Source: Blepharisma stoltei ATCC 30299
Lineage: Eukaryota; Protista; Ciliophora
Reading direction: 5' to 3'
NCBI GenBank assembly: GCA_965603825.1
Contig: CBFDEM010000006.1
Span: 62,001 to 126,000 of the forward strand
DNA length: 64,000 nt
Part shown: positions 1 through 64,000 of the stretch, one piece after another
Position numbering within the stretch: position 1 is the first letter of the stretch
Layout: the number at the start of each line of letters is the position of its first letter
The notes under the pieces: generated by a model
Databases searched by the model: none
Seen by the model: only the letters and a program-made list of their open reading frames with translations
What the model was told of the DNA's origin: nothing
Translations under genes and position numbers: made by a program

Positions 1-207
1 TCTTTTCAATTTTAAATAAATTATTCACAATAAATTTTTATAATATTATTGTTTTAGGCTCTATAAATAAATTATGAAATATAACCCTCTATAATTTTGC
101 ATGGCATTTCAGCACAGAATATATAAAATGCAATTAAATTACAATTTATTCTCCCTATAGCAATTACAATAATTTTATTTAAAATTCAGGAGAATTAAAT
201 ATAATAA

Positions 208-3200
208 ATGCTAAGTGTCTCCAAACAGCTTACTATTATCCTCACATTTCTAAAATGTTGCTTATCTCTTGATCCTGCTGACGTTGCTCTTGCCATAAAC
301 TCAGGTGGCGGCACTTATACCTCTACTTTTGGCTTTGTATACTCCCCAGACAGCTATTATACCACAGGCGGGCCATATGTGGATCCCTCATCTACCCCAA
401 TTGCTCGTACAAATAATGGAGATATGTACAAATCCCAAAGAGTATTTGATGGAACTTGAGGATATGACATCCCCGTTAGCCCTGATGGGACATATGTACT
501 TATTCTCCAATATGTTGAAACCTGATTTACCACTGCAAATGCAAGGGTTTTTACAATTAAAATAGGAGACTACACTGTCTTAAGCAATTTAGACCTATTC
601 GCTCTTTTTGGGAGAAATAATGCTCATGATATATTTATCGAATTTACACTTTCTGCTGGAAATGTTTATATTGGAGGGAATTTAATTTCTGGGGCATTTT
701 CTGCAGGAATTTTAAATTTTCGTATGATCCAAGTTATACAGGCTCCAGAAATATCAGGATTTATTTTGATAAAAGGGAATTGTGCTGTAGCAGACCATTG
801 TAATATGTGCTATAAGCAAAGATGTGCGACTTGTAATGAAGGAGATTTATCATGTGCAACCTGTATAGATAATGCCCATATTGTAGATGGAGATTGTCAA
901 TGCAACTCTAATGCTTATTGGGCTTATTCGACAAGAAGCTGTGAAAAATGTGATAATTTGTGTAATGTTTGTTCTGGGTCGGCAAATTTTTTATGCACCA
1001 CATGTGTAAGCCCAAATGTGCTAGTGTCAAGTGTCTGCTTGCGAGCGTGTCCATATGGGTTTGGGTCTTGTACAATAGTCTCAATGGCTGTTATTGAACA
1101 AAATTTTGCTAATTTATTTGTAGGGACTTATGGGATATTTCGTGTAGGATCAAATCCGAGTACTTTTTATTTTTTTAATAGCCCTGAAGCAGATGATCCA
1201 ATCCCAGCTAAAAGTAGAGGACTTTATTTTTATGGAGCCCAGTACCTTCAGACGTCATCAAGTATATATATTTCGCTTAATTTCTCAATTGGATTTTGGG
1301 TTTGGATACTATCAGGCTCTGGCGATATCATGGCAAATAGTCCAGGGGGTAAAATAACGATATCTGCACTTGGCGTAATGACTATTGTGCTAGAAAGCAG
1401 ATTTGAAGCGACTGCAACAATAACAACTGTAGCATTAAATCCATCGAATTCAAATTGAATTTACATTTCTTTTATAACTTCGTTTTCGCCATCAACTATA
1501 ACAACAACTATTGTCCCATATTTAAATAACTCTCCAAAAACTCCTACTACAATAAGCCAGTATATATACAGGGATGGAGCAAACAATGTAATAATCCTAG
1601 GAAAGAGCTCGTCCAGTACTTTCTTAGGATATATTTATTGATTCACACTATGAAATGTTGCTGTTTCAGATTTTAATACTCAATACTCAGATGAAATATG
1701 TGACCCAGGAGAAATATCTAATTGTCTTTGGACTTGTCCTTTGTCTCAATGGATGAATCATGCAACACCAACTAATTGCAATTCATGCTCGAATGGGTGT
1801 GTCAGAAGTATATCTTGCAATGTTTGTGATGATCCTCTTTGCAGCCAGTGCACTGGATTTTCAGGTGGACTTTGCACGCAGTGTGTTTCTAATGCATCAG
1901 GAGCTTCTTCTACTTGCACTTGTAATGCTGGCTATGTTCTTTCTTCTGATGGGTTTTCATGCTTACCCTGCTTTAGTGGATGCTCTTCCTGCTCGTCAAC
2001 ACAATATTACCAATGTTTAACTTGTGATTCGACGCATTATTTATTAAATGTATTATGTGATACACAATGCCCAAGCGGCTATAGCCAAAATTCAGGCACA
2101 AATAAATGTGATTTGACTAACAATTTGGTTATTGATTTAGAATTTGATGATTATATAGTGCTTGGCACTTTATCAGGATTTAATGTTGGAAACAGCAATA
2201 CAAATTCCTATCCGAATTTTGATACAAATGACTCTATTCCAGCAATTCACCGTGGATATTATTTTACTGGACAAAGTTATATGGGTGGGTCTATTGTATT
2301 TAGTCCTTATTTCTCAGTCATGCTATGAGTCAAAGCTATAGACCAAGGAGTTTTAATAGAAAAATTTGATGGAAGTGTTAAATATTTAGTAATAAAAATT
2401 GATAGCAGCGGATACCAAAATCTTAATATATTGCTCAAAGATGGATCATCATTAAATGCAATTAGTCCTCAGTATATCCTCTCCAATTGGCATTATTTAT
2501 CATTTTCTGGCTCGATTAATTCAGATGGGACTTATAGTTCTTATAGTTATATTGATTCATCTCTACAATTTACTGCTACTTCTACACCCAAGACATACTT
2601 AAGAGACAGTACTTCTGGAACTCTTCTGATTGGTGTTGACCATGCATCTACAACTGGTTTTAAAGGATTTCTATGAAATTTAAAAATTTATAATGACAAG
2701 ACATATGTAAATTCAGCATGAGTCTCTACTACTTGTACTGTAAATCCGTGCACAAGTTGCCCGGTTGGAAATTTCTGTCCTAGTTCTTGCTCATTGGCAA
2801 ATTATCCAGGCAGCACTTCTTGTGCTTCGTGCAAGAGTTCTTCATGCTCTTATGGATGCAGAAGCGATCTGACATGCCGACTTTGTAGAGAAAAAGAATG
2901 TTATTCTTGTATATCATTCTCAAATAAGTGCTTAAGCTGCATCACAAATGCAGGATTTGTAGGAGACTTATGTCAATGCAACCTAAACGCTTATTGAAAT
3001 GGGAATACAGAGACTTGTGACCTTTGCCACACTATCTGTACATCTTGCTCTGGACCTTCTTTTATAGAATGCATTCAATGTGGATCTTTCTTGCTTATGC
3101 TCTCGAATATTTGTTTAGAGTTTTGTCCTTCAGGATATACTATAAGTGGAGATCAATGTATATTATCGAATGAACTGGTTTTCAGCTTGAGGTTAAGTCA

Positions 3201-6200
3201 GATAAAAGATATTGTTTATGACTCAATAGGAAACGTTGCTTTTCAAACAGGAAATGATAAAAATTTTTATCCTTTCTATACTCCTGAAGACCCGTATGCA
3301 GCAGAACTAAGAGGGTACTATTTTAGGGGGACATCATTCATGAAATCGATTGATGATCCTCCATCATTAACTTTTGGAGCAGAATTTACAATATCAGCAT
3401 GAATAAATCCAGCTTTAGGCACAGGATACTTAATTTCTAAGCAAGACAGCTCACTTTCAAGTTTTCTAACTTTTTCGCTAAGCTCAGGAAAACTTAATTT
3501 TTCGATGAAATTAAATGATGGGACGACAGTTTCGTATATGACTTCAGCTTTATTAGTTACTTTAGGATCTTGAAATTTTATTGCCGTCAAAAGCATAATT
3601 AGTCCGACTCCCCAGCAGAAAATTTCATTTTACATTGATTCTTCTAGTGAATCCTCTTCTGATCTCAGATCCTCGTGGTATCAGGATATTTCTTCATCTT
3701 TTTTTATTTCAATTGGCGCTGGCTCTGATTTAAATACGAATCTCTATAAAGGTTTCTTATGAGGCATAAATATTTATAACATTAATGAGCCTATATCAAG
3801 TATAATTATATCTGGAACTTGTTCAGGATGCTCATTATGCCCCATAGAATTATCAAATTCATGCATTCCAAATTGTGACTTGCCCTATTATCCTAATAGC
3901 TTGACTTGTGCTGCATGCCAAACTCAATGTGGGTGGGGATGTGTGAGAAATGATAAGAACTGCAATTTGTGTCAAGATGTAATTTGCTTAGTATGTGACG
4001 ATTACTCTTCAACCTGCATAACCTGCCGAGATCATGCTTATCTATCTTTAACAACTTGTGTATGCTATGATGGATATTACTGAGACTTGACAAATGAAGA
4101 ATGCACTCCCTGTGATTATACCTGCAAAACCTGTACATCCGCCGCCTCTGAAGACTGCATAATTTGCGCATCAGGCTTTTTTATGTATTTAGGATTATGC
4201 GTTTCTAAATGCCCAGCTGGATATATAGAAAGTGCAGCAAAATGTATAGAAAAGGATACTTTTATTTTCTATCTATCTTTTGACACTTTAGAAGGAGTTG
4301 TTCTCGATAAGCAAAGCAAAATTCCAGCTTTAACTGGGAACAGCACAGCTTTTTATCCAAATTATGATGAGTTTGATCCAATAGCTGCTTTATACAGAGG
4401 TTTTTATTTTAATGGAATGAACTCAGTTATGCATTTACCTATTTATCAAGGCTATAACAGCCCAGTTCTCAGCTTTGGCTATTCTTTTACTTTTTCTATA
4501 TGAGTCAATATTGAGAATGGCTTTGGAACTATTCTCTCAAAACAAGATTTGCTTTATAATTCAATTTTTTCTCTCCAGCTAAGTGCTGGATATGTAGTGA
4601 TTTCATTAAATTTTAAGGTTGACGGGCTCATTTATTTCTCTTATTTACAAGATCTTGGGTCTTACGAATGAAATCATATTGCTTTTACCGCAGAGTACAC
4701 AAGTTTAAAGCAGACAAAAATGGCTTTTTACTTGAACGGAAAACTAGATAATCAGCGGGAATTAGGATTTGACTATTTTAAAGATACCAAAACTGATACT
4801 AGCTTTACATTAGGGGCATTTAAAGATAATTTAGGGTATTTTAACTATTTTAAAGGATTTATTTATGATATCAAGGGCTATAACTCAGTAAGAAGTATAT
4901 CGTCCCTTGTATTGCCAACAGCTCAATGCACAGAAAACTGTAAAGCATGCTTGAACACTGGAGCCTGCATCCCAAATTGTTTAATTAGTCAGTATTGAAT
5001 TGGCCCACAATATAATAAATGCTCCAAATGTAACAGTGCTTGCCTCAGCTGCAGAGATTCCAGCAAGTTTTGCAATCTTTGTTATAACCCTAAATGTACA
5101 TCATGCTTAGATTTTAGCGAAAATTCTTGTCTTGAGTGTATTTCAGGTACTTCAAATATAACAAATTGCCAATGTGATTATGGTCTTGCTTGGAATTCAA
5201 GCTCAGGAATATGTGAGAGTTGCCATCAATGGCAATACAAAGCAAATGATTCTTGTTATAATTGTCCTCCTCTCTGTGCTCAATGTGATAGTGAAACTAA
5301 ATGCACATGATGCATTAGCCATGCTGCATTAAATTCTGGAAGCTGTGCTTGCTCTCCTGGATATATAGGAACTACTGAATGCACATATATCCCTTTCAAT
5401 GCTAGTCTTATTGTTAATAAAAATAATACTTTGATTCTGATTTTCAGTGACGTTTTAAAGCAGGATTTAAAAAACGACCAAATTTTTATTCAAATTCATA
5501 ACATAACAATTCCATCCTGATCAATTTCTCAAATTTCAAATACACAATATTTAATATCATGCAATTTTGAAGGAGGAATTTCAAAGGGCACTACTATTAT
5601 AGTACATTTTATAAACTCGACAAGTATAATATCTATCTCTGGAGGTGTCATCTACGAAGAATATTTATCAGGCTCTTTATATGCTTCTTTAATGACTTCT
5701 GAAGAGCAAGAAGTGGCTCAAATTCAAAAACAAGTTTCTTCTGGGGTAAAAGTTCTGGTTGGATCGAGCGTTGCTTTAGCAATGCTTAACCCAAATCCTT
5801 CAGGACTATGAACCCTGCTCAATACAATTCAGCTTCTTTCTTATATACCTTATGCAAGCTATCCTTTGTCAGATAAAGTTTCAGCATTTTTTAAATCAAT
5901 AAACGATTTCAATTTAGTTCCAAATTTATTTTTACTATTTATTGACGAAAATAATAGTAAAGTTCCTTATTCTCGGGCGAAAAAATATGGATATGATAGC
6001 TATTTATTACTTGTAAATATTGGAAATGACGCAACTATTTTATGTGGTATTATAACTATAATCCCTCTGGTATATTATTTTTCTAAATGCTCTCAGAGAT
6101 TTATAGGAAAGAAGCTTCAAAAAATACTTAAGGAATATAAATTCGATACTTTTTTACGTTTTTGGATTATAAGCTATCTTGAAATCGGGTTTGCTGCAAT

Positions 6201-6939
6201 AATTGGGGTTTTGAGCACAGAATATTCTGAGATTTTGGAAAACTCACTTCAGTTAACCAACTATCTTCTTTGTTGATTTTTAGTTGTATTTTTTACTTAG
6301 ATCTTTATAACAATTACGCCTTTACTTCATTCGTATTTTACCTTCAAAAATATGAGCAAAATCATAAATAAGCGAAATAAAAAATGGCTAGTTCCTTGGA
6401 GCTCTCTATATTATGAGTTCAAGAATAACTCAGGATTTTTGAGCACACAATATTATGCTCTATTTTTTACAAGAAGATTAATTTTTATTGGCAACCAAGT
6501 ATTTTTGAACGATTTCCCCCAAAGTCAGCTAACCATCAATGCTGTATCATCCCTATGTGTATTCTTTATGTAGATACCTCTATTTTTAATTTTCTATAAG
6601 CCATTTGACGACTTAGTTCTTCAAGTCACCAATTTAATAACTGAATTCGGGATTTTCATTATATTTTTACTCCTTATTCCATATTTTTTGGTACTAGGCT
6701 CAACAGGGACTAATATTCTGGACAATTTAATTATGTATTTTGTTGCTTTACTAATGGCTGTGCAAACTTCTGGGCCATTTATAAATTCTTTAAAGGAAGT
6801 TTATTATACTGCTAGAAGAGCTATGAAAAAAAATTTTAGTTCAAATCCTGCTAAGATATCTAAAAATGAGAGAAAAATAGTTTTAGGCAATTTTAATGAA
6901 TTTTTTAATGATACTGAGCCTACCGATACAACTGAATAA
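208..6939 (+). CDS. Paralog 1: malectin + 4 Cys-rich/LamG-like modules + multi-pass TM domain, ~2233 aa (UGA=Trp; introns 6286-6300 and 6559-6573)
   Basis: Track ORFs at 208, 724, 1741, 2431, 2794, 3091, 3880, 4087, 4720, 5866, 6352 and 6688 share one frame. They are separated only by TGA or by the TAG ends of the two 15-nt introns. Hydrophobic N-terminus; malectin motifs AINSGG...WGYDIP..DGTYVLILQ; CxxC repeats; four DP.PA..RG.YF.G motifs; TAA at 6937-6939. Confidence 0.9.
6286..6300 (+). other. 15-nt spliceosomal intron (phase 0) GTATTTTTTACTTAG
   Basis: GT..TAG, A at position 10, removes an in-frame TAG; same position in all paralogs. Confidence 0.88.
6559..6573 (+). other. 15-nt spliceosomal intron (phase 0) GTATTCTTTATGTAG
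   Basis: GT..TAG, A at position 10, removes an in-frame TAG; conserved position. Confidence 0.88.
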
Positions 6940-7782
6940 AACACATAAAATTTGAGAGAGTAGAGATAAAAAAATATTTAAATTAAGCAAATAAAATTTG
7001 TAATTTTTATGGCATAACAACCTCAATGACAAGGAGAAATTTGTTGAAAGCGAAATTTGGCTGTTTGATGAAAATTTATTATCCCTAATAAAAAGAAAAT
7101 TATTTTGAGCTAATTAACGAAATTCCTAAACTTGGATATATATTCAATTCCTAATAAAATAAATTTTTCAGAGACATAATAAATATTTATTTAATCTGAT
7201 TTCTTTGCTTAATTGAATTGTTAAAAATTTTGAAAAGAAAATCTTTCATAATAAAATTTACATCATCGTCAAAAGGTGTGCATAAATCACAAAATGGACA
7301 TCTAGTAATTAGATTTCTCAAGACAAAATTAGTCTTTATGCAAAATATGAAATTTTATATCTTAGACTTATGGGAAATTAGCATAATATTTATTAAATCT
7401 TTAGCTAATGATTCTTGAATCTAGAAACTGCTTAAGAAATTAATCCTTTCTGCTGCAGTAATCATTTTCTAATCGCTATGTATTTAATAAATAAAAGAAA
7501 AAATATTTTAGTGTTAAGTCTTTTTGATGCCCTGTCCTATTTGAGACTGAAATAATAAAATTTGATAAACAGATCTGATCATATATAATTCTCCACCATC
7601 TTAAATAATAAATATCGATAAATAAGTCACCATGCAAAAATCGAATTTCTATTAATTTATCTGATTACTGGATAAATAACTATATTTAAGTCAGGATTTT
7701 ATTATTAAAATAGAGATTTTCTCTTTTATCTAACTAAATTGAATATTAATCTCCCGAATTTGAGAGAAAATATAAAATAAAT

Positions 7783-10700
7783 ATGAAGGCTTGTCTACGT
7801 CACCTTGCCTTAATTGTTCTAAGTTTATTGACTTGCTATTCACTTGACCCTTCAACTATTGTGATGGCTATCAACTCTGGAGGCTCAGCTTACACTTCTT
7901 TATATGGATTTTCATATATTGCTGATACTTATTCAACTGGAGGAAGTAATCATGTAATCACTGGCTCTACAATAGCTAACACCAAGGACGATTCTATGTA
8001 CTTATCAGAGCGATATGGCACAACTAACTGGGGATATAACCTTCCTCTCAGCACAGATGGGACATATGTTTTAATTCTCCAGTTCTGTGAAATCTATTTT
8101 ACGACTACAAATAGCAGAAAGTTCACAGTAAAAATTGGAAGCTATACTGTAGCCAATAACCTTGATTTAGTAGCTACTGCAGGACCATTAACAGCTTATG
8201 ATATATTCACAGAATTCACGCTTTCAAGTGGCACAGTTTCAATAGCAGGAAACGCGATAACAGGTGCTTATACAGGCGGAAATTTGATAGTTACTTTTAC
8301 TCAAGTTTTGCAAAATCCTCAGCTTGCAGGACTAATCATAGTAAGTGGAGACTGTAGAGTGGCTGATTACTGTAATATGTGCTATCAAGTAAGATGCATG
8401 GTCTGCAATGCCCCAGCTTTGTCTTGCACAACTTGCATTGCTAATGCTTCTCCTGTCAGTGGAGTGTGCCAATGTAATGCAGGATATTACTGGACGACGA
8501 CCACAAGAACGTGTGTTCCTTGTGATAATTTATGTATATCTTGTAGCTCAGATAATTTTATTTGTGCAACTTGTTCAGGCTCAAATGTATTAGTTTCAAG
8601 TGTTTGCTTAAGAGCTTGTCCATATGGATTTGGCACATCTTGTGCTTCAGTTTCAACAGCAGTTATAAACCAAAATTTTGCTGATTATTTTTACGGAGCA
8701 TATGGTTTATTTAGAACAGGGACAAGCTTAAGTAGTTATTATTTTTTTAATTCTCCTGAAACAGTAGATCCTATCCCAGCTAAAAGTCGAGGGCTTTATT
8801 TTTCTGGAGGCTCTTATCTTCAAACGACTGGGACTGTTTATATTTCTCTAAATTTTTCAATTGGGATGTGGGTTTGAATATTATCTGGCTCAGGAGATAT
8901 CTTGACAAATAGTTCTGGATATAAAATTAGGATATCTGCAAGCGGAGTAATGACAATTATATTAGAAAGTATAGCAGAAGCAACGACTACAGTAACAACT
9001 GCAGCACTTAACCCTTCAAATTCAGCCTGAGCTTACATTTCTTTTATAGTCTCATTTTCATCAGCCACAACTTCTACAACAATTGTCCCTTACCTCAATA
9101 ATTCTCCACAAGCATCTGTAACATCCAGTGGATACATATATAGAGACGCTATCAATAATTATTTAATCCTTGGAAAAAGCTCTTTAACTAATTTTTTAGG
9201 GTATATTTATCAATTTACTCTATGAAATGCAGCAGTTTCAAATTTTAACACTCAATACTCAGACCAAATATGTGGCACAGGGGCAGTCGCTAACTGTCTT
9301 TGGACATGCCCATTATCTCAGTGAATGAATGGGGCAACGCCTACAAATTGCAACTCATGCACAAATGGTTGTGTCAGAAATGTATCCTGCAATGTTTGTT
9401 TTGACCCCCTTTGTAGTGTTTGTACAGGATTCTTGACAGGCCTATGCACACAATGTGTTACTAATGCATCTGGGGCTCCTTCTACTTGTGCTTGCAATGC
9501 GGGATATATTCTCTCTTCTGATGGGTTTTCATGTGTTCCTTGTTATACTGGATGTGCTTCATGTACTGGGACTTCTTATTATCAGTGTAGCTCCTGTCTT
9601 TCAAGCTATTATTTATTAAAAACAATGTGCCTTACTTATTGTCCTTCTGGGTATACAGCTGATTCATCTGGCCATTTGTGTACTTTATCTACATCAAATC
9701 CTTTAAGTATTGCTCTCCAGAATTTGATACAATTGGACACAGTAAGCGGAGTTTCAGTAGGATCTTCAAATACAAATAAATATCCGACTTGGGAAACAAC
9801 TGATCCAATTCCTTCAATTTATAGAGGATATTATTTCTCAGGTAGTAATTATATGAGCCTTGCATCATTTACAATCAGTCCATATTTTTCGCTGCTAATA
9901 TGAATAAAGCCTCTAAGTGATGGATATTTATTTATGAAGTTTGATGGCACAACAAAGTATTCTTATGTTACTATATCATCTGGAATCTCTTCTATGAATA
10001 TTCTTCTTGCAGATTCCAATTTACTTAGTGTAAGTGGCTCTTCAAGCATTTTATCTGGATGGCATTATATTGCGTTTACAGGTGGCCTTTCATCTGGGAA
10101 TACTGTTATATCTCTATCAATTGATGGAACTTCTGTCTCTTCAACTACTTCTGCATCATCCTCTTATTACAAGGATCTTGGCACACTTTACATTGCGAAA
10201 GATACTACTGCGTCTGGAGGTTTTACTGGCTTTCTATGAAGTCTAAAACTTTACAATGACAATACGTATGCAGCTCAAGAATGGAAAACTTCAGGATGTC
10301 CCACCGGCTGTACTACTTGTCCTTCCGAATTGAAATGTCCAGACAGCTGCTCTTTTGGACAATTTTATTCAAGTTCTTGCACATCTTGTGTAGGCTCATG
10401 TCCTTATGGGTGCAGATCAACACTGACTTGCAGGCTTTGCAAAGATAAAGAATGTCTTGCGTGCACAACTTTTGATGGTCCTTGCACGTCCTGCATAACT
10501 AATGCAAGCATCTCAGGTACAACATGTGTTTGCAATAACAACGCTTTTTGGGAGCAAAGCTCAGATGGGTGTCAAATTTGTGATAATCTATGCAGCCAAT
10601 GCCAAACAAATAAATACTTTTTATGCTCATCATGTGGGACGTATTATCTTGTTTCAAATGTTTGTCTAAGAAGCTGCCCTTATGGGTTTACAAGTCCATG

Positions 10701-13700
10701 TGTGACAGTTACTTCACCTGTTATAGATGTAGCATTTAATGGAGATTTTCAAGGAACTTACTCTATTTTTACTACTGGAACAAGTGCAAGTTTTTATCAA
10801 TTTTTTAACTCACCAGAAACAGTTGATCCAATTCCTGCAAAACAAAGAGGGCTCTATTTTAACGGAAGCCAATATTTAATGTCGAACACTAATGTATATC
10901 TCTCACATAGTTTTGCTATGGGCCTCTGAATTTATGTGACAGCTACAGGAGATATTTTATCGAATTCCAGAATTATTGTTGATTCATCTGGCTCAATAAA
11001 AATACCGCTAGAGAGTCCATTAGAAGTAACTTCGTCTCAAACTCTATCAGGCACTTCTTTTGCAGTGTGAATATTTTTGTCATTTACTTCTTCATTTAAC
11101 AACCCTGCGATTACAACAACTTTAACAATATATAATAATAACAATCAGGTCGCCTCTTCAACTTATAATACTGTTATTTATAGAGATCAAACTAACCAAA
11201 AAATTAAAATTGGTGGCAGCTCAACTTCCTATTTTACTGGATTTATCTACAATTATAAGCTCTGAAATGTTGCAATATTTGATTTTTCGACACAATTAAA
11301 TGAAATTTGTGGCTCTGGATTATTAGCGTCCTGTTTATGGGCGTGCAATATCAATTATTGATGGAATGGAGCAGCATTTAAAAGCTGTGATACAGGCTGT
11401 GTCTTAGGCTGTACTAGAAATGGATCATGCAATATTTGTGATGACCCACTTTGTAGTGTATGTACTGGATTTGACGCAAATAAATGCACACAATGTGTTA
11501 CTAATGCATCTGGGGCTCCTTCTACTTGTGCTTGTAATGCTGGATATATTGTCTCTTCTGATGGGTTTTCATGCGTTCCTTGCTATACAGGATGTGGCTC
11601 ATGCACTGGGACTCTTTATTATCAGTGCAGCTCCTGCCTTTCAAGCTATTATTTATTAAAAACAATGTGCCTTACTTATTGTCCTTCTGGATATACAGCT
11701 GATTCATCTGGACATTCTTGTACTTTATCTACATCAAATCCTTTAAGTATTGCTCTCCAGAATTTGATACAATTGGACACAGTAAGCGGAGTTTCAGTAG
11801 GATCTTCAAATACAAATAAATATCCGACTTGGGAAACAACTGATCCCATTCCGTCGATTTATAGAGGATATTATTTCTCAGGTAGTAATTATATGAGCCT
11901 TGCATCATTTACAATTAGTCCATATTTTTCGCTGCTAATATGGATAAAGCCTCTAAGTGATGGATATTTATTTATGAAGTTTGATGGCACAACAAAGTAT
12001 TCTTATGTTACTATATCGTCTGGGATCCCTTCTATGAATATTCTTCTTGCAGATTCAAATTTACTTAGTGTAAGTGGCTCTTCAAGCATTTTATCTGGAT
12101 GGCATTATATTGCGTTTACAGGTGGCCTTTCATCTGGGAATACTGTTATATCTCTATCAATTGATGGAACTTCTGTCTCTTCAACTACTTCTGCATCATC
12201 CTCTTATTACAAGGATCTTGGCACACTTTACATTGCGAAAGATACTACTGCATCTGGAGGCTTTACTGGCTTCCTATGAAGTTTAAAACTTTACAATGAC
12301 AATACGTATGCAGCTCAAGAATGGAAAACTTCAGGATGTCCCACCGGCTGTACTACTTGTCCTTCCGAATTGAAATGTCCAGACAGCTGCCCTTTTGGAC
12401 AATTTTATTCAAGTTCGTGCACATCTTGTACAGGCTCATGCCCTTATGGGTGTAGATCAACACTGACTTGCAGACTTTGCAAAGATAAAGAATGTCTTGA
12501 ATGTACAGCTTTTGATGGTCCTTGCACGTCCTGCATAAATAATGCAAGTATCTCAGGCACAACATGTTTTTGCAATAATAACGCTTTTTGGGAACAAAGC
12601 TCAGATGGGTGTCAAATTTGTGATAATTTATGCAGCCAATGCCAAACAAATAAATATTTTTTATGTTCATCATGTGGAACTTATTATCTTGTTTCAAATG
12701 TTTGTCTAAGAAGTTGCCCTTATGGGTTTACAAGCCCATGCGTTACAGTTACATCTCCTGTTATAGATGTAAAGTTTAATGGAGACTTTCAAGGAATTTA
12801 CTCAATTTTCACTACAGGAATTAGTTCAAGCTCCTACCAATTCTTTAACACCCCTGAAACAGTTGATCCTATCCCTGCAAAACAAAGAGGGCTCTATTTT
12901 AAAGGAAGCCAATATTTAATATCAAATACCAATGTATATCTCTCACATAGTTTTGCTATGGGCCTCTGAATTTATGTGACAGCTACAGGAGATATTTTAT
13001 CGAATTCCAGAATTATTGTTGGTTCATCTGGCTCAATAAAAATACCGTTAGAGAGTCCATTAGAAGTAACTTCTTCAGAAACTTTATCGAGCCCTTCTTT
13101 TTCAATGTGAATTTACTTATCATTTACTTGCGTATTTAACAATCCTGCGATTACAACAACGTTGAAAGTATATAATAATAACAATCTGGTAGCTTCATCA
13201 ACTTATAATACTGTCATTTATAGAGATCAAACCAATCAAAACATTAAAATCGGCGGAAGTTCAGCTTCCTATTTTAAAGGCTTTATTTACAGCTATCAGC
13301 TCTGAAATGTTGCTATATTCGATTTCACAACACAATTAGATGAAATTTGTGGCTCAGGACTATTAGCAAATTGTTTATGGGCATGTGATATTAACGATTA
13401 TTTAGACTCAACATACAAAAATTGTGATACAGGCTGCAGTTTAGGATGTACAAGAAGCGGGTCATGCAATATTTGTAACGATCCTCTTTGTAGTGTATGT
13501 ACTAGTTTTGATGCAAATAAATGCACCACTTGTGTTTCTCATGCCCACAATACCCCATGTAGCTGTGATTCAGGCTATTCTTTATCTTCTGATGGCTTTT
13601 CTTGTGTACCCTGCTTTACTGGCTGTTCTTCATGTTCGTCATCACAATATTACCAATGTTCAGGTTGTGTTTCTACTTATTATTTATTAAATGTCCTATG

Positions 13701-16700
13701 CGATGCACAATGTCCAAGCGGTTATAGCCAAAATTCAGGCACAAATAAATGTGATTTGACTAGTAATTTGGTTATTGATTTAGAATTTGATGATTATATA
13801 GTGCTTGATAATTTATTAGGATTTGACGTTGGAAACAGCAATACAAACACTTATCCAAATTTTGATACAAATGACCCTACTCCAGCAATTAATCGTGGAT
13901 ATTATTTTACTGGACAAAGCTATATGAAAGGGTCTGCTGTTTTTAGTCCTTATTTCTCAGTCATGCTATGAGTCAAAGTTATAGACCAAGGAGTTTTGAT
14001 TGAAAAATACAATGTAGCTATAGCATATTTTGCTATAGAAATTGATACGAATATGTTTCCAAATCTTAATTTATTACTAAAAGATGGATCATCGCTAAAT
14101 TCAGTAGGATCTCAAAGCGTAGTCTCTGATTGGCATTACTTGTCGTTTTCTGGATCAATTAATTTAGATGGAACATACAGCTCAAATCTTTATGTTGATA
14201 CCAATTTACTCATAACAAGTACTTCTACACCTAAGACATACTTAAGAGACAGTACTTCTGGAACTCTTCTGATTGGCGTTGACCATTCATCTACAACTGG
14301 TTTTAAAGGGTTTCTATGAAATTTGAAAATCTATAATGACGAGACTTATGCAAATTCAGCATGAGTCTCTACAACTTGTACTGTAAATCCTTGCACAAGT
14401 TGCCCGATTGGAAATTTCTGTCCTAGTTCTTGCTCATTGGCAAATTATCCAGGCAGCTCTTTTTGTGGTTCGTGCAAGAGTTCTTCATGCTCTTATGGAT
14501 GCAGAAGCGATCTGACCTGCCGACTTTGTAGAGAAAAAGAATGCTATTCTTGTATATCATTCTCAAATAAGTGCTTAACCTGCATCACAAATGCTGGATT
14601 TGTAGGAAACTCATGCCAATGCAATCTAAATGCATATTGAAATGGGAATACAGAGACTTGTGACCTTTGCCACACTATCTGTACATCTTGCTCTGGGCCT
14701 TCTTTTACAGAATGCATTCAATGTGGATCTTCCTTATTTATGCTTTCAAACGTTTGTTTAGAGTTTTGTCCTTCAGGATATACTATAAGTGGTAATCAAT
14801 GTATATTATCTAATGAGCTTGTTTTCAGCTTGAGGCTAAGCCAGATAAAAGATATTGTTTATGATTCAATAGGAAATATAGCTTTTCAAACAGGAAACGA
14901 TAATAGTTTTTACCCTTTCTATACTCCTGAAGATCCATATGCAGCAAAATTAAGAGGATACTATTTTAGAGGGACATCATTTATGAAATCGATTGATAAT
15001 CCTCCATCCTTAACTTTTGGAGCAGAATTTACAATATCAGCATGAATAAATCCAACTTTAGGCAATGGGTACTTAATTTCTAAGCAAGACAACTCACTTT
15101 CAAGTTTTCTTACTTTTTCACTAAGCTCAGGAAAACTTAATTTTTCAATGAAATTAAAAGATGGGACGACAGTTTCGTATATGACTTCAGCTTTATCAGT
15201 TTCTTTAGGATCTTGAAATTTTATTGCTGTTAAAAGTTTAATTAGTTCAACTCCCCAGCAGAAAATTTCATTTTACATTGATTCTTCTAGTGAAATCTCT
15301 TCTGATCTCAGATCCTCGTGGTATCAGGATATTTCTTCATCATTTTTTATTTCAATTGGCGCTGGCTCTGATTTAAATGCAAATCTCTATAAAGGTTTCT
15401 TATGAGGCATCAATATTTATAATTTTGATGAGCCTATGTTAAGTATTATTATATCTGGGACTTGTTCAGGGTGCTCTTTATGTCCTATAGAATTATCAAA
15501 TACATGCATTCCGAATTGTGATTTGCCTTATTATCCTAATAGCTTGGCTTGTGCTTCATGTCAAGCTCAATGTGGATGGGGATGCGTTAGGAATGATAAA
15601 AATTGCAACTTGTGTCAAGATGTAATTTGCTTAGTTTGTGATGACTATACATCAACTTGCATAACTTGCAGAGACCATGCTCATTTATCTTCATCAGTTT
15701 GCGTATGCAATGACGGCTATTACTGGGATTTGGCAAATGAAGAATGCGCTGTATGCGATTCAACATGTAAAACTTGCAAATCCTCAGCTGCTAGTGACTG
15801 CATAGTTTGCGCGTCTGGTCTTTATATGTATTTAGGATGATGCATTTCAGAATGCCCAGAAGGATTTATAGAGAGTGGATCAGTTTGTATAGAAAAAGAC
15901 CCATTCATTTTCTATCTATCTTTTGACACTCTTAAAGGGGTTGTTATTGATAAGCAAAGCAGCATTCCAGCTTTAACTGGGAATAGCACAGCATTTTATC
16001 CAGATTATGATGAGTTTGATCCATTAGCTGCTGCATATAGAGGATTCTATTTTAATGGTGTAAGCTCAGTTATGCACTTACCTATTTATCCAGGATACAC
16101 CAGCCCAGTCCTTAGTTTTGGCTATTCCTTTACCTTTTCTATCTGGATAAATCTGGAGAATGGCTTTGGGGCAATCATTTCAAAGCAAGATAAACTAAAA
16201 AATCCAATTTTCTCTCTCACTATATCTTCTGGAACTGTAATGGTTTCATTAAACTTTAAAACTGCTGGAATAGCTTATTTCTATTATTTACAAAGCCTTA
16301 GTTTTTATGAATGAAATCACATTGCATTCACAGCAGAATACACAAGTTTGAAGCATACCAAAATCTCATTTTATTTGAACGGGATTATTGATAATCAGCT
16401 TGATTTTGGCTCAGACTATTTTAATGATAAAAAAACTGATGTTTCTTTTACTTTAGGGGCCACAAAAGACTCTTCAGGATATACAAATTATTTTAAAGGC
16501 TTTATTTATGATATTAAAGGATACAGTTCTGTAAGAAGTATATCATCTCTTGCATTACCTACAGCACAATGCTCAGAAAACTGCAAATCATGTTTAACTA
16601 CTGGAGTCTGCATCCCTAATTGTGTAATTACTCAATATTGGGTAGGCCCACAATATAATAAATGCTCAAAATGTAGCAATGGGTGTATGAGCTGCCGGGA

Positions 16701-18636
16701 TTCGAGTAAATTCTGCAATCTTTGTGAGAACCCAAAATGCACGTCATGTACTGATTTTACAGCAGACTCCTGCCTTGAATGTACTTCTGGGACTTCAAAC
16801 ATCACAAATTGCCAATGTGACTATGGTCTTGCTTGAAACTCAACCTCAGGAGCATGTGAGACTTGTCATCAATGGCAATTCAAAGCCAACGACTCCTGCA
16901 TTGACTGTCCTCCACTTTGTGCCCAATGTGATAGCCTAACTAAATGCACATGATGTATTAACAACGCTGTATTAAACTCTGGAAGCTGCAGCTGCTCTCC
17001 AGGATGGTTAGGAAATACAACTTGTGTATATATCCCTTTCAATGTTACCCTCACAGTGAATCTCAACAATACTCTTGTCCTAACTTTCAGCGATTTTCTA
17101 GTCACAAATTTGACCAGTGGCAATATTTATATAAAAATTCTTAACCAAACGGTCGAATTTTTCTCAGTCACTTATTTATCAAATAGCAGTTACCTTATAA
17201 CATGTGAATTTGGAGGCGGCATTAAAAAAGGCACAATAGTAAAAGTCTATTTTATAGATCCAAAAGAAATATTGTCAGTCTCTGGCGGCGTAATTCATGA
17301 CCAATACGTATCAGGGACTCTATATAAATCAATTAAAACTTCAGAAGAACAAGAAATCGCCCAAATCCAAAACCAAGTTTCTGCTGGGATAAAAGCCCTG
17401 GTTGGCTCAGGAGCTGTTTTAGCTATGCTTAATCCAAGTCCTTCTGGATTTTGGACAATGCTGAACACTATTCAGCTATTGGCGTATATCCCTTATGCAA
17501 ATTATCCTTTGACAGACAAAATAGTCGCATTTTTTGAAGCAATGAATGGCTTTAATTTTGTTCCTAACATATTTTCTTTATTTATAGATAAAAAACAAGG
17601 AAATTCTCCATATTATCAGGCAGAAAAATATGGATATGATAGCGATTTAGTTCTGCTAAATATAGGAAATGACGCTACAATATTATGTGTTATGATAGCG
17701 ATGATGCCTATAACCTTATATTTATCTAAATGCTCAGAGAGACTTATAGGGAAAAAATTAAAAAAGATTTATAATGAGTACAAGTTTGGGGTATTTTTGA
17801 GATTCTGAATATTAATTTATCTAGAAAGTGGATTTGCGGCTATTGTTGGAATTTTGAGTGCTAAAAGATCTGAAACTTATCCAGGTGCTGTTGAGTTTTC
17901 TAACCTTCTGATTTGTTGGGCTTTTATTGTGATGTTTATTTAGATATTCATAATTTTGACTCCAATGCTATTGGTGTATTCAAGCTATAAAAATTCCAAA
18001 AATATTTTATATAAGAGAAACAAAAAATGGTTAATACCTTGAAACTCTCTTTATTATGAGTTTAAAAACGATTTAGGGTTCATGAGCACACAATATTATA
18101 CACTATTTTTCACAAGACGGTTAATTTATATTGCAGTTCAAGTCTTTCTAAATGACTACCCTCAAAGCCAGCTAACAATAAATACAGTCTGTGCATTATG
18201 CGTAATTTCTATTTAGATGGCTCTATATGTTTTTGTCTACAAGCCTTTTGAAGACCCTGTGATTCAGATTACCAACTTGATCACTGAATGTGGAATTTCC
18301 ATTACCTTTATAATGATTTGTCCATATTTTTTTGACTTAACATCAACTGCGCTTGATAATATGGACAGCTGTGTAATGATTTTTGTTATTTTTATTATGG
18401 CAGCACAAACAGCTGGACCTTTAATAAACTCAATTAAAGAGTTATATGAGCTTGCTAAAAGAAGCATGACAAAAGAAATACGCTCGAATCCAATAAAAAT
18501 ATTGAAAAACCCGAGAAGAATTGATCTAAATAACATGAGTAATTTCTTTGAGGATGAAACTCCAGCTATTATTGAATTTGCAGATGCAGAAAATAGGAAT
18601 TTTAATCAAGAAATACCAAATCAAACAAATAAATAA
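7783..18636 (+). CDS. Paralog 2: malectin + 8 Cys-rich/LamG-like modules + multi-pass TM domain, ~3607 aa (introns 17929-17943 and 18202-18216)
   Basis: All family-matching ORFs from 7783 to 18217 are in one frame and broken only by TGA. Signal peptide MKACLRHLALIVLSLLTCYS; malectin motif YLSERY...WGYNLP; TAA at 18634-18636. Confidence 0.9.
9445..13525 (+). repeat. Intragenic tandem duplication, two copies of ~2040 bp (680 aa, two modules each)
   Basis: Near-identical sequence at an offset of 2040 (9625 vs 11665; 10330 vs 12370). Confidence 0.93.
17929..17943 (+). other. 15-nt intron GTGATGTTTATTTAG (GTG donor)
   Basis: Homologous position, A at position 10, removes an in-frame TAG. Confidence 0.83.
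18202..18216 (+). other. 15-nt intron GTAATTTCTATTTAG
   Basis: Homologous position, A at position 10. Confidence 0.87.
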
Positions 18637-19023
18637 GGATTAAATCATATTTTAATAATAAAAAATTGGAATATTTTTATTTTTAGAGGTGCATAGGTTT
18701 ACTAAATTAATTTTTAATAGGAAATATGTGTAAATTATCCGATTTTTTCATTTTTAAGTCCCTTAAGATTATTTTAGCATAAAAAAGCAATAAAAGGCTT
18801 TGTGTAAAAATAGCAAAATCTTGGAAGAAGTGTAAAGAAAATTTGCTTAATTATTATAAAAAAAATTAAAAAAGATAGCATTTTATTTGAATGAAATTGA
18901 TTTTAGCATTTATAACAAGCATAAAAAATTCATTATTGAGATTCCGATTTGGGTCAAATATTATTTACATTTTATATTAATTTCCTTATGTAAACCTAAA
19001 TTTACATAATTTTTATATATAAA

Positions 19024-22000
19024 ATGAAAGTTCGCCAGATTTATTTTGCCTTAATTTCTCTGAATTTATTGTTTACTTACTCGCTTGATGTCTCAACAAT
19101 CGTTTTAGCTATCAATTCAGGAGGCTCAGCTTATACATCTTCTTTTGGCTTTTCATACTCTGATGATATCTATTATACCCCAGCAACAAATAAAGTTAGC
19201 AATCTAGCAGGCATAAATATAGCTGATACAGTAGATGAATTTATTTATCAATCTGAAAGATGAAACTCAGAGACTTGAGGATATGACCTCCCTATTAGCA
19301 CAGATGGGACATATGTGCTTATTCTTCAATTTGCTGAGATCATTTTCTCAGCCGCCAATTATAGAGTTTTCACTGTAAAAATTGGGGACTATGTTGTTGC
19401 TAATAATTTAGACTTATACGCTACTGTAGGGTATCATATAGCTTATGATATTTTTACAACTTTTACATTATCAAATAATACAATTTTAATTTCAGGAAAT
19501 ACAGTTTCTGGAGCTTATTCAGGTGGCAATTTATTAGTTCGATTTTATTTAGTTGTAGAGAATCCAAAACTTTCAGGAATAGTTTTGGTGAGTGGAGATT
19601 GCAGTGTGGCTGATTATTGCAATATGTGTTATCAAGCAAGATGCTTGGTATGCAATGTTGCTACTCTCACCTGCACTACTTGTATTACTAATGCTAGCAT
19701 TATAAGTGGAGTATGTCAATGTAATTTAGGCACTTATTGGGATGCTTCTTCAAGAAAATGCATTATTTGCGACAAATTGTGTTCATCATGCTCAGATAAG
19801 TTTAGCTGCACAACTTGCTTAGGCGCAAATGTGCTAGTTTCAAATGTTTGTTTAAGAGCATGCCCATATGGATTTGGTGCATCTTGTGCTTCAGTTTCAA
19901 GCGCAGTTATTGATCAAAATTTTGCAAATTATTTTTATGGAGCTTATGGATTATTTCAAACAGGGACAAGCTCAAGCAGCTATTATTTTTTTAACAATCC
20001 TGAAGTAGTAGACCCCATCCCAGCTAAAAACCGAGGGCTTTATTTTTCTGGAGGCTCATATCTTCAAACCGCTTCAACTGTATATATTTCGCTTAATTTT
20101 TCAATTGGAATGTGGGTTTGGATATTATCTGACTCAGGAGATATTTTGACAAATAGTTCTGGCTATAAAATAACGATATCTTCAAGTGGATCTATGACAA
20201 TTGTGTTAGAGAGTAATATCGAATCTATGACTACAGTAATGACTGCAGTACTTAACCCTTCAAATTCAGCGTGAGTTTACATTTCTTTTATTATTTCATT
20301 TTCACCATCAACAAGTTCTACAACGATTGCCCCTTCTCTAAACAATTCTCCACAAACATCTACAACATCCAATGGATACATATATAGAGATGCTGTAAGC
20401 AATGCATTGATTCTTGGGAAAAGCTCTTCGAGCAATTTTTTTGGATATATTTACCAATTCACTTTATGAAATGTAGCAGTTTCAAATTTTAACACCCAAT
20501 ACTCAGACCAAATATGTGGTGCAGGAGCAATCAATAGCTGCCTTTGAACTTGCCCTCTATCTCAATGAATGAATGAGGTAACGCCTACAAATTGCAATTC
20601 ATGCACAAATGGTTGTGTAAGAAATGAATCGTGCAATGTTTGTGAAGATCCTCTTTGCAGTGTCTGTACAGGGTTCTTAGTAGGCCTATGCATACAATGT
20701 ATTTCTAATGCATCAGGGACTCCTTGCGCTTGCAATATTGGCTATTATTGAGATTTAACTAGTAATAAATGCCTATCATGTGACTATAGCTGCAAAACTT
20801 GCACATCATCGACTTCTGGAGACTGCATTGTTTGTGCGTCTGCCTTTTATATGTATTTAGGATGGTGCATTTCTAAGTGTCCAGATGGATTTATAGAAAG
20901 CGGGTCATCGTGCGTTGAAAAAGATTCTTTTATCTTTTATCTTTCATTTGATACTCTTGAAGGAGTTGTTTTTGATAAGCAAAGCAAAATTCCAGCTTTA
21001 ACTGGGAACAGCACAGCTTTTTACCCAGATTATGATGACTTTGATCCAATAGCTGCTTTATACAGAGGGTTTTATTTTAATGGAATGAATTCAGTTATGC
21101 ATTTACCTATTTATCCAGGCTACAATAGCCCAGCTCTCAGCTTTGGCTATTCTTTTACTTTTTCTATATGAGTCAATATTGAGAATGGCTTTGGAATTAT
21201 TCTCTCAAAACAAGATTTACTCTATAATCCAATTTTTTCTCTCCAGCTAAGTGCTGGAGTTTTAGTGGTTTCCTTAAACTTTAAAAGCTCTGGATTGACT
21301 TCTTTCTATTATTTACAAAGTGTTGAATCTTATGAATGAAATCATGTTGCATTCACAGCAGAATACACAAGTTTAAAGCGGACAAAAATGGCATTCTATT
21401 TGAATGGAATACAAGATGATGGACACGATTTTGGATATGACTATTTTAAAGATATCAAAACAGATATTACTTTTACATTGGGAGCAGAAAAAGATCTATT
21501 TGGCTATAAAAATTATTTTAAGGGGTTTATATATGATATTAAAGGTTATAATTCAGTAAAAAGCATATCAGCACTTGCATTACCTGCAGTTCAATGTACA
21601 GAAAACTGTAAAGCGTGTCTTACAAATGAAGTCTGCATCCCTAATTGTCTAATTTCTCAGTATTGGGTTGGTCCAGAATATAACAAATGTTCCAAATGCA
21701 GCAGTGAATGTCTTAGCTGTAGAGATTCCAGTGAATTTTGTGATCTTTGTGATAATCAAAAGTGTGCATCCTGTTATGATTTTACTGGAGATTCCTGCCT
21801 TGAATGTGTTTCTGGTACTTCAAATACAACAAACTGCCAATGTGACTATGATCTTGCTTGGAATACAAGCTCAGGAATGTGCGAGACTTGCCATCAATGG
21901 CAATACAAAGCAAATGATTCTTGCTATGATTGTCCTCCTCTCTGTACTCAATGTGATATTAAAAATAAATGCAAATCGTGCATTAACAATGCAGTATTAA

Positions 22001-23634
22001 ATTCTGGAAGCTGTGCTTGCTCTCCTGGATACATAGGAACAACTTCATGCACATTTATCCCCTTTAATGTCAGTCTTGTTGTTAACAAAAATAATACTTT
22101 AGTCCTAGCCTTCAGTGACATGCTAAAGAAAGGTTTAAATCATGACCAAATTATGATGCAAATTCATAATAATAAAATTCTATCATGATCAATTTCTCAA
22201 ATTTCAAGCAAAGAGTATTTAATATCATGTAATTTTGATGGAGGGATTTCCAAGGGCACTACTATTACAGTGCACTTTATAAATTCGACAAGCATTGTAT
22301 CGATCTCTGGAGGTGTAATCCACGAAGATTATTTATCAGACTTTTTATATGAATCTTTGACTTCTGAAGAGCAAGAGGTGGCTCAAATTCAAAATCAAGT
22401 TTCTTCTGGAGTAAAAGTTTTTGTTGGATCAAGTGTAGCTTTAGCAATGTTCAGTCCAAATCCTTCAGCTCTATGAACTATGCTGAACACTATTCAATTT
22501 ATTTCCTACATACCTTATGCGAGCTACCCTTTAACAGACAAAATTTCTGCATTTCTAAAATCAATGAGCGATTTCAATTTAGTTCCAAATTTATTTCTAT
22601 TGTTCATTGATGAAAATCAAAGTAACCCACCTTATTATCAAGCCAGAAAATATGGATATGATAGCTTATTGATACTTGTAAATGTTGGAAATGATATAAC
22701 TGCTCTGTGTTGTGTTATAACTGCGATCCCTATCGTTTATTTTTTTTATAAATGTTCTCAGAGATTCATTGGAAAGAAATTTAAAAAATTATTTAGAGAG
22801 TATAAATTTAGTGCTTTTTTACGATTTTGGATTGTATGCTATCTTGAAATTGGTTTTGCTTCTATAATTGGTGTTTTGAGCACAGAAGATTATGAAATCT
22901 TAGAAAATCCGCTTAGATTATCTAACTATTTCATTTGCTGATTTTTTATTGTAATGATAATTTAGATGCTTATAGGAATTACTCCTTTTCTTCATGCATA
23001 TTTTAGCTTCAAGAATATAAGCAGAATTGTAAATAGAAAAAATAAAAAATGGTTCACTAGTTGAAGCTCCTTATATTATGAGTTCAAGAATAATGCAGGA
23101 TTTATGAGCACACAATTTTATACTCTATACTTTGCAAGGCGCATAATTTTTATTATTACCCAAGTATTTTTGAATAAGTTTCCTCAAAGTCAACTTACAA
23201 TAAATGCAGTGTCATCTTTATGTGTATGATTTATATAGATTGTTTTATTTTTAATTTATTATCAGCCTTTTGATAACTCTGTAATCCAGATTACAAACTT
23301 AATTACTGAGTTTGGGATTTTTACTATTTTCACTCTCCTAAGTCCATATTTTTTTGATCTGGGCTCTTCGGGGATTAATATTATCGACAACTTGATTATT
23401 TATTTTGTTGTTTTTCTTATGGCAGTACAAACAGTCGGGCCTCTAATAAATTCTATAAAAGAAGTTTATTCTGTTGCCAAAAGAAGCATGAATAAAGAAA
23501 TTTATCCAGAAGAAAAGATAAATAAAAATAAGAAAAGGATCAATATAAATACTTGAACGATACCTTCGGAAGCACCTTGCGAACCAAAATGCAGACGCAA
23601 TAGTAAAAACTATAATAATATAGGATATAAATAA
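19024..23634 (+). CDS. Paralog 3: malectin + 2 Cys-rich/LamG-like modules + multi-pass TM domain, ~1526 aa (introns 22951-22965 and 23224-23238)
   Basis: Single frame through TGA codons; introns GTAATGATAATTTAG and GTATGATTTATATAG; TAA at 23632-23634. Confidence 0.9.
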
Positions 23635-23812
23635 ATTTTTATCAATAATCGTGTAGCAAAAATTATAGTTTTAATAAATTTGAAATAAGGCATCTATTTT
23701 TTATGAATTTCGATAGGCATATATAATGAAGATGATTATTGGAATCGAGTTAAATAAATTTTAGCTTCAGTATTGATATGAACTGTAAAAAGTTTTTATT
23801 ATTATAAATCTT

Positions 23813-25860
23813 AGTAAAAAGCATATCAGCACTTGCATTACCTGCAGACCAATGCACAGAAAACTGTAAAGCATGTCCCGCGAATGGAGTCTGCATCCCT
23901 AATTGTCTAATTTCTCAGTATTGGATTGATCCTGAATATAATAAATGCTAAAAATGCAGCATTGAATGCTTAAGCTGTAGAGATTCCAGTGAATTTTGCA
24001 ATCTTTGTGATAATCAGAAGTGTGGATCCTGCTATGATTTTACTGGAGATTCCTGCATTAAATGTGTTTCTGGGACTTCAAATACAACAAATTGCCAATG
24101 TGACTATGATCTTGCTTGGAATACAAGCTCAGGAATGTGCGAGACTTGCCATCAATGGCAATACAAAGCAAATGATTCTTGCTATGATTGTCCTCCTCTC
24201 TGTGCTCAATGTGATAGTAAAAATAAATGCAAATCGTGCATTAACAATGCAGTATTAAATTCTGGAAGCTGTGCTTGCTCTCCTGGATACATAGGAATAA
24301 CTGAATGCACATTTATCCCCTTTAATGTCAGTCTTGTTGTTAACAAAAATAATACTTTAGTCCTAGCCTTCAGTGACATGCTAAAGAAAGGTTTAAATCA
24401 TGACCAAATTATGATGCAAATTCATAATAATAAAATTCTATCATGATCAATTTCTCAAATTTCAAGCAAAGAGTATTTAATATCATGTAATTTTGATGGA
24501 GGGATTTTCAAGGGCACTACTATTATAGTACACTTTATAAATTCTACAAGCATTGTATCGGTTTCTGGAGGTGTAATCCACGAAGATTATTTATCAGGCT
24601 CTTTATATGAATCTTTGACTTCTGAAGAGCAAGAAGTGGCTCAAATTCAAAATCAAGTTTCTTCTGGAGTAAAAATTTTGGTTGGATCAAGTGTAGTTTT
24701 AGCAATGCTCAATCCAAACCCTTCAGCTCTATGAACTATGCTGAACACTATTCAATTTATTTCCTACATACCTTATGCCAGATACCCTTTAACAGACAAA
24801 ATTTCTGCATTTTTTAAGTCAATGAGCGATTTCAATTTAGTTCCAAATTTATTTTTATTATTTATTGATACCAATCAAAGTAACCCACCTTATTATCAAG
24901 CCAGAAAATATGGATATGATAGCTTATTGATACTTTTAAATGTGTAAATGATATAACTGCTCTGTTATTTGTTATAATTTTGATGCCTTTAGTTTATTTT
25001 TTTTCTAAATGCTCTCAGAGAATCATTCGAAAGAAATTTAAAAAATTACTTAGAGAGTATAAATTTGGTGCTTTTTTACGATTTTGGATTGTATGGTATC
25101 TTGAAATCGGTTTTGCTTCTATAATTGGGGTTTTGAGCACAGAATATTATAAAATCTTAGAAAATCCGTTTAGATTATCTAACTATTTCATTTGCTGATT
25201 TTTTATTGTAATGATAATTTAGATTCTTATAACGATTACTCCTTTTCTTCTTGCATATTTTAGCTTCAAGAATTTAAACAGAAGAAATAAAAATGGTTCA
25301 CTAGATGAAGCTCCTTATATTACGAGTTCAAGAATAATAGAGGACTTATGAGCATCAATTTTATACTCTATACTTTGTAAGGCGCATAATATTTATTATC
25401 ACCAAGTATTTTTAAATGATTTTCCTCAAAGTCAACTTACAATAAATGCAGTGTCATCTTTATGTGTATGATTTATATAGGTTGCTTTATTTTTAATTAT
25501 TTATCAGCCTTTTGATAACTCTGTAGTCTAGGTTACAAATTTAATTACTGAATTTGGGATTTTTGTTATTTTTATGCTCCTAAGTCGATATTTTTTTGAT
25601 CTGGGCCCTGCGGGGATTAATATTATCGACAACATAATTATTTATTTTGCTATTCTTCTTATGGCAGTGCAAACAGTCGGACCTCTAATAAATTCTATAA
25701 AAGAAGTTTATTCTGTTTCCAAAAGAAGCATGAATAAAGAAATTTATCCAGAAGAAAAGATAAATAAAAATGAGAAAAGGATTTATATAAATACCTGAAC
25801 AGTGCCTTCGGAAGGACCTTGCCAACCAAAATGTAAAAGCAAAAGTATAAATTATAAAGA
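23813..25860 (+). pseudogene. Paralog 4: 5'-truncated pseudogene (3' half only)
   Basis: Starts abruptly in sequence homologous to ~21555. Premature TAA at 23949-23951, frameshift near 24945, small deletions near 25280, TAG at 25529-25531. Keeps introns 25208-25222 and 25466-25480. Confidence 0.88.
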
Positions 25861-26027
25861 AAATCTGATTTTAAAAAAATTATAAAATCAAAAAAGTTTA
25901 TAATGAAATTTATTTAGCATTTGTAGCAAGCATAAAGCAATTTATTATTGAGATTCCGCTTTTCGGTCAAATATTATTTACTATTTTAGCTAATTTCCTA
26001 TTAAAAACCTAAAATTATATAAATAAA

Positions 26028-29000
26028 ATGAAAGTTCGCCAGGCTTATTTTGCCTTGATTTCACTGAATTTATTGTTTATTTACTCGCTAGACCCCTCAA
26101 CAATCGTTTTAGCGATCAATGCTGGAGGCTCCGCTTATACATCCTCTTTTGGCTTTTCATACTCTTCTGATCTATATTACACATCAGGAAGTAAAGATAG
26201 TACTCTGCCCGGCTTAAATATAGCCCATACAGTAAATCAATATATTTACCAATCTGAAAGATGAGATTTAGTGACGTGAGGATATGACCTCCCTATTAGT
26301 ACAGATGGGACATATGTGCTTATTCTCCAGTTTGCTGAAATCTATTATAATATCATCAATTACAGAGTTTTCACTGTGAAAATTGGAGATTATGTTGTTA
26401 CTAATAATTTAGACTTATACGCTACTGTAGGGGAATTTACAGCTTACGATATTTTTACAACTTTTACATTATCAAGTAACACTGTTTTAATTTCAGGAAA
26501 TACAGTATCTGGAGCTTATTCAGGCGGCAAACTATTAGTTCGATTTTATTTAGTTGCAGAAAATCCAAAACTTTCAGGAATAGTTTTGGTGAGTGGAGAT
26601 TGCAGTGTGGCTGATTATTGCAATATGTGTTATCAAGCAAGATGCTTGGCATGCAATGTGGCTACTCTGACCTGCGCTACTTGTATCACTAATGCTAGCA
26701 CTATAAATGGAGTATGCCAATGTAATTTAGGCACTTATTGAGCAACGGGCACAAGAGAATGTGCTTTTTGTGACAAATTATGTTCATCATGTTCAGATAT
26801 GTTTTACTGTACAGCTTGCTTAGGCACAAATATGCTAGTTTCAAATGTTTGTTTAAGAGCATGCCCATATGGATTTGGTGCATCATGTGCTTCAGTTTCA
26901 AGCGCAGTTATTGATCAAAATTTTGCAAATTATTTTTATGGAGCTTATGGATTATTTCAAACAGGGACAAGCTCAAGTAGCTATTATTTTTTCAATAATC
27001 CTGAAGCAGTAGATCCAATACCAGCAAAAAACCGAGGGCTTTATTTTTCTGGAAGCTCTTATCTTCAAACAACTTCAACTATATATATCTCGCTTAATTT
27101 TTCTATTGGATTGTGGGTTTGGATATTATCTGGCTCAGGAGATATCTTGACAAATAGTTCTGGGTATAAAATAACGATTTCTGCGAATGGAGCTATGACA
27201 ATAGTGTTAGAGGATAAAACAGAATCTATGACTACAATAACAACTGCAACACTTAACCCTTCAAATTCAGCGTGAGTTTATATTTCTTTTATTATTTCAT
27301 TTTCAGCATCAACAAGCTCTTCAACTATTTCTCCTTATCTCAACAATTCTCCACAAACATCTACAACAGCCAATGGATACATATATAGAGACGCTGTCAA
27401 TAATTATATATTTCTTGGAAAAAGCTCGTCAAGTAATTTTTTGGGATATATTTACCAATTCACTTTATGAAATGTAGCAGTTTCAAATTTTAACGCTCAA
27501 TACTTAAACCAAATATGTGGCAGAGGAGCAATCGCTAGCTGCCTTTGAACTTGCCCCTTATCTCAATGAATGAATGGGATAACACCTACAAATTGTAATT
27601 CATGCGCAAATGGTTGCGTTAGAAATGCATCCTGCAATGTTTGTAACGATCCACTTTGCAGTGTCTGTGCAGGGTTCTTAGCAGGCCTATGCACACAATG
27701 CAATATTGGCTATTATTTAGATTTAACTAGTAATACATGCTTATCATGCGATTATAGCTGCAAAACTTGTACATCATCGACTTCTGGAGACTGCATTATT
27801 TGTGCGTCTGGCTTTTATATGTATTTAGGATGATGCATTTCTAAGTGTCCAGATGGATTGATAGAAAGTGGGTCATTGTGTGTTGAAAAAGATCCTTTTA
27901 TCTTTTATCTTTCATTTAATACTCTTGAAGGAGTTGTTTTTGATAAGCAAAGCAAAATTCCAGCTTTAACAGGAAACAGCACAACTTTTTACCCAAATTA
28001 TGATGACTTTGATCCAATAGCTGCTTTATACAGAGGTTTTTATTTTAATGGAGTAAACTCACTCATGCATTTACCTATTTATCCAGGCTACAGTAGCCCA
28101 GTTCTCAGCTTTGGCTATTCTTTTACTTTTTCTATATGAGTCAATACTGAGAGTGGCTTTGGAACTATTCTCTCAAAACAAGATTTACTTTATAATCCAA
28201 TTTTTTCTCTCCAGCTAAGTGCTGGAGTTGCAGTGGTTTCATTAAACTTTAAGAGCTCTGGATTGGCTTCATTCTATTATTTGCAAAATCTTGAATTTTA
28301 TGTATGAAATCATATTGCATTCACAGCAGAATACACAAGTTTAAAGGAGACAAAAATGACATTTTATTTGAATGGAATACAAGCTAATGAACTCGATTTT
28401 GGATCTGACTATTTTAAAGATACCAAAACAGATATTACTTTTACATTGGGAGCAGAAAAAGATCTATCTGGCTATAAAAATTATTTTAAGGGGTTCATTT
28501 ATGATATTAAAGGTTATAACTCAGTAAAAAGCATATCAGCACTTGCATTACCTGCAGTTCAATGTAACGAAAATTGTAAAGCATGTCCTGCGAATGGAGT
28601 TTGCATTCCTAATTGTTTAATTTCTCAGTATTGGATTGGTCCAGAATATAATAAATGCTCCAAATGCAGCAGTGGATGTTTTAGCTGTAGAGATTCCAGT
28701 AAATTTTGCAATCTTTGTGATAATCAAAAGTGTGCATCCTGTTATGATTTTACTGGAGATTCCTGCCTTGAATGTGTTTCTGGTACTTCAAATGCAACAA
28801 ACTGTCAATGTGACTATGGTCTTGCTTGAAACTCAAGTTCAGGAATATGCGAGGCTTGCCATCAATGGCAATACAAAGCGAATGATTCTTGCTATGATTG
28901 TTCTCCTCTCTGTGCTCAATGTGATAGTAAAAATAAATGCACATGGTGCATTAACAATGCTGTATTAAATTCTGGAAGCTGTGCTTGCTCTCCTGGATAC

Positions 29001-30601
29001 ATAGGAATAACTGAATGCACATTTATCCCCTTTAATGTCAGTCTTGTTGTTAACAAAAATAATACTTTAGTTCTGGCCTTCAGTGATATATTAAAGAAAG
29101 ATTTATTAAATCACGATCAAATTATGATACAAATTCATAATAATAAAATTCAATCATGATCCATTTCTCAAGTTTCAAGCAAAGAGTATTTAATATCATG
29201 CAATTTTGATGGAGGGATTTCAAAGGGCACTACTATTATAGTGTGCTTTATAAATTCTACAAGCATTGTATCGATTTCTGGAGGTGTAATCCACGAAGAT
29301 TATTTATCAGGCTCTTTATATGAATCTTTGACTTCTGAAGAGCAAGAAGTGGCTCAAATTCAAAATCAAGTTTCTTCTGGAGTAAAAGTTTTGGTTGGAA
29401 CAAGTGTAGCTTTAGCAATGCTCAATCCAAACCCTTCAGCTCTATGAACTATTCTGAACACTATTCAATTTATTTCCTACATACCTTATGCAAACTACCC
29501 TTTAACAGACAAAATTTCTGCATTTTTTAAGTCAATTGGCGATTTCAATTTAGTTCCAAATATTTTTTTATTGTTCATTGATAAAAATCAAAGTAACCCA
29601 CCTTATTATCAAGCCAGAAAATATGGATATGATAGCTTATTGTTGCTTGTAAATGTTGGAAATGATATAACTGCTTTGTGTTGTGTTATAACTGCGATCC
29701 CTATCGTTTATTTTTTTTCTAAATGTTCTCAGGGATTTATTGGAAAGAAATTTAAAAAATTACTTAGAGAGTATAAATTTAGTACTTTTTTACGATTTTG
29801 GATTGTATGGTATCTTGAAATTGGTTTTGCTTCTATAATTGGGGTTTTGAGCACTGAAAATTATGAAATCTTAGAAAATCCGCTTAATATATCTAACTAT
29901 TTCATTTGCTGATTTTTTATTGTAATTATAATTTAGATGCTTATAGCAATTACGCCTTTTCTTCATGCATATTTTAGCTTCAAGAATTTAAGCAGAATTG
30001 TAGATAGAAGAAATAAAAAATGGTTCACTAGGTGAGGCTCCTTATATTACGAGTTCAAGAATAATGCAGGATTTATGAGCACACAATTTTATACTCTATA
30101 TTTTGCAAGGCGCATAATTTTTATTATCACCCAAGTATTTTTGAATAAGTTTCCTCAAAGTCAACTTACAATAAATGCAGTGTCATCTTTATGTGTATGT
30201 TTTATATATAGATTGTTTTATTTTTAATTTATTATAAGCCTTTTGATAACTCTGTAATCCAGATTACAAACTTAATTACTGAGTTTGGGATTTTTACTAT
30301 TTTCACTCTCCTAAGTCCATATTTTTTTGATCTGGGCTCTGCGGGGATTAATATTACCGACAACTTAATTATTTATTTTGCTATTTGTCTTATGGCAGTG
30401 CAAACAGTTGGGCCTCTAATAAATTCTATAAAAGAAGTTTATTCTGTTGCTAAAAGAAGTATGAATAATGAAATTTATCCAGAAGAAAAGATAAATAAAA
30501 ATGAAAAAAGAATTTATATAAATACCTGAACAATGGCTTCGGAAGCACCTTGCCAACCAAAATTCAGAAGCAAAAGTATAAATTATAATAATATAGGATA
30601 A
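26028..30601 (+). CDS. Paralog 5: malectin + 2 modules + multi-pass TM domain, ~1513 aa if the 17-nt second intron is spliced (introns 29922-29936 and 30195-30211)
   Basis: Single frame through TGA; in-frame 33-nt deletion near 27700; TAA at 30599-30601. Confidence 0.8.
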
Positions 30602-30937
30602 AAATAAACTTTTATCAGCAAAGTTATAATTTTAATAAATTCGAAACAAACATCTATTTTTATAAATTTGATTATTGGGATCACGCTAAATAATTTTTAG
30701 CTTCAGTATCGTTAAAAACTATAAAGAGTTTTCAATATTATAAATCTTATTCTTTTGGCATAAAAAATAAATATAAGTTATTTAGTAAAATTTTTGTTTC
30801 CATTTTATTTCTCGACTAATTTAAATCACCAGAAGCTAATAATAAAATGATTAAGAATTTCAATTAAATATTACTAGATGCTTGTGCTGTGCTAATTTGC
30901 TCATACAATCTTAAATTTGTGTAATTTTATAAATAAA

Positions 30938-33758
30938 ATGAAAGTTCGCCAGCTTTATTTTGCTTTGATTTCTCTGAATTTATTAGCTATTTACTCACTT
31001 GATGCTTCAACAATCGTTTTAGCAATAAATGCAGGAGGCTCAGCCTATTCGTCCTCTTTTGGTTTTTCATACTCCTCTGATATATATTACACATCAACAA
31101 GTAAAGCTAGCAACAAAGGCGGAAATATAGCCCATACAGTAAATGAATTTATTTACCAAACTGAAAGATGAGATTCAGTGACTTGAGGATATGACCTCCC
31201 TGTTAGCACAGATGGGACATATGTGCTCATCCTCCAATTTGCTGAGGTCAATTTCTCAAATACCAATAAAAGAATATTTACTGTAAAAATTGGAGACTAT
31301 GTTGTTGCTAATAATTTAGACTTGGTCGCTACTGTAGGATATCGTACAGCCTACGATATTTTTATAACTTTTACACTATCGAGTAATTCAGTTTCAATTT
31401 CAGGGAATACAGTATCTGGAGCTTATTCAGCTGGCAAATTATTAGTTCGATTTTATTTAGTTGCAGAAAATCCAAAACTTTCAGGAATAATTTTAGTGAG
31501 TGGAGATTGTAGTGTGGCTGATTATTGTAATATGTGCTATCAAGCAAGATGCTTGGTATGCAATGCTGCTACTCTGACCTGCACTACTTGTATCACTAAT
31601 GCTAGCACTATAAGTGGAGTATGTCAATGCAATTTAGGCACTTATTGGGATGTTTCTTCAAGAAAATGCATTATTTGCGACAAATTGTGTTCATCATGCT
31701 CAGATAAGTTTAGCTGCACAACTTGCTTAGGCACAAACGTGCTAGTTTCAAATGTTTGCTTAAGAGCATGCCCATATGGATTTGGAACATCTTGTGCTTC
31801 TGTTTCAAGCGCAGTTATTGATCAAAATTTTGCAAATTATTTTTATGGAATTTATGGATTATTTCAAACAGGGACAAGCTCAAGCAGCTATTATTTTTTC
31901 AATACTCCTGAAATATTAGACCCCATCCCAGCGAAAAATCGAGGGCTCTATTTTTCTGGAGGCTCATATATTCAAACGACTTCAACTGTTTATATTTCAC
32001 TTAATTTTTCTATTGGGATATGGGTTTGGATATTATCTGGCTCAGGAGATATCTTAACAAATAGTTATGGATATAAAATAGCGCTATCTTCAAGTGGGGC
32101 TATGACAATCATTTTAGAGAGTAATACAGAATCTGTTATTACAGTAACGACTCCAGCGCTTAACCCTTCAAACTCGGCGTGAGTTTACATTTCTTTTATT
32201 ATTTCATTTTCATCATCAACAAGTTCCGCAAGCATCTACAACAACCAATGGCTACATATATAGAGATGCTGTAAATAATATATTGATTCTTGGGAAAAGC
32301 TCGTCAAGTAATTTTTTGGGATATATTTACCAATTCACTTTATGAAATGTAGCAGTTTCAAATTTTAACACTCAATACTCAGACCAAATATGTGGCACAG
32401 GAACAATAACTAGCTGCCTTTGAACTTGTCCCCTATCTCAATGAATGAATGGGGTAACGCCTACAAATTGCAATTCATGCACAAATGGTTGTGTTAGAAA
32501 TACATCCTGCAATGTTTGTGATGATCCTCTTTGCAGTATCTGCTCAGGATTCTTAGTAGGCCTATGCACACAATGCATTTTAAATGCATCAGGGACTCCT
32601 TGCATTTGCAATCTTGGCTATTATTGAGATTTAACTAGTAATAAATGCTTGCCATGTGATCATAGCTGCGAAACTTGCACATCATCGACTTCTGGAGACT
32701 GCATTGTTTGTGCGTCTGGATTTTATATGTACTTAGAATGATGCGTTGATAAGTGTCCAGATGGGTTTATTGAAAGTGGGTCTTTGTGTGTTGAAAACGA
32801 TCCTTTCATCTTTTACTTGTCATTTGATACTCTGGTAGGAGTTGTTTTTGATAAGCAAAGCAAAATTCCAGCGCTAACTGGAAACAGCACAGCTTTTTAC
32901 CCAAATTATGACGAGTTTGATCCAATAGCTGCTTTATATAGAGGTTTTTATTTTAATGGAGTGAGCTCAGTTATGCATTTACCTGTTTATACCGGGTATA
33001 GCAGCCCAGTTCTCAGCTTTGGCGATTCTTTTACCTTTTCAATATGAGTCAACATTGAAAATGGTTTTGGAACTATTGTCTCAAAACAAGATTTGCTTTA
33101 CAACCCAATTTTCTCTCTCCAATTAGCAGGTGGAGCTGTAATAGTTTCATTAAACTTTAAGACTTCTCGGCTGAATTCCTTCTTGTATTTGCAAAGTCTT
33201 GAATCTTATGAATGAAGCCATATTGCATTCAAAGCTGAATATTCAAATTTGAAACAGACAAAAATATCACTTTATTTAAATGGAAATTTAGATCACGAAA
33301 GCAATATAGGATCCGACTATTTTGAAGATAGCAAAACAGATATCACTTTTACATTGGGAGCAGAAAAAGGCTCATCTGGCTATAAAAATCATTTTCAAGG
33401 ATTTATTTATGATATCAAGGGCTATAAATCAGTAAAAAGCATATTAGCATTAGTGATGCCTGCAGCCCAATGTACAGAAAACTGTAAAGCATGTCTTACA
33501 AATGGAGTCTGCATCCCTAATTGTTTAATTTCTCAGTATTGGATTGGCCCAGAATATAATAAATGCTCCAAATGTAGCAGTGGATGTCTTAGCTGTAGAG
33601 ATTCCAATGAATTTTGCAATCTTTGTGCTAACCCAAAATGTGTATCCTGTTATGATTTTACCGTACAGTCCTGCCTTGAATGTGCTTCTGGTGCTTCAAA
33701 TACAACGAACTGCCAATGTGACCATAGTCTTGCCGGTAATATATTTTTTACTATTTAA
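30938..33758 (+). pseudogene. Paralog 6: frameshifted and 3'-truncated copy lacking the TM domain
   Basis: ATG at 30938. A 32-nt deletion at ~32226 shifts frame (TAG at 32261-32263). Family homology ends at ~33733, where it joins intergenic-type sequence. Confidence 0.85.
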
Positions 33759-34280
33759 AATAAAGCTTTTAATACCAAAAGACAAAATTTTATTCTGCAA
33801 CTCAAAGATTAAGCTATTAGAAATGAGCTAGAAAAATAAGGAAAAAAGTGAGTAAGCTTAATTTTAGTTTTTAAGATTAATTACGATATAGTTAAACTAT
33901 CATTACTTTATTAGTAAAATATAGAAGTCTAAAACATGATTTCTTTGATTTTAGACAAGAAAGTATCCATCCCTTAGCTAAAAATATGAAAAGATAAATA
34001 TGCAAATGCAAAAACAATTACGCATAAAAGAAGCAATTTAAAGGTTTACATAAAAAAAAGCCCTAGAAGAAGTATCAAGAAATTTATCCTATTATGATGA
34101 TAATTGTATAAAGGGTAAATAAAATCCTAGAGGGTGAGATAAAAAATATTTTAGAATCAATTATCGGAATAAAGAAGTATTAATTATTAAGATTATAATC
34201 TCAATCAAAGCTTTGCTATACATTTATGCTATTTAAGTCTCGTTACATAACTCTAAATTTAGGAAATTTTCATATAAAAT
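33750..34280. repeat. Duplicated upstream intergenic region (homologs at ~52900-53454 on + and ~58636-59190 on -)
   Basis: Shared blocks such as TTTAAAATAAA..TTTTAATA.CAAAA...TTTTATTCTGCAACTCAA and CCCTTAGCTAAAAATATGAA upstream of three paralogs. Confidence 0.75.
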
Positions 34281-37200
34281 ATGAAAGTTCGCCTGAGTTA
34301 TGTTGCCTTAATTTTTCTGAATTTGTTAGTAATTTACTCTCTTGATGCTTCAACTGTTGTTTTAGCTATCAAAGGAGGAGGCTCAGCTCAGATGTCCTCT
34401 TTCGGGTTTTCATACTCTGATGATATCTATTATCCAGCAGGATCCTATATTTATACTACAGCAAATCATATAGCTCATACAGCAAATGAATTTGTTTACC
34501 AATCTGAAAGATGATACACAGGGATTTGAGGGTATGACCTTCCTATTAGCGCTGATGGGACATATGTGCTTATTCTTCAATTTGCTGAGATATATTATTT
34601 AATTGCCAATATCAGAGTATGAAATGTCAAAATTGGAGATTATATTGCTTATAATCATTTAGATATAGTTGGGACTGTAGGGGCAATGACTGCTTATGAT
34701 ATTTTCATACCTTTTACTTTATCAAGTGGAACTGTTTCAATTGCTGGAAATGCAATTACTGGTGCTTATTCAGGAGGAAAATTGGTTATTAGATTTTACC
34801 CAGTTAGTGATAATCCAACACTTTCAGGAATAATTTTGGTGAGAGGGGATTGCAGTGTGGCTGATTATTGCAATATGTGCTATCAGCCAAGATGCTTGGA
34901 ATGCAATACAGCTGATTTAAATTGTAAAACTTGTATCGATAATGCTAGCTCTATTTCTGGAGTATGCCAATGCAATGCAAACTCTATTTGGGTGGCTGCT
35001 TCAAGAAAATGCGTTATTTGTGACAAATTATGCACATCATGTAGCTCAGAAAATATTTGTGCAAGTTGTTCAACAAATGTGCTGATTTCAAATGTTTGCT
35101 TGAGAGCGTGCCCTTATGGATTTGGCACATCTTGTGCTTCGGTTTCAACAGCAGTTATTGATCAAAATTTTGCTAACTATTTTTATGGGGGATATGGATT
35201 ATTTCAAACAGGGACAAGCTCAAGCAGCTATTATTTTTTTAATAATCCTGAAGTAGTAGACCCAATACCAGCTAAAAAGCGAGGGCTTTATTTTTCTGGA
35301 GGCTCATATCTTCAAACAACTTCAATTGTTTATATTTCTCTTAATTTTTCAGTTGGAATGTGGGTTTGAATATTATCTGGCTCAGGAGATATTTTGACAA
35401 ATAGTTCTGGATATAAAATAGCTGTATCTGCAAGTGGAGTCTTGAAAATTACACTAGAAGATAAGGTACAATCTATGGCAACAATAACGACTACAGCACT
35501 TAACCCTTCTAATTCAGCGTGAGTTTACATTTCTTTTATTATTTCTTTTTTATCATCAGCAATTTCTACAACTATTTCTCCTTATCTCAACAATTCTCCA
35601 CACACATCTACAACATTCAATGGATACATATATAGAGATACTGTAAACAATGTATTGATTCTTGGGAAAAGCTCGTCAAGTAATTTTTTTGGGTACATTT
35701 ACCAATTCACTTTATGAAATGTAGCAGTTTCAAATTTTAACACTCAGTACTCAGACCAAATATGTGGCACAGGAGCAGTAGCTAGCTGCCTTTGAACTTG
35801 CCCTCTATCTCAATGAATGAATGGGGTAACGCCTACAAATTGCAATTCATGCACAAATGGTTGTGTCAGAAACGTATCTTGCAATGTTTGTGATGATCCT
35901 CTTTGCAGTATCTGTACAGGGTTCTTAGTTGGCTTATGCACGCAATGTATTTCTAATGCGTCTGGAACTCCTTGTGCTTGCAATATTGGCTATTATTGAG
36001 ATTTAAATAGTGATAAATGCATTTCATGTGATTATAGCTGCAAAAATTGTACATCATCAACTTCTGGAGACTGCATTGTTTGTGCGCATGGGTTTTATAT
36101 GTATTTAGGATGATGCATTTCTGAGTGTCCAGACGGATTTGTAGAAATTGGGTCAACGTGTGTTGAAAAAGATCCTTTCATCTTCTACCTATCTTTTGAT
36201 ACTCTGGAAGGAGTTGTTTATGATAAGCAAAGCAAAATTCCAGCACTAACTGGAAACAGCACAGCTTTTTACCCAAATTATGATCACTTTGATCCAATAG
36301 CTGCTTTATATAGAGGGTTTTATTTTAACGGAGTGAATTCGCTTATGCATTTACCTATTTATCCAGGCTATAGTAGCCCAGTTCTTAGTTTTGGCTATTC
36401 TTTCACGTTTTCCATATGAATCAATATTGAGAATGATTTTGGAGCTATTCTCTCAAAACAAGATTTGCTTTACAATCCAATTTTCTCACTCCAATTAGCA
36501 GCCGGAGCTGTAATAATTTCATTAAACTTTAAGAGTTCTGGAGTAGATTCCTTCTTTTATTTGCAAAATCTTGAATCTTATGAATGGAACCATATTGCAT
36601 TCACAGCAGAATACACAAATCTGAAAGAGACAAAAATTTCACTTTATTTAAATGGAATTGCAGAATATCAAAGTGATATAGGATCTGACTATTTTAAAGA
36701 TACCAAAACAGATATTACTTTTACATTGGGGGCAGAAAAAGATCTATCTGGCTATAAAAATTATTTTAAAGGATTTATTTATGATATTAAGGGCTATAAC
36801 TCAATAAAAAGCATATCATCACTGGCATTGCCCACTGCACAGTGCACAGAAGTCTGCAAAGCATGCCTTACAAATGGGATCTGCATTCCTAACTGTTTAA
36901 TTAATCAATACTGGATTGGCCCAGAGTATAATAAATGCTCCAAGTGCAGCAGTGAGTGCTTTAGTTGTAGAGATTCCAGTAAATTTTGCAATCTTTGTGC
37001 CAACCAAAAATGTGTATCCTGTTATAATTATACAGAAGAGTCCTGCCTTAAATGTGTTTCTGGTACTTCAAATACTTCAAATACTACAAACTGTCAATGT
37101 GACTATGATCTTGCTTGGAATTCAAGCTCAGGAATGTGTGAAACTTGCCATCAATGGCAATTTAAAGCAAATGATTCTTGCTATAATTGTCCTCCTCTTT

Positions 37201-38785
37201 GTGCTCAATGTGATAGTGAATATAAATGCACATGATGTATTAGCAATGCTGTACTGAGCTCTGGAAATTGTATTTGTTCTCCTGGATATACAGGAACAAT
37301 TACATGCACAATCATCCCCTTTAATGTTAGTCTTGCTGTTAACCAAAATAATACCTTGATTTTGAGCTTCAGTGACATCTTAAAAGAGGGTTTGAGGGGT
37401 GAAGAAATTTTGATAAAAATCCATAATAATACAATACCTTCATGATCAATTTCACAAATTTCAAGCAAAGAGTTTTTAATTTCATGTAACTTTGATGGAA
37501 AGATATCAAAGGGCACTACTATTACAGTGCAATTTATAAATTCGCCTAGAATTGCATCTATCTCTGGAGGTTTACTCTATGAAGAGCATTTATCAGGCTC
37601 TTTATATGAATCTGCAATGACTTCTGAAGAGCAAGAAGTGGCTCAAATTCAAAATGAAGTTTCTTATGGTGTAAAAGCTTTAGCTGGATCAAGTGTAGCT
37701 TTAGCAATGCTCAATCCAAACCCTTCAGCATTATGAACTATGCTGAATACTATTCAATTTATTTCCTACATACCTTATGCAAGCTACCCTCTAACAGATA
37801 AAGTTTCTGCGTTTTTGAAGTCAATGGGAGATTTCAATTTAGTTCCAAACTTGTTTTTATTATTTTTTGACGAAGATAAAGGTAATATTCCTTATTATCA
37901 GGCTAGAAGATATGGATACGATAGCTCATTGATACTCGTAAATGTTGGAAATGAAATAACTGTTTTATGCGTTTTTATATTAGTGCTGCCTATTGTTTAT
38001 TTTTTTTCTAAATGCTCTCATAGATTCGTTGGAAAGAAATTAAAAAACACACTCAGAGAGTATAAATTTGGTACTTTTTTACGGTTTTGGATTGTATGCT
38101 ATCTTGAAATTGGTTTTGCATCTATAATTGGAATTTTGAGTACAGAATATAGTGAAGCATTAGAAAATTCACTTAGACTCACTAATTATTTTCTTTGTTG
38201 GTTATTCATTGTAATGATAATTTAGATACTTATAGCAATTACCCCTTTCCTTCATGCATGTTTTAGCTTTAAAAATCTTAGAAAAATTATAAATAGAAGA
38301 CATAAAAAATGATTTGCTATTTGAAGTTCATTGTATTACGAGTTCAAGAATAATAAAGGATTTATGAGCACACAATATTATACACTATATTTTGCAAGAC
38401 GCTCAGTTTTTATTATTACTCAAGTTTTTTTAAATGGCTTTCCTCAAAGCCAACTTACAATAAATGCAACTTCATCTTTATGTGTATGCTCCTTAGTCTA
38501 TATTTGTTTGATCTAGGTCCAGCCTGGATTAATATTACAGACAATTTAATTATGTATTTTGTTGTTTCTCTGATGGCAGTGCAGACGATAGGGCCTATGA
38601 TAAATTCTATAAGAGAAGTTTATTATGTTGCTAAAAGAAGCATGAATAAAGAAATTTACCCAGAAGAAAAGATACCTAATGAGAAAAGGGGAATTATCAA
38701 CGCTTTTACAATGCCTTCGGAAGAGCCTGAAAAAATAGATTGCAGAAGCAACATTAAAAATGACATTAGAATTGAAGCTAAATAA
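34281..38785 (+). pseudogene. Paralog 7: malectin + 2 modules; C-terminal TM region disrupted by a ~106-nt deletion through intron 2
   Basis: In frame from 34281 with intron 38211-38225. At ~38490 the intron-2 donor GTATGCT is fused to downstream exon, giving TAG at 38514-38516; the original C-terminus continues in another frame to 38785. Confidence 0.8.
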
Positions 38786-39011
38786 ATATATGTCAGCATT
38801 TATATTAAAATAATTATAGATTTACATTTATTTTTATATATTTATTTTTTGTGCCAAAGAATAAGATTTATAATATTGAAAACTTTTTACAATTTTTAAC
38901 GATACTGAGGCTAGAAATTATTTAGCGTGATCCCAATAATCGAAATTCATAAAAATAAGATGTTTGTTTAGAATTTATTAAAATTATAGTTTTGCTGATA
39001 AAAGTTTATTT

Positions 39012-42000
39012 TTATCCTATATTATTATAATTTATACTTTTGCTTCTGCATTTTGGTTCGCAAGGTGCTTCCGAAGGCACTGTTCAGGTATTTATATAAA
39101 TCCTTTTCTCATTTTTATTTATCTTTTCTTCTGGATAAGTTTCATTATTCATACTTCTTTTAGCAACAGAATAAACTTCTTTTATAGAATTTATTAGAGG
39201 CCCAGTTGTTTGTACTGCCATAAGACAAATAACAAAATAAATAATTAAGCTGTCGATAATATTATTCCCCGCAGAGCCCAGATCAAAAAAATATGGACTT
39301 AGGAGCATAAAAATAACAAAAATCCCAAACTCAGTAATTAAGTTTGTAACCTGGATTACAGAGTCATCAAAAGGCCTATGAATAATTAAAAATAAAACAA
39401 TCTATATAAAGCATACACATAAAGATGACACTGCATTTATTGTAAGCTGACTTTGAGGGAAATCATTTAAAAATACTTGAGTGATAATAAAAATTATGCG
39501 CCTTGCAAAGTATAGAGTATAAAATTGTGTGCTCATAAATCCTGCATTATTCTTGAACTCGTAATATAAGGACCTTCATCTAGTGAACCATTTTTTATTT
39601 CTTCTATTTACAATTCTGCTTAAATTCTTGAAGCTAAAATATGCATGAAGAAAAGGAGTAATCGCTATAAGAATCTAAATTATGATTACAATAAAAAACC
39701 AGCAAATGAAATAGTTAGATAATCTAACCGGATTTTCTAAGATTTTATAATCTTCTGTACTCAAAACCCCAATTATAGAAGCAAAACCAATTTCAAGGTA
39801 CCATAAAATCCAAAATCGTAAAAAAGTACCAAATTTATACTCTCTAAGTAATTTTTTAAATTTCTTTCCAATGAATCTCTGAGAGCATTTAGAAAAAAAA
39901 TAAACTATAGGGATCACAATTATAACACAGCACAGAGCAGTTATATCATTTCCAACATTTACAAGTAACAATAAGCTATCATATCCATATTTTCTGGCTT
40001 GATAATAAGGTGGGTAACTTTGATTTTCATCAATGAACAATAAAAATAAATTTGGAACTAAATTGAAATCGCTCATTGATATAAAAAATGCAGAAATTTT
40101 GTCTGTTAAAGGGTAGCTGGCGTAAGGTATGTAGGAAATAAATTGAATAGTGTTCAAAATAGTTCATAGAGGTGAAGGGTTTGGGCTGAGCATTGCTAGA
40201 GCAATGCTTGATCCAACCAAAATTTTTACTGCAGAAGAAACTTGATTTTGAATTTGAGCCACTTCTTGCTCTTCAGAAGTCAAAGATTTATATAAAGAGC
40301 CTGATAAATATTCTTCGTGGATTACACCTCCAGAGATCGATGCAATACTTGTAGAATTTATAAAGTGTACTGTAATATTAGTGCCCTTTGAAATCTTTCC
40401 ATCAAATTTGCATGATATTAAATACTCTTTGCTTGAAATTTGAGAAATTGATCATGATAGAATTGTATTGTTATGAATTTGTATCATAATTTGGTCGTGA
40501 TTTAAACCTTTTTTTAATATGTCACTGAAGGCCAGAACCAAAGTATTATTTTTGTTAACAACAAGACTGACATTAAAGGGGATAAATGTACATGAAGTTG
40601 TTCCTATATATCCAGGAGAGCAAGCACAACTTCCAGAATTTAATACAGCATTGTTAATGCACCATGTGCATTTAATTTTACTATCACATTGAGCACAGAG
40701 AGGAGGGCAATCATAGCAAGAGTCATTTGCTTTGTATTGCCATTGATGGCAAGTCTCACATATTCCTGAGCTTGAATTCCAAGCAAGATCATAGTCACAT
40801 TGACAGTTTGTTGTATTTGAAGTACCAGAAATACATTCAAGGCAGGAATCTCCAGTAAAATCATAACAGGATGCACACTTTTGATTATCACAAAGATTGC
40901 AAAATTTGCTGGAATCCCTACAGCTAAGACATTCACTGCTGCATTTGGAGCATTTATTATATTCTGGACCAATCCAATACTGAGAAATTAGACAATTAGG
41001 GATACAGACTCCATTCGCAGGGCATGCTTTACATTTTTCTGTACATTGAACTGCAGGTAATGCAAGTGTTGATATGCTTTTTACTGAGTTATAACCCTTA
41101 ATATCATAAATGAACCCTTTAAAATAATTTTTATAACCAGATAGATCTTTTCCAGCTCCCAATGTAAAAGTAATATCTGTTTTGGTATCTTTAAAATAGT
41201 CAGATCCTAATTCACGTTGATTATCTAATTTTCCGTTCAAGTAGAAAGCCATTTTTGTCTGCTTTAAACTTGTGTATTCTGCTGTGAATGCAACATGATT
41301 TCATTCATAAGATTCAATGCTTTGCAAATAATAGAAAGAAATCAATCCAGAACTCTTAAAGCTTAATGAAACCACTACAACTCCAGCACTTAACTGGAGA
41401 GAAAAAATTGGATTGTAAAGTAAATCTTGCTTTGAAAGAATAGCTCCAAAGCCACTCTCAATATTGACTCATATAGAAAAGGTGAAAGAATAGCCAAAGC
41501 TAAGAACTGGGCTGTTGTAGCCTGGATAAATAGGTAAATGCATAACTGAGTTTACTCCATTAAAATAAAACCCTCTGTATAAAGCAGCTATTGGATCAAA
41601 CTCATCATAATCTGGGTAAAAAGCTTTGCTGTTTCCAGTTAGAGCTGGAATTTTGCTTTGCTTATCAAAAACAACTCCTTCAAGAGTATCAAACGAAAGA
41701 TAAAAGATAAAAGGATCTTTTTCAACACATGATGACCCACTTTCTATAAATCCATCTGGACACTTAGAAATGCACCATCCTAAATACATATATAAGCCAG
41801 ACGCACAAATAATGCAGTCTCCAGAAATTGATGATGTGCAAGTTTTGCAGGTATAATCACATGATAAGCATTTATTACTAGTTAAATCTCAATAATAGCC
41901 AATATTGCAAGCGCAAGGAGTCCCTGATGCATTAGAAATACATTGTATGCATAGGCCTGCTAAGAACCCTGTACAGACACTGCAAAGAGGATCGTTACAA

Positions 42001-43622
42001 ACATTGCAGGATGCATTTCTAACGCAACCATTTATGCATGAATTGCAATTTGTAGGCGTTACCCCATTCATTCATTGAGATAGAGGGCAAGTTCAAAGGC
42101 AGCTAGCGATTGCTCCTGTGCCGCATATTTGGTTTGAGTATTGAGTGTTAAAATTTGAAACAGCTACATTTCATAAAGTGAATTGGTAAATGTACCCAAA
42201 AAAATTACTTGACGAGCTTTTCCCAAGAATCAATACATTGTTTACAGCATCTCTATATATATATCCATTGGTTGTTGCAGATGCTTGTGGAGAATTGTTT
42301 AGATAAGGAGAAATAGTTGTAGAAATTGTTGATGATGAAAATGAAATAATAAAAGAAATATAAACTCACGCTGAGTTTGAAGGGTTAAGTGCTGCAGTCG
42401 TTATTGTAGTCGTAGATTCTGTTTTATCCTCTAAAACTATTTTCATAGCTCCATTAGCAGAAATCGCTATTTTATATCCAGAACTATTTGTCAAGATATC
42501 TCCTGAGCCAGATAATATTCAAACCCACATCCCAATTGAAAAATTAAGTGAAATATAAACAATTGAAGTTGTTTGAAGATATGAGCCTCCAGAAAAATAA
42601 AGCCCTCGCTTTTTAGCTGGTATTGGATCTACTGCTTCAGGATTATTGAAAAAATAATAGCTGCTTGAGCTTGTCCCTGTTTGAAATAATCCATAAGCTC
42701 CATAAAAATAATTTGCAAAATTTTGATCAATAACTGCGCTTGAAACTGAAGCACAAGACGTGCCAAATCCATAAGGGCATGCTCTTAAACAAACATTTGA
42801 AACTAACACATTTGTGCCTAAGCAAGCTGCGCAGTAAAACTTATCTGAACATGATGCACATAATTTGTCACAAAAAGAACATTCTCTTGAACCCGTGTCC
42901 CAATAAGTGCCTAAATTACATTGGCATACTCCACTTATAATGCTAGCATTAGTGATACAAGTAGCGCAGGTCAGAGTAGCCACATTACATACCGAACATC
43001 TTGCTTGATAACACATATTGCAATAATCAGCCACACTACAATCTCCACTCACCAAAACAATTCCTGAAATTTTTGGATTTTCTTTATTTAAATAAAATCG
43101 AACTATTAATTTGCCACCTGAATAAGCTCCAGATACTGTATTTCCTGAAATTAAAACCGTGTTACTTGATAGTGTAAAAGTTGTAAAAATATCATAAGCT
43201 GTACAATACCCTACAGCAGCATATAAGTCTAAATTATTAGCAACAACATAGTCTCCAATTTTTACAGTGAAAACCCTGAAATTGGGGTTCTTAAAATAGA
43301 ACTCAGCAAACTGGAGAATAAGCACATATGTCCCGTCTGTGCTAATAGGGAGGTCATATCCTCAAGTCACTGAATCATATCTTTCAGATTGGTAAATGAA
43401 TTCATTTACTGTATGAGCTATGTCTATATCTTTGTCGGAACGATCGGTAGCTATACTTGTTGCTGGTGTAAAATAAATATCACCAGAGTATGAAAAGCCA
43501 AAAGAGGATGTATAAGCGGAGCCTCCTGCATTTATTGCTAAAATGATTGTTGAGGGGTCAAGCGAGCAAATAAACAATAAATTCAGAGAAATCAAGGCAA
43601 AATGAATTTGGCGAACTTTCAT
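39012..43622 (-). CDS. Paralog 8: malectin + 2 modules + multi-pass TM domain, ~1526 aa (introns 39675-39689 and 39402-39416)
   Basis: Minus-strand ORFs starting at 43622, 43325, 42071, 41789, 41252, 40157 and 39308 share one frame. Introns GTAATCATAATTTAG and GTATGCTTTATATAG; TAA at 39014-39012. Confidence 0.9.
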
Positions 43623-44053
43623 TTTATGTATAAGAATTGCATAAATTTAGGTTTTTAATAAGAAATTAGCCAAAATAGTAAATAATATTTGACTGAAAAG
43701 TGGAATCTTAATAATGAATTTCTTTATGCTTGTTACAAATGCTAAATAATTATATTCTAAACTTTTTTTGTTTTATAATATTTTATAATAATAAATAACC
43801 AGATTTTCTTTGTTTTTCTTCTAAGACTTGGTTATTTTATGCAAAGCCTTTTCGTGCTTATTTTGAGCTAAAATAATCTTACTTTCATCTTAATCGAATG
43901 AATTTTATAATCGTCAACTCCTTGTTGCCTAAAATCTAAAGGACTTAAAAATGATAAATGGGACAATTCATACTTATTTGCTTTTAAAAATTGATTTTAG
44001 AAAAATCTACGCACATCTAAAAATAAATCCGATTTTTATTATTAAAATATCAT

Positions 44054-44301
44054 TTAATCCTTATTTATTCGTTTGACTTGGTATTTCTTGATTAAAATTC
44101 CTATTTTCCGCATCTGCAAATTCAATAATAGCTGAGTTTTATCCTCAAAGAAATTACTCAAGTTATTTATATCAATTCTTTTTGTGCTTTTCAATATTTT
44201 TATTGGATTCGAGCGTATTTCTTTTGTCATGCTTCTTTTAGCAAGCTCATATAGCTCTTTAATGGAGCTCATTAAAGGTACAGCTGTTTTTGCTGCCATA
44301 A
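44054..44301 (-). pseudogene. Orphan 3' end of a paralog-2-like gene
   Basis: MAAKTAVPLMSSIKELYELAKRSMTKEIRSNPIKILK matches 18397-18636; frameshifted near the end. Confidence 0.85.
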
Positions 44302-44332
44302 TCCTGCTACTGAAAGGACTTTTGCTCATTTA

Positions 44333-46815
44333 TGTCTTTTTATGCATACGAGATTTCTATATATTACTAAGACTAGATAAATTGTTTAGCTTCAATAAAA
44401 ATTGTTAGGAGTGCAGATGAAATAATAAAAATAAATTCTTTATTTCTAATATATTAAAAATATAATTTATGCTTTACGATTGTTGATATAAATCATATTT
44501 TCTTTCTATACTAATATCATTTTTACTGCTAATTCTGCAGCTTGTTTGGCATGGTGGCTCCGAAGGTATTGTCCAAGTATTTATAGCATCCCTTTTCTCG
44601 TTTTTAGCTATCTTTTTTTCTTGATAAATTTCTTTACTCATACTTCTTTTAGCAACATAATAAATCTCTTTTATTGAATTAATTAGAGGCCCAGCTGCTT
44701 GCACTAGCATTACTGAGACCACAGAATACATAATTAAATTGTCCATAATATTAGTCACGGCTGGACTTAGATCAAAAAAATAAGGAGTAAGCAGTGTGAA
44801 AACAGCAAAAATCCCAAACTCAGTAATTAAATTTGTTGCCTGAATAACAAAGTTATCAAAAGGATGATAAAAAATTAAGAATAGAGCAATCTATATAAAG
44901 CTTACACATAAAGATGATGCTGCATTTATTGTGAGCTGACTTTGAGGAAAATCATTTAAAAACACTTGGGTAATAATAAAAACCAAGCGCCTTGTAAAAT
45001 ATAGGGTATAATATTGCGTGCTCATAAATCCTTTACAAGGAGCTTCAATTTGCAAACCATTTCTTATTTTTCTATTTATAATTTTGCTTGAATTTTTGAA
45101 GCTAAAATATGCATGAATAAAAGGAGTTATTGCAATAAGTATCTAAATTATCATTACAATAAAAAATCAGCAAAGTAGATAATTAGTCAATCTAAGTGGA
45201 TTTTCTAATCTTCCATAATCTTCTGTACTCAAAATCCCAATTATGGAGGTAAAACCAATTTCAAGATAACATACAATCCAAAATCGTAAAAATGTACCAA
45301 ATTTATACTCTCTAAGCATTTTTTTTAATTTTTTTCCAATGAATCTTTGAGAACATTTAGAAAAGTAATAGACTATAGGGATTACTGCTATAGCACCACA
45401 CAGAACAGTTATATCATTTCCAATATTTGCAAGTATCAATGAGCTTTCATATCCAAATTTTCTCGCCCGATAATAAGGAGGATTACTTTGGTTTTCATCA
45501 ATAAACAGTAAAAACAAGTTTGGAACAAAATTGAAGTCATTCATTGACTTCAAAAACGCAGAAACTTTATCTGTTATAGGGTAGTTTGCATAGGGTATGT
45601 AGGAAAAAAACTGAACAGTGTTCAGCATAGTTCATAAAGCTGAAGGATTTGGATTGAGCATTGCTAAAGCTACACTTAACCCAGCTAAAGCTTTTATCCC
45701 AAAAGAGACTTGTTTTTTAACTTGAGCCACTTCTTGCTCTTCTGAAGTCATTACAGACTCATATAAAGAGCCTAATAAATACTCTTCATAGAGTAAACCT
45801 CCAGAGATAGACACTATGCTTGTTGAATTTATAAAATGGACTATAACATTAGTGCCCTCTGATATCTTTCCATCAAAGTCACACGACGCTAAATATTGTG
45901 TGCTTGAAATTTTAGAAATTGATCATGATGGAATCGTATGATTATTTATTTGGATCAAAAGTTGCTCGTTTTGTAAATCCTGCTTTAAGACATCACTGAA
46001 GGTCAAAATCAGGGTATTATTTTGGTTGATGGCGAGAGTAGCATTAAAGGGATGATTGTGCATGTAGATGCTCCTGTATATCCAGGAGAGCAAATACAGC
46101 TTCCAGAGCTCAGTACAGCATTGTTAATGCACCATGTGCATTTATTTTCACTATCACATTGAGCACAAAGAGGAGGACAATCATAGCAAGAATCGTTTTC
46201 TTTGAATTGCCATTGATGGCAAGTTTCACACATTCCTGAACTTGAGTTCCAGGCAAGACCATAGTCACATTGACAATTTGCCGTGTTTGAAGTACCAGAA
46301 ACGCATTTAAGGCAGGACTCTGCTTCAAAATCATAACAGGATGAGCATTTTTGATTATCACAAAGATTACAAAAAGCACTTGAATCCCTACAACTAAGGC
46401 ACCCAGTGCTGCACTTGGAGCATTTATTATACTCTGGGCCAATCCAGTATTGGCTAATTAAACAGTTAGGAATGCAGATCCCATTTGTAAAGCATGCTTT
46501 GCAGGCTTCTGTGCACTGCGCGGCGGGCAGTACAAGTGATGATATGTTTTTTACTGAGTTGTACCCCTTAATATCATAAATAAATCATTTAAAATAATTT
46601 TTATAGCCAGATAGATCCTTTTCCGCCCCTAATGTAAAAGTCATATCTGTTTTGGTGTCTTTAAAATAGTCAGATCCTATATCACTTTCATGATCTGTAA
46701 CTCCGTTTAAATAGAACGCCATTTTTGTCTGCTTCGTATTTTTGTGTTCTGCTGTGAATGCAATATGGTTTCATTCGTAAGATTCAAGATTTTGCAAATA
46801 AAAGAAGGAATTCAC
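44333..46815 (-). repeat. Inverted near-identical copy of 61490-64000 (3' half of gene plus 3' flank)
   Basis: Matching ORFs (45167-45628 vs 62675-63135; 44474-44758 vs 63565-63846) and matching 3' non-coding sequence to the window end. Confidence 0.88.
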
Positions 46816-49800
46816 TCCAGAATTTTGGCTATAACCGCTTGGACATTGTGTATCGCATAGGACATTTAATAGATAATAAGAGGAAACACAAGCTGAGCAT
46901 TGGTAATATTGTGATGAAGAGCATGAAGAACAGCCAGTAAAGCAGGGTATACAAGAAAAGCCATCAGATGATAAAGAAGAGCCTGAATCGCAGCTACATG
47001 GGGTATTGTGAGCATGAGAAACACAAGTGGTGCATTTATTTGCATCAAACCCAGTACATACACTACAAAGCGGATCGTCACAAATATTGCATGAACCAGT
47101 TCTTGTGCATCCTAAACTGCAGCCTGTATCACAATTTTTGTATGTTGAGTCAAAATAATCGTTAATATCAGATGCCCATAAACAATTTGCTAACAGTCCT
47201 GAGCCACAAATTTCATCTAATTGCGTTGTAAAATCAAATATAGCAACATTTCAGAGCTGATAGCTGTAAATAAAGCCTTTAAAATAGGAAGCTGAACTTC
47301 CGCCGATTTTAATGTTTTGATTAGCTTGATCTCTATAAATGACAGTATTATAAGTTGACGAAGCGACTAGATTGTTATTATTATATATTTTCAACGTTGT
47401 TGTAATGGCAGGATTGTTAAATGCAGAAGTAAATGATAAGCAAATTCACATTGAAAAAGAAGGGCTCGATAAAGTTTCAGAAGAAGTTACTTCTAATGGA
47501 CTCTCTAACGGTATTTTTATAGACCCAGATGAATCAACAATAATTCTGGAATTCGATAAAATATCTCCTGTAGCTGTCACATAAATTCAGAGGCCCATTG
47601 CAAAACTGTGTGAGAGATATACATTGGTGTTTGATATTATATTTACTAATTATCAAACACAGCCCTCTTTAGAATTTTAGAAGGGAGTGGGAGCAACGTC
47701 GGGTTTTATGCTTGGTCAGTAGGAGCTTGAACTAAGTCCTGTAGTGAAGATTGAGTAAATCCCTTGAAATTCTCCATTAAACTTACATCTATAACAGGAG
47801 ATGCAACTGTAACGCATGGGCTTGTAAACCCATAAGGGCAGCTTCTTAGACAAACATTTGAAACAAGATAATACGATCCACATGATGAGCATAAAAAGTA
47901 TTTATTTGTTTGACATTGGCTGCATAAATTATCACAAATTTGACACCCATCTGAGCTTTGTTCCCAAAAAGCGTTATTATTGCAAACACATGTTGCACCT
48001 GAGATACTTGCATTAGTTATGCAGGACGTACAAGGACCATCAAAAGCTGTGCACTCAAGACATTCTTTATCCTTGCAAAGCCTGCAAGTCAGTGTTGATC
48101 TGCACCCATAAGGGCATGAGCCTGTACAAGATGTGCACGAACTTGAATAAAATTGTCCAAAAGGGCAGCTGTCGGGACATTTCAATTCGGAAGGACAGAT
48201 AGTACAGCCGATAGGACACCCTGAAGTTTTCCATTCTTGAGCTGCATAGGTATTGTCATTATAAAGTTTTAGACTTCATAGGAACCCAGTAAAGCCTCCA
48301 GATGCAGTAGTGTCTTTCGCAATGTAAAGTGCGCCAAGATCCTTATAATAAGAGGATGATGCAGAAGTAGTTGAAGAGATAGAAGCTCCATCAATTGATA
48401 GAGATATAACGGTATTCCCAGATGAAAGGCCACCTGTAAATGCTATATAATGCCACCCAGATAAAATACTTGAAGAGCCACTTACACTAAGTAAATTGGA
48501 ATCTGCTAGAAGAGTATTCATCGAAGGGATCCCAGACGATATACTAACATAAGAATACTTTGTTGTGCCATCAAACTTCATAAATAAATATCCATCACTT
48601 AGAGGCTTTATCCATATTAGCAGAGAAAAATATGGACTAATCGTAAATGATGCAAGGCTCATATAATTATTACCTGAGAAATAGTATCCTCTATAAATTG
48701 AAGGAATTGGATCAGTTGTTTCCCAAGTCGGATATTTATTTGTATTTGAAGATCCTACTGAAACTCCGCTTACTGTGTCCAATTGAATCAAATTCTGGAA
48801 AGCAATACTTAAAGGATTGGATGTAGATAAATTGCAAGAATGCCCAGATGAATCAACTGTATATCCAGAAGGGCAATAAGTAAGACACATTGTTTTTAAT
48901 AAATAATAGCTTGAAAGGCAGGAGCTACACTGATAATAAGAAGTCCCAGTACATGAAGCACATCCTGTATAGCAAGGAACACATGAAAACCCATCAGAAG
49001 AGAGAATATATCCCGCACTACAAGCACAAGAAGAAGGAGCCCCAGATGCATTAGTAACACATTGTGTGCATAGGCCTGTCAAGAATCCTGTACAGACACT
49101 ACAAAGAGGGTCAAAACAAACATTGCAGGATACATTTCTGACACACCCATTTGTGCATGAGTTGCAATTTGTAGGCGTTGCCCCATTCATTCACTGAGAT
49201 AATGGGCATGTCCAAAGACAGTTAGCGACTGCCCCTGTGCCACATATTTGGTCTGAGTATTGAGTGTTAAAATTTGAAACAGCTGCATTTCATAGAGTAA
49301 ATTGATAAATATACCCTAAAAAATTGGTTAAAGAGCTTTTTCCAAGGATTAAATAATTATTGATAGCATCTCTATATATATACCCGCTGGATGTTACGGA
49401 TGCTTGTGGAGAATTGTTGAGGTAAGGGACAATTGTTGTAGAAGTTGTGGCTGATGAAAATGAGACTATAAAAGAAATGTAAACTCAGGCTGAATTTGAA
49501 GGGTTAAGTGCTGCAGTTGTTACTGTAGTCGTTGTTTCTGCTATACTTTCTAATATAATTGTCATCACTCCGCTTGCAGATATCGTGATTTTATATCCAG
49601 AACTATTTGTCAATATATCTCCTGAGCCAGATAATATCCAAACCCACATCCCAATTGAAAAATTTAGAGAAATATAAACTATAGCCGTTGTTTGAAGATA
49701 AGAGCCTCCAGAAAAGTAAAGCCCTCGACTCTTAGCTGGGATAGGATCTTCTGTTTCAGGAGAGTTGAAAAAGTAATAGCTGCTTGTGCTTGTCCCTGTT

Positions 49801-50729
49801 CTAAATACCCCATAAATTCCTAAAAAATAATCAGCAAAGTTTTGGCTTATAATTGCTGTTGAAACTGAAGCGCAAGATGTGCCAAATCCATATGGGCAAG
49901 CTCTTAAGCAAACACTTGAGACTAATACATTTGAGCCTGAACAAGTTGCACAAATAAAATTATCTGAGCTACAAGATATACATAAATTATCACAAGCAAC
50001 ACACGTTCTTGCTGTTGTCACCCAGTAATATCCTGCATTACACTGGCATACTCCACTGACAGGAGTAGCATTAGCAATGCAAATTGTGCAAGACAAAGCT
50101 GGCGTATTGCATACCATGCATCTTGCTTGATAGCACATATTACAGTAATCAGCCACGCTGCAGTCTCCACTTACTATGATTAGTCCTGAAAGTTGAGGAT
50201 TTTGCAAAACTTGGTTAAAAGTAACGATCAATTTGTCACCTGTATAAGCACCTGTTATCGCGCTTCCGGCTATTGAAACTGTGCCACTTGAAAGCGTGAA
50301 TTCTGTGAATATATCATAAGCTGTTAAAGCTCCTGCAGTAGCTACTAAATCAAGGTTATTGGCTACAACATAGCTTCCGATTTTCACTGTAAACTTTCTG
50401 GTATTTGTAGTCGTAAATAAAATATCGCAGAACTGGAGAATTAGCACATAAGTCCCATCTGTGCTGAGAGGAAGGCTATATCCCCAGCTAGTTTTGGCGT
50501 ATCGCTCAGACAAGTACATAGAATCGTCCTTGGTGTTAGCTACAGAGCCACCGACTACATAAATAGTCCCTCCAGTTGAATAAGTATCGGCAGAATATGA
50601 AAACCCATAGAAGGAAGTGTAAGCTGAGCCTCCAGAGTTGATAGCCATCACAATAGTTGAAGGGTCAAGTGAATAGCAAGTCAATAAATTTAGAACAATT
50701 AAGGCAAGATGACGTAGACAAGCCTCCAT
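44474..50729 (-). pseudogene. Paralog 9: chimera of a paralog-2-type 5' part (50729-46820) and a paralog-11-type 3' part (46820-44474), with frameshifts
   Basis: MEACLRHLAL.. start matches 7783. One 2040-bp unit is absent. -1 indels at ~47782, ~46050 and ~45070; garbled tract 47640-47718; 20-nt deletion at ~45035; introns 45143-45157 and 44891-44905. Confidence 0.78.
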
Positions 50730-51127
50730 ATTATTTTATATTTTCTCTCGAATTCGAGAGATTAATATTCATTTAACTAGATAAAAAAGAAAATCTCTAT
50801 TTTACTAATTTTTCCTGACTAAAATATAGTTATTTATCCAGCAGTCAGATAAATTTATATTAATTCGATTTTGCATAGCAATTTATTTATCGATATTTTT
50901 ATTTAAAAATGGGGGAGAATTATATATGATCAGATCTGTTTATCAAATTTTATTATTTTAGTCTTAAATTTGAAATGGCATCATAATTAACACTAAAATA
51001 TTTTTCTTTTATTTTATTAAATGCATAGAATAATTGGCTTAAATTCAATAAATATTATGCTAATTTTCCATAGCTTTAAGATATAAAATTTATATTTTGC
51101 ATAAAGACTAATTTTGTTTGAGAAATC
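50730..51127 (-). repeat. Inverted copy of the upstream region of paralog 2 (~7310-7782)
   Basis: Shared GATAAACAGATCTGATCATATATAATTCTC and ACAAAATTAGTCTTTATGCAAAATAT blocks. Confidence 0.85.
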
Positions 51128-51129
51128 AT

Positions 51130-52890
51130 AGTATCTTCTGACGTTTGCTTCAAAGTTTTAAAGAGATCTTCTGATGAGGAAATAAAAAACTTCAAGTGGG
51201 ATAAAGTTAGTTATAGTATGCTTTCTGCTACTATTATAATAACGTAAAATAGAGAAGAGCACTATTTATATCTCATGTGCCTGAGTTCTTATCTGCTAAG
51301 TAGCTATTATATAAGTTTCTATGCAAATATTTATTTAGATTCTCTACAGTACCTCGAGTTCTGGGGTTTTATGGAGAACTTGTAATATATTGAATATTAT
51401 ATCTAATGCAAGAAACATTTAACTCTGTGTTGCAGAATTCTACTTTATCAAACCTACGTCAGATTTTACAGACTGATAATGGTGGAGATAGAGCCAAATT
51501 AAAATCCTTTAAAACTTCTTCTGCTGTTTTATTCCCCAAGCAATATGCTCAAATGTACTTTGAGAAATGATCAACTATAGACAATATATAAGGAACTTTT
51601 GAATAGTTTAATAATTCATCGCATAATTTAAATATATCCATTTGAAATCTCTCCATTGGCTTCTTGGATTCAATTTGTATCTTGATTGGATAGTTAGGTC
51701 TTGGACCCACTCAACAGTGCAGATTAAGCTGCTTGCAGTATAATTTCGACAGTCATATGTAATTTTTGGCCAATATATTTTGCTTTGTTTAATGCATAAT
51801 TGCATATCTCTTGAAGTAATATGATTATGCTTGTCTCTAACATGAGCAAGTTCCAATATTTACAAATTCCCCAAATAAATGGAATAACAACTTTTACAGT
51901 AATTCAGATGAGTCTTGATTCTGTCAAATCTAACTTTTCCCCAATTAACAATTCATATTTTTTATGCACTCGGTGTTTAAAGTTTTTTTTTTCCAGAAAC
52001 TCTTTCCACAATCCTGTTTTCAAGGATGCCTGGAGGATAATATCTTTCAGCGTCGCCTCTTTCTTTAGATAATAAAAATATACATGATCTAAGCATTTGC
52101 TAATATTGTGAAGTGCTGGAAATAACTCAAATTCTCTTTCAATTTCTTTTTGCTTGCTTATTATATCTTTTTGAACTGAGAATTTTTTTGTAAACATCTA
52201 TTTCTAAATAATTTTCTTGAGCTAATTTAATTTTTTCGTCTCAGGAATAAACCCTTCTGATATTAGAACATCATAGTGATTATTATGAGAGAATCACACA
52301 TTTAAAATTGAAACTGAAGAAAATAATATAGGGCTGAGGCATTTCATCTTAATAAATTCTAATGGCAATTCCGAATAATTCTGAAGCACAGCATAACTCT
52401 ATACCACTGCCTTAAAAGCTATAGGTTTTAATTTGTTTACATAGTAAATTCGCACATCTCTTCAGTTTTAAGGCCATCTTCGAGAATTTCTTTATACCTT
52501 TCTTCATTCTTTTCAAAATAGTCAGCTACTAAATTGCGTATATCTCTATGAGATTCTTGAAAACCTGTTAAATGGCACGATATAGCTCTAAACATGCAAT
52601 TTCCATCTCCTTTCATTGGAATAATAACTAAATCTTTTCTATTTGGAGATTTAACTGGCATTTTTTCTTCATCTATGTCTTGGGAATTATTGAAACATTT
52701 GATGGAAAAGGTTCATCTTCAAGGTAATCTGAAAATTTATCTTCTGAAGTATCAGAAGGCTTAGCATCAGTATTTGATAATTGATATTCATCATCACTAA
52801 TTCTAAAATCAGTAAATTATAATTAACTCAGGATCTGAAGCGGGGGATGATAATTGCGCCTTTATCGATATTGGCGCAAATATATCCTAA
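51130..52890 (-). mobile_element. Decayed element encoding an OTU-type cysteine protease + HHCC zinc finger + retroviral-type DDE integrase (Ginger/Polinton-like relic)
   Basis: Minus strand, across frameshifts. OTU: GDGNCMFRAIS (~52610-52578), GSGIELCCASELFGIAIRIY, WFSHNNHYDVL (~52270). HHCC: LAHVRDKHNH..IYWPKITYDCRNYTASSLIC. Integrase core: PMERFQMD..YILSIVDHFSKYIWAYCLGNKTAEEV; ILQTDNGG (locally inverted); EFCN..SSP*NPRTRGTVENLN; YNSRKHTITNFIPLEVF. Confidence 0.82.
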
Positions 52891-53454
52891 ATTCACTACC
52901 ATTTTCAAAGCTTGACAAAGGTTAATATACAAATTCACATTTATTCGCCATTTAAAATAAAACTTTTAATATCAAAAGGTAAAAATTTTATTCTGCAACT
53001 CAAGGATGAAGTTATTAGAAACGAGTCAACAGTTAGAAAATAGGAATAAAATTAAGTGAGCTTAATTTTAATTTTTAAGATTAATTTCGATATAGCTATA
53101 CAATCAATGCTTTATTAGTCAAAAGATAGAAGCCTAAAAAATGATTTCTTTGATTTAGACAAGAAGACATCAGTCCCTTAGCTAAAAATATGAAGAGATA
53201 AATATGAAAACGCAAAAACAATTACACATAAAAGAAGCAAATTAAAAAAAAGCCTTTCCTATTATGATAATAATTATATAAAGGGTAAATAAAAAACTTA
53301 AAAGGTAGAGAAAATATTTTTACATCAATTTCAATTATAGGAATTAGGAAATATTAGTTATTAAGATTATAATCTCAATCAAAGCCTTTTTATATTTTTA
53401 TGCTATTTAAGTCTAGTTGCATAACTCTAAATTTAGGCAATTTTCATCTAAAAT

Positions 53455-56382
53455 ATGAAAGTTCGCCTGAGTTATGTTGCCTTATTTTCTCTGAATGTGT
53501 TAGTAGTTTACTCTCTTGATGCTTCAACTGTTGTTTTCGCTATCAAAGCAGGAGGCTCATCTCACATGTCCTCTTTCGGGTTTTCATACTCTGATGATAT
53601 CTATTATCCAGCAGGAACCTATATTTATACTACAACAAGCCACATAGCTCATACAGAAAATGAATTTGTTTACCAATCTGAAAGATGATATATAGGGATT
53701 TGAGGATATGACCTTCCTATTAGCGCTGATGGAACATACGTACTTATTCTTCAATTTGCTGAGATATATTATTCAATTGCCAATGCCAGAGTATGAAATG
53801 TCAAAATTGGAGATTATATTGCTTATAATAATTTAGACGTAGTTGGGACTGTAGGAGCAATGACTGCTTATGATATTTTTATACCTTTTACACTATCAAG
53901 TGGAACCATTTCAATTGCTGGAAATACAATTACTGGAGCTTATTCAGCAGGAAAATTGGTTATTAGATTTTACCCAGTTAAAAATAATCCAACACTCTCA
54001 GGAATAATTTTGGTGAGAGGTGATTGCAGTGTGGCTGATTATTGTAATATGTGCTATCAGCCAAGATGCTTGGAATGCAATACGGCTGATTTAAATTGCA
54101 AAACCTGTATTGATAATGCTAGTTCTGTTTCTGGAGTATGCCAATGTAATGCAAACTCTATTTGGGTTGCCTCTTCAAGAAAATGCGTTATTTGTGACAA
54201 ATTATGCACATCATGTAGTTCAGAAAATGTTTGTGCAAGTTGCTCAACAAATGTGCTGATTTCAAATGTTTGCTTAAGAGCGTGCCCTTATGGATTTGGC
54301 ACATCTTGTGCTTCAGTTTCAACAGCAGTTATTGATCAAAATTTTGCTGATTATTTTTATGGGGATTATGGATTATTTCAAACAGGGACAAGTTCAAGCA
54401 GCTATTATTTTTTTAATACTCCTGAAACAGTAGACCCCATCCCTTCAAAAAACCGAGGGCTTTATTTTTCTGGAGGCTCATATCTTCAAACAACTTCAAT
54501 TGTTTATATTTCACTTAATTTTTCAATTGGAATGTGAGTTTGAATATTATCTGGTTCTAGAGATATCTTGACAAATAGTTCTGGATATAAAATAACTGTA
54601 TCTGCAAGTGGAGTTTTGACAATTATACTAGAGGATAAGGTGCAAGCTATGACCACAGTAACGACAGCTGCACTTAACCCTTCTAATTCAGCGTGAGTTT
54701 ATATTTCTTTTATTGTTTCATTTTCATCATCAACAATTTCTACAACAGTTTCTCCTTATCTAAACAATTCTCCACAAACATCTACAACATCAAGTGGATA
54801 CATATATAGAGACGCTGTCGATAATTATATAATTCTCGGGAAAAGCTCTTTGAGCAATTTTTTGGGATATATTTATCAATTTACTCTATGGAATGTAGCT
54901 GTTTCAAATTTTAATGCCCAATACTCAGACCAAATATGTGGCACAGGGGCAGTTGATAATTGTCTTTGAACTTGTCCTCTATCTCAATGAATGAACGGAG
55001 TAATACCTACAAATTGTAACTCGTGCGGAAATGGTTGTGTCAGAAGTGTATCTTGCAATGTGTGTGATGATCCTCTTTGCAGTGTTTGTACAGGGTTCTT
55101 AGCTGGTTTATGCACACAATGCATTTCTAATGCGTCTGGAACTCCTTGTGCTTGCAATATTGGCTATTATTGAGATTTAAACAGTGATAAATGCATTCCA
55201 TGTGATTATAGCTGTAAAAATTGTACATCATCAACTTCTGGAGACTGCATTGTTTGTGCGCCTGGGTTTTATATGTATTTAGGATGGTGCATTTCTGAGT
55301 GTCCAGATGGATTTGTAGAAATCGGGTCAATGTGTGTTGTAAAAGATCCTTTCATCTTTTACCTATCTTTTGATACTCTGGAAGGAGTTCTTTATGATAA
55401 GCAAAGCAAAATTCCAGCTCTAACTGGAAACAGCACAGCTTTTTACCCAGATTATGATGACTTTGATCCAATAGCTGCTTTATACAGAGGGTTTTATTTT
55501 AACGGAGTGAACTCGCTTATGCATTTACCTATTTATCCAGGCTATAGCAGCCCAGTTCTTAGCTTTGGCTATTCTTTCACTTTTTCTATATGAATAAATA
55601 CTGAGGATGGTTTTGGAACTATTGTCTCAAAGCAAGATTTGCTTTGCAATCCAATTTTCTCACTACAATTAGCAGCTGGAGTTTTAATAGTTGCGTTAAA
55701 CTTTAAGAGTTCTGGAGTGAATTCCTTCTATTATTTGCAAAATCTTAAATCTTACGAATGAAATCATATTGCATTCACAGCAGAACACACAGCTCTGAAG
55801 CAGACAAAAATGGCATTCTATTTAAACGGAATTACAGATCGTCAAAGTGATATAGGATCTGACTATTTTAAAGACACCAAAACAGATATTAGTTTTACAT
55901 TAGGGGCAGAAAAAGATGTATCTGGCTATAAAAATTATTTTAATGGATTTATTTATGATATCAAGGGCTATAATTCAATAAAAAGCATATCATCACTGGC
56001 ATTATCAGCTGCACAGTGCACAGAAGCCTGCAACGCATGCCTTACAAATGGGGCCTGCATTCCTAACTGTTTAATTAATCAATACTGGATTGGCCCAGAG
56101 TATAATAAATGCTCCAAGTGTAGCAGTGAGTGCCATAGTTGTAGAGATTCCAGTAAATTTTGCAATCTTTGTGCTAGCCAAAAGTGTGCATCCTGCTATA
56201 ATTATACAGAAGAGTCCTGCCTTAAATGTATTTCTGGTACTTCAAACACTACAAACTGCTAATGTGACTATGATCTTGCTTGGAACTCAAGCTCAGTAAT
56301 GTGTGAAACTTGCCATCAATGGCAATTTAAAGCAAATGATTCTTGCTATGATTGTCCTCCTCTTTGTGCTCAATGCGATAGT
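53455..56382 (+). pseudogene. Paralog 10, 5' part (malectin + 2 modules); premature TAA at 56260-56262; cut at the inversion junction
   Basis: Single frame, closest to paralog 7. Ends ...CAQCDS at 56382; the continuation lies on the minus strand from 61454. Confidence 0.83.
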
Positions 56383-58635
56383 TTCAAAACCATCCTCAGT
56401 ATTTATTCATATAGAAAAAGTGAAAGAATAGCCAAAGCTAAGAACTGGGCTGCTATAGCCTGGATAAATAGGTAAATGCATAAGTGAGTTCAATCCGTTA
56501 AAATAAAACCCTCTGTATAAAGCAGCTATTGGATCAAAGTCATCATAATCTGGGTAAAAAGCTGTGCTGTTTCCAGTTAGTGCTGGAATTTTGCTTTGCT
56601 TATCTAAAACAGCTCCTTCCAGAGTATCAAAAGATAGATAGAAGATGAAAGGATCATTTTCAACGCACGTTGGCCCACTTTCTATAAATCCATCGGGGCA
56701 CTTAGAAATGCACCATCCTAAATACATATAAAAACCAGATGCGCAAGCAATGCAATCCCCTGGAGATGATGATGTACAAGTTGTGCATGAATAATCGCAT
56801 TGAGCGCAATTTGCGGCTGTTGAATCTCAGTAATAGCCAATATTGCAAGCGCAGGAAATTCCAGGGTTATTAGAAATGCATTTTTTGCATTCTCCAACCA
56901 ATGGATCTAAGTAATAGCCAGCATTGCAAGCGCAAGGGGCTCCAGACGCATTAGTAACGCATTTTATGCATAAGCCTGCTAAAAATCCTGTACAGATACT
57001 ACAAAGAGTATCATCGCAAACATTGCATGATAAATTTCTGACACAACCTTTTGAGCATGAGTTACAATTTGTAGGGTTTCCTCCATTGATTCACTGGTTA
57101 ATTCCGCATTCCCAAAGACAGTTAGCTCTTGCTCCACTGCCACATATTTGGTCTGAGTATTGAGTATTAAAATTTGAAACAGCTACATTTCATAGAGTAA
57201 AGTGATAAATATATCCCAAAAAAGTACCTGATCGTTTTTCCCCAAGAAGTAATACATTATTGCAAGTATCTCTGAATATGTACCCGCTTGACGTTTTAGA
57301 TGCTTGCGGAGAATTGTTAAGGTAAGAGACAATTGTTGTTGAAACTGTTGATGATGAAAATGAAGTAACAAAAGAAAAATAAAGTCAAGTTGAACGTGGA
57401 GGGCTAAGTGATGAAGTTGTTACCCTAATCTTACCTTCGTTTTTATCTTCTAATAAAATTGTCATAGCTCCAATTACAGAAATACTTATTGTATATCCAA
57501 AACTATTTGAGAAGATATCTCCTAAGCTTGTGGATATAAAAATCCACATCCCAATTGAAAAATTAAATGAAATACAAACAGATGAAGTCGTTTCAAGATA
57601 TGAGTATCAAGAAAAATAAAGCCCTCGGTTTTTTACAGGGATGGGGTCGACTATTTCAGGAGTATTGAAAAAGTTGTAGCTGCTTGAACTTGACCCTGTT
57701 TTAAACAATCCATAAGCCCCATAAAAATAATCAGCAAAATTTTGATCAATAACTGGTGTTGAAACTGTAGCACAAGGTGAGCCAAATCCATAAGGGCACC
57801 CTCTTAAGCAAACATTTGAAACTAATACATTAGCACCTACGCAAGTTGCGCAAATAAAATCAACAGAGCATGATGCACACAATTTGTCACAAGTAACGCA
57901 TTTTCTTGAAGACGCCACCCAAATATTGCCTGTTTTACAATCGCATACTCCGGAAGAATTTTTAGTCGCATTATTTATGCAAGTAGTGCATTTCCAAGTA
58001 GCCAAATTACATACTGAGCATTTTGCTTGATAGCACATATTACAATTATCAGCCACACTACAGTCTCCACTGACCAAAATTATGCCAGAAAGTTTTGGCT
58101 TATCAGTAATTACATAAAGTCTAATAACCAGTTTGCCACCTGAATAAGCTCCATTTATTAGATTTCCATTAATTGAAATTGAGTTACTTGATAGTATAAA
58201 AGGTATAAAAATATCGTAAGCAGTCAATCCTCCTACAGTAGCCACTAAATCTAAATGATTTGCAACAAGGTAGTCTCCAACTTGTATAGTAAACACTCTG
58301 CTATTGGCACTTGAAAAAGAGATTTCGGCAAATTGGAGAATAAGAACATATTTCCCATCTGTGCTAATAGGGATATCATATCCTCAAGTTACTGAGTCTG
58401 ATCTTTCAGATAGATAAATATTTTCATCTAATGTATGGGCCACATGTGCGCCTGCGACAGCATTATTACTTAATCCTGATGTATAGTAGACATCACTAGA
58501 GTATGAAAAGCCAAAAGAGGATGTATAAGCTGAACCTCCTGCATTTATAGCTAAAACAACATCTGATGCATCAAGCGAAAAAATGTTGAATAAACTCAGA
58601 GCAACCAAGGCAACATGAAGCAGGCGAACTTTCAT
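56378..58635 (-). pseudogene. Paralog 11, 5' part (malectin + module 1 + half of the last module), inverted
   Basis: ATG at 58635; frame open through TGA to ...WINTEDGFET at the junction; extra Cys-rich unit at ~56830-56920. Confidence 0.83.
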
Positions 58636-59444
58636 TTTATTTATTATAGTTAAACAAATTTAGGATATATGACGTAGCTTAAATAGCACAAACTTATAAT
58701 AATATTTATGGAATTATTAATCTCAGTAATAAATACTCTTTATGCTGATAATCGATTTATATCAACTTTTCTCCTATTTGTACCTATTTTGTAGGAATTT
58801 ATTTATTCTTTATAAACTTATACATAATTGGAAAAATTTTCTTCACACTTCTCCTAGGCTTGGCATATTTTATGCAAAACTTTTTATTACTTCTTTTTGC
58901 TTAATTATTCTTGAATTTCATATTTTCCAATCAAGCATTTAGCCATAGGGATTTGTGTCTTCCTGTCTAATATGTAGAAGTTATATATTTTGATTAACAA
59001 ATCAACACATATAATTTATATACAAGATTATCACTAAAACTCAAATTTTCTAACTGCTTTTGCAATTAAATAGCTTAATCTCTGATGTACAGAGTAAATT
59101 TTTGTATTTTTGCTATTAAAGGTCTTATCTTAAATGGCGAATAAATGCAAATAAAGTTGTATTTTAACTTTGCCAAGCTTTGAAAATGATATGGAATTGT
59201 AAATTCTATTATACATTCATTCAATAAGAAAGAAGGAGATGAATTACCCTTAGAAATATTTTAGCCGGTCACTAAGAGAGTATTTTATTATAAGATTTTA
59301 GTAATATAAATTAGTTAAGAAACAAAAAGGAATAATAAATATTCTGATAGTTCATATGCTCGTCAAATTTATTGAAGTTAGATTTAATATACAAGTATTG
59401 ATTAATACAATTAGAATCCTATACTAGTATAATTTTTATTACTT

Positions 59445-59660
59445 TTCCTACATGTTGGTTTGCAAAGTGCTTCCAAATGCATTGTTCATGCATTTATATT
59501 AATTCTTTTCTCGATTTAGGTATCTTTCCTTCTGCATAGATTTCTTTGTTCATGTTTCTTTTAGCAATATGATAAACTTAATTGAGGAAAATAAAAGGCC
59601 AAACTGTTTGAACTATCATAAGAGAAACAATAAAATTTATAATTAAATTGTCAATAATAT
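59445..59660 (-). pseudogene. Old degraded orphan 3' end of a family gene
   Basis: Reverse complement gives IIDNLIINFIVSLMIVQTV..VYHIAKRNMNKEIYAEGKIP, with indels. Confidence 0.72.
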
Positions 59661-59772
59661 AATAAGAAAATTAGCCTTGCTCATCACTAATGGTATTAAG
59701 TAATTATGAATTAATAAAAGAAGGAATTCTATGTAAAACATAATTATTTTATTATAAATGCTAACATATGTC

Positions 59773-61454
59773 TTATTTAGCTTCAATTCTAATGCCATTT
59801 TTAAAGTTTTTTCTGCAATTTATTTTGCTAGGCTCTTCCGAAGCTACTGTAAAAGCGTTGATAATTCCCCTTTTCTCATTAGGTATCTTTTCTTCTGGAT
59901 AAATTTCTTTATTCATGCTTCTTTTAGCAACATAATAAATTTCTCTTATGGAATTTACCACAGGCCCTATCGTCTGCACTGCCATCAGAGACATAACAAA
60001 ATACATAATTAAATTGTCCGTAAAATTAATCCAGGTTCTACCTAGATCAAACAAATATAGACTAAGGAGCGGAAAAATAATAAAATTCACAAACTCAGTA
60101 ATTAAATTTGTTACCTGAATAACACAGTTATCAAAAGGCCGATAAATAATTAAAAATAAAACAATCTAAGTAAAGCATACACATAATGATGAAGCTGCAT
60201 TTATTGTAAGTTGGCTTCGAGGAAAGCCATTTAAAAAAACTTGAGTAATAATAAAAACTGAGCGCCTCGCAAAATATAGTGTATAATATTGTGTGCTCAT
60301 AAATCCTTTATTATTCTTGAACTCGTAATATAATGAACTTCAATTAGCAAATCATTTCCTTTATGTCTTCTATTTATAATTTTTCTTAAGATTTTTGAAA
60401 GCTAAAATATGCATGAAGGAAAGGAGTAATTGCTATAAGTATCTAAATTATCATTACAATGAATAATCAGCAAAGAGCATAGTTAGTGAGTCTAAGTGGA
60501 TTTTCTAATGCTTCACTATATTCTGTACTCAAAATTCCAATTATAGATGCAAAACCAATTTCAAGATAGCATACAATCCAAAACCGTAAAAAAGTTCCAA
60601 ATTTATACTCCCTGAGTGTGTTTTTTAATTTCTTTCCAACGAATCTATGAGAGCATTTAGAAAAGGAATAAACAATAGGGAGCACAAATATAAAACTACA
60701 TAAAACAGTTATATCATTTCCAACATTTACAAGTATCAATGAGCTATCGTATCCATATTTTCTCGCCTGATAATAAGGAATATTACCTTTATCTTCTTCT
60801 ATAAATAATAAAAATAAATTTGGAACTAAATTGAAATCGCTCATTGACTTTAAAAACGCAGAAATTTTGTCTGTAATAGGTAAGCTTGCATAAGGTATGT
60901 AGGAAATAAATTGAATAGTATTCAGCATTGTTCATAGTGCTGAAGGGTTTGGATTGAGCATTGCTAAAGCTACACTTGATCCAGCTAAAGCTTTTACCCC
61001 AGAAGAAACTTGATTTTGAATTTGAGCCACTTCTTGCTCTTCTGAAGTCATTACAGATTCATATAAAGAGCCTGATAAATACTCTTCATGAATTACACCT
61101 CCAGAGATAGATGTAATACTAGTCGAATTTATAAAATTTACTGTAATAGTAGTGCCCTCTGAAATCTTTCCATCAAAATTGCATGATATTAAAAACTCTT
61201 TGCTTGAAATTTGAGAAATTGATCATGAAGGTATTGTATTATTATGGATTTTTATCAAAATTTGTTCATTTCTCAAACCCTCTTTTAAGATGTCGCTGAA
61301 GCTCAAAATCAAGGTATTATTTTTGCTAACAGCAAGGCTGACATTAAAGGGGATGATTGTGCATGCAATTGTTCCTGCATATCCAGGAGAGCAAATACAA
61401 TTTCCAGAGTTCAGTACTGCATTGCTAATGCATCATGTGCATTTATATTCACTA
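59773..61454 (-). pseudogene. Paralog 10, 3' part (TM domain), inverted; introns 60443-60457 and 60166-60180
   Basis: Begins (T)AGT GAA TAT AAA TGC, the expected continuation of 56382 (compare 37213-37230). Clustered +4 nt of insertions at 60355-60400. Confidence 0.83.
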
Positions 61455-61489
61455 GATTATGGGTAAGCTTTTAGAGTGCCCTTATTTGA

Positions 61490-63846
61490 GTGCCTTCTTT
61501 TATTTGCAAAGTCTTGAATCTTATGAATGAAATCACATTGCATTCACAGTTGAGCATACAAATCTGAAGCAGACAAAAATGGCATTCTATTTAAATGGAA
61601 TTACAGATCATCAAAGTGATATAGGATCTGACTATTTTAAAGCCACCAAAACAGATATGACTTTTACATTAGGGGCAGAAAAAGATGTATCTGGCTATAA
61701 AAATTATTTTAATGGATTTATTTATGATATTAAGGGGCACAACTCAGTAAAAAGCATATCATCACTTGTACTGCCCGCAGCGCAGTGCACAGAAGCCTGC
61801 AAAGCATGCTTTACAAATGGGATCTGTATTCCTAACTGTTTAATTAGCCAATACTGGATTGGCCCAGAGTACAATAAATGCTCCAAGTGCAGCAGTGAGT
61901 GCCTTAGTTGTAGGGATTCAAGTGCTTTTTGTAATCTTTGTGCTAATCAAAAATGTGCATCCTGTTATGATTTTGAAGCAGAGTCCTGCCTTAAATGCGT
62001 TTCTGGTACTTCAAACACGGCAAATTGTCAATGTGACTATGGTCTTGCCTGGAACTCAAGTTCAGGAATGTGTGCAACTTGCCATCAATGGCAATTCAAA
62101 GAAAACGATTCTTGCTATGATTGTCCTCCTCTTTGTGCTCAATGTGATAGTGAAAATAAATGCACATGGTGCATTAACAATGCTGTGCTGAGCTCTGGAG
62201 GCTGCATTTGCTCTCCTGGATATACAGGAATATCTAATTGCACAATCATCCCCTTTAATGTTACTCTCGTCATCAACCAAAATAATACCCTGATTTTGAC
62301 CTTCAGTGATGCCTTAAAGCAGGATTTACAAAACGAGCAACTTTTGGTCAAAATAAATAATCATACGATTCCATCATGGTCAATTTCTAAAATATCAAGC
62401 ACACAATGTTTAGTATCGTGTGACTTTGATGGAAAGATATCAGAGGGCACTAATTTTACAGTCCATTTTATAAATTCAACAAGTATTGCATCTATCTCTG
62501 GAGGTTTACTTTATGAAGAGTATTTATCAGGCTCTTTATATGAGTCTGTAATGACTTCAGAAGAGCAAGAAGTGGCTCAAATTCAAAAAGCAAGTCTCTT
62601 CTGGGGTAAAAGCTTTAGCTGGGTTAAGTGTAGCTTTAGCAATGCTCAATCCAAATCCTTCAGCATTATGAACTATGCTGAACACCGTTCAGTTTTTTTC
62701 CTACATACCCTATGCAAGATACCCTATAACAGATAAAGTTTCTGCGTTTTTGAAGTCAATGAATGACTTCAATTTTGTTCCAAACTTGTTTTTACTGTTT
62801 ATTGATGAAAACCAAAGTAATCCTCCTTATTATGGGCGAGAAAATTTGGATATGAAAGCTCATTGATACTTGTAAATATTGGAAATGATATAACTGTTCT
62901 TTGCGGTGTTATAATAGTAATCCCTGTAGTCTATTACTTTTCTAAATGCTCACAAAGATTCATTGGAAAGAAATTAAAAAAAGTACTTAGAGAGTATAAA
63001 TTTGGTACATTTTTACGATTTTGGATTGTATGTTATCTTGAAGTTGGTTTTACCTCCATAATTGGGATTTTGAGTACAGAAGATTATGGAAGATTAGAAA
63101 ATCCACTTAGATTGACTAATTATCTACTTTGCTGATTTTTTATTGTAATGATAATTTAGATACTTATTGCAATAACTCCTTTTATTCATGCATATTTTAG
63201 TTTCAAAAATTCAAGCAAAATTATAAATAGAAAAAATAGGAAATGGTTTGCAAATTGAAGTTCCTTGTATTACGAATTCAAGAATAATAAAGGATTTATG
63301 AGCACGCAATATTATACCCTATATTTTACAAGGCGCTTGATTTTTATTATTACTCAAGTGTTTTTAAATGATTTTCCTCAAAGTCAGCTCACAATAAATG
63401 CAGTATCATCTTTATGTGTAAGCTTTATATAGATTGCTCTATTCTTAATTTTTTATCGTCCTTTTGATAACTTTGTTATTCAGGCAACAAATTTAATTAC
63501 TGAGTTTGGAATTTTTGCTATTTTCACGCTACTTACTCCTTATTTTTTTGATCTAAGTCCAGCCGTGACTAATATTATGGACAATATAATTATGCATTCT
63601 GTGATCTCAGTAATGCTAGTGCAAGCAGTTGGGCCTCTAATAAATTCTATAAAAGAAGTTTATTATGTTGCTAAAAGAAGTATGAGTAAAGAAATTTATC
63701 AAGAAAAAAAGATTGCTAAAAATGAGAAAATGGATGCTATAAATACTTGGACAATACCTTCGGAGCCACCATGCCAAACAAGTTGCAGAATAATCAGCAG
63801 TAAAAACGATATTAGCATAGAAAGAAAATATGATTTATATCAATAA
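61490..63846 (+). pseudogene. Probable paralog 11, 3' part (rest of last module + TM domain); introns 63145-63159 and 63418-63432
   Basis: No ATG or malectin; starts mid-LamG about 100 nt downstream of where 56378-58635 ends. +1 indel at ~62588 and -1 indel at ~62834; TAA at 63844-63846. Confidence 0.78.
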
Positions 63847-64000
63847 TCGTAAAGCATAAATTATATTTTTAATATATTAGAAATAAAGAATTTATTTTTT
63901 TTAATTTCATCTGCACTCCTAACAATTTTTATTGAAGTCACACTAAACAATTTATCTAGCCTTAGTAATATATAGGAATCTCGTATACATAAAAAGGCCA

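Follow-up and report, generated by a model that had tools for sequence, protein, structure and literature searches.

The window analysed here is a 64,000-nucleotide stretch of macronuclear DNA from the ciliate Blepharisma stoltei, of which 88.3% is covered by homology to a family of malectin-tipped membrane proteins (Table 1). Ten malectin heads and ten membrane tails are present and therefore the window comprises 11 gene-equivalents, in agreement with an earlier note on this DNA which had assigned ~90% of the window to about 11 paralogs plus relics. Only g1, g2, g3 and g8 are intact, the latter two if spliced. The g5 copy is uncertain because its second intron lies outside the usual 15/16-nt sizes, and the remainder (at least six of the 11) are broken. 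The spliced g1 model is identical to the public protein P0167 (CAG9312389.1), g2 to P0182 (CAG9312390.1, annotated MLEC_3) and the g7 model to P0181 (CAG9312403.1, MLEC_4). The public model of g3, P0171, terminates at the intron TAG, and that of g11, P0164, is 935 aa in length. The array continues beyond the end of the window with one further gene (3606 aa).

Table 1. Features of the window, with positions numbered from its first nucleotide.
Feature	Coordinates	Strand	Description
g1, intact	208..6939	+	2233 aa; signal peptide, malectin (about 277-780), 4 LamG units, Ig-like domain, membrane domain (from 5698); introns 6286-6300, 6559-6573
g2, intact	7783..18636	+	3607 aa; 8 LamG units; introns 17929-17943, 18202-18216
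g3, intact if spliced	19024..23634	+	1526 aa; 2 LamG units; introns 22951-22965, 23224-23238
g4, headless relic	23814..25861	+	Last Cys-rich block, Ig-like domain, frameshifted membrane domain
g5, uncertain	26028..30607	+	2 LamG units; intron 1 29922-29936; intron 2 (17 nt) 30195-30211
g6	30938..33740	+	Malectin head; frameshift from 32-nt deletion near 32224; no membrane domain
g7	34281..38761	+	1406 aa; 2 LamG units; intron 1 38211-38225
g8, intact if spliced	39012..43622	-	1526 aa; 2 LamG units; introns 39675-39689, 39402-39416
Isolated g2-like C-terminal tail fragment	44064..44302	-	
g9/g10, one frameshifted chimeric pseudogene	44519..50729	-	g2-like head and stalk with internal deletions
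Degraded mobile-element relic, outside the family	51372..52736	-	OTU protease and integrase (H2C2, rve)
g11, head half of g7-like gene	53455..56381	+	Nonsense codon 56260-56262; cut by inversion
Inverted segment, about 5.07 kb	56382..61454	.	Splits two tandem genes
g12, inside inversion	56378..58635	-	Malectin head and stalk half
Small relic	59414..59658	-	Last membrane helix and tail
g13	59797..61454	-	Frameshifted tail half of g11
Tail half of g12	61486..63789	+	Frameshifted

The earlier proposal that UGA is read as tryptophan was borne out by open reading frames of 2031, 3398, 1322, 1308, 1316 and 1324 codons, compared to a maximum of 417 codons with the standard code. The standard code and a code in which UAR specifies glutamine were rejected as neither yields coherent genes. 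The long frames end at an in-frame TAG that closes a 15-nt intron, with another intron of this kind further downstream. Read-through of these TAG codons was rejected in favor of splicing because each codon terminates a GT..AG segment of 15 nt whose tenth position is A, because removal of the segments restores the exact register with intronless paralogs of the C61 array, and because one junction was seen spliced. This junction, of g2 intron 2, is present in one probable RNA contig. Sparse RNA contigs also lie along g3 where no junction was seen. Overall, the array genes are transcribed at a low level with one intron junction observed, as judged from sparse contigs of a single study whose runs were guessed to be RNA.

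The broken copies carry distinct lesions. A 106-nt deletion near 38488 in g7 removes the acceptor of intron 2 and truncates the membrane domain. The tail of g9/g10 is 94% identical to 61487-63996. A single inversion of ~5 kb broke two of the genes, and both of its junctions map onto g7, one at 37214-37217 without loss and the other at 36448/36550. An assembly error as the source of the inversion is unlikely because the split halves possess their own stops and frameshifts. The single-copy mobile-element relic (OTU, E 7e-7; H2C2, E 0.003; rve, E 0.017) sits where gene orientation diverges. DNA identity between pairs of copies is at most 94%, and thus the copies are not duplicated assembly artefacts; together with domain-specific divergence and lesions private to each copy, this value led to rejection at the sequence level of mis-assembly of one or two genes. 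The array is therefore confirmed as observed, and the birth-and-death evolution that had been proposed is supported.

Architecture and relatives of the encoded proteins

The family order is signal peptide, malectin, two to eight Cys-rich/LamG units, Ig-like domain and membrane domain, in proteins of 1526-3607 aa whose stalk is followed by a multi-pass region. The order proposed in the earlier note thus was correct for the signal peptide, malectin, Cys-rich/LamG units and transmembrane region, but had missed the Ig-like domain. LamG3 (PF13385) matches 68 of 110 stalk units with a best E of 3e-15, and a model of one unit (pLDDT 92) adopts a ConA/LamG fold that superposes on AbnA domain 4 with Z 18.5 and an rmsd of 2.4 over 177 residues. 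Instead of the seven to eight transmembrane helices suggested previously, the membrane part most likely has nine helices, eight of which span the membrane and one of which forms a short hairpin, as deduced from the helix list and loop charges of an AF2 model.

The AF2 model of the Ig-like and membrane domains (pLDDT 91) aligned with fungal TRP_N plus PF06011 proteins with a TM score of 0.69 over 385 residues, both sides of the comparison being predicted models. The nearest structure to the Ig-like domain is SbsC (Z 10.8). Direct searches with the membrane domain against Pfam, PDB sequences and Foldseek gave nothing significant: PF14558 (TRP_N) had no match in 64 family members, and PF06011 had none among the window pieces or in P0167, the window copies falling below the cut-off. 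However, 13 of 64 homologs matched PF06011 weakly (best 1.5e-6), and a C43 paralog exceeds the cut-off, its match to the family profile having E 9e-54. The likeness to TRP-FLC proteins that had been noted earlier is supported by the predicted structure and by these profile links. The parallel suggestion of a GPCR-like domain gained no support as regards signalling. Microbial rhodopsins (Z 8-9) and class C GPCRs (Z about 8), with rmsd of 4-5, fall below the noise line for helical bundles of Z about 13, and Foldseek returned no hit under E 0.001. A search of the genome, run without a eukaryotic positive control, found no G-alpha protein (PF00503) over the cut-off, which leaves the GPCR reading without support; 16 weak partial matches in frames of about 90-210 aa probably are small GTPases.

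Three buried polar residues of the membrane domain, R257, E338 and R358, are invariant over 64 homologs. This conservation exceeds the needs of an anchor, and bears on whether the proteins form a variable surface coat or adhesin similar to DGF-1 of trypanosomes in which the membrane domain principally is an anchor and the tip evades docking parasites, viruses or predators. DGF-1 shares the plan of signal peptide, tandem modules, Ig-like hat and seven to nine helices (bioRxiv 2026.07.27.741050), DGF-1_C scores as a feature look-alike at 0.88, and rapid gene turnover with distal hypervariability also fits a coat. Conversely, the RNA contigs are sparse, unlike those expected for an abundant coat protein, although this evidence is weak, and a search of family members with the DGF-1 profile PF11040, performed without a positive control, found no match. 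A coat function is judged unlikely.

About 80 relatives in the genome share the chassis, and others occur in Stentor and in metagenomes. The chassis therefore is not new, but belongs to a large heterotrich-type family in which the malectin tip alone is special. The tip was found on this FLC/Pkd2-like chassis only in B. stoltei, in 16 genes, some of which are located on two other contigs; loci outside the array were viewed mostly as 3.5-kb flanks or public proteins. Five more malectin tips are on REJ-domain, polycystin-1-like proteins. Outside B. stoltei, searches for malectin-tipped homologs recovered nothing beyond malectin proteins of bacteria and Cys-rich repeats of a generic kind; being word-seeded and length-limited, these searches may have missed homologs elsewhere. 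No paper describing the family was found in the literature. The malectin-on-stalk-on-Pkd2-like arrangement, as read from sequence, suggests an undescribed set of candidate glycan sensors.

Divergence of the malectin tips

The malectin tip matches PF11721 over model positions 2-163 (E 5e-33, 114.7 bits versus a cut-off of 23), and all ten heads exceed the cut-off, which corroborates the initial identification of the domain. The match to Xenopus malectin has E 6e-23 compared to only 2e-4 for plant ANXUR1, and ER malectin is the best solved relative of the tip. A tree decided neither for an ER-type nor for a bacterial source of the tip. Sugar-contact residues in ER malectin are Y67, Y89, Y116, F117 and D186 (PMC7783096). 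In the alignment no receptor tip retains all five: aromatic residues usually persist at the Y89, Y116 and F117 positions with variable identity, the Y67 loop includes insertions and deletions, and D186 is aspartate only in g7 and g12 among the window copies. Equivalents of E87/R88 and E114 mostly are kept. Some tips may not bind sugar because the Y67 loop and D186 mostly are not conserved.

Around the malectin sugar site about 50-60% of residues are unlike among paralogs, as opposed to 10-14% at other positions, with dN/dS of about 1 and 0.3, respectively. For the five contact sites and their surroundings the figure is 51%, against 14% over the domain's other positions (circular-shift p 0.006), and the change is clustered at the separate sugar-contact loops rather than at every loop. 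The pN/pS ratio is 0.9-1.1 at these loops versus 0.27-0.30 elsewhere, a contrast which is significant in four independent pairs (Fisher p 2e-5) and in the intact pair g3-g8 (p 0.003), and which persists without the indel-rich loop. Values exceeding unity were not found in the loops (p 0.7-0.8). As loop pN/pS is not above 1, relaxed constraint on surface loops explains the divergence as well as positive selection does. Thus, the loop divergence fits diversification without proving positive selection, and the concentration of change at the contact positions favors the diversified glycan recognition that the earlier note had envisaged.

The same ratios weigh on the view that one or two functional genes were amplified in tandem, mostly neutrally, and that the other copies are decaying. 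The broken copies, the mobile-element relic and the inversion accord with this view, but pN/pS is 0.27-0.30 outside the loops even in the closest copies, including intact g3-g8, and malectin-tipped relatives persist on other contigs. Neutral amplification is scarcely credible as the main explanation.

Candidate function of the family

The proposed explanation is a lineage-specific, tandemly amplified and diversifying family of membrane glycan sensors coupled to a Pkd2-like domain, a reading that we judge evenly poised between right and wrong. Computational evidence shows that an older ciliate family, with Cys-rich/LamG units, the Ig-like domain and a nine-helix domain of the FLC/Pkd2 type, acquired malectin at its N-terminus; that stalk length varies because entire units of ~340 aa are gained or lost in frame; that copies arise by tandem duplication and die by deletion, frameshift or inversion; and that the malectin scaffold, stalk and membrane domain are under purifying selection with the sugar-contact loops free to change. 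The proteins may reside in the plasma membrane or in that of food vacuoles, the malectin tip facing outward, and each paralog may bind its own glycan on the surface of prey, microbes or other cells. Such binding, or a pull on the stalk, would be relayed by the Ig-like domain to the Pkd2-like domain and produce a Ca2+ signal. This step is modelled on Pkd2 of S. pombe, which has an Ig-like domain and nine helices (bioRxiv 2022.08.11.503631) and passes Ca2+ in response to stretch (PMC9727806). Damage to more than half of the window copies counts against the glycan-sensor reading, as does the frequently internal location of FLC-family proteins, coupled with the lack of a direct PF06011 match for window copies. 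The malectin tip on a second, REJ-domain receptor-type chassis counts in its favor.

Stretch activation of Pkd2 also is compatible with a tethered mechanosensor. In this view, malectin and LamG domains fasten the stalk to a substrate, to mucus or to the coat of the cell itself, force is sensed by the Pkd2-like domain, reach depends on stalk length, and loop variation is relaxed constraint. Most of the ~80 relatives have the stalk and membrane domain without malectin, and loop pN/pS is about 1 but not higher, both in keeping with this arrangement. However, the clustering of change at the separate sugar-contact loops is at odds with it, and one self ligand would require no multitude of tips. We regard a tether as doubtful. 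A glycoprotein sensor of the secretory pathway or vacuole, derived from ER malectin and releasing Ca2+ upon binding glucosylated N-glycans, would explain the kinship of the tip with ER malectin, and FLC proteins can be internal, as at the vacuole in Cryptococcus (PMC9600462). Nevertheless, three malectins of the ER type remain in the genome, and two of these have the full set of five contact residues, whereas the receptor tips have lost the conserved site and diverge mutually. Moreover, the C-termini of g1, g2 and g8 are devoid of a di-lysine retrieval signal, and the stalk length (1100-3200 aa) is characteristic of proteins at the cell surface. An internal sensor thus is very unlikely.

The earlier note also had raised a link to gamone 1. 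This mating factor carries an N-linked glycan and has no known receptor (PMC10892320), and ciliate mating-type proteins are Cys-rich and multi-pass (PMC7786109). The idea is weakened because deglycosylated gamone 1 retains slight activity and because its glycan is simple, invariant and not thought to give specificity (PMC10892320). Furthermore, two mating types need no 16 divergent tips. A role as gamone 1 receptor is unlikely, and even when extended to mate recognition akin to that by Tetrahymena MTA/MTB the probability is slight in the extreme.

Returning to the glycan-sensor reading, a tentative extension is that about 21 diversifying malectin tips on two unrelated Ca2+-linked chassis, one FLC/Pkd2-like and the other REJ/polycystin-1-like, constitute a unicellular pattern-recognition repertoire that would tell prey, parasites or kin apart by their glycans, with binding directly opening a channel. 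If true, the FLC/Pkd2 fold would thereby gain its first mechanism of gating by an extracellular ligand. To our knowledge, the recognition of prey and microbes by free-living protists through surface sugars is little understood in molecular terms, and we know of no ligand for FLC/Pkd2-type proteins. The family offers small, expressible lectin domains with natural binding-site variation, joined to a domain that is putatively permeable to Ca2+, in a ciliate that can be cultivated, and so renders both questions testable.

Comparison with known systems

ER malectin of animals is a small single-pass type I protein. The tip matches this domain (PF11721, CBM57) in its entirety, but is mounted on a giant multi-pass protein and its contacts differ between paralogs. 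Plant CrRLK1L and LRR-malectin receptor kinases similarly are expanded receptor families with malectin-type ectodomains. In contrast, the B. stoltei proteins are multi-pass, have no kinase and bear a single malectin nearer to the animal ER type, in keeping with an independent origin.

FLC proteins and S. pombe Pkd2 resemble the family in that an Ig-like domain directly precedes a domain of ~9 helices with a cytoplasmic tail. However, the family adds an ectodomain of 1100-3200 aa with malectin and LamG units, its Ig-like domain resembles Big_5/SbsC instead of the ML-like TRP_N, and about 80 genes contrast with two to four. Closer relatives are the heterotrich LamG/Cys and TRP-like proteins, including the C61 array, Stentor OMJ90959 and metagenome homologs, which share the Ig-like and membrane domains (33-40% identity in B. 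stoltei) and mostly also the stalk units. At the start of these proteins a Cys-rich block is followed by a LamG unit, and malectin is absent. They are auto-annotated merely as TNFR-Cys or EGF-like.

Tetrahymena MTA/MTB and Paramecium mtA also are large ciliate surface proteins for recognition; their furin-like repeats are rich in Cys and their C-terminus is multi-pass. Compared by description, they have five predicted helices and no malectin or LamG domain is described. Finally, DGF-1 of Trypanosoma cruzi likewise is a multigene family with tandem modules of positional identity, but has a fixed set of seven beta-helix modules, whereas the ciliate family has one to eight LamG/Cys units and a lectin tip. 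The ciliate family also shows the Ig-plus-nine-helix unit as a modular chassis for putative receptors, a parallel to DGF-1 of trypanosomes.

Gene models and array turnover

The Blepharisma stoltei genome assembly comprises 41.46 Mb in 64 contigs, and the window lies on contig 6 at positions 62001-126000. In this organism UGA encodes tryptophan and introns are mostly 15 and 16 bp (PMC9942806). With UGA read as Trp, six open reading frames of 1300-3400 codons emerged in the window, whereas the longest under the standard code did not exceed 417 codons. Within the membrane region each long frame is closed by an in-frame TAG, the last three nucleotides of a phase-0 intron of 15 nt (GT..AG, with A as its tenth nucleotide); a second intron of this type lies ~270 nt downstream. 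Splicing is supported by exact register with intronless contig 61 paralogs after intron removal, by identity of the spliced models of g1, g2 and g7 to public proteins P0167 (CAG9312389.1), P0182 (CAG9312390.1) and P0181 (CAG9312403.1), and by one probable-RNA contig, from the sparse contigs of a single study, that begins at 18217 and whose 12-letter loose end reproduces the last letters of the exon before the intron. Similarity searches covered the window genes in separate pieces and public proteins at full length; joined gene models were compared with the window and with retrieved proteins. Both the code and the tiny introns proposed in the earlier note are upheld. The public models of g3 and g8 terminate at the TAG of the first intron, so that splicing of these two genes is inferred. 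Regulated or unannotated splicing is possible at one intron in each; as these introns are phase 0 and end with an in-frame TAG, retention would yield a clean truncated protein without the last five helices. The second intron of g5 could be broken, could be spliced at a rare length or could reflect a slip in the assembly.

Sequence homologous to the family makes up 88% of the window, in which 10 malectin heads and 10 membrane-domain tails amount to 11 gene-equivalents. As copies are at most 94% identical, the array is genuine, and mis-assembly from duplicated copies was rejected on this level of identity. Deletions, frameshifts, a chimera and an inversion whose junctions map precisely onto g7 reveal turnover among the copies, in agreement with the tandem birth-and-death arrangement described earlier. 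The last member (P0166) lies immediately past the window end; neither malectin nor a LamG unit was found in the 10 kb upstream of the window.

Family copies, related loci and neighboring features (plain coordinates are window positions)
Feature	Position	State or content	Stalk units
g1		intact, 2233 aa	A-C-D-E
g2		intact, 3607 aa	A-B-A'-B-A'-C-D-E
g3		intact if spliced, 1526 aa	A-E
g8		intact if spliced, 1526 aa	
g5	30195-30211 (second intron)	uncertain; intron 17 nt, one extra AT repeat unit	
g4		broken, headless	
g6		broken, frameshift, without tail	
g7		broken, 106-nt deletion within membrane domain	
g9/g10		broken, chimera carrying frameshifts	
Two further genes	56382-61454	broken, both split by single inversion	
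P0166		next gene, 3606 aa	A-B-A'-B-A'-C-D-E
Contig 6 gene	C6:289k		E only
g3 intron	22951		
g8 intron	39689		
g3 residues 796-803	~21409-21432	second hypervariable patch, in LamG unit nearest membrane; close paralogs differ pairwise at 75%	
507-codon ORF	L046:5728-7248 (-)	~2.8 kb before window; distant membrane-domain profile match (E 1e-10), without long ectodomain	
Degraded element	51372-52736 (-)	OTU-like protease with integrase zinc finger and core downstream; present once in macronuclear assembly; located where gene orientation diverges	
Malectin + REJ, polycystin-1-like	L043:1-7176 (C57); L044:3-4712 (C3); C10:197-199k		
Divergent single-pass malectins	L004 (C15); L015 (C47)	most canonical contact residues missing	
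Metagenome contig	L040:13870-21971	LamG + TRP-like gene pair flanking TIG/PA14/REJ/GPS gene; both chassis types side by side in another organism	

Ectodomain and distribution of the malectin tip

The order previously read from the sequence (signal peptide, malectin, repeated Cys-rich and LamG units, membrane domain) was confirmed. The tip aligned along the whole length of the malectin profile (E 5e-33), and it also matched an animal malectin of solved structure (E 6e-23). The stalk has a period of 340-360 aa, consisting of a Cys-rich linker and a LamG unit, and PF13385 was matched by 68 of 110 units. A LamG-unit model (pLDDT 92) resembles ConA/LamG folds, the best structural match (Z 18.5) being a domain of arabinanase AbnA solved with arabino-oligosaccharide. 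Stalk units sort into positional classes. On C2, a more distant gene repeats the eight-unit order of g2, which suggests that short stalks arose most simply by in-frame deletion. Below the stalk, the predicted model (pLDDT 91, pTM 0.82) places a 100-aa Ig-like domain that resembles SbsC (Z 10.8), followed by a helical bundle.

The Ig-plus-membrane profile produced 92 genome matches, representing roughly 80 genes. Nearly all of contig 61 (about 12-293 kb of 298 kb) is an array of ~33 of these genes, intronless and of LamG/Cys-plus-FLC-like build, from which malectin is absent. LamG-stalked homologs also are present on gene-dense eukaryotic metagenome contigs, and Stentor coeruleus OMJ90959 is a membrane-domain homolog; malectin was on none of the metagenome or Stentor homologs found, a comparison that could miss divergent tipped genes in other ciliates. 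The three malectin-tipped proteins that the membrane-domain tree included formed one clade (support 99) nested within the B. stoltei expansion. The 26 malectin genes of B. stoltei comprise 3 of ER type, 2 divergent single-pass, 16 on or beside the FLC/Pkd2-like chassis of stalk, Ig-like and membrane domains (C6, C63, C2), and 5 upstream of REJ domains (C57, C3, C10). That the family is an internal glycoprotein sensor is judged very unlikely. In a fully read C57 gene this malectin is combined with two LamG units homologous to those of the family, with REJ and with membrane helices, plus a GPS-like Cys/HFT motif discerned by eye but no Pfam GPS match, which argues that one tip module is common to two receptor-type chassis. 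Among the REJ genes, those on C57 share their LamG units with the family in the window; the malectins of the C3 and C10 genes form a separate clade, and these genes lack a LamG unit.

Identity of the membrane domain

The domain is multi-pass as the earlier note stated, but the signal peptide, loop charges and helix list point to nine crossings, with the C-terminus inside, rather than seven or eight. Window pieces gave zero matches to PF06011, 13 of 64 homologs matched weakly, and a contig-43 paralog, linked to the family profile at E 9e-54, exceeded the PF06011 cut-off. The predicted model aligned with fungal TRP_N+PF06011 proteins (TM 0.69, 385 residues). Pkd2 of S. pombe has an Ig-like domain and nine helices (bioRxiv 2022.08.11.503631) and conducts Ca2+ upon stretch (PMC9727806). 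Thus, the membrane domain very probably is a remote FLC/Pkd2 homolog, although it did not pass the formal PF06011 test: the suggested TRP-FLC resemblance holds by predicted structure and paralog profile links, but not by a direct match of window pieces. A self-tethered mechanosensor is a rather unlikely alternative function. GPCR-like signaling was not sustained, as rhodopsin and class C GPCR structural matches were at noise level and no heterotrimeric G-alpha exceeded the Pfam cut-off in the B. stoltei genome.

Variable contact loops and proposed function

Five published malectin contact residues (Y67, Y89, Y116, F117, D186; PMC7783096) were located by reference to the ER malectin that this genome itself encodes. 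Among the four closest paralogs, 51% of positions within three residues of contact sites differed; elsewhere in the domain the figure was 14% (circular-shift p 0.006, or 0.036 when the indel-rich loop was omitted). Hand-drawn loop limits yielded 61% against 10-14% in every other region, but were set after the alignment was seen, and the symmetric three-residue test is therefore fairer. In the loops the pN/pS ratio was 0.9-1.1, with no significant excess above 1; outside them it was 0.27-0.30 (Fisher p 2e-5 across four independent pairs and 0.003 when the intact pair was taken alone). Change is concentrated at the contact loops, which fits a diversified glycan-recognition system, but these sequence comparisons fit either lost purifying constraint or diversifying selection. 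Scarcely any credence is given to neutral amplification.

The computations show the architecture and splicing of the family, its modular stalks and turnover, and a chassis that is conserved below variable tip loops. A function can be proposed to which we assign about an even chance: malectin tips facing outward would each recognize other glycans, and binding or tension would be transmitted through the stalk and the Ig-like domain to the Pkd2-like domain, which would yield a Ca2+ signal. Reception of gamone 1 or another mating signal, entertained in the earlier note, is highly improbable, and is weakened by the slight activity that deglycosylated gamone 1 retains (PMC10892320). A variable coat of the DGF-1 kind is unlikely.

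Database entries name the family proteins MLEC_n or TNFR-Cys proteins. Full-text literature searches found no description of the malectin-LamG-FLC combination, the two-chassis distribution or the variable binding loops, which accords with the view that the architecture is undescribed as a family; the combination is known so far from one genome. The family offers a sound, testable lead, with a putative function and predicted structures. Each constituent domain is already known, and the overall plan parallels those of DGF-1 and Pkd2.

Follow-up and report, generated by a model that had tools for sequence, protein, structure and literature searches.

Genes and copies of the array

The window, a stretch of 64,000 nucleotides from Blepharisma stoltei, reads UGA as tryptophan and carries 15-nt introns; a bacterial code was ruled out, as conserved tryptophan positions carry in-frame TGA. 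Its genes form a tandem array of paralogous cell-surface receptors, each with an outermost malectin domain akin to the malectins of the ER. Ten malectin copies lie in the window, each N-terminal on a multipass receptor with a LamG/Cys-rich rod, and an eleventh (g11) starts 1052 bases past the window end. All ten window copies matched PF11721 at 96-121 bits (curated cut-off 23), with their AIN/AIK codons at 292, 7867, 19108, 26112, 31022, 34365 and 53539 on the plus strand and at 43538, 50645 and 58551 on the minus strand. The multipass surface proteins of the array are 1500-3600 aa long (1526-3400+ aa for the window copies measured).

208..63846, no strand assigned: tandem receptor array; signal peptide, malectin, (Cys-rich linker + LamG)n, stalk, multipass membrane domain
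271..774, +: g1 malectin; gene 208-6939, intact, encoding 2233 aa with two 15-nt introns (6286, 6559)
g1 pocket loops, +: loop 1 361-399, loop 2 442-456, loop 3 520-543, loop 4 730-744
7846..8346, +: g2 malectin; gene from 7783, with an open frame of 3386 aa and about 8 LamG modules
g2 pocket loops, +: loop 1 7936-7971, loop 2 8014-8028, loop 3 8092-8115, loop 4 8302-8316
19087..19593, +: g3 malectin; gene 19024-23634, intact, 1526 aa
g3 pocket loops, +: loop 1 19177-19218, loop 2 19261-19275, loop 3 19339-19362; Gln137-equivalent codon 19360-19362
26091..26594, +: g4 malectin; gene 26028-30601, intact only with a 17-nt second intron spliced
g4 pocket loops, +: loop 1 26181-26219, loop 2 26262-26276, loop 3 26340-26363; His161/Ser162 equivalents 26433-26438
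31001..31501, +: g5 malectin; gene from 30938, broken by a 32-nt deletion near 32190 and truncated near 33740
g5 pocket loops, +: loop 1 31091-31126, loop 3 31247-31270
34344..34844, +: g6 malectin; gene 34281-38785, membrane region lacking about 100 nt near 38490
g6 pocket loops, +: loop 1 34434-34469, loop 3 34590-34613, loop 4 34800-34814
43047..43559, -: g7 malectin; gene 43622-39012, intact, 1526 aa
g7 pocket loops, -: loop 1 43422-43469 (the longest loop 1 of all), loop 3 43278-43301
50169..50666, -: g8 malectin; gene from 50729, broken through frameshifts and the loss of an internal module near 46820
53518..54018, +: g9 malectin; gene from 53455, interrupted by a premature stop at 56262 and by an inversion at about 56380
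58069..58572, -: g10 malectin; inverted N-terminal part at 58635-56378, remaining C-terminal part on the plus strand from about 61490

At least four of the ten copies are broken, and the family, which comprises about 20 germline paralogues, probably turns over by birth and death. Copies g8 and g2 are sisters, as are g9 and g6. Elsewhere in the B. stoltei genome there are five short ER-type malectin genes.

Database searches used TGA-free pieces or the annotated paralogue P0128 as queries, and spliced gene models were compared within the window and its flank. The Pfam scan of full-length P0128 gave a single malectin, no kinase match and no match to a Flc/Pkd2-type membrane domain. A hydropathy scan gave 5-6 strong C-terminal peaks, versus the 7 TM segments published for OG0000019, the orthogroup that contains the window genes (Contig_14.g1241-g1270, matched on CDS length and order). 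As described in the supplement pages on this orthogroup (10.1101/2021.12.14.471607), its members have a 7-TM C-terminus, central Laminin_G_3 and, in some members, malectin. The window genes share the Laminin_G_3 repeats, the C-terminal multipass domain and the optional N-terminal malectin by which membership is recognized. Those pages describe the architecture, contain nothing on pocket variability or selection, and list expression below 1 RPKM for three array copies. A literature search of the main texts of papers returned nothing on malectin and Blepharisma together, and a metagenome scan found no related loci. Among the best 150 matches of the representative search, those proteins that combined malectin with Cys/LamG came from B. 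stoltei or from Logan contigs of UGA=Trp samples, so that no independent array could serve as a replicate.

Fold of the malectin domain and its variable pocket

The malectin domain matched Xenopus malectin (2JWP/2K46) by phmmer with E=3e-22. The g2 domain was chosen for structure modelling, and its AF2 model (pLDDT 96) aligned with human malectin 9IKP over 172 residues (Z=24.0, rmsd 1.9); as modelled, the g2 domain is a malectin beta-sandwich. Together with the sugar-contact residues taken from PMC13335976, these matches support the proposal of the sequence-only reading that the variable segments correspond to ligand loops of animal malectin; they map to its four pocket loops. The variable sites, placed by alignment, cluster on the ligand face.

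The hypervariability of these loops was borne out, as mean pairwise amino acid identity between copies was 25% at the 27 columns singled out by that reading and 69% elsewhere in the domain; the next LamG module averaged 79%. Columns with five or more residue types were concentrated in the same 27 of 172 columns (13 of 21; Fisher p=2e-7), a value that is partly circular because the sites had been picked by eye. When the pocket was restricted to loops 2-4 as the literature defines them, dropping loop 1, these 21 of 157 columns still held 9 of the 18 columns with that much variation (p=6e-5). The loop strings that had been quoted were all found, in the order given, but the listing was incomplete, covering eight of ten copies for loop 1, nine for the segment after SER and seven for that after AE. 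Neither anchor is universal: SER is SQR in g1 and TER in g5, and AE is VE in g1, CE in g2 and CD in g8. Describing the framework as near-invariant was too strong, with only 49 of 172 columns invariant and domain identities of 48-89%. The reading did not include the equivalents of human Gln137, His161, Ser162 and Tyr200, all four of which rank among the most variable sites without gaps. In run X12, apparently of another strain, one contig over g5 loop 1 had 6 differences in 295 nt and another copy had a loop 1 that was 18 nt longer, with alleles and paralogues inseparable in both cases.

Across the eleven copies, the Glu102 equivalent is kept in ten, Lys138 is replaced by Arg in all, and Phe132 is Phe or Tyr in all. 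Position 104 is aromatic in nine copies, and position 131 is aromatic in seven and non-aromatic in four. The Asp201 equivalent is Asp in two copies and Glu in five, with Gln and Asn also present. No copy retains the S-D-Y-G motif of ER loop 1, and array copies do not carry the full ER contact set (Ser80, Glu102, Tyr104, Tyr131, Lys138, Asp201). Copies g4, g6, g7 and g11 retain Glu, an aromatic, Tyr, Arg and an acid at the canonical positions. The pockets of g1 and g10 are degraded; that of g1 is the most divergent of all (Glu102 to Gln, Tyr104 to Val), and g10 has lost both stacking aromatics (Tyr104 and Tyr131 to Ser).

The receptor pattern is the reverse of that in 58 ER-type malectins, which vary on the other surface and keep a fixed pocket. 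Pocket columns had a mean entropy of 1.51 in the receptors versus 0.97 in the ER proteins, and off the pocket it was 0.72 versus 1.32 (p=1e-7 for the inversion).

Rates of change around the pocket

Site classes were set beforehand from the literature loops and ER entropy. The codon models were custom-written, with rescaled M0 branch lengths and naive empirical Bayes posteriors; there were 400 null simulations for the site statistic and only 6 for M8a versus M8. Since the tandem duplications, purifying selection has held the fold and the surface outside the pocket (dN/dS 0.14-0.27). Residues round the pocket have changed at a rate close to neutral or somewhat above it (1.1-1.8), and loop 1 also carries indels. 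By class, dN/dS was 1.11 at the rim, 0.35 at pocket columns conserved in ER malectins, 0.27 in tolerant off-pocket loops and 0.14 in the core. The claim that the ligand loops outpace other surface loops therefore held (1.11 versus 0.27, p=3e-12), and the simple explanation that any loop would be this variable was ruled out by the off-pocket loops of equal tolerance. On recent branches alone the rim reached 1.81 (p=0.02 against 1) over a background of 0.17. Compared with the remaining protein, the rim evolves faster by a factor of 4 to 10. The fast residues are those of loop 1, those after Tyr104 and Phe132, and the equivalents of Gln137, His161, Ser162 and Tyr200.

The claim that dN/dS exceeds 1 in the loop blocks fared worse. 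These blocks gave 0.7-1.2 in fixed-site tests, with no difference from 1, and positive selection on whole loops was ruled out on this basis. In single-nucleotide codon models of 15 copies without loop 1, M8 was preferred over M8a (p=0.0013), with posteriors of 1.0 for Gln137, 0.97 for His161, 0.82 for Tyr200 and 0.69 for Ser162, and the Gln137 site lay above 99.75% of simulated maxima under the no-selection model. The site-model signal was confined to such models and rested on the indel-rich loop 1 plus one gap-free site: removing loop 1 and Gln137 from the 11-copy set left no signal (p=0.5). Significance was lost once multi-nucleotide changes were allowed (M8a versus M8, p=0.11-0.64), except with loop 1 included (p=0.047). 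The first LamG module and linker had no positive class, and the last LamG module also gave a weak signal (M8a versus M8, p=0.02).

Since the ligand-loop mapping and the rate excess over other loops were both supported, the sequence-only reading came through half of the test that it had proposed for itself. Diversifying selection gains from the significant single-hit site models and loses from the multi-nucleotide models and from block values no different from 1; positive selection at the rim is only weakly shown.

Interpretation of the fast pocket rim

The reading that we favor, at somewhat better than even likelihood, is that the copies keep the fold and the core sugar contacts while the rim is retuned copy by copy, giving differing glycan preferences. 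A fast rim beside two fixed contacts suggests retuned binding specificity: the retained Glu102 and Lys138 (Arg) equivalents both make hydrogen bonds in the primary glucose subsite of malectin. A terminal hexose would still dock in this subsite, and the rim, no longer bound to the one diglucose specificity of ER malectin, was released and probably retuned, chiefly through the lifting of constraint, with episodes of positive selection at a few sites. The copies may then prefer different linkages or neighboring sugars on external glycans of prey, substrate or other cells.

A less likely alternative is that constraint was only relaxed, sugar binding having been lost or loosened on leaving the ER, so that the domain is a structural cap, its Glu and Arg are structural and its loops drift neutrally. 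The dN/dS of about 1 in the loop blocks agrees with this, as do a rim value of 1.17 in multi-hit models, no different from 1, and nine highly variable columns where a model capped at dN/dS=1 expects 12; the broken copies, low expression and degraded pockets of g1 and g10 point the same way. Against drift alone speak the 0.27 of equally tolerant loops, the continued purifying selection at ER-conserved pocket columns and an invariant Arg at the Lys138 position directly adjoining the fastest site, and under single-hit models the signal remains after removal of the four broken copies (p=0.014).

Much less probable is a face that contacts a variable protein partner, or that escapes docking by a virus, symbiont or predator, with the sugar site incidental. 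Malectin is the most distal, exposed domain, and the malectin-like domains of plants bind RALF peptide with a co-receptor (10.1101/2020.05.27.119891), but no partner is known here and the sugar-contact Glu and Arg are retained. Gamone 1 is an unlikely ligand because it is a single ligand for which glycans are not essential (PMC10892320) and because array transcripts are not raised in gamone-treated cells. Least probable by far is an artifact, in which conversion homogenized the frameworks and left the loops old or misaligned. Conversion or misalignment may explain loop 1, where synonymous divergence is raised (pS 0.37) and the DNA common to g3 and g7 conflicts with the gene tree (7 of 11 versus 3 of 52 informative sites; post hoc p=6e-5). 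For loops 2-4, however, homogenization of the framework was ruled out, as these loops are gap-free with a pS of 0.15, no higher than the framework (0.16-0.20), and AU tests do not reject a single tree across malectin, linker and LamG.

The copy-by-copy retuning that we favor can be set beside known systems. ER malectins (human 9IKP/9ILF, Xenopus 2JWP/2K46, B. stoltei L001-L003) share the fold, PF11721 and the four pocket loops, and Glu102, Arg103, Phe132 and the loop-4 Asn-Pro are largely kept in the array. However, ER malectin is a 290-aa single-pass ER protein, whereas the array domain caps a multipass surface protein that is no short type I ER membrane protein; the lost S-D-Y-G, the Arg at 138, the mixed residues at 201 and the variable rim also set the array apart. 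The Arabidopsis OAK/At5g59670 malectin-like LRR receptor kinases (PMC3136440), compared alongside plant malectin-containing RLKs generally (PMC12382012), are likewise tandem receptors with gene conversion, ligand unknown, and with positively selected sites enriched in the malectin-type ectodomain. The plant receptors have tandem malectin-like domains, a single pass and a kinase, as opposed to one true malectin on a LamG rod, multipass and without kinase, and from this difference in architecture we infer independent origins.

In antibody CDRs and other hypervariable recognition loops, too, variable and indel-bearing loops occupy a single face of a conserved beta-sandwich. The resemblance proposed for the array stands for its variable indel loops on the ligand face. 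It needs care because here the hydrogen-bonding core is fixed and the rim varies, at dN/dS near 1-2, among germline paralogues in which no somatic diversification was seen; CDR-like diversifying selection is only partly supported.

A broader proposal, possible but short of even likelihood, is that an ER quality-control lectin moved to the tip of a receptor rod and became a glycan-sensor repertoire in which the hexose subsite is fixed and the rim positively selected, a protist pattern-recognition family convergent with the plant malectin receptor kinases. To our knowledge, prey or foreign-cell recognition by predatory ciliates is largely unknown. Should the rim merely drift, the genes would amount to an ordinary receptor array evolving by birth and death. 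If the tips differ in specificity, they would form a small testable set of soluble domains of about 170 residues, with a sugar-bound structure of a homologue and a few listed rim residues for swaps at hand, and would show how a malectin pocket is retuned.

Organization and state of the receptor array

Long open frames in the window appeared only when UGA was read as Trp, and the introns of its genes are 15 nt, GT..AG. The ten genes of the window (g1–g10) encode a signal peptide, a malectin domain, repeated units of a Cys-rich linker and a LamG module, a stalk and a multipass membrane domain; an eleventh gene of the same layout (g11) begins just past the window edge. Three genes (g1, g3 and g7) are intact; in g2 and g11 the frame is open as far as the first intron. 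Four (g5, g8, g9 and g10) are broken, and part of the sequence coding for the membrane region is deleted in g6. Other features of the array were as follows (window positions):

30194-30210: second intron of g4, 17 nt, 2 nt longer than its counterparts in g3 and g7; the reading of g4 as intact requires its removal by splicing
23800-25790: orphan duplicate immediately after g3, derived from a g3/g7-type gene but limited to its C-terminal half and frameshifted near 24945
56380-61455: apparent 5-kb inversion in the assembly, flipping the g9 tail and g10 head and disrupting both genes, with ~90 nt missing at one junction

A Pfam PF11721 profile search of the whole B. stoltei genome (41.46 Mb, 64 contigs) identified 26 malectin domains: five belong to short ER-type proteins, all others to receptors. 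A separate search surfaced one additional diverged copy. Two ER-type proteins (L004 and L015) have changed motifs in pocket loops 1 and 3, and the other three are canonical. At G000:C63:366973-367657 (L026/L027) an insertion of ~200 nt divides one malectin domain in two. The g1–g10 family has already been published as orthogroup OG0000019, to which the relevant part of the genome-paper supplement assigns no function; among the rows listed there, g1, g7 and g8, matched by CDS length, had <1 RPKM in every condition, with a several-fold increase during conjugation (10.1101/2021.12.14.471607).

Variable loops and the malectin pocket

Every loop string quoted in the sequence-only reading was located in the window, and its observation of hypervariable loops was confirmed: mean identity between copies was 25% in the 27 of 172 domain columns that it had singled out, whereas the other domain columns averaged 69%, the linker 68% and the first LamG module (LamG1) 79%. 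The framework it described as near-invariant is conserved, but only 49 of the 172 columns are invariant. With the pocket loops taken from published descriptions and loop 1 omitted, the pocket remained enriched in highly variable columns: its 21 columns, of 157 in all, held 9 of the 18 (p = 6e-5). Among gap-free columns, variation is highest at the equivalents of Gln137 (loop 3), His161, Ser162 and Tyr200 (loop 4) in human malectin, none of which had been listed previously.

Profile and fold identify the receptor domain as a true malectin, although it does not pass the tests for an ER malectin. The g2 domain aligned with Xenopus and human malectin (E = 3e-22), and superposition of its model (pLDDT 96) on the human malectin structure 9IKP gave Z = 24.0. 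Four pocket loops have been named in Xenopus, and the human contacts are Ser80, Glu102, Tyr104, Tyr131, Lys138 and Asp201 (PMC13335976). By alignment, the three variable segments correspond to loops 1, 2 and 3, as had been proposed; variable sites were mapped in the same manner, with the register of loop 1 uncertain by ~2 residues. Glu102 is retained in 10 of 11 copies, all 11 have Arg at the Lys138 position and Phe or Tyr at that of Phe132, and an aromatic residue occupies the Tyr104 and Tyr131 positions in nine and seven copies, respectively. The Asp201 position is Asp, Glu, Gln or Asn. Judged from these sequences, the sugar contacts evolve unlike the rim, the variable sites at the pocket edge.

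Among 58 ER-type malectins, conservation lies in the pocket columns and the remaining surface is variable, whereas the receptors show the opposite (column entropy, receptors versus ER-type: pocket, 1.51 versus 0.97; elsewhere, 0.72 versus 1.32; p = 1e-7). This reversal rules out general loop tolerance as the cause of the receptor pattern.

Rates of change at the rim and in loop 1

Codon models were fitted with our own GY94 code under genetic code 4. In fixed-site models, dN/dS was ~0.2 for the linker and for the domain outside the proposed sites, and 0.13–0.17 in LamG1. Among preset classes the values were: rim, 1.11; ER-conserved pocket, 0.35; tolerant off-pocket loops, 0.27; and core, 0.14. 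The rim evolved faster than other surface loops (p = 3e-12), as the sequence-only reading had anticipated. When the estimate was restricted to recent branches, the gap-free rim reached 1.81 (p = 0.02), against a background of 0.17. The random-site comparison (M8a v M8) found no positive class in LamG1 or the linker; the last LamG module had a weak one (p = 0.02), which was not significant by M1a v M2a. In that module a short stretch after 'YLNG' differs among copies (e.g., g3, window ~21400-21440).

AU tests did not reject a single tree across the malectin, linker and LamG segments. Synonymous divergence in loops 2–4 is at the framework level, and loop 1 stands apart in having raised pS and indels. 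The loop-1 regions of g3 (19177-19218) and g7 (43422-43469) have DNA in common, against the gene tree; in the rest of the gene g3 pairs with g5 and g4 with g7, and short-patch gene conversion is a possible origin of the patch. Because of the higher pS, the indels and this patch, dN/dS figures for loop 1, such as 1.73 (p = 0.07) for the preset class of distal loop 1, are unreliable.

A contig from sequencing run X12, apparently another strain, is 98% identical across the g5 start, loop 1 included. A second X12 copy, aligned at window 31074-31123, has 66 nt in the loop-1 stretch where g5 has 48 (+18 nt), so that its loop 1 exceeds every loop 1 in the window. Two Logan contigs (L038 and L039) from other UGA=Trp samples are relatives of a dispersed single copy, L013 (G000:C2:481160), and all three have a Tyr-x-Cys-Ser-Cys loop 1, perhaps pinned by a disulfide. 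Since these relatives keep the motif, a single-copy lineage can conserve loop 1 even though the tandem array turns it over.

Interpretation of the variable face

An artefact is a highly improbable explanation of the pattern and would concern loop 1 only. With 11 copies, M8a v M8 gave p = 5e-4 including loop 1 and p = 0.02–0.06 without it; when the Gln137 site was also removed the signal was gone (p = 0.5). With 15 copies and loop 1 excluded p was 0.0013, and the Gln137 site was an outlier relative to 400 null simulations (P = 0.0025). The principal alternative, to which we give an appreciable but minority chance, is that the pocket no longer binds and drifts neutrally. The sites originally proposed as diversifying have a fixed-site dN/dS of 0.7–1.2, indistinguishable from 1, so that the earlier interpretation stands in its loop mapping and rate excess but not in a dN/dS above 1. 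Selection in site models was favored under single-hit models only: allowing double and triple codon changes gave a much better fit and removed significance (p = 0.11–0.64; p = 0.047 only when loop 1 was included), with the rim at 1.17. However, multi-base differences in close pairs made up 32–44% of changed codons on the face and 5–14% off it, and the multi-hit model may soak up genuine rapid substitution; this test thus decides neither for nor against selection. That the face is a protein-contact or evasion surface seems rather unlikely. In human malectin, His161 lies at the dimer interface on a common surface with Tyr82 and Tyr131–Gln137 (PMC13335976). The receptors keep the sugar-contact Glu and Arg.

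We consider it most likely, at somewhat better than even odds, that the receptor malectins have retained a core hexose subsite while their rim, freed from ER diglucose specificity, has been retuned copy by copy, with episodic selection at a few sites. A representative search found many LamG/Cys rods without a malectin cap; among the best 150 matches, capped rods came from Blepharisma or UGA=Trp samples, a lower bound on their spread. Our literature search turned up nothing on how the malectin pocket varies in ciliates. In Arabidopsis, the OAK cluster is a known case of tandem receptors whose malectin-type domain contains selected sites (PMC3136440; PMC12382012). From the sequence pattern we infer binding, a surface location and a glycan ligand, and the family would then be surface glycan sensors evolving by birth and death.
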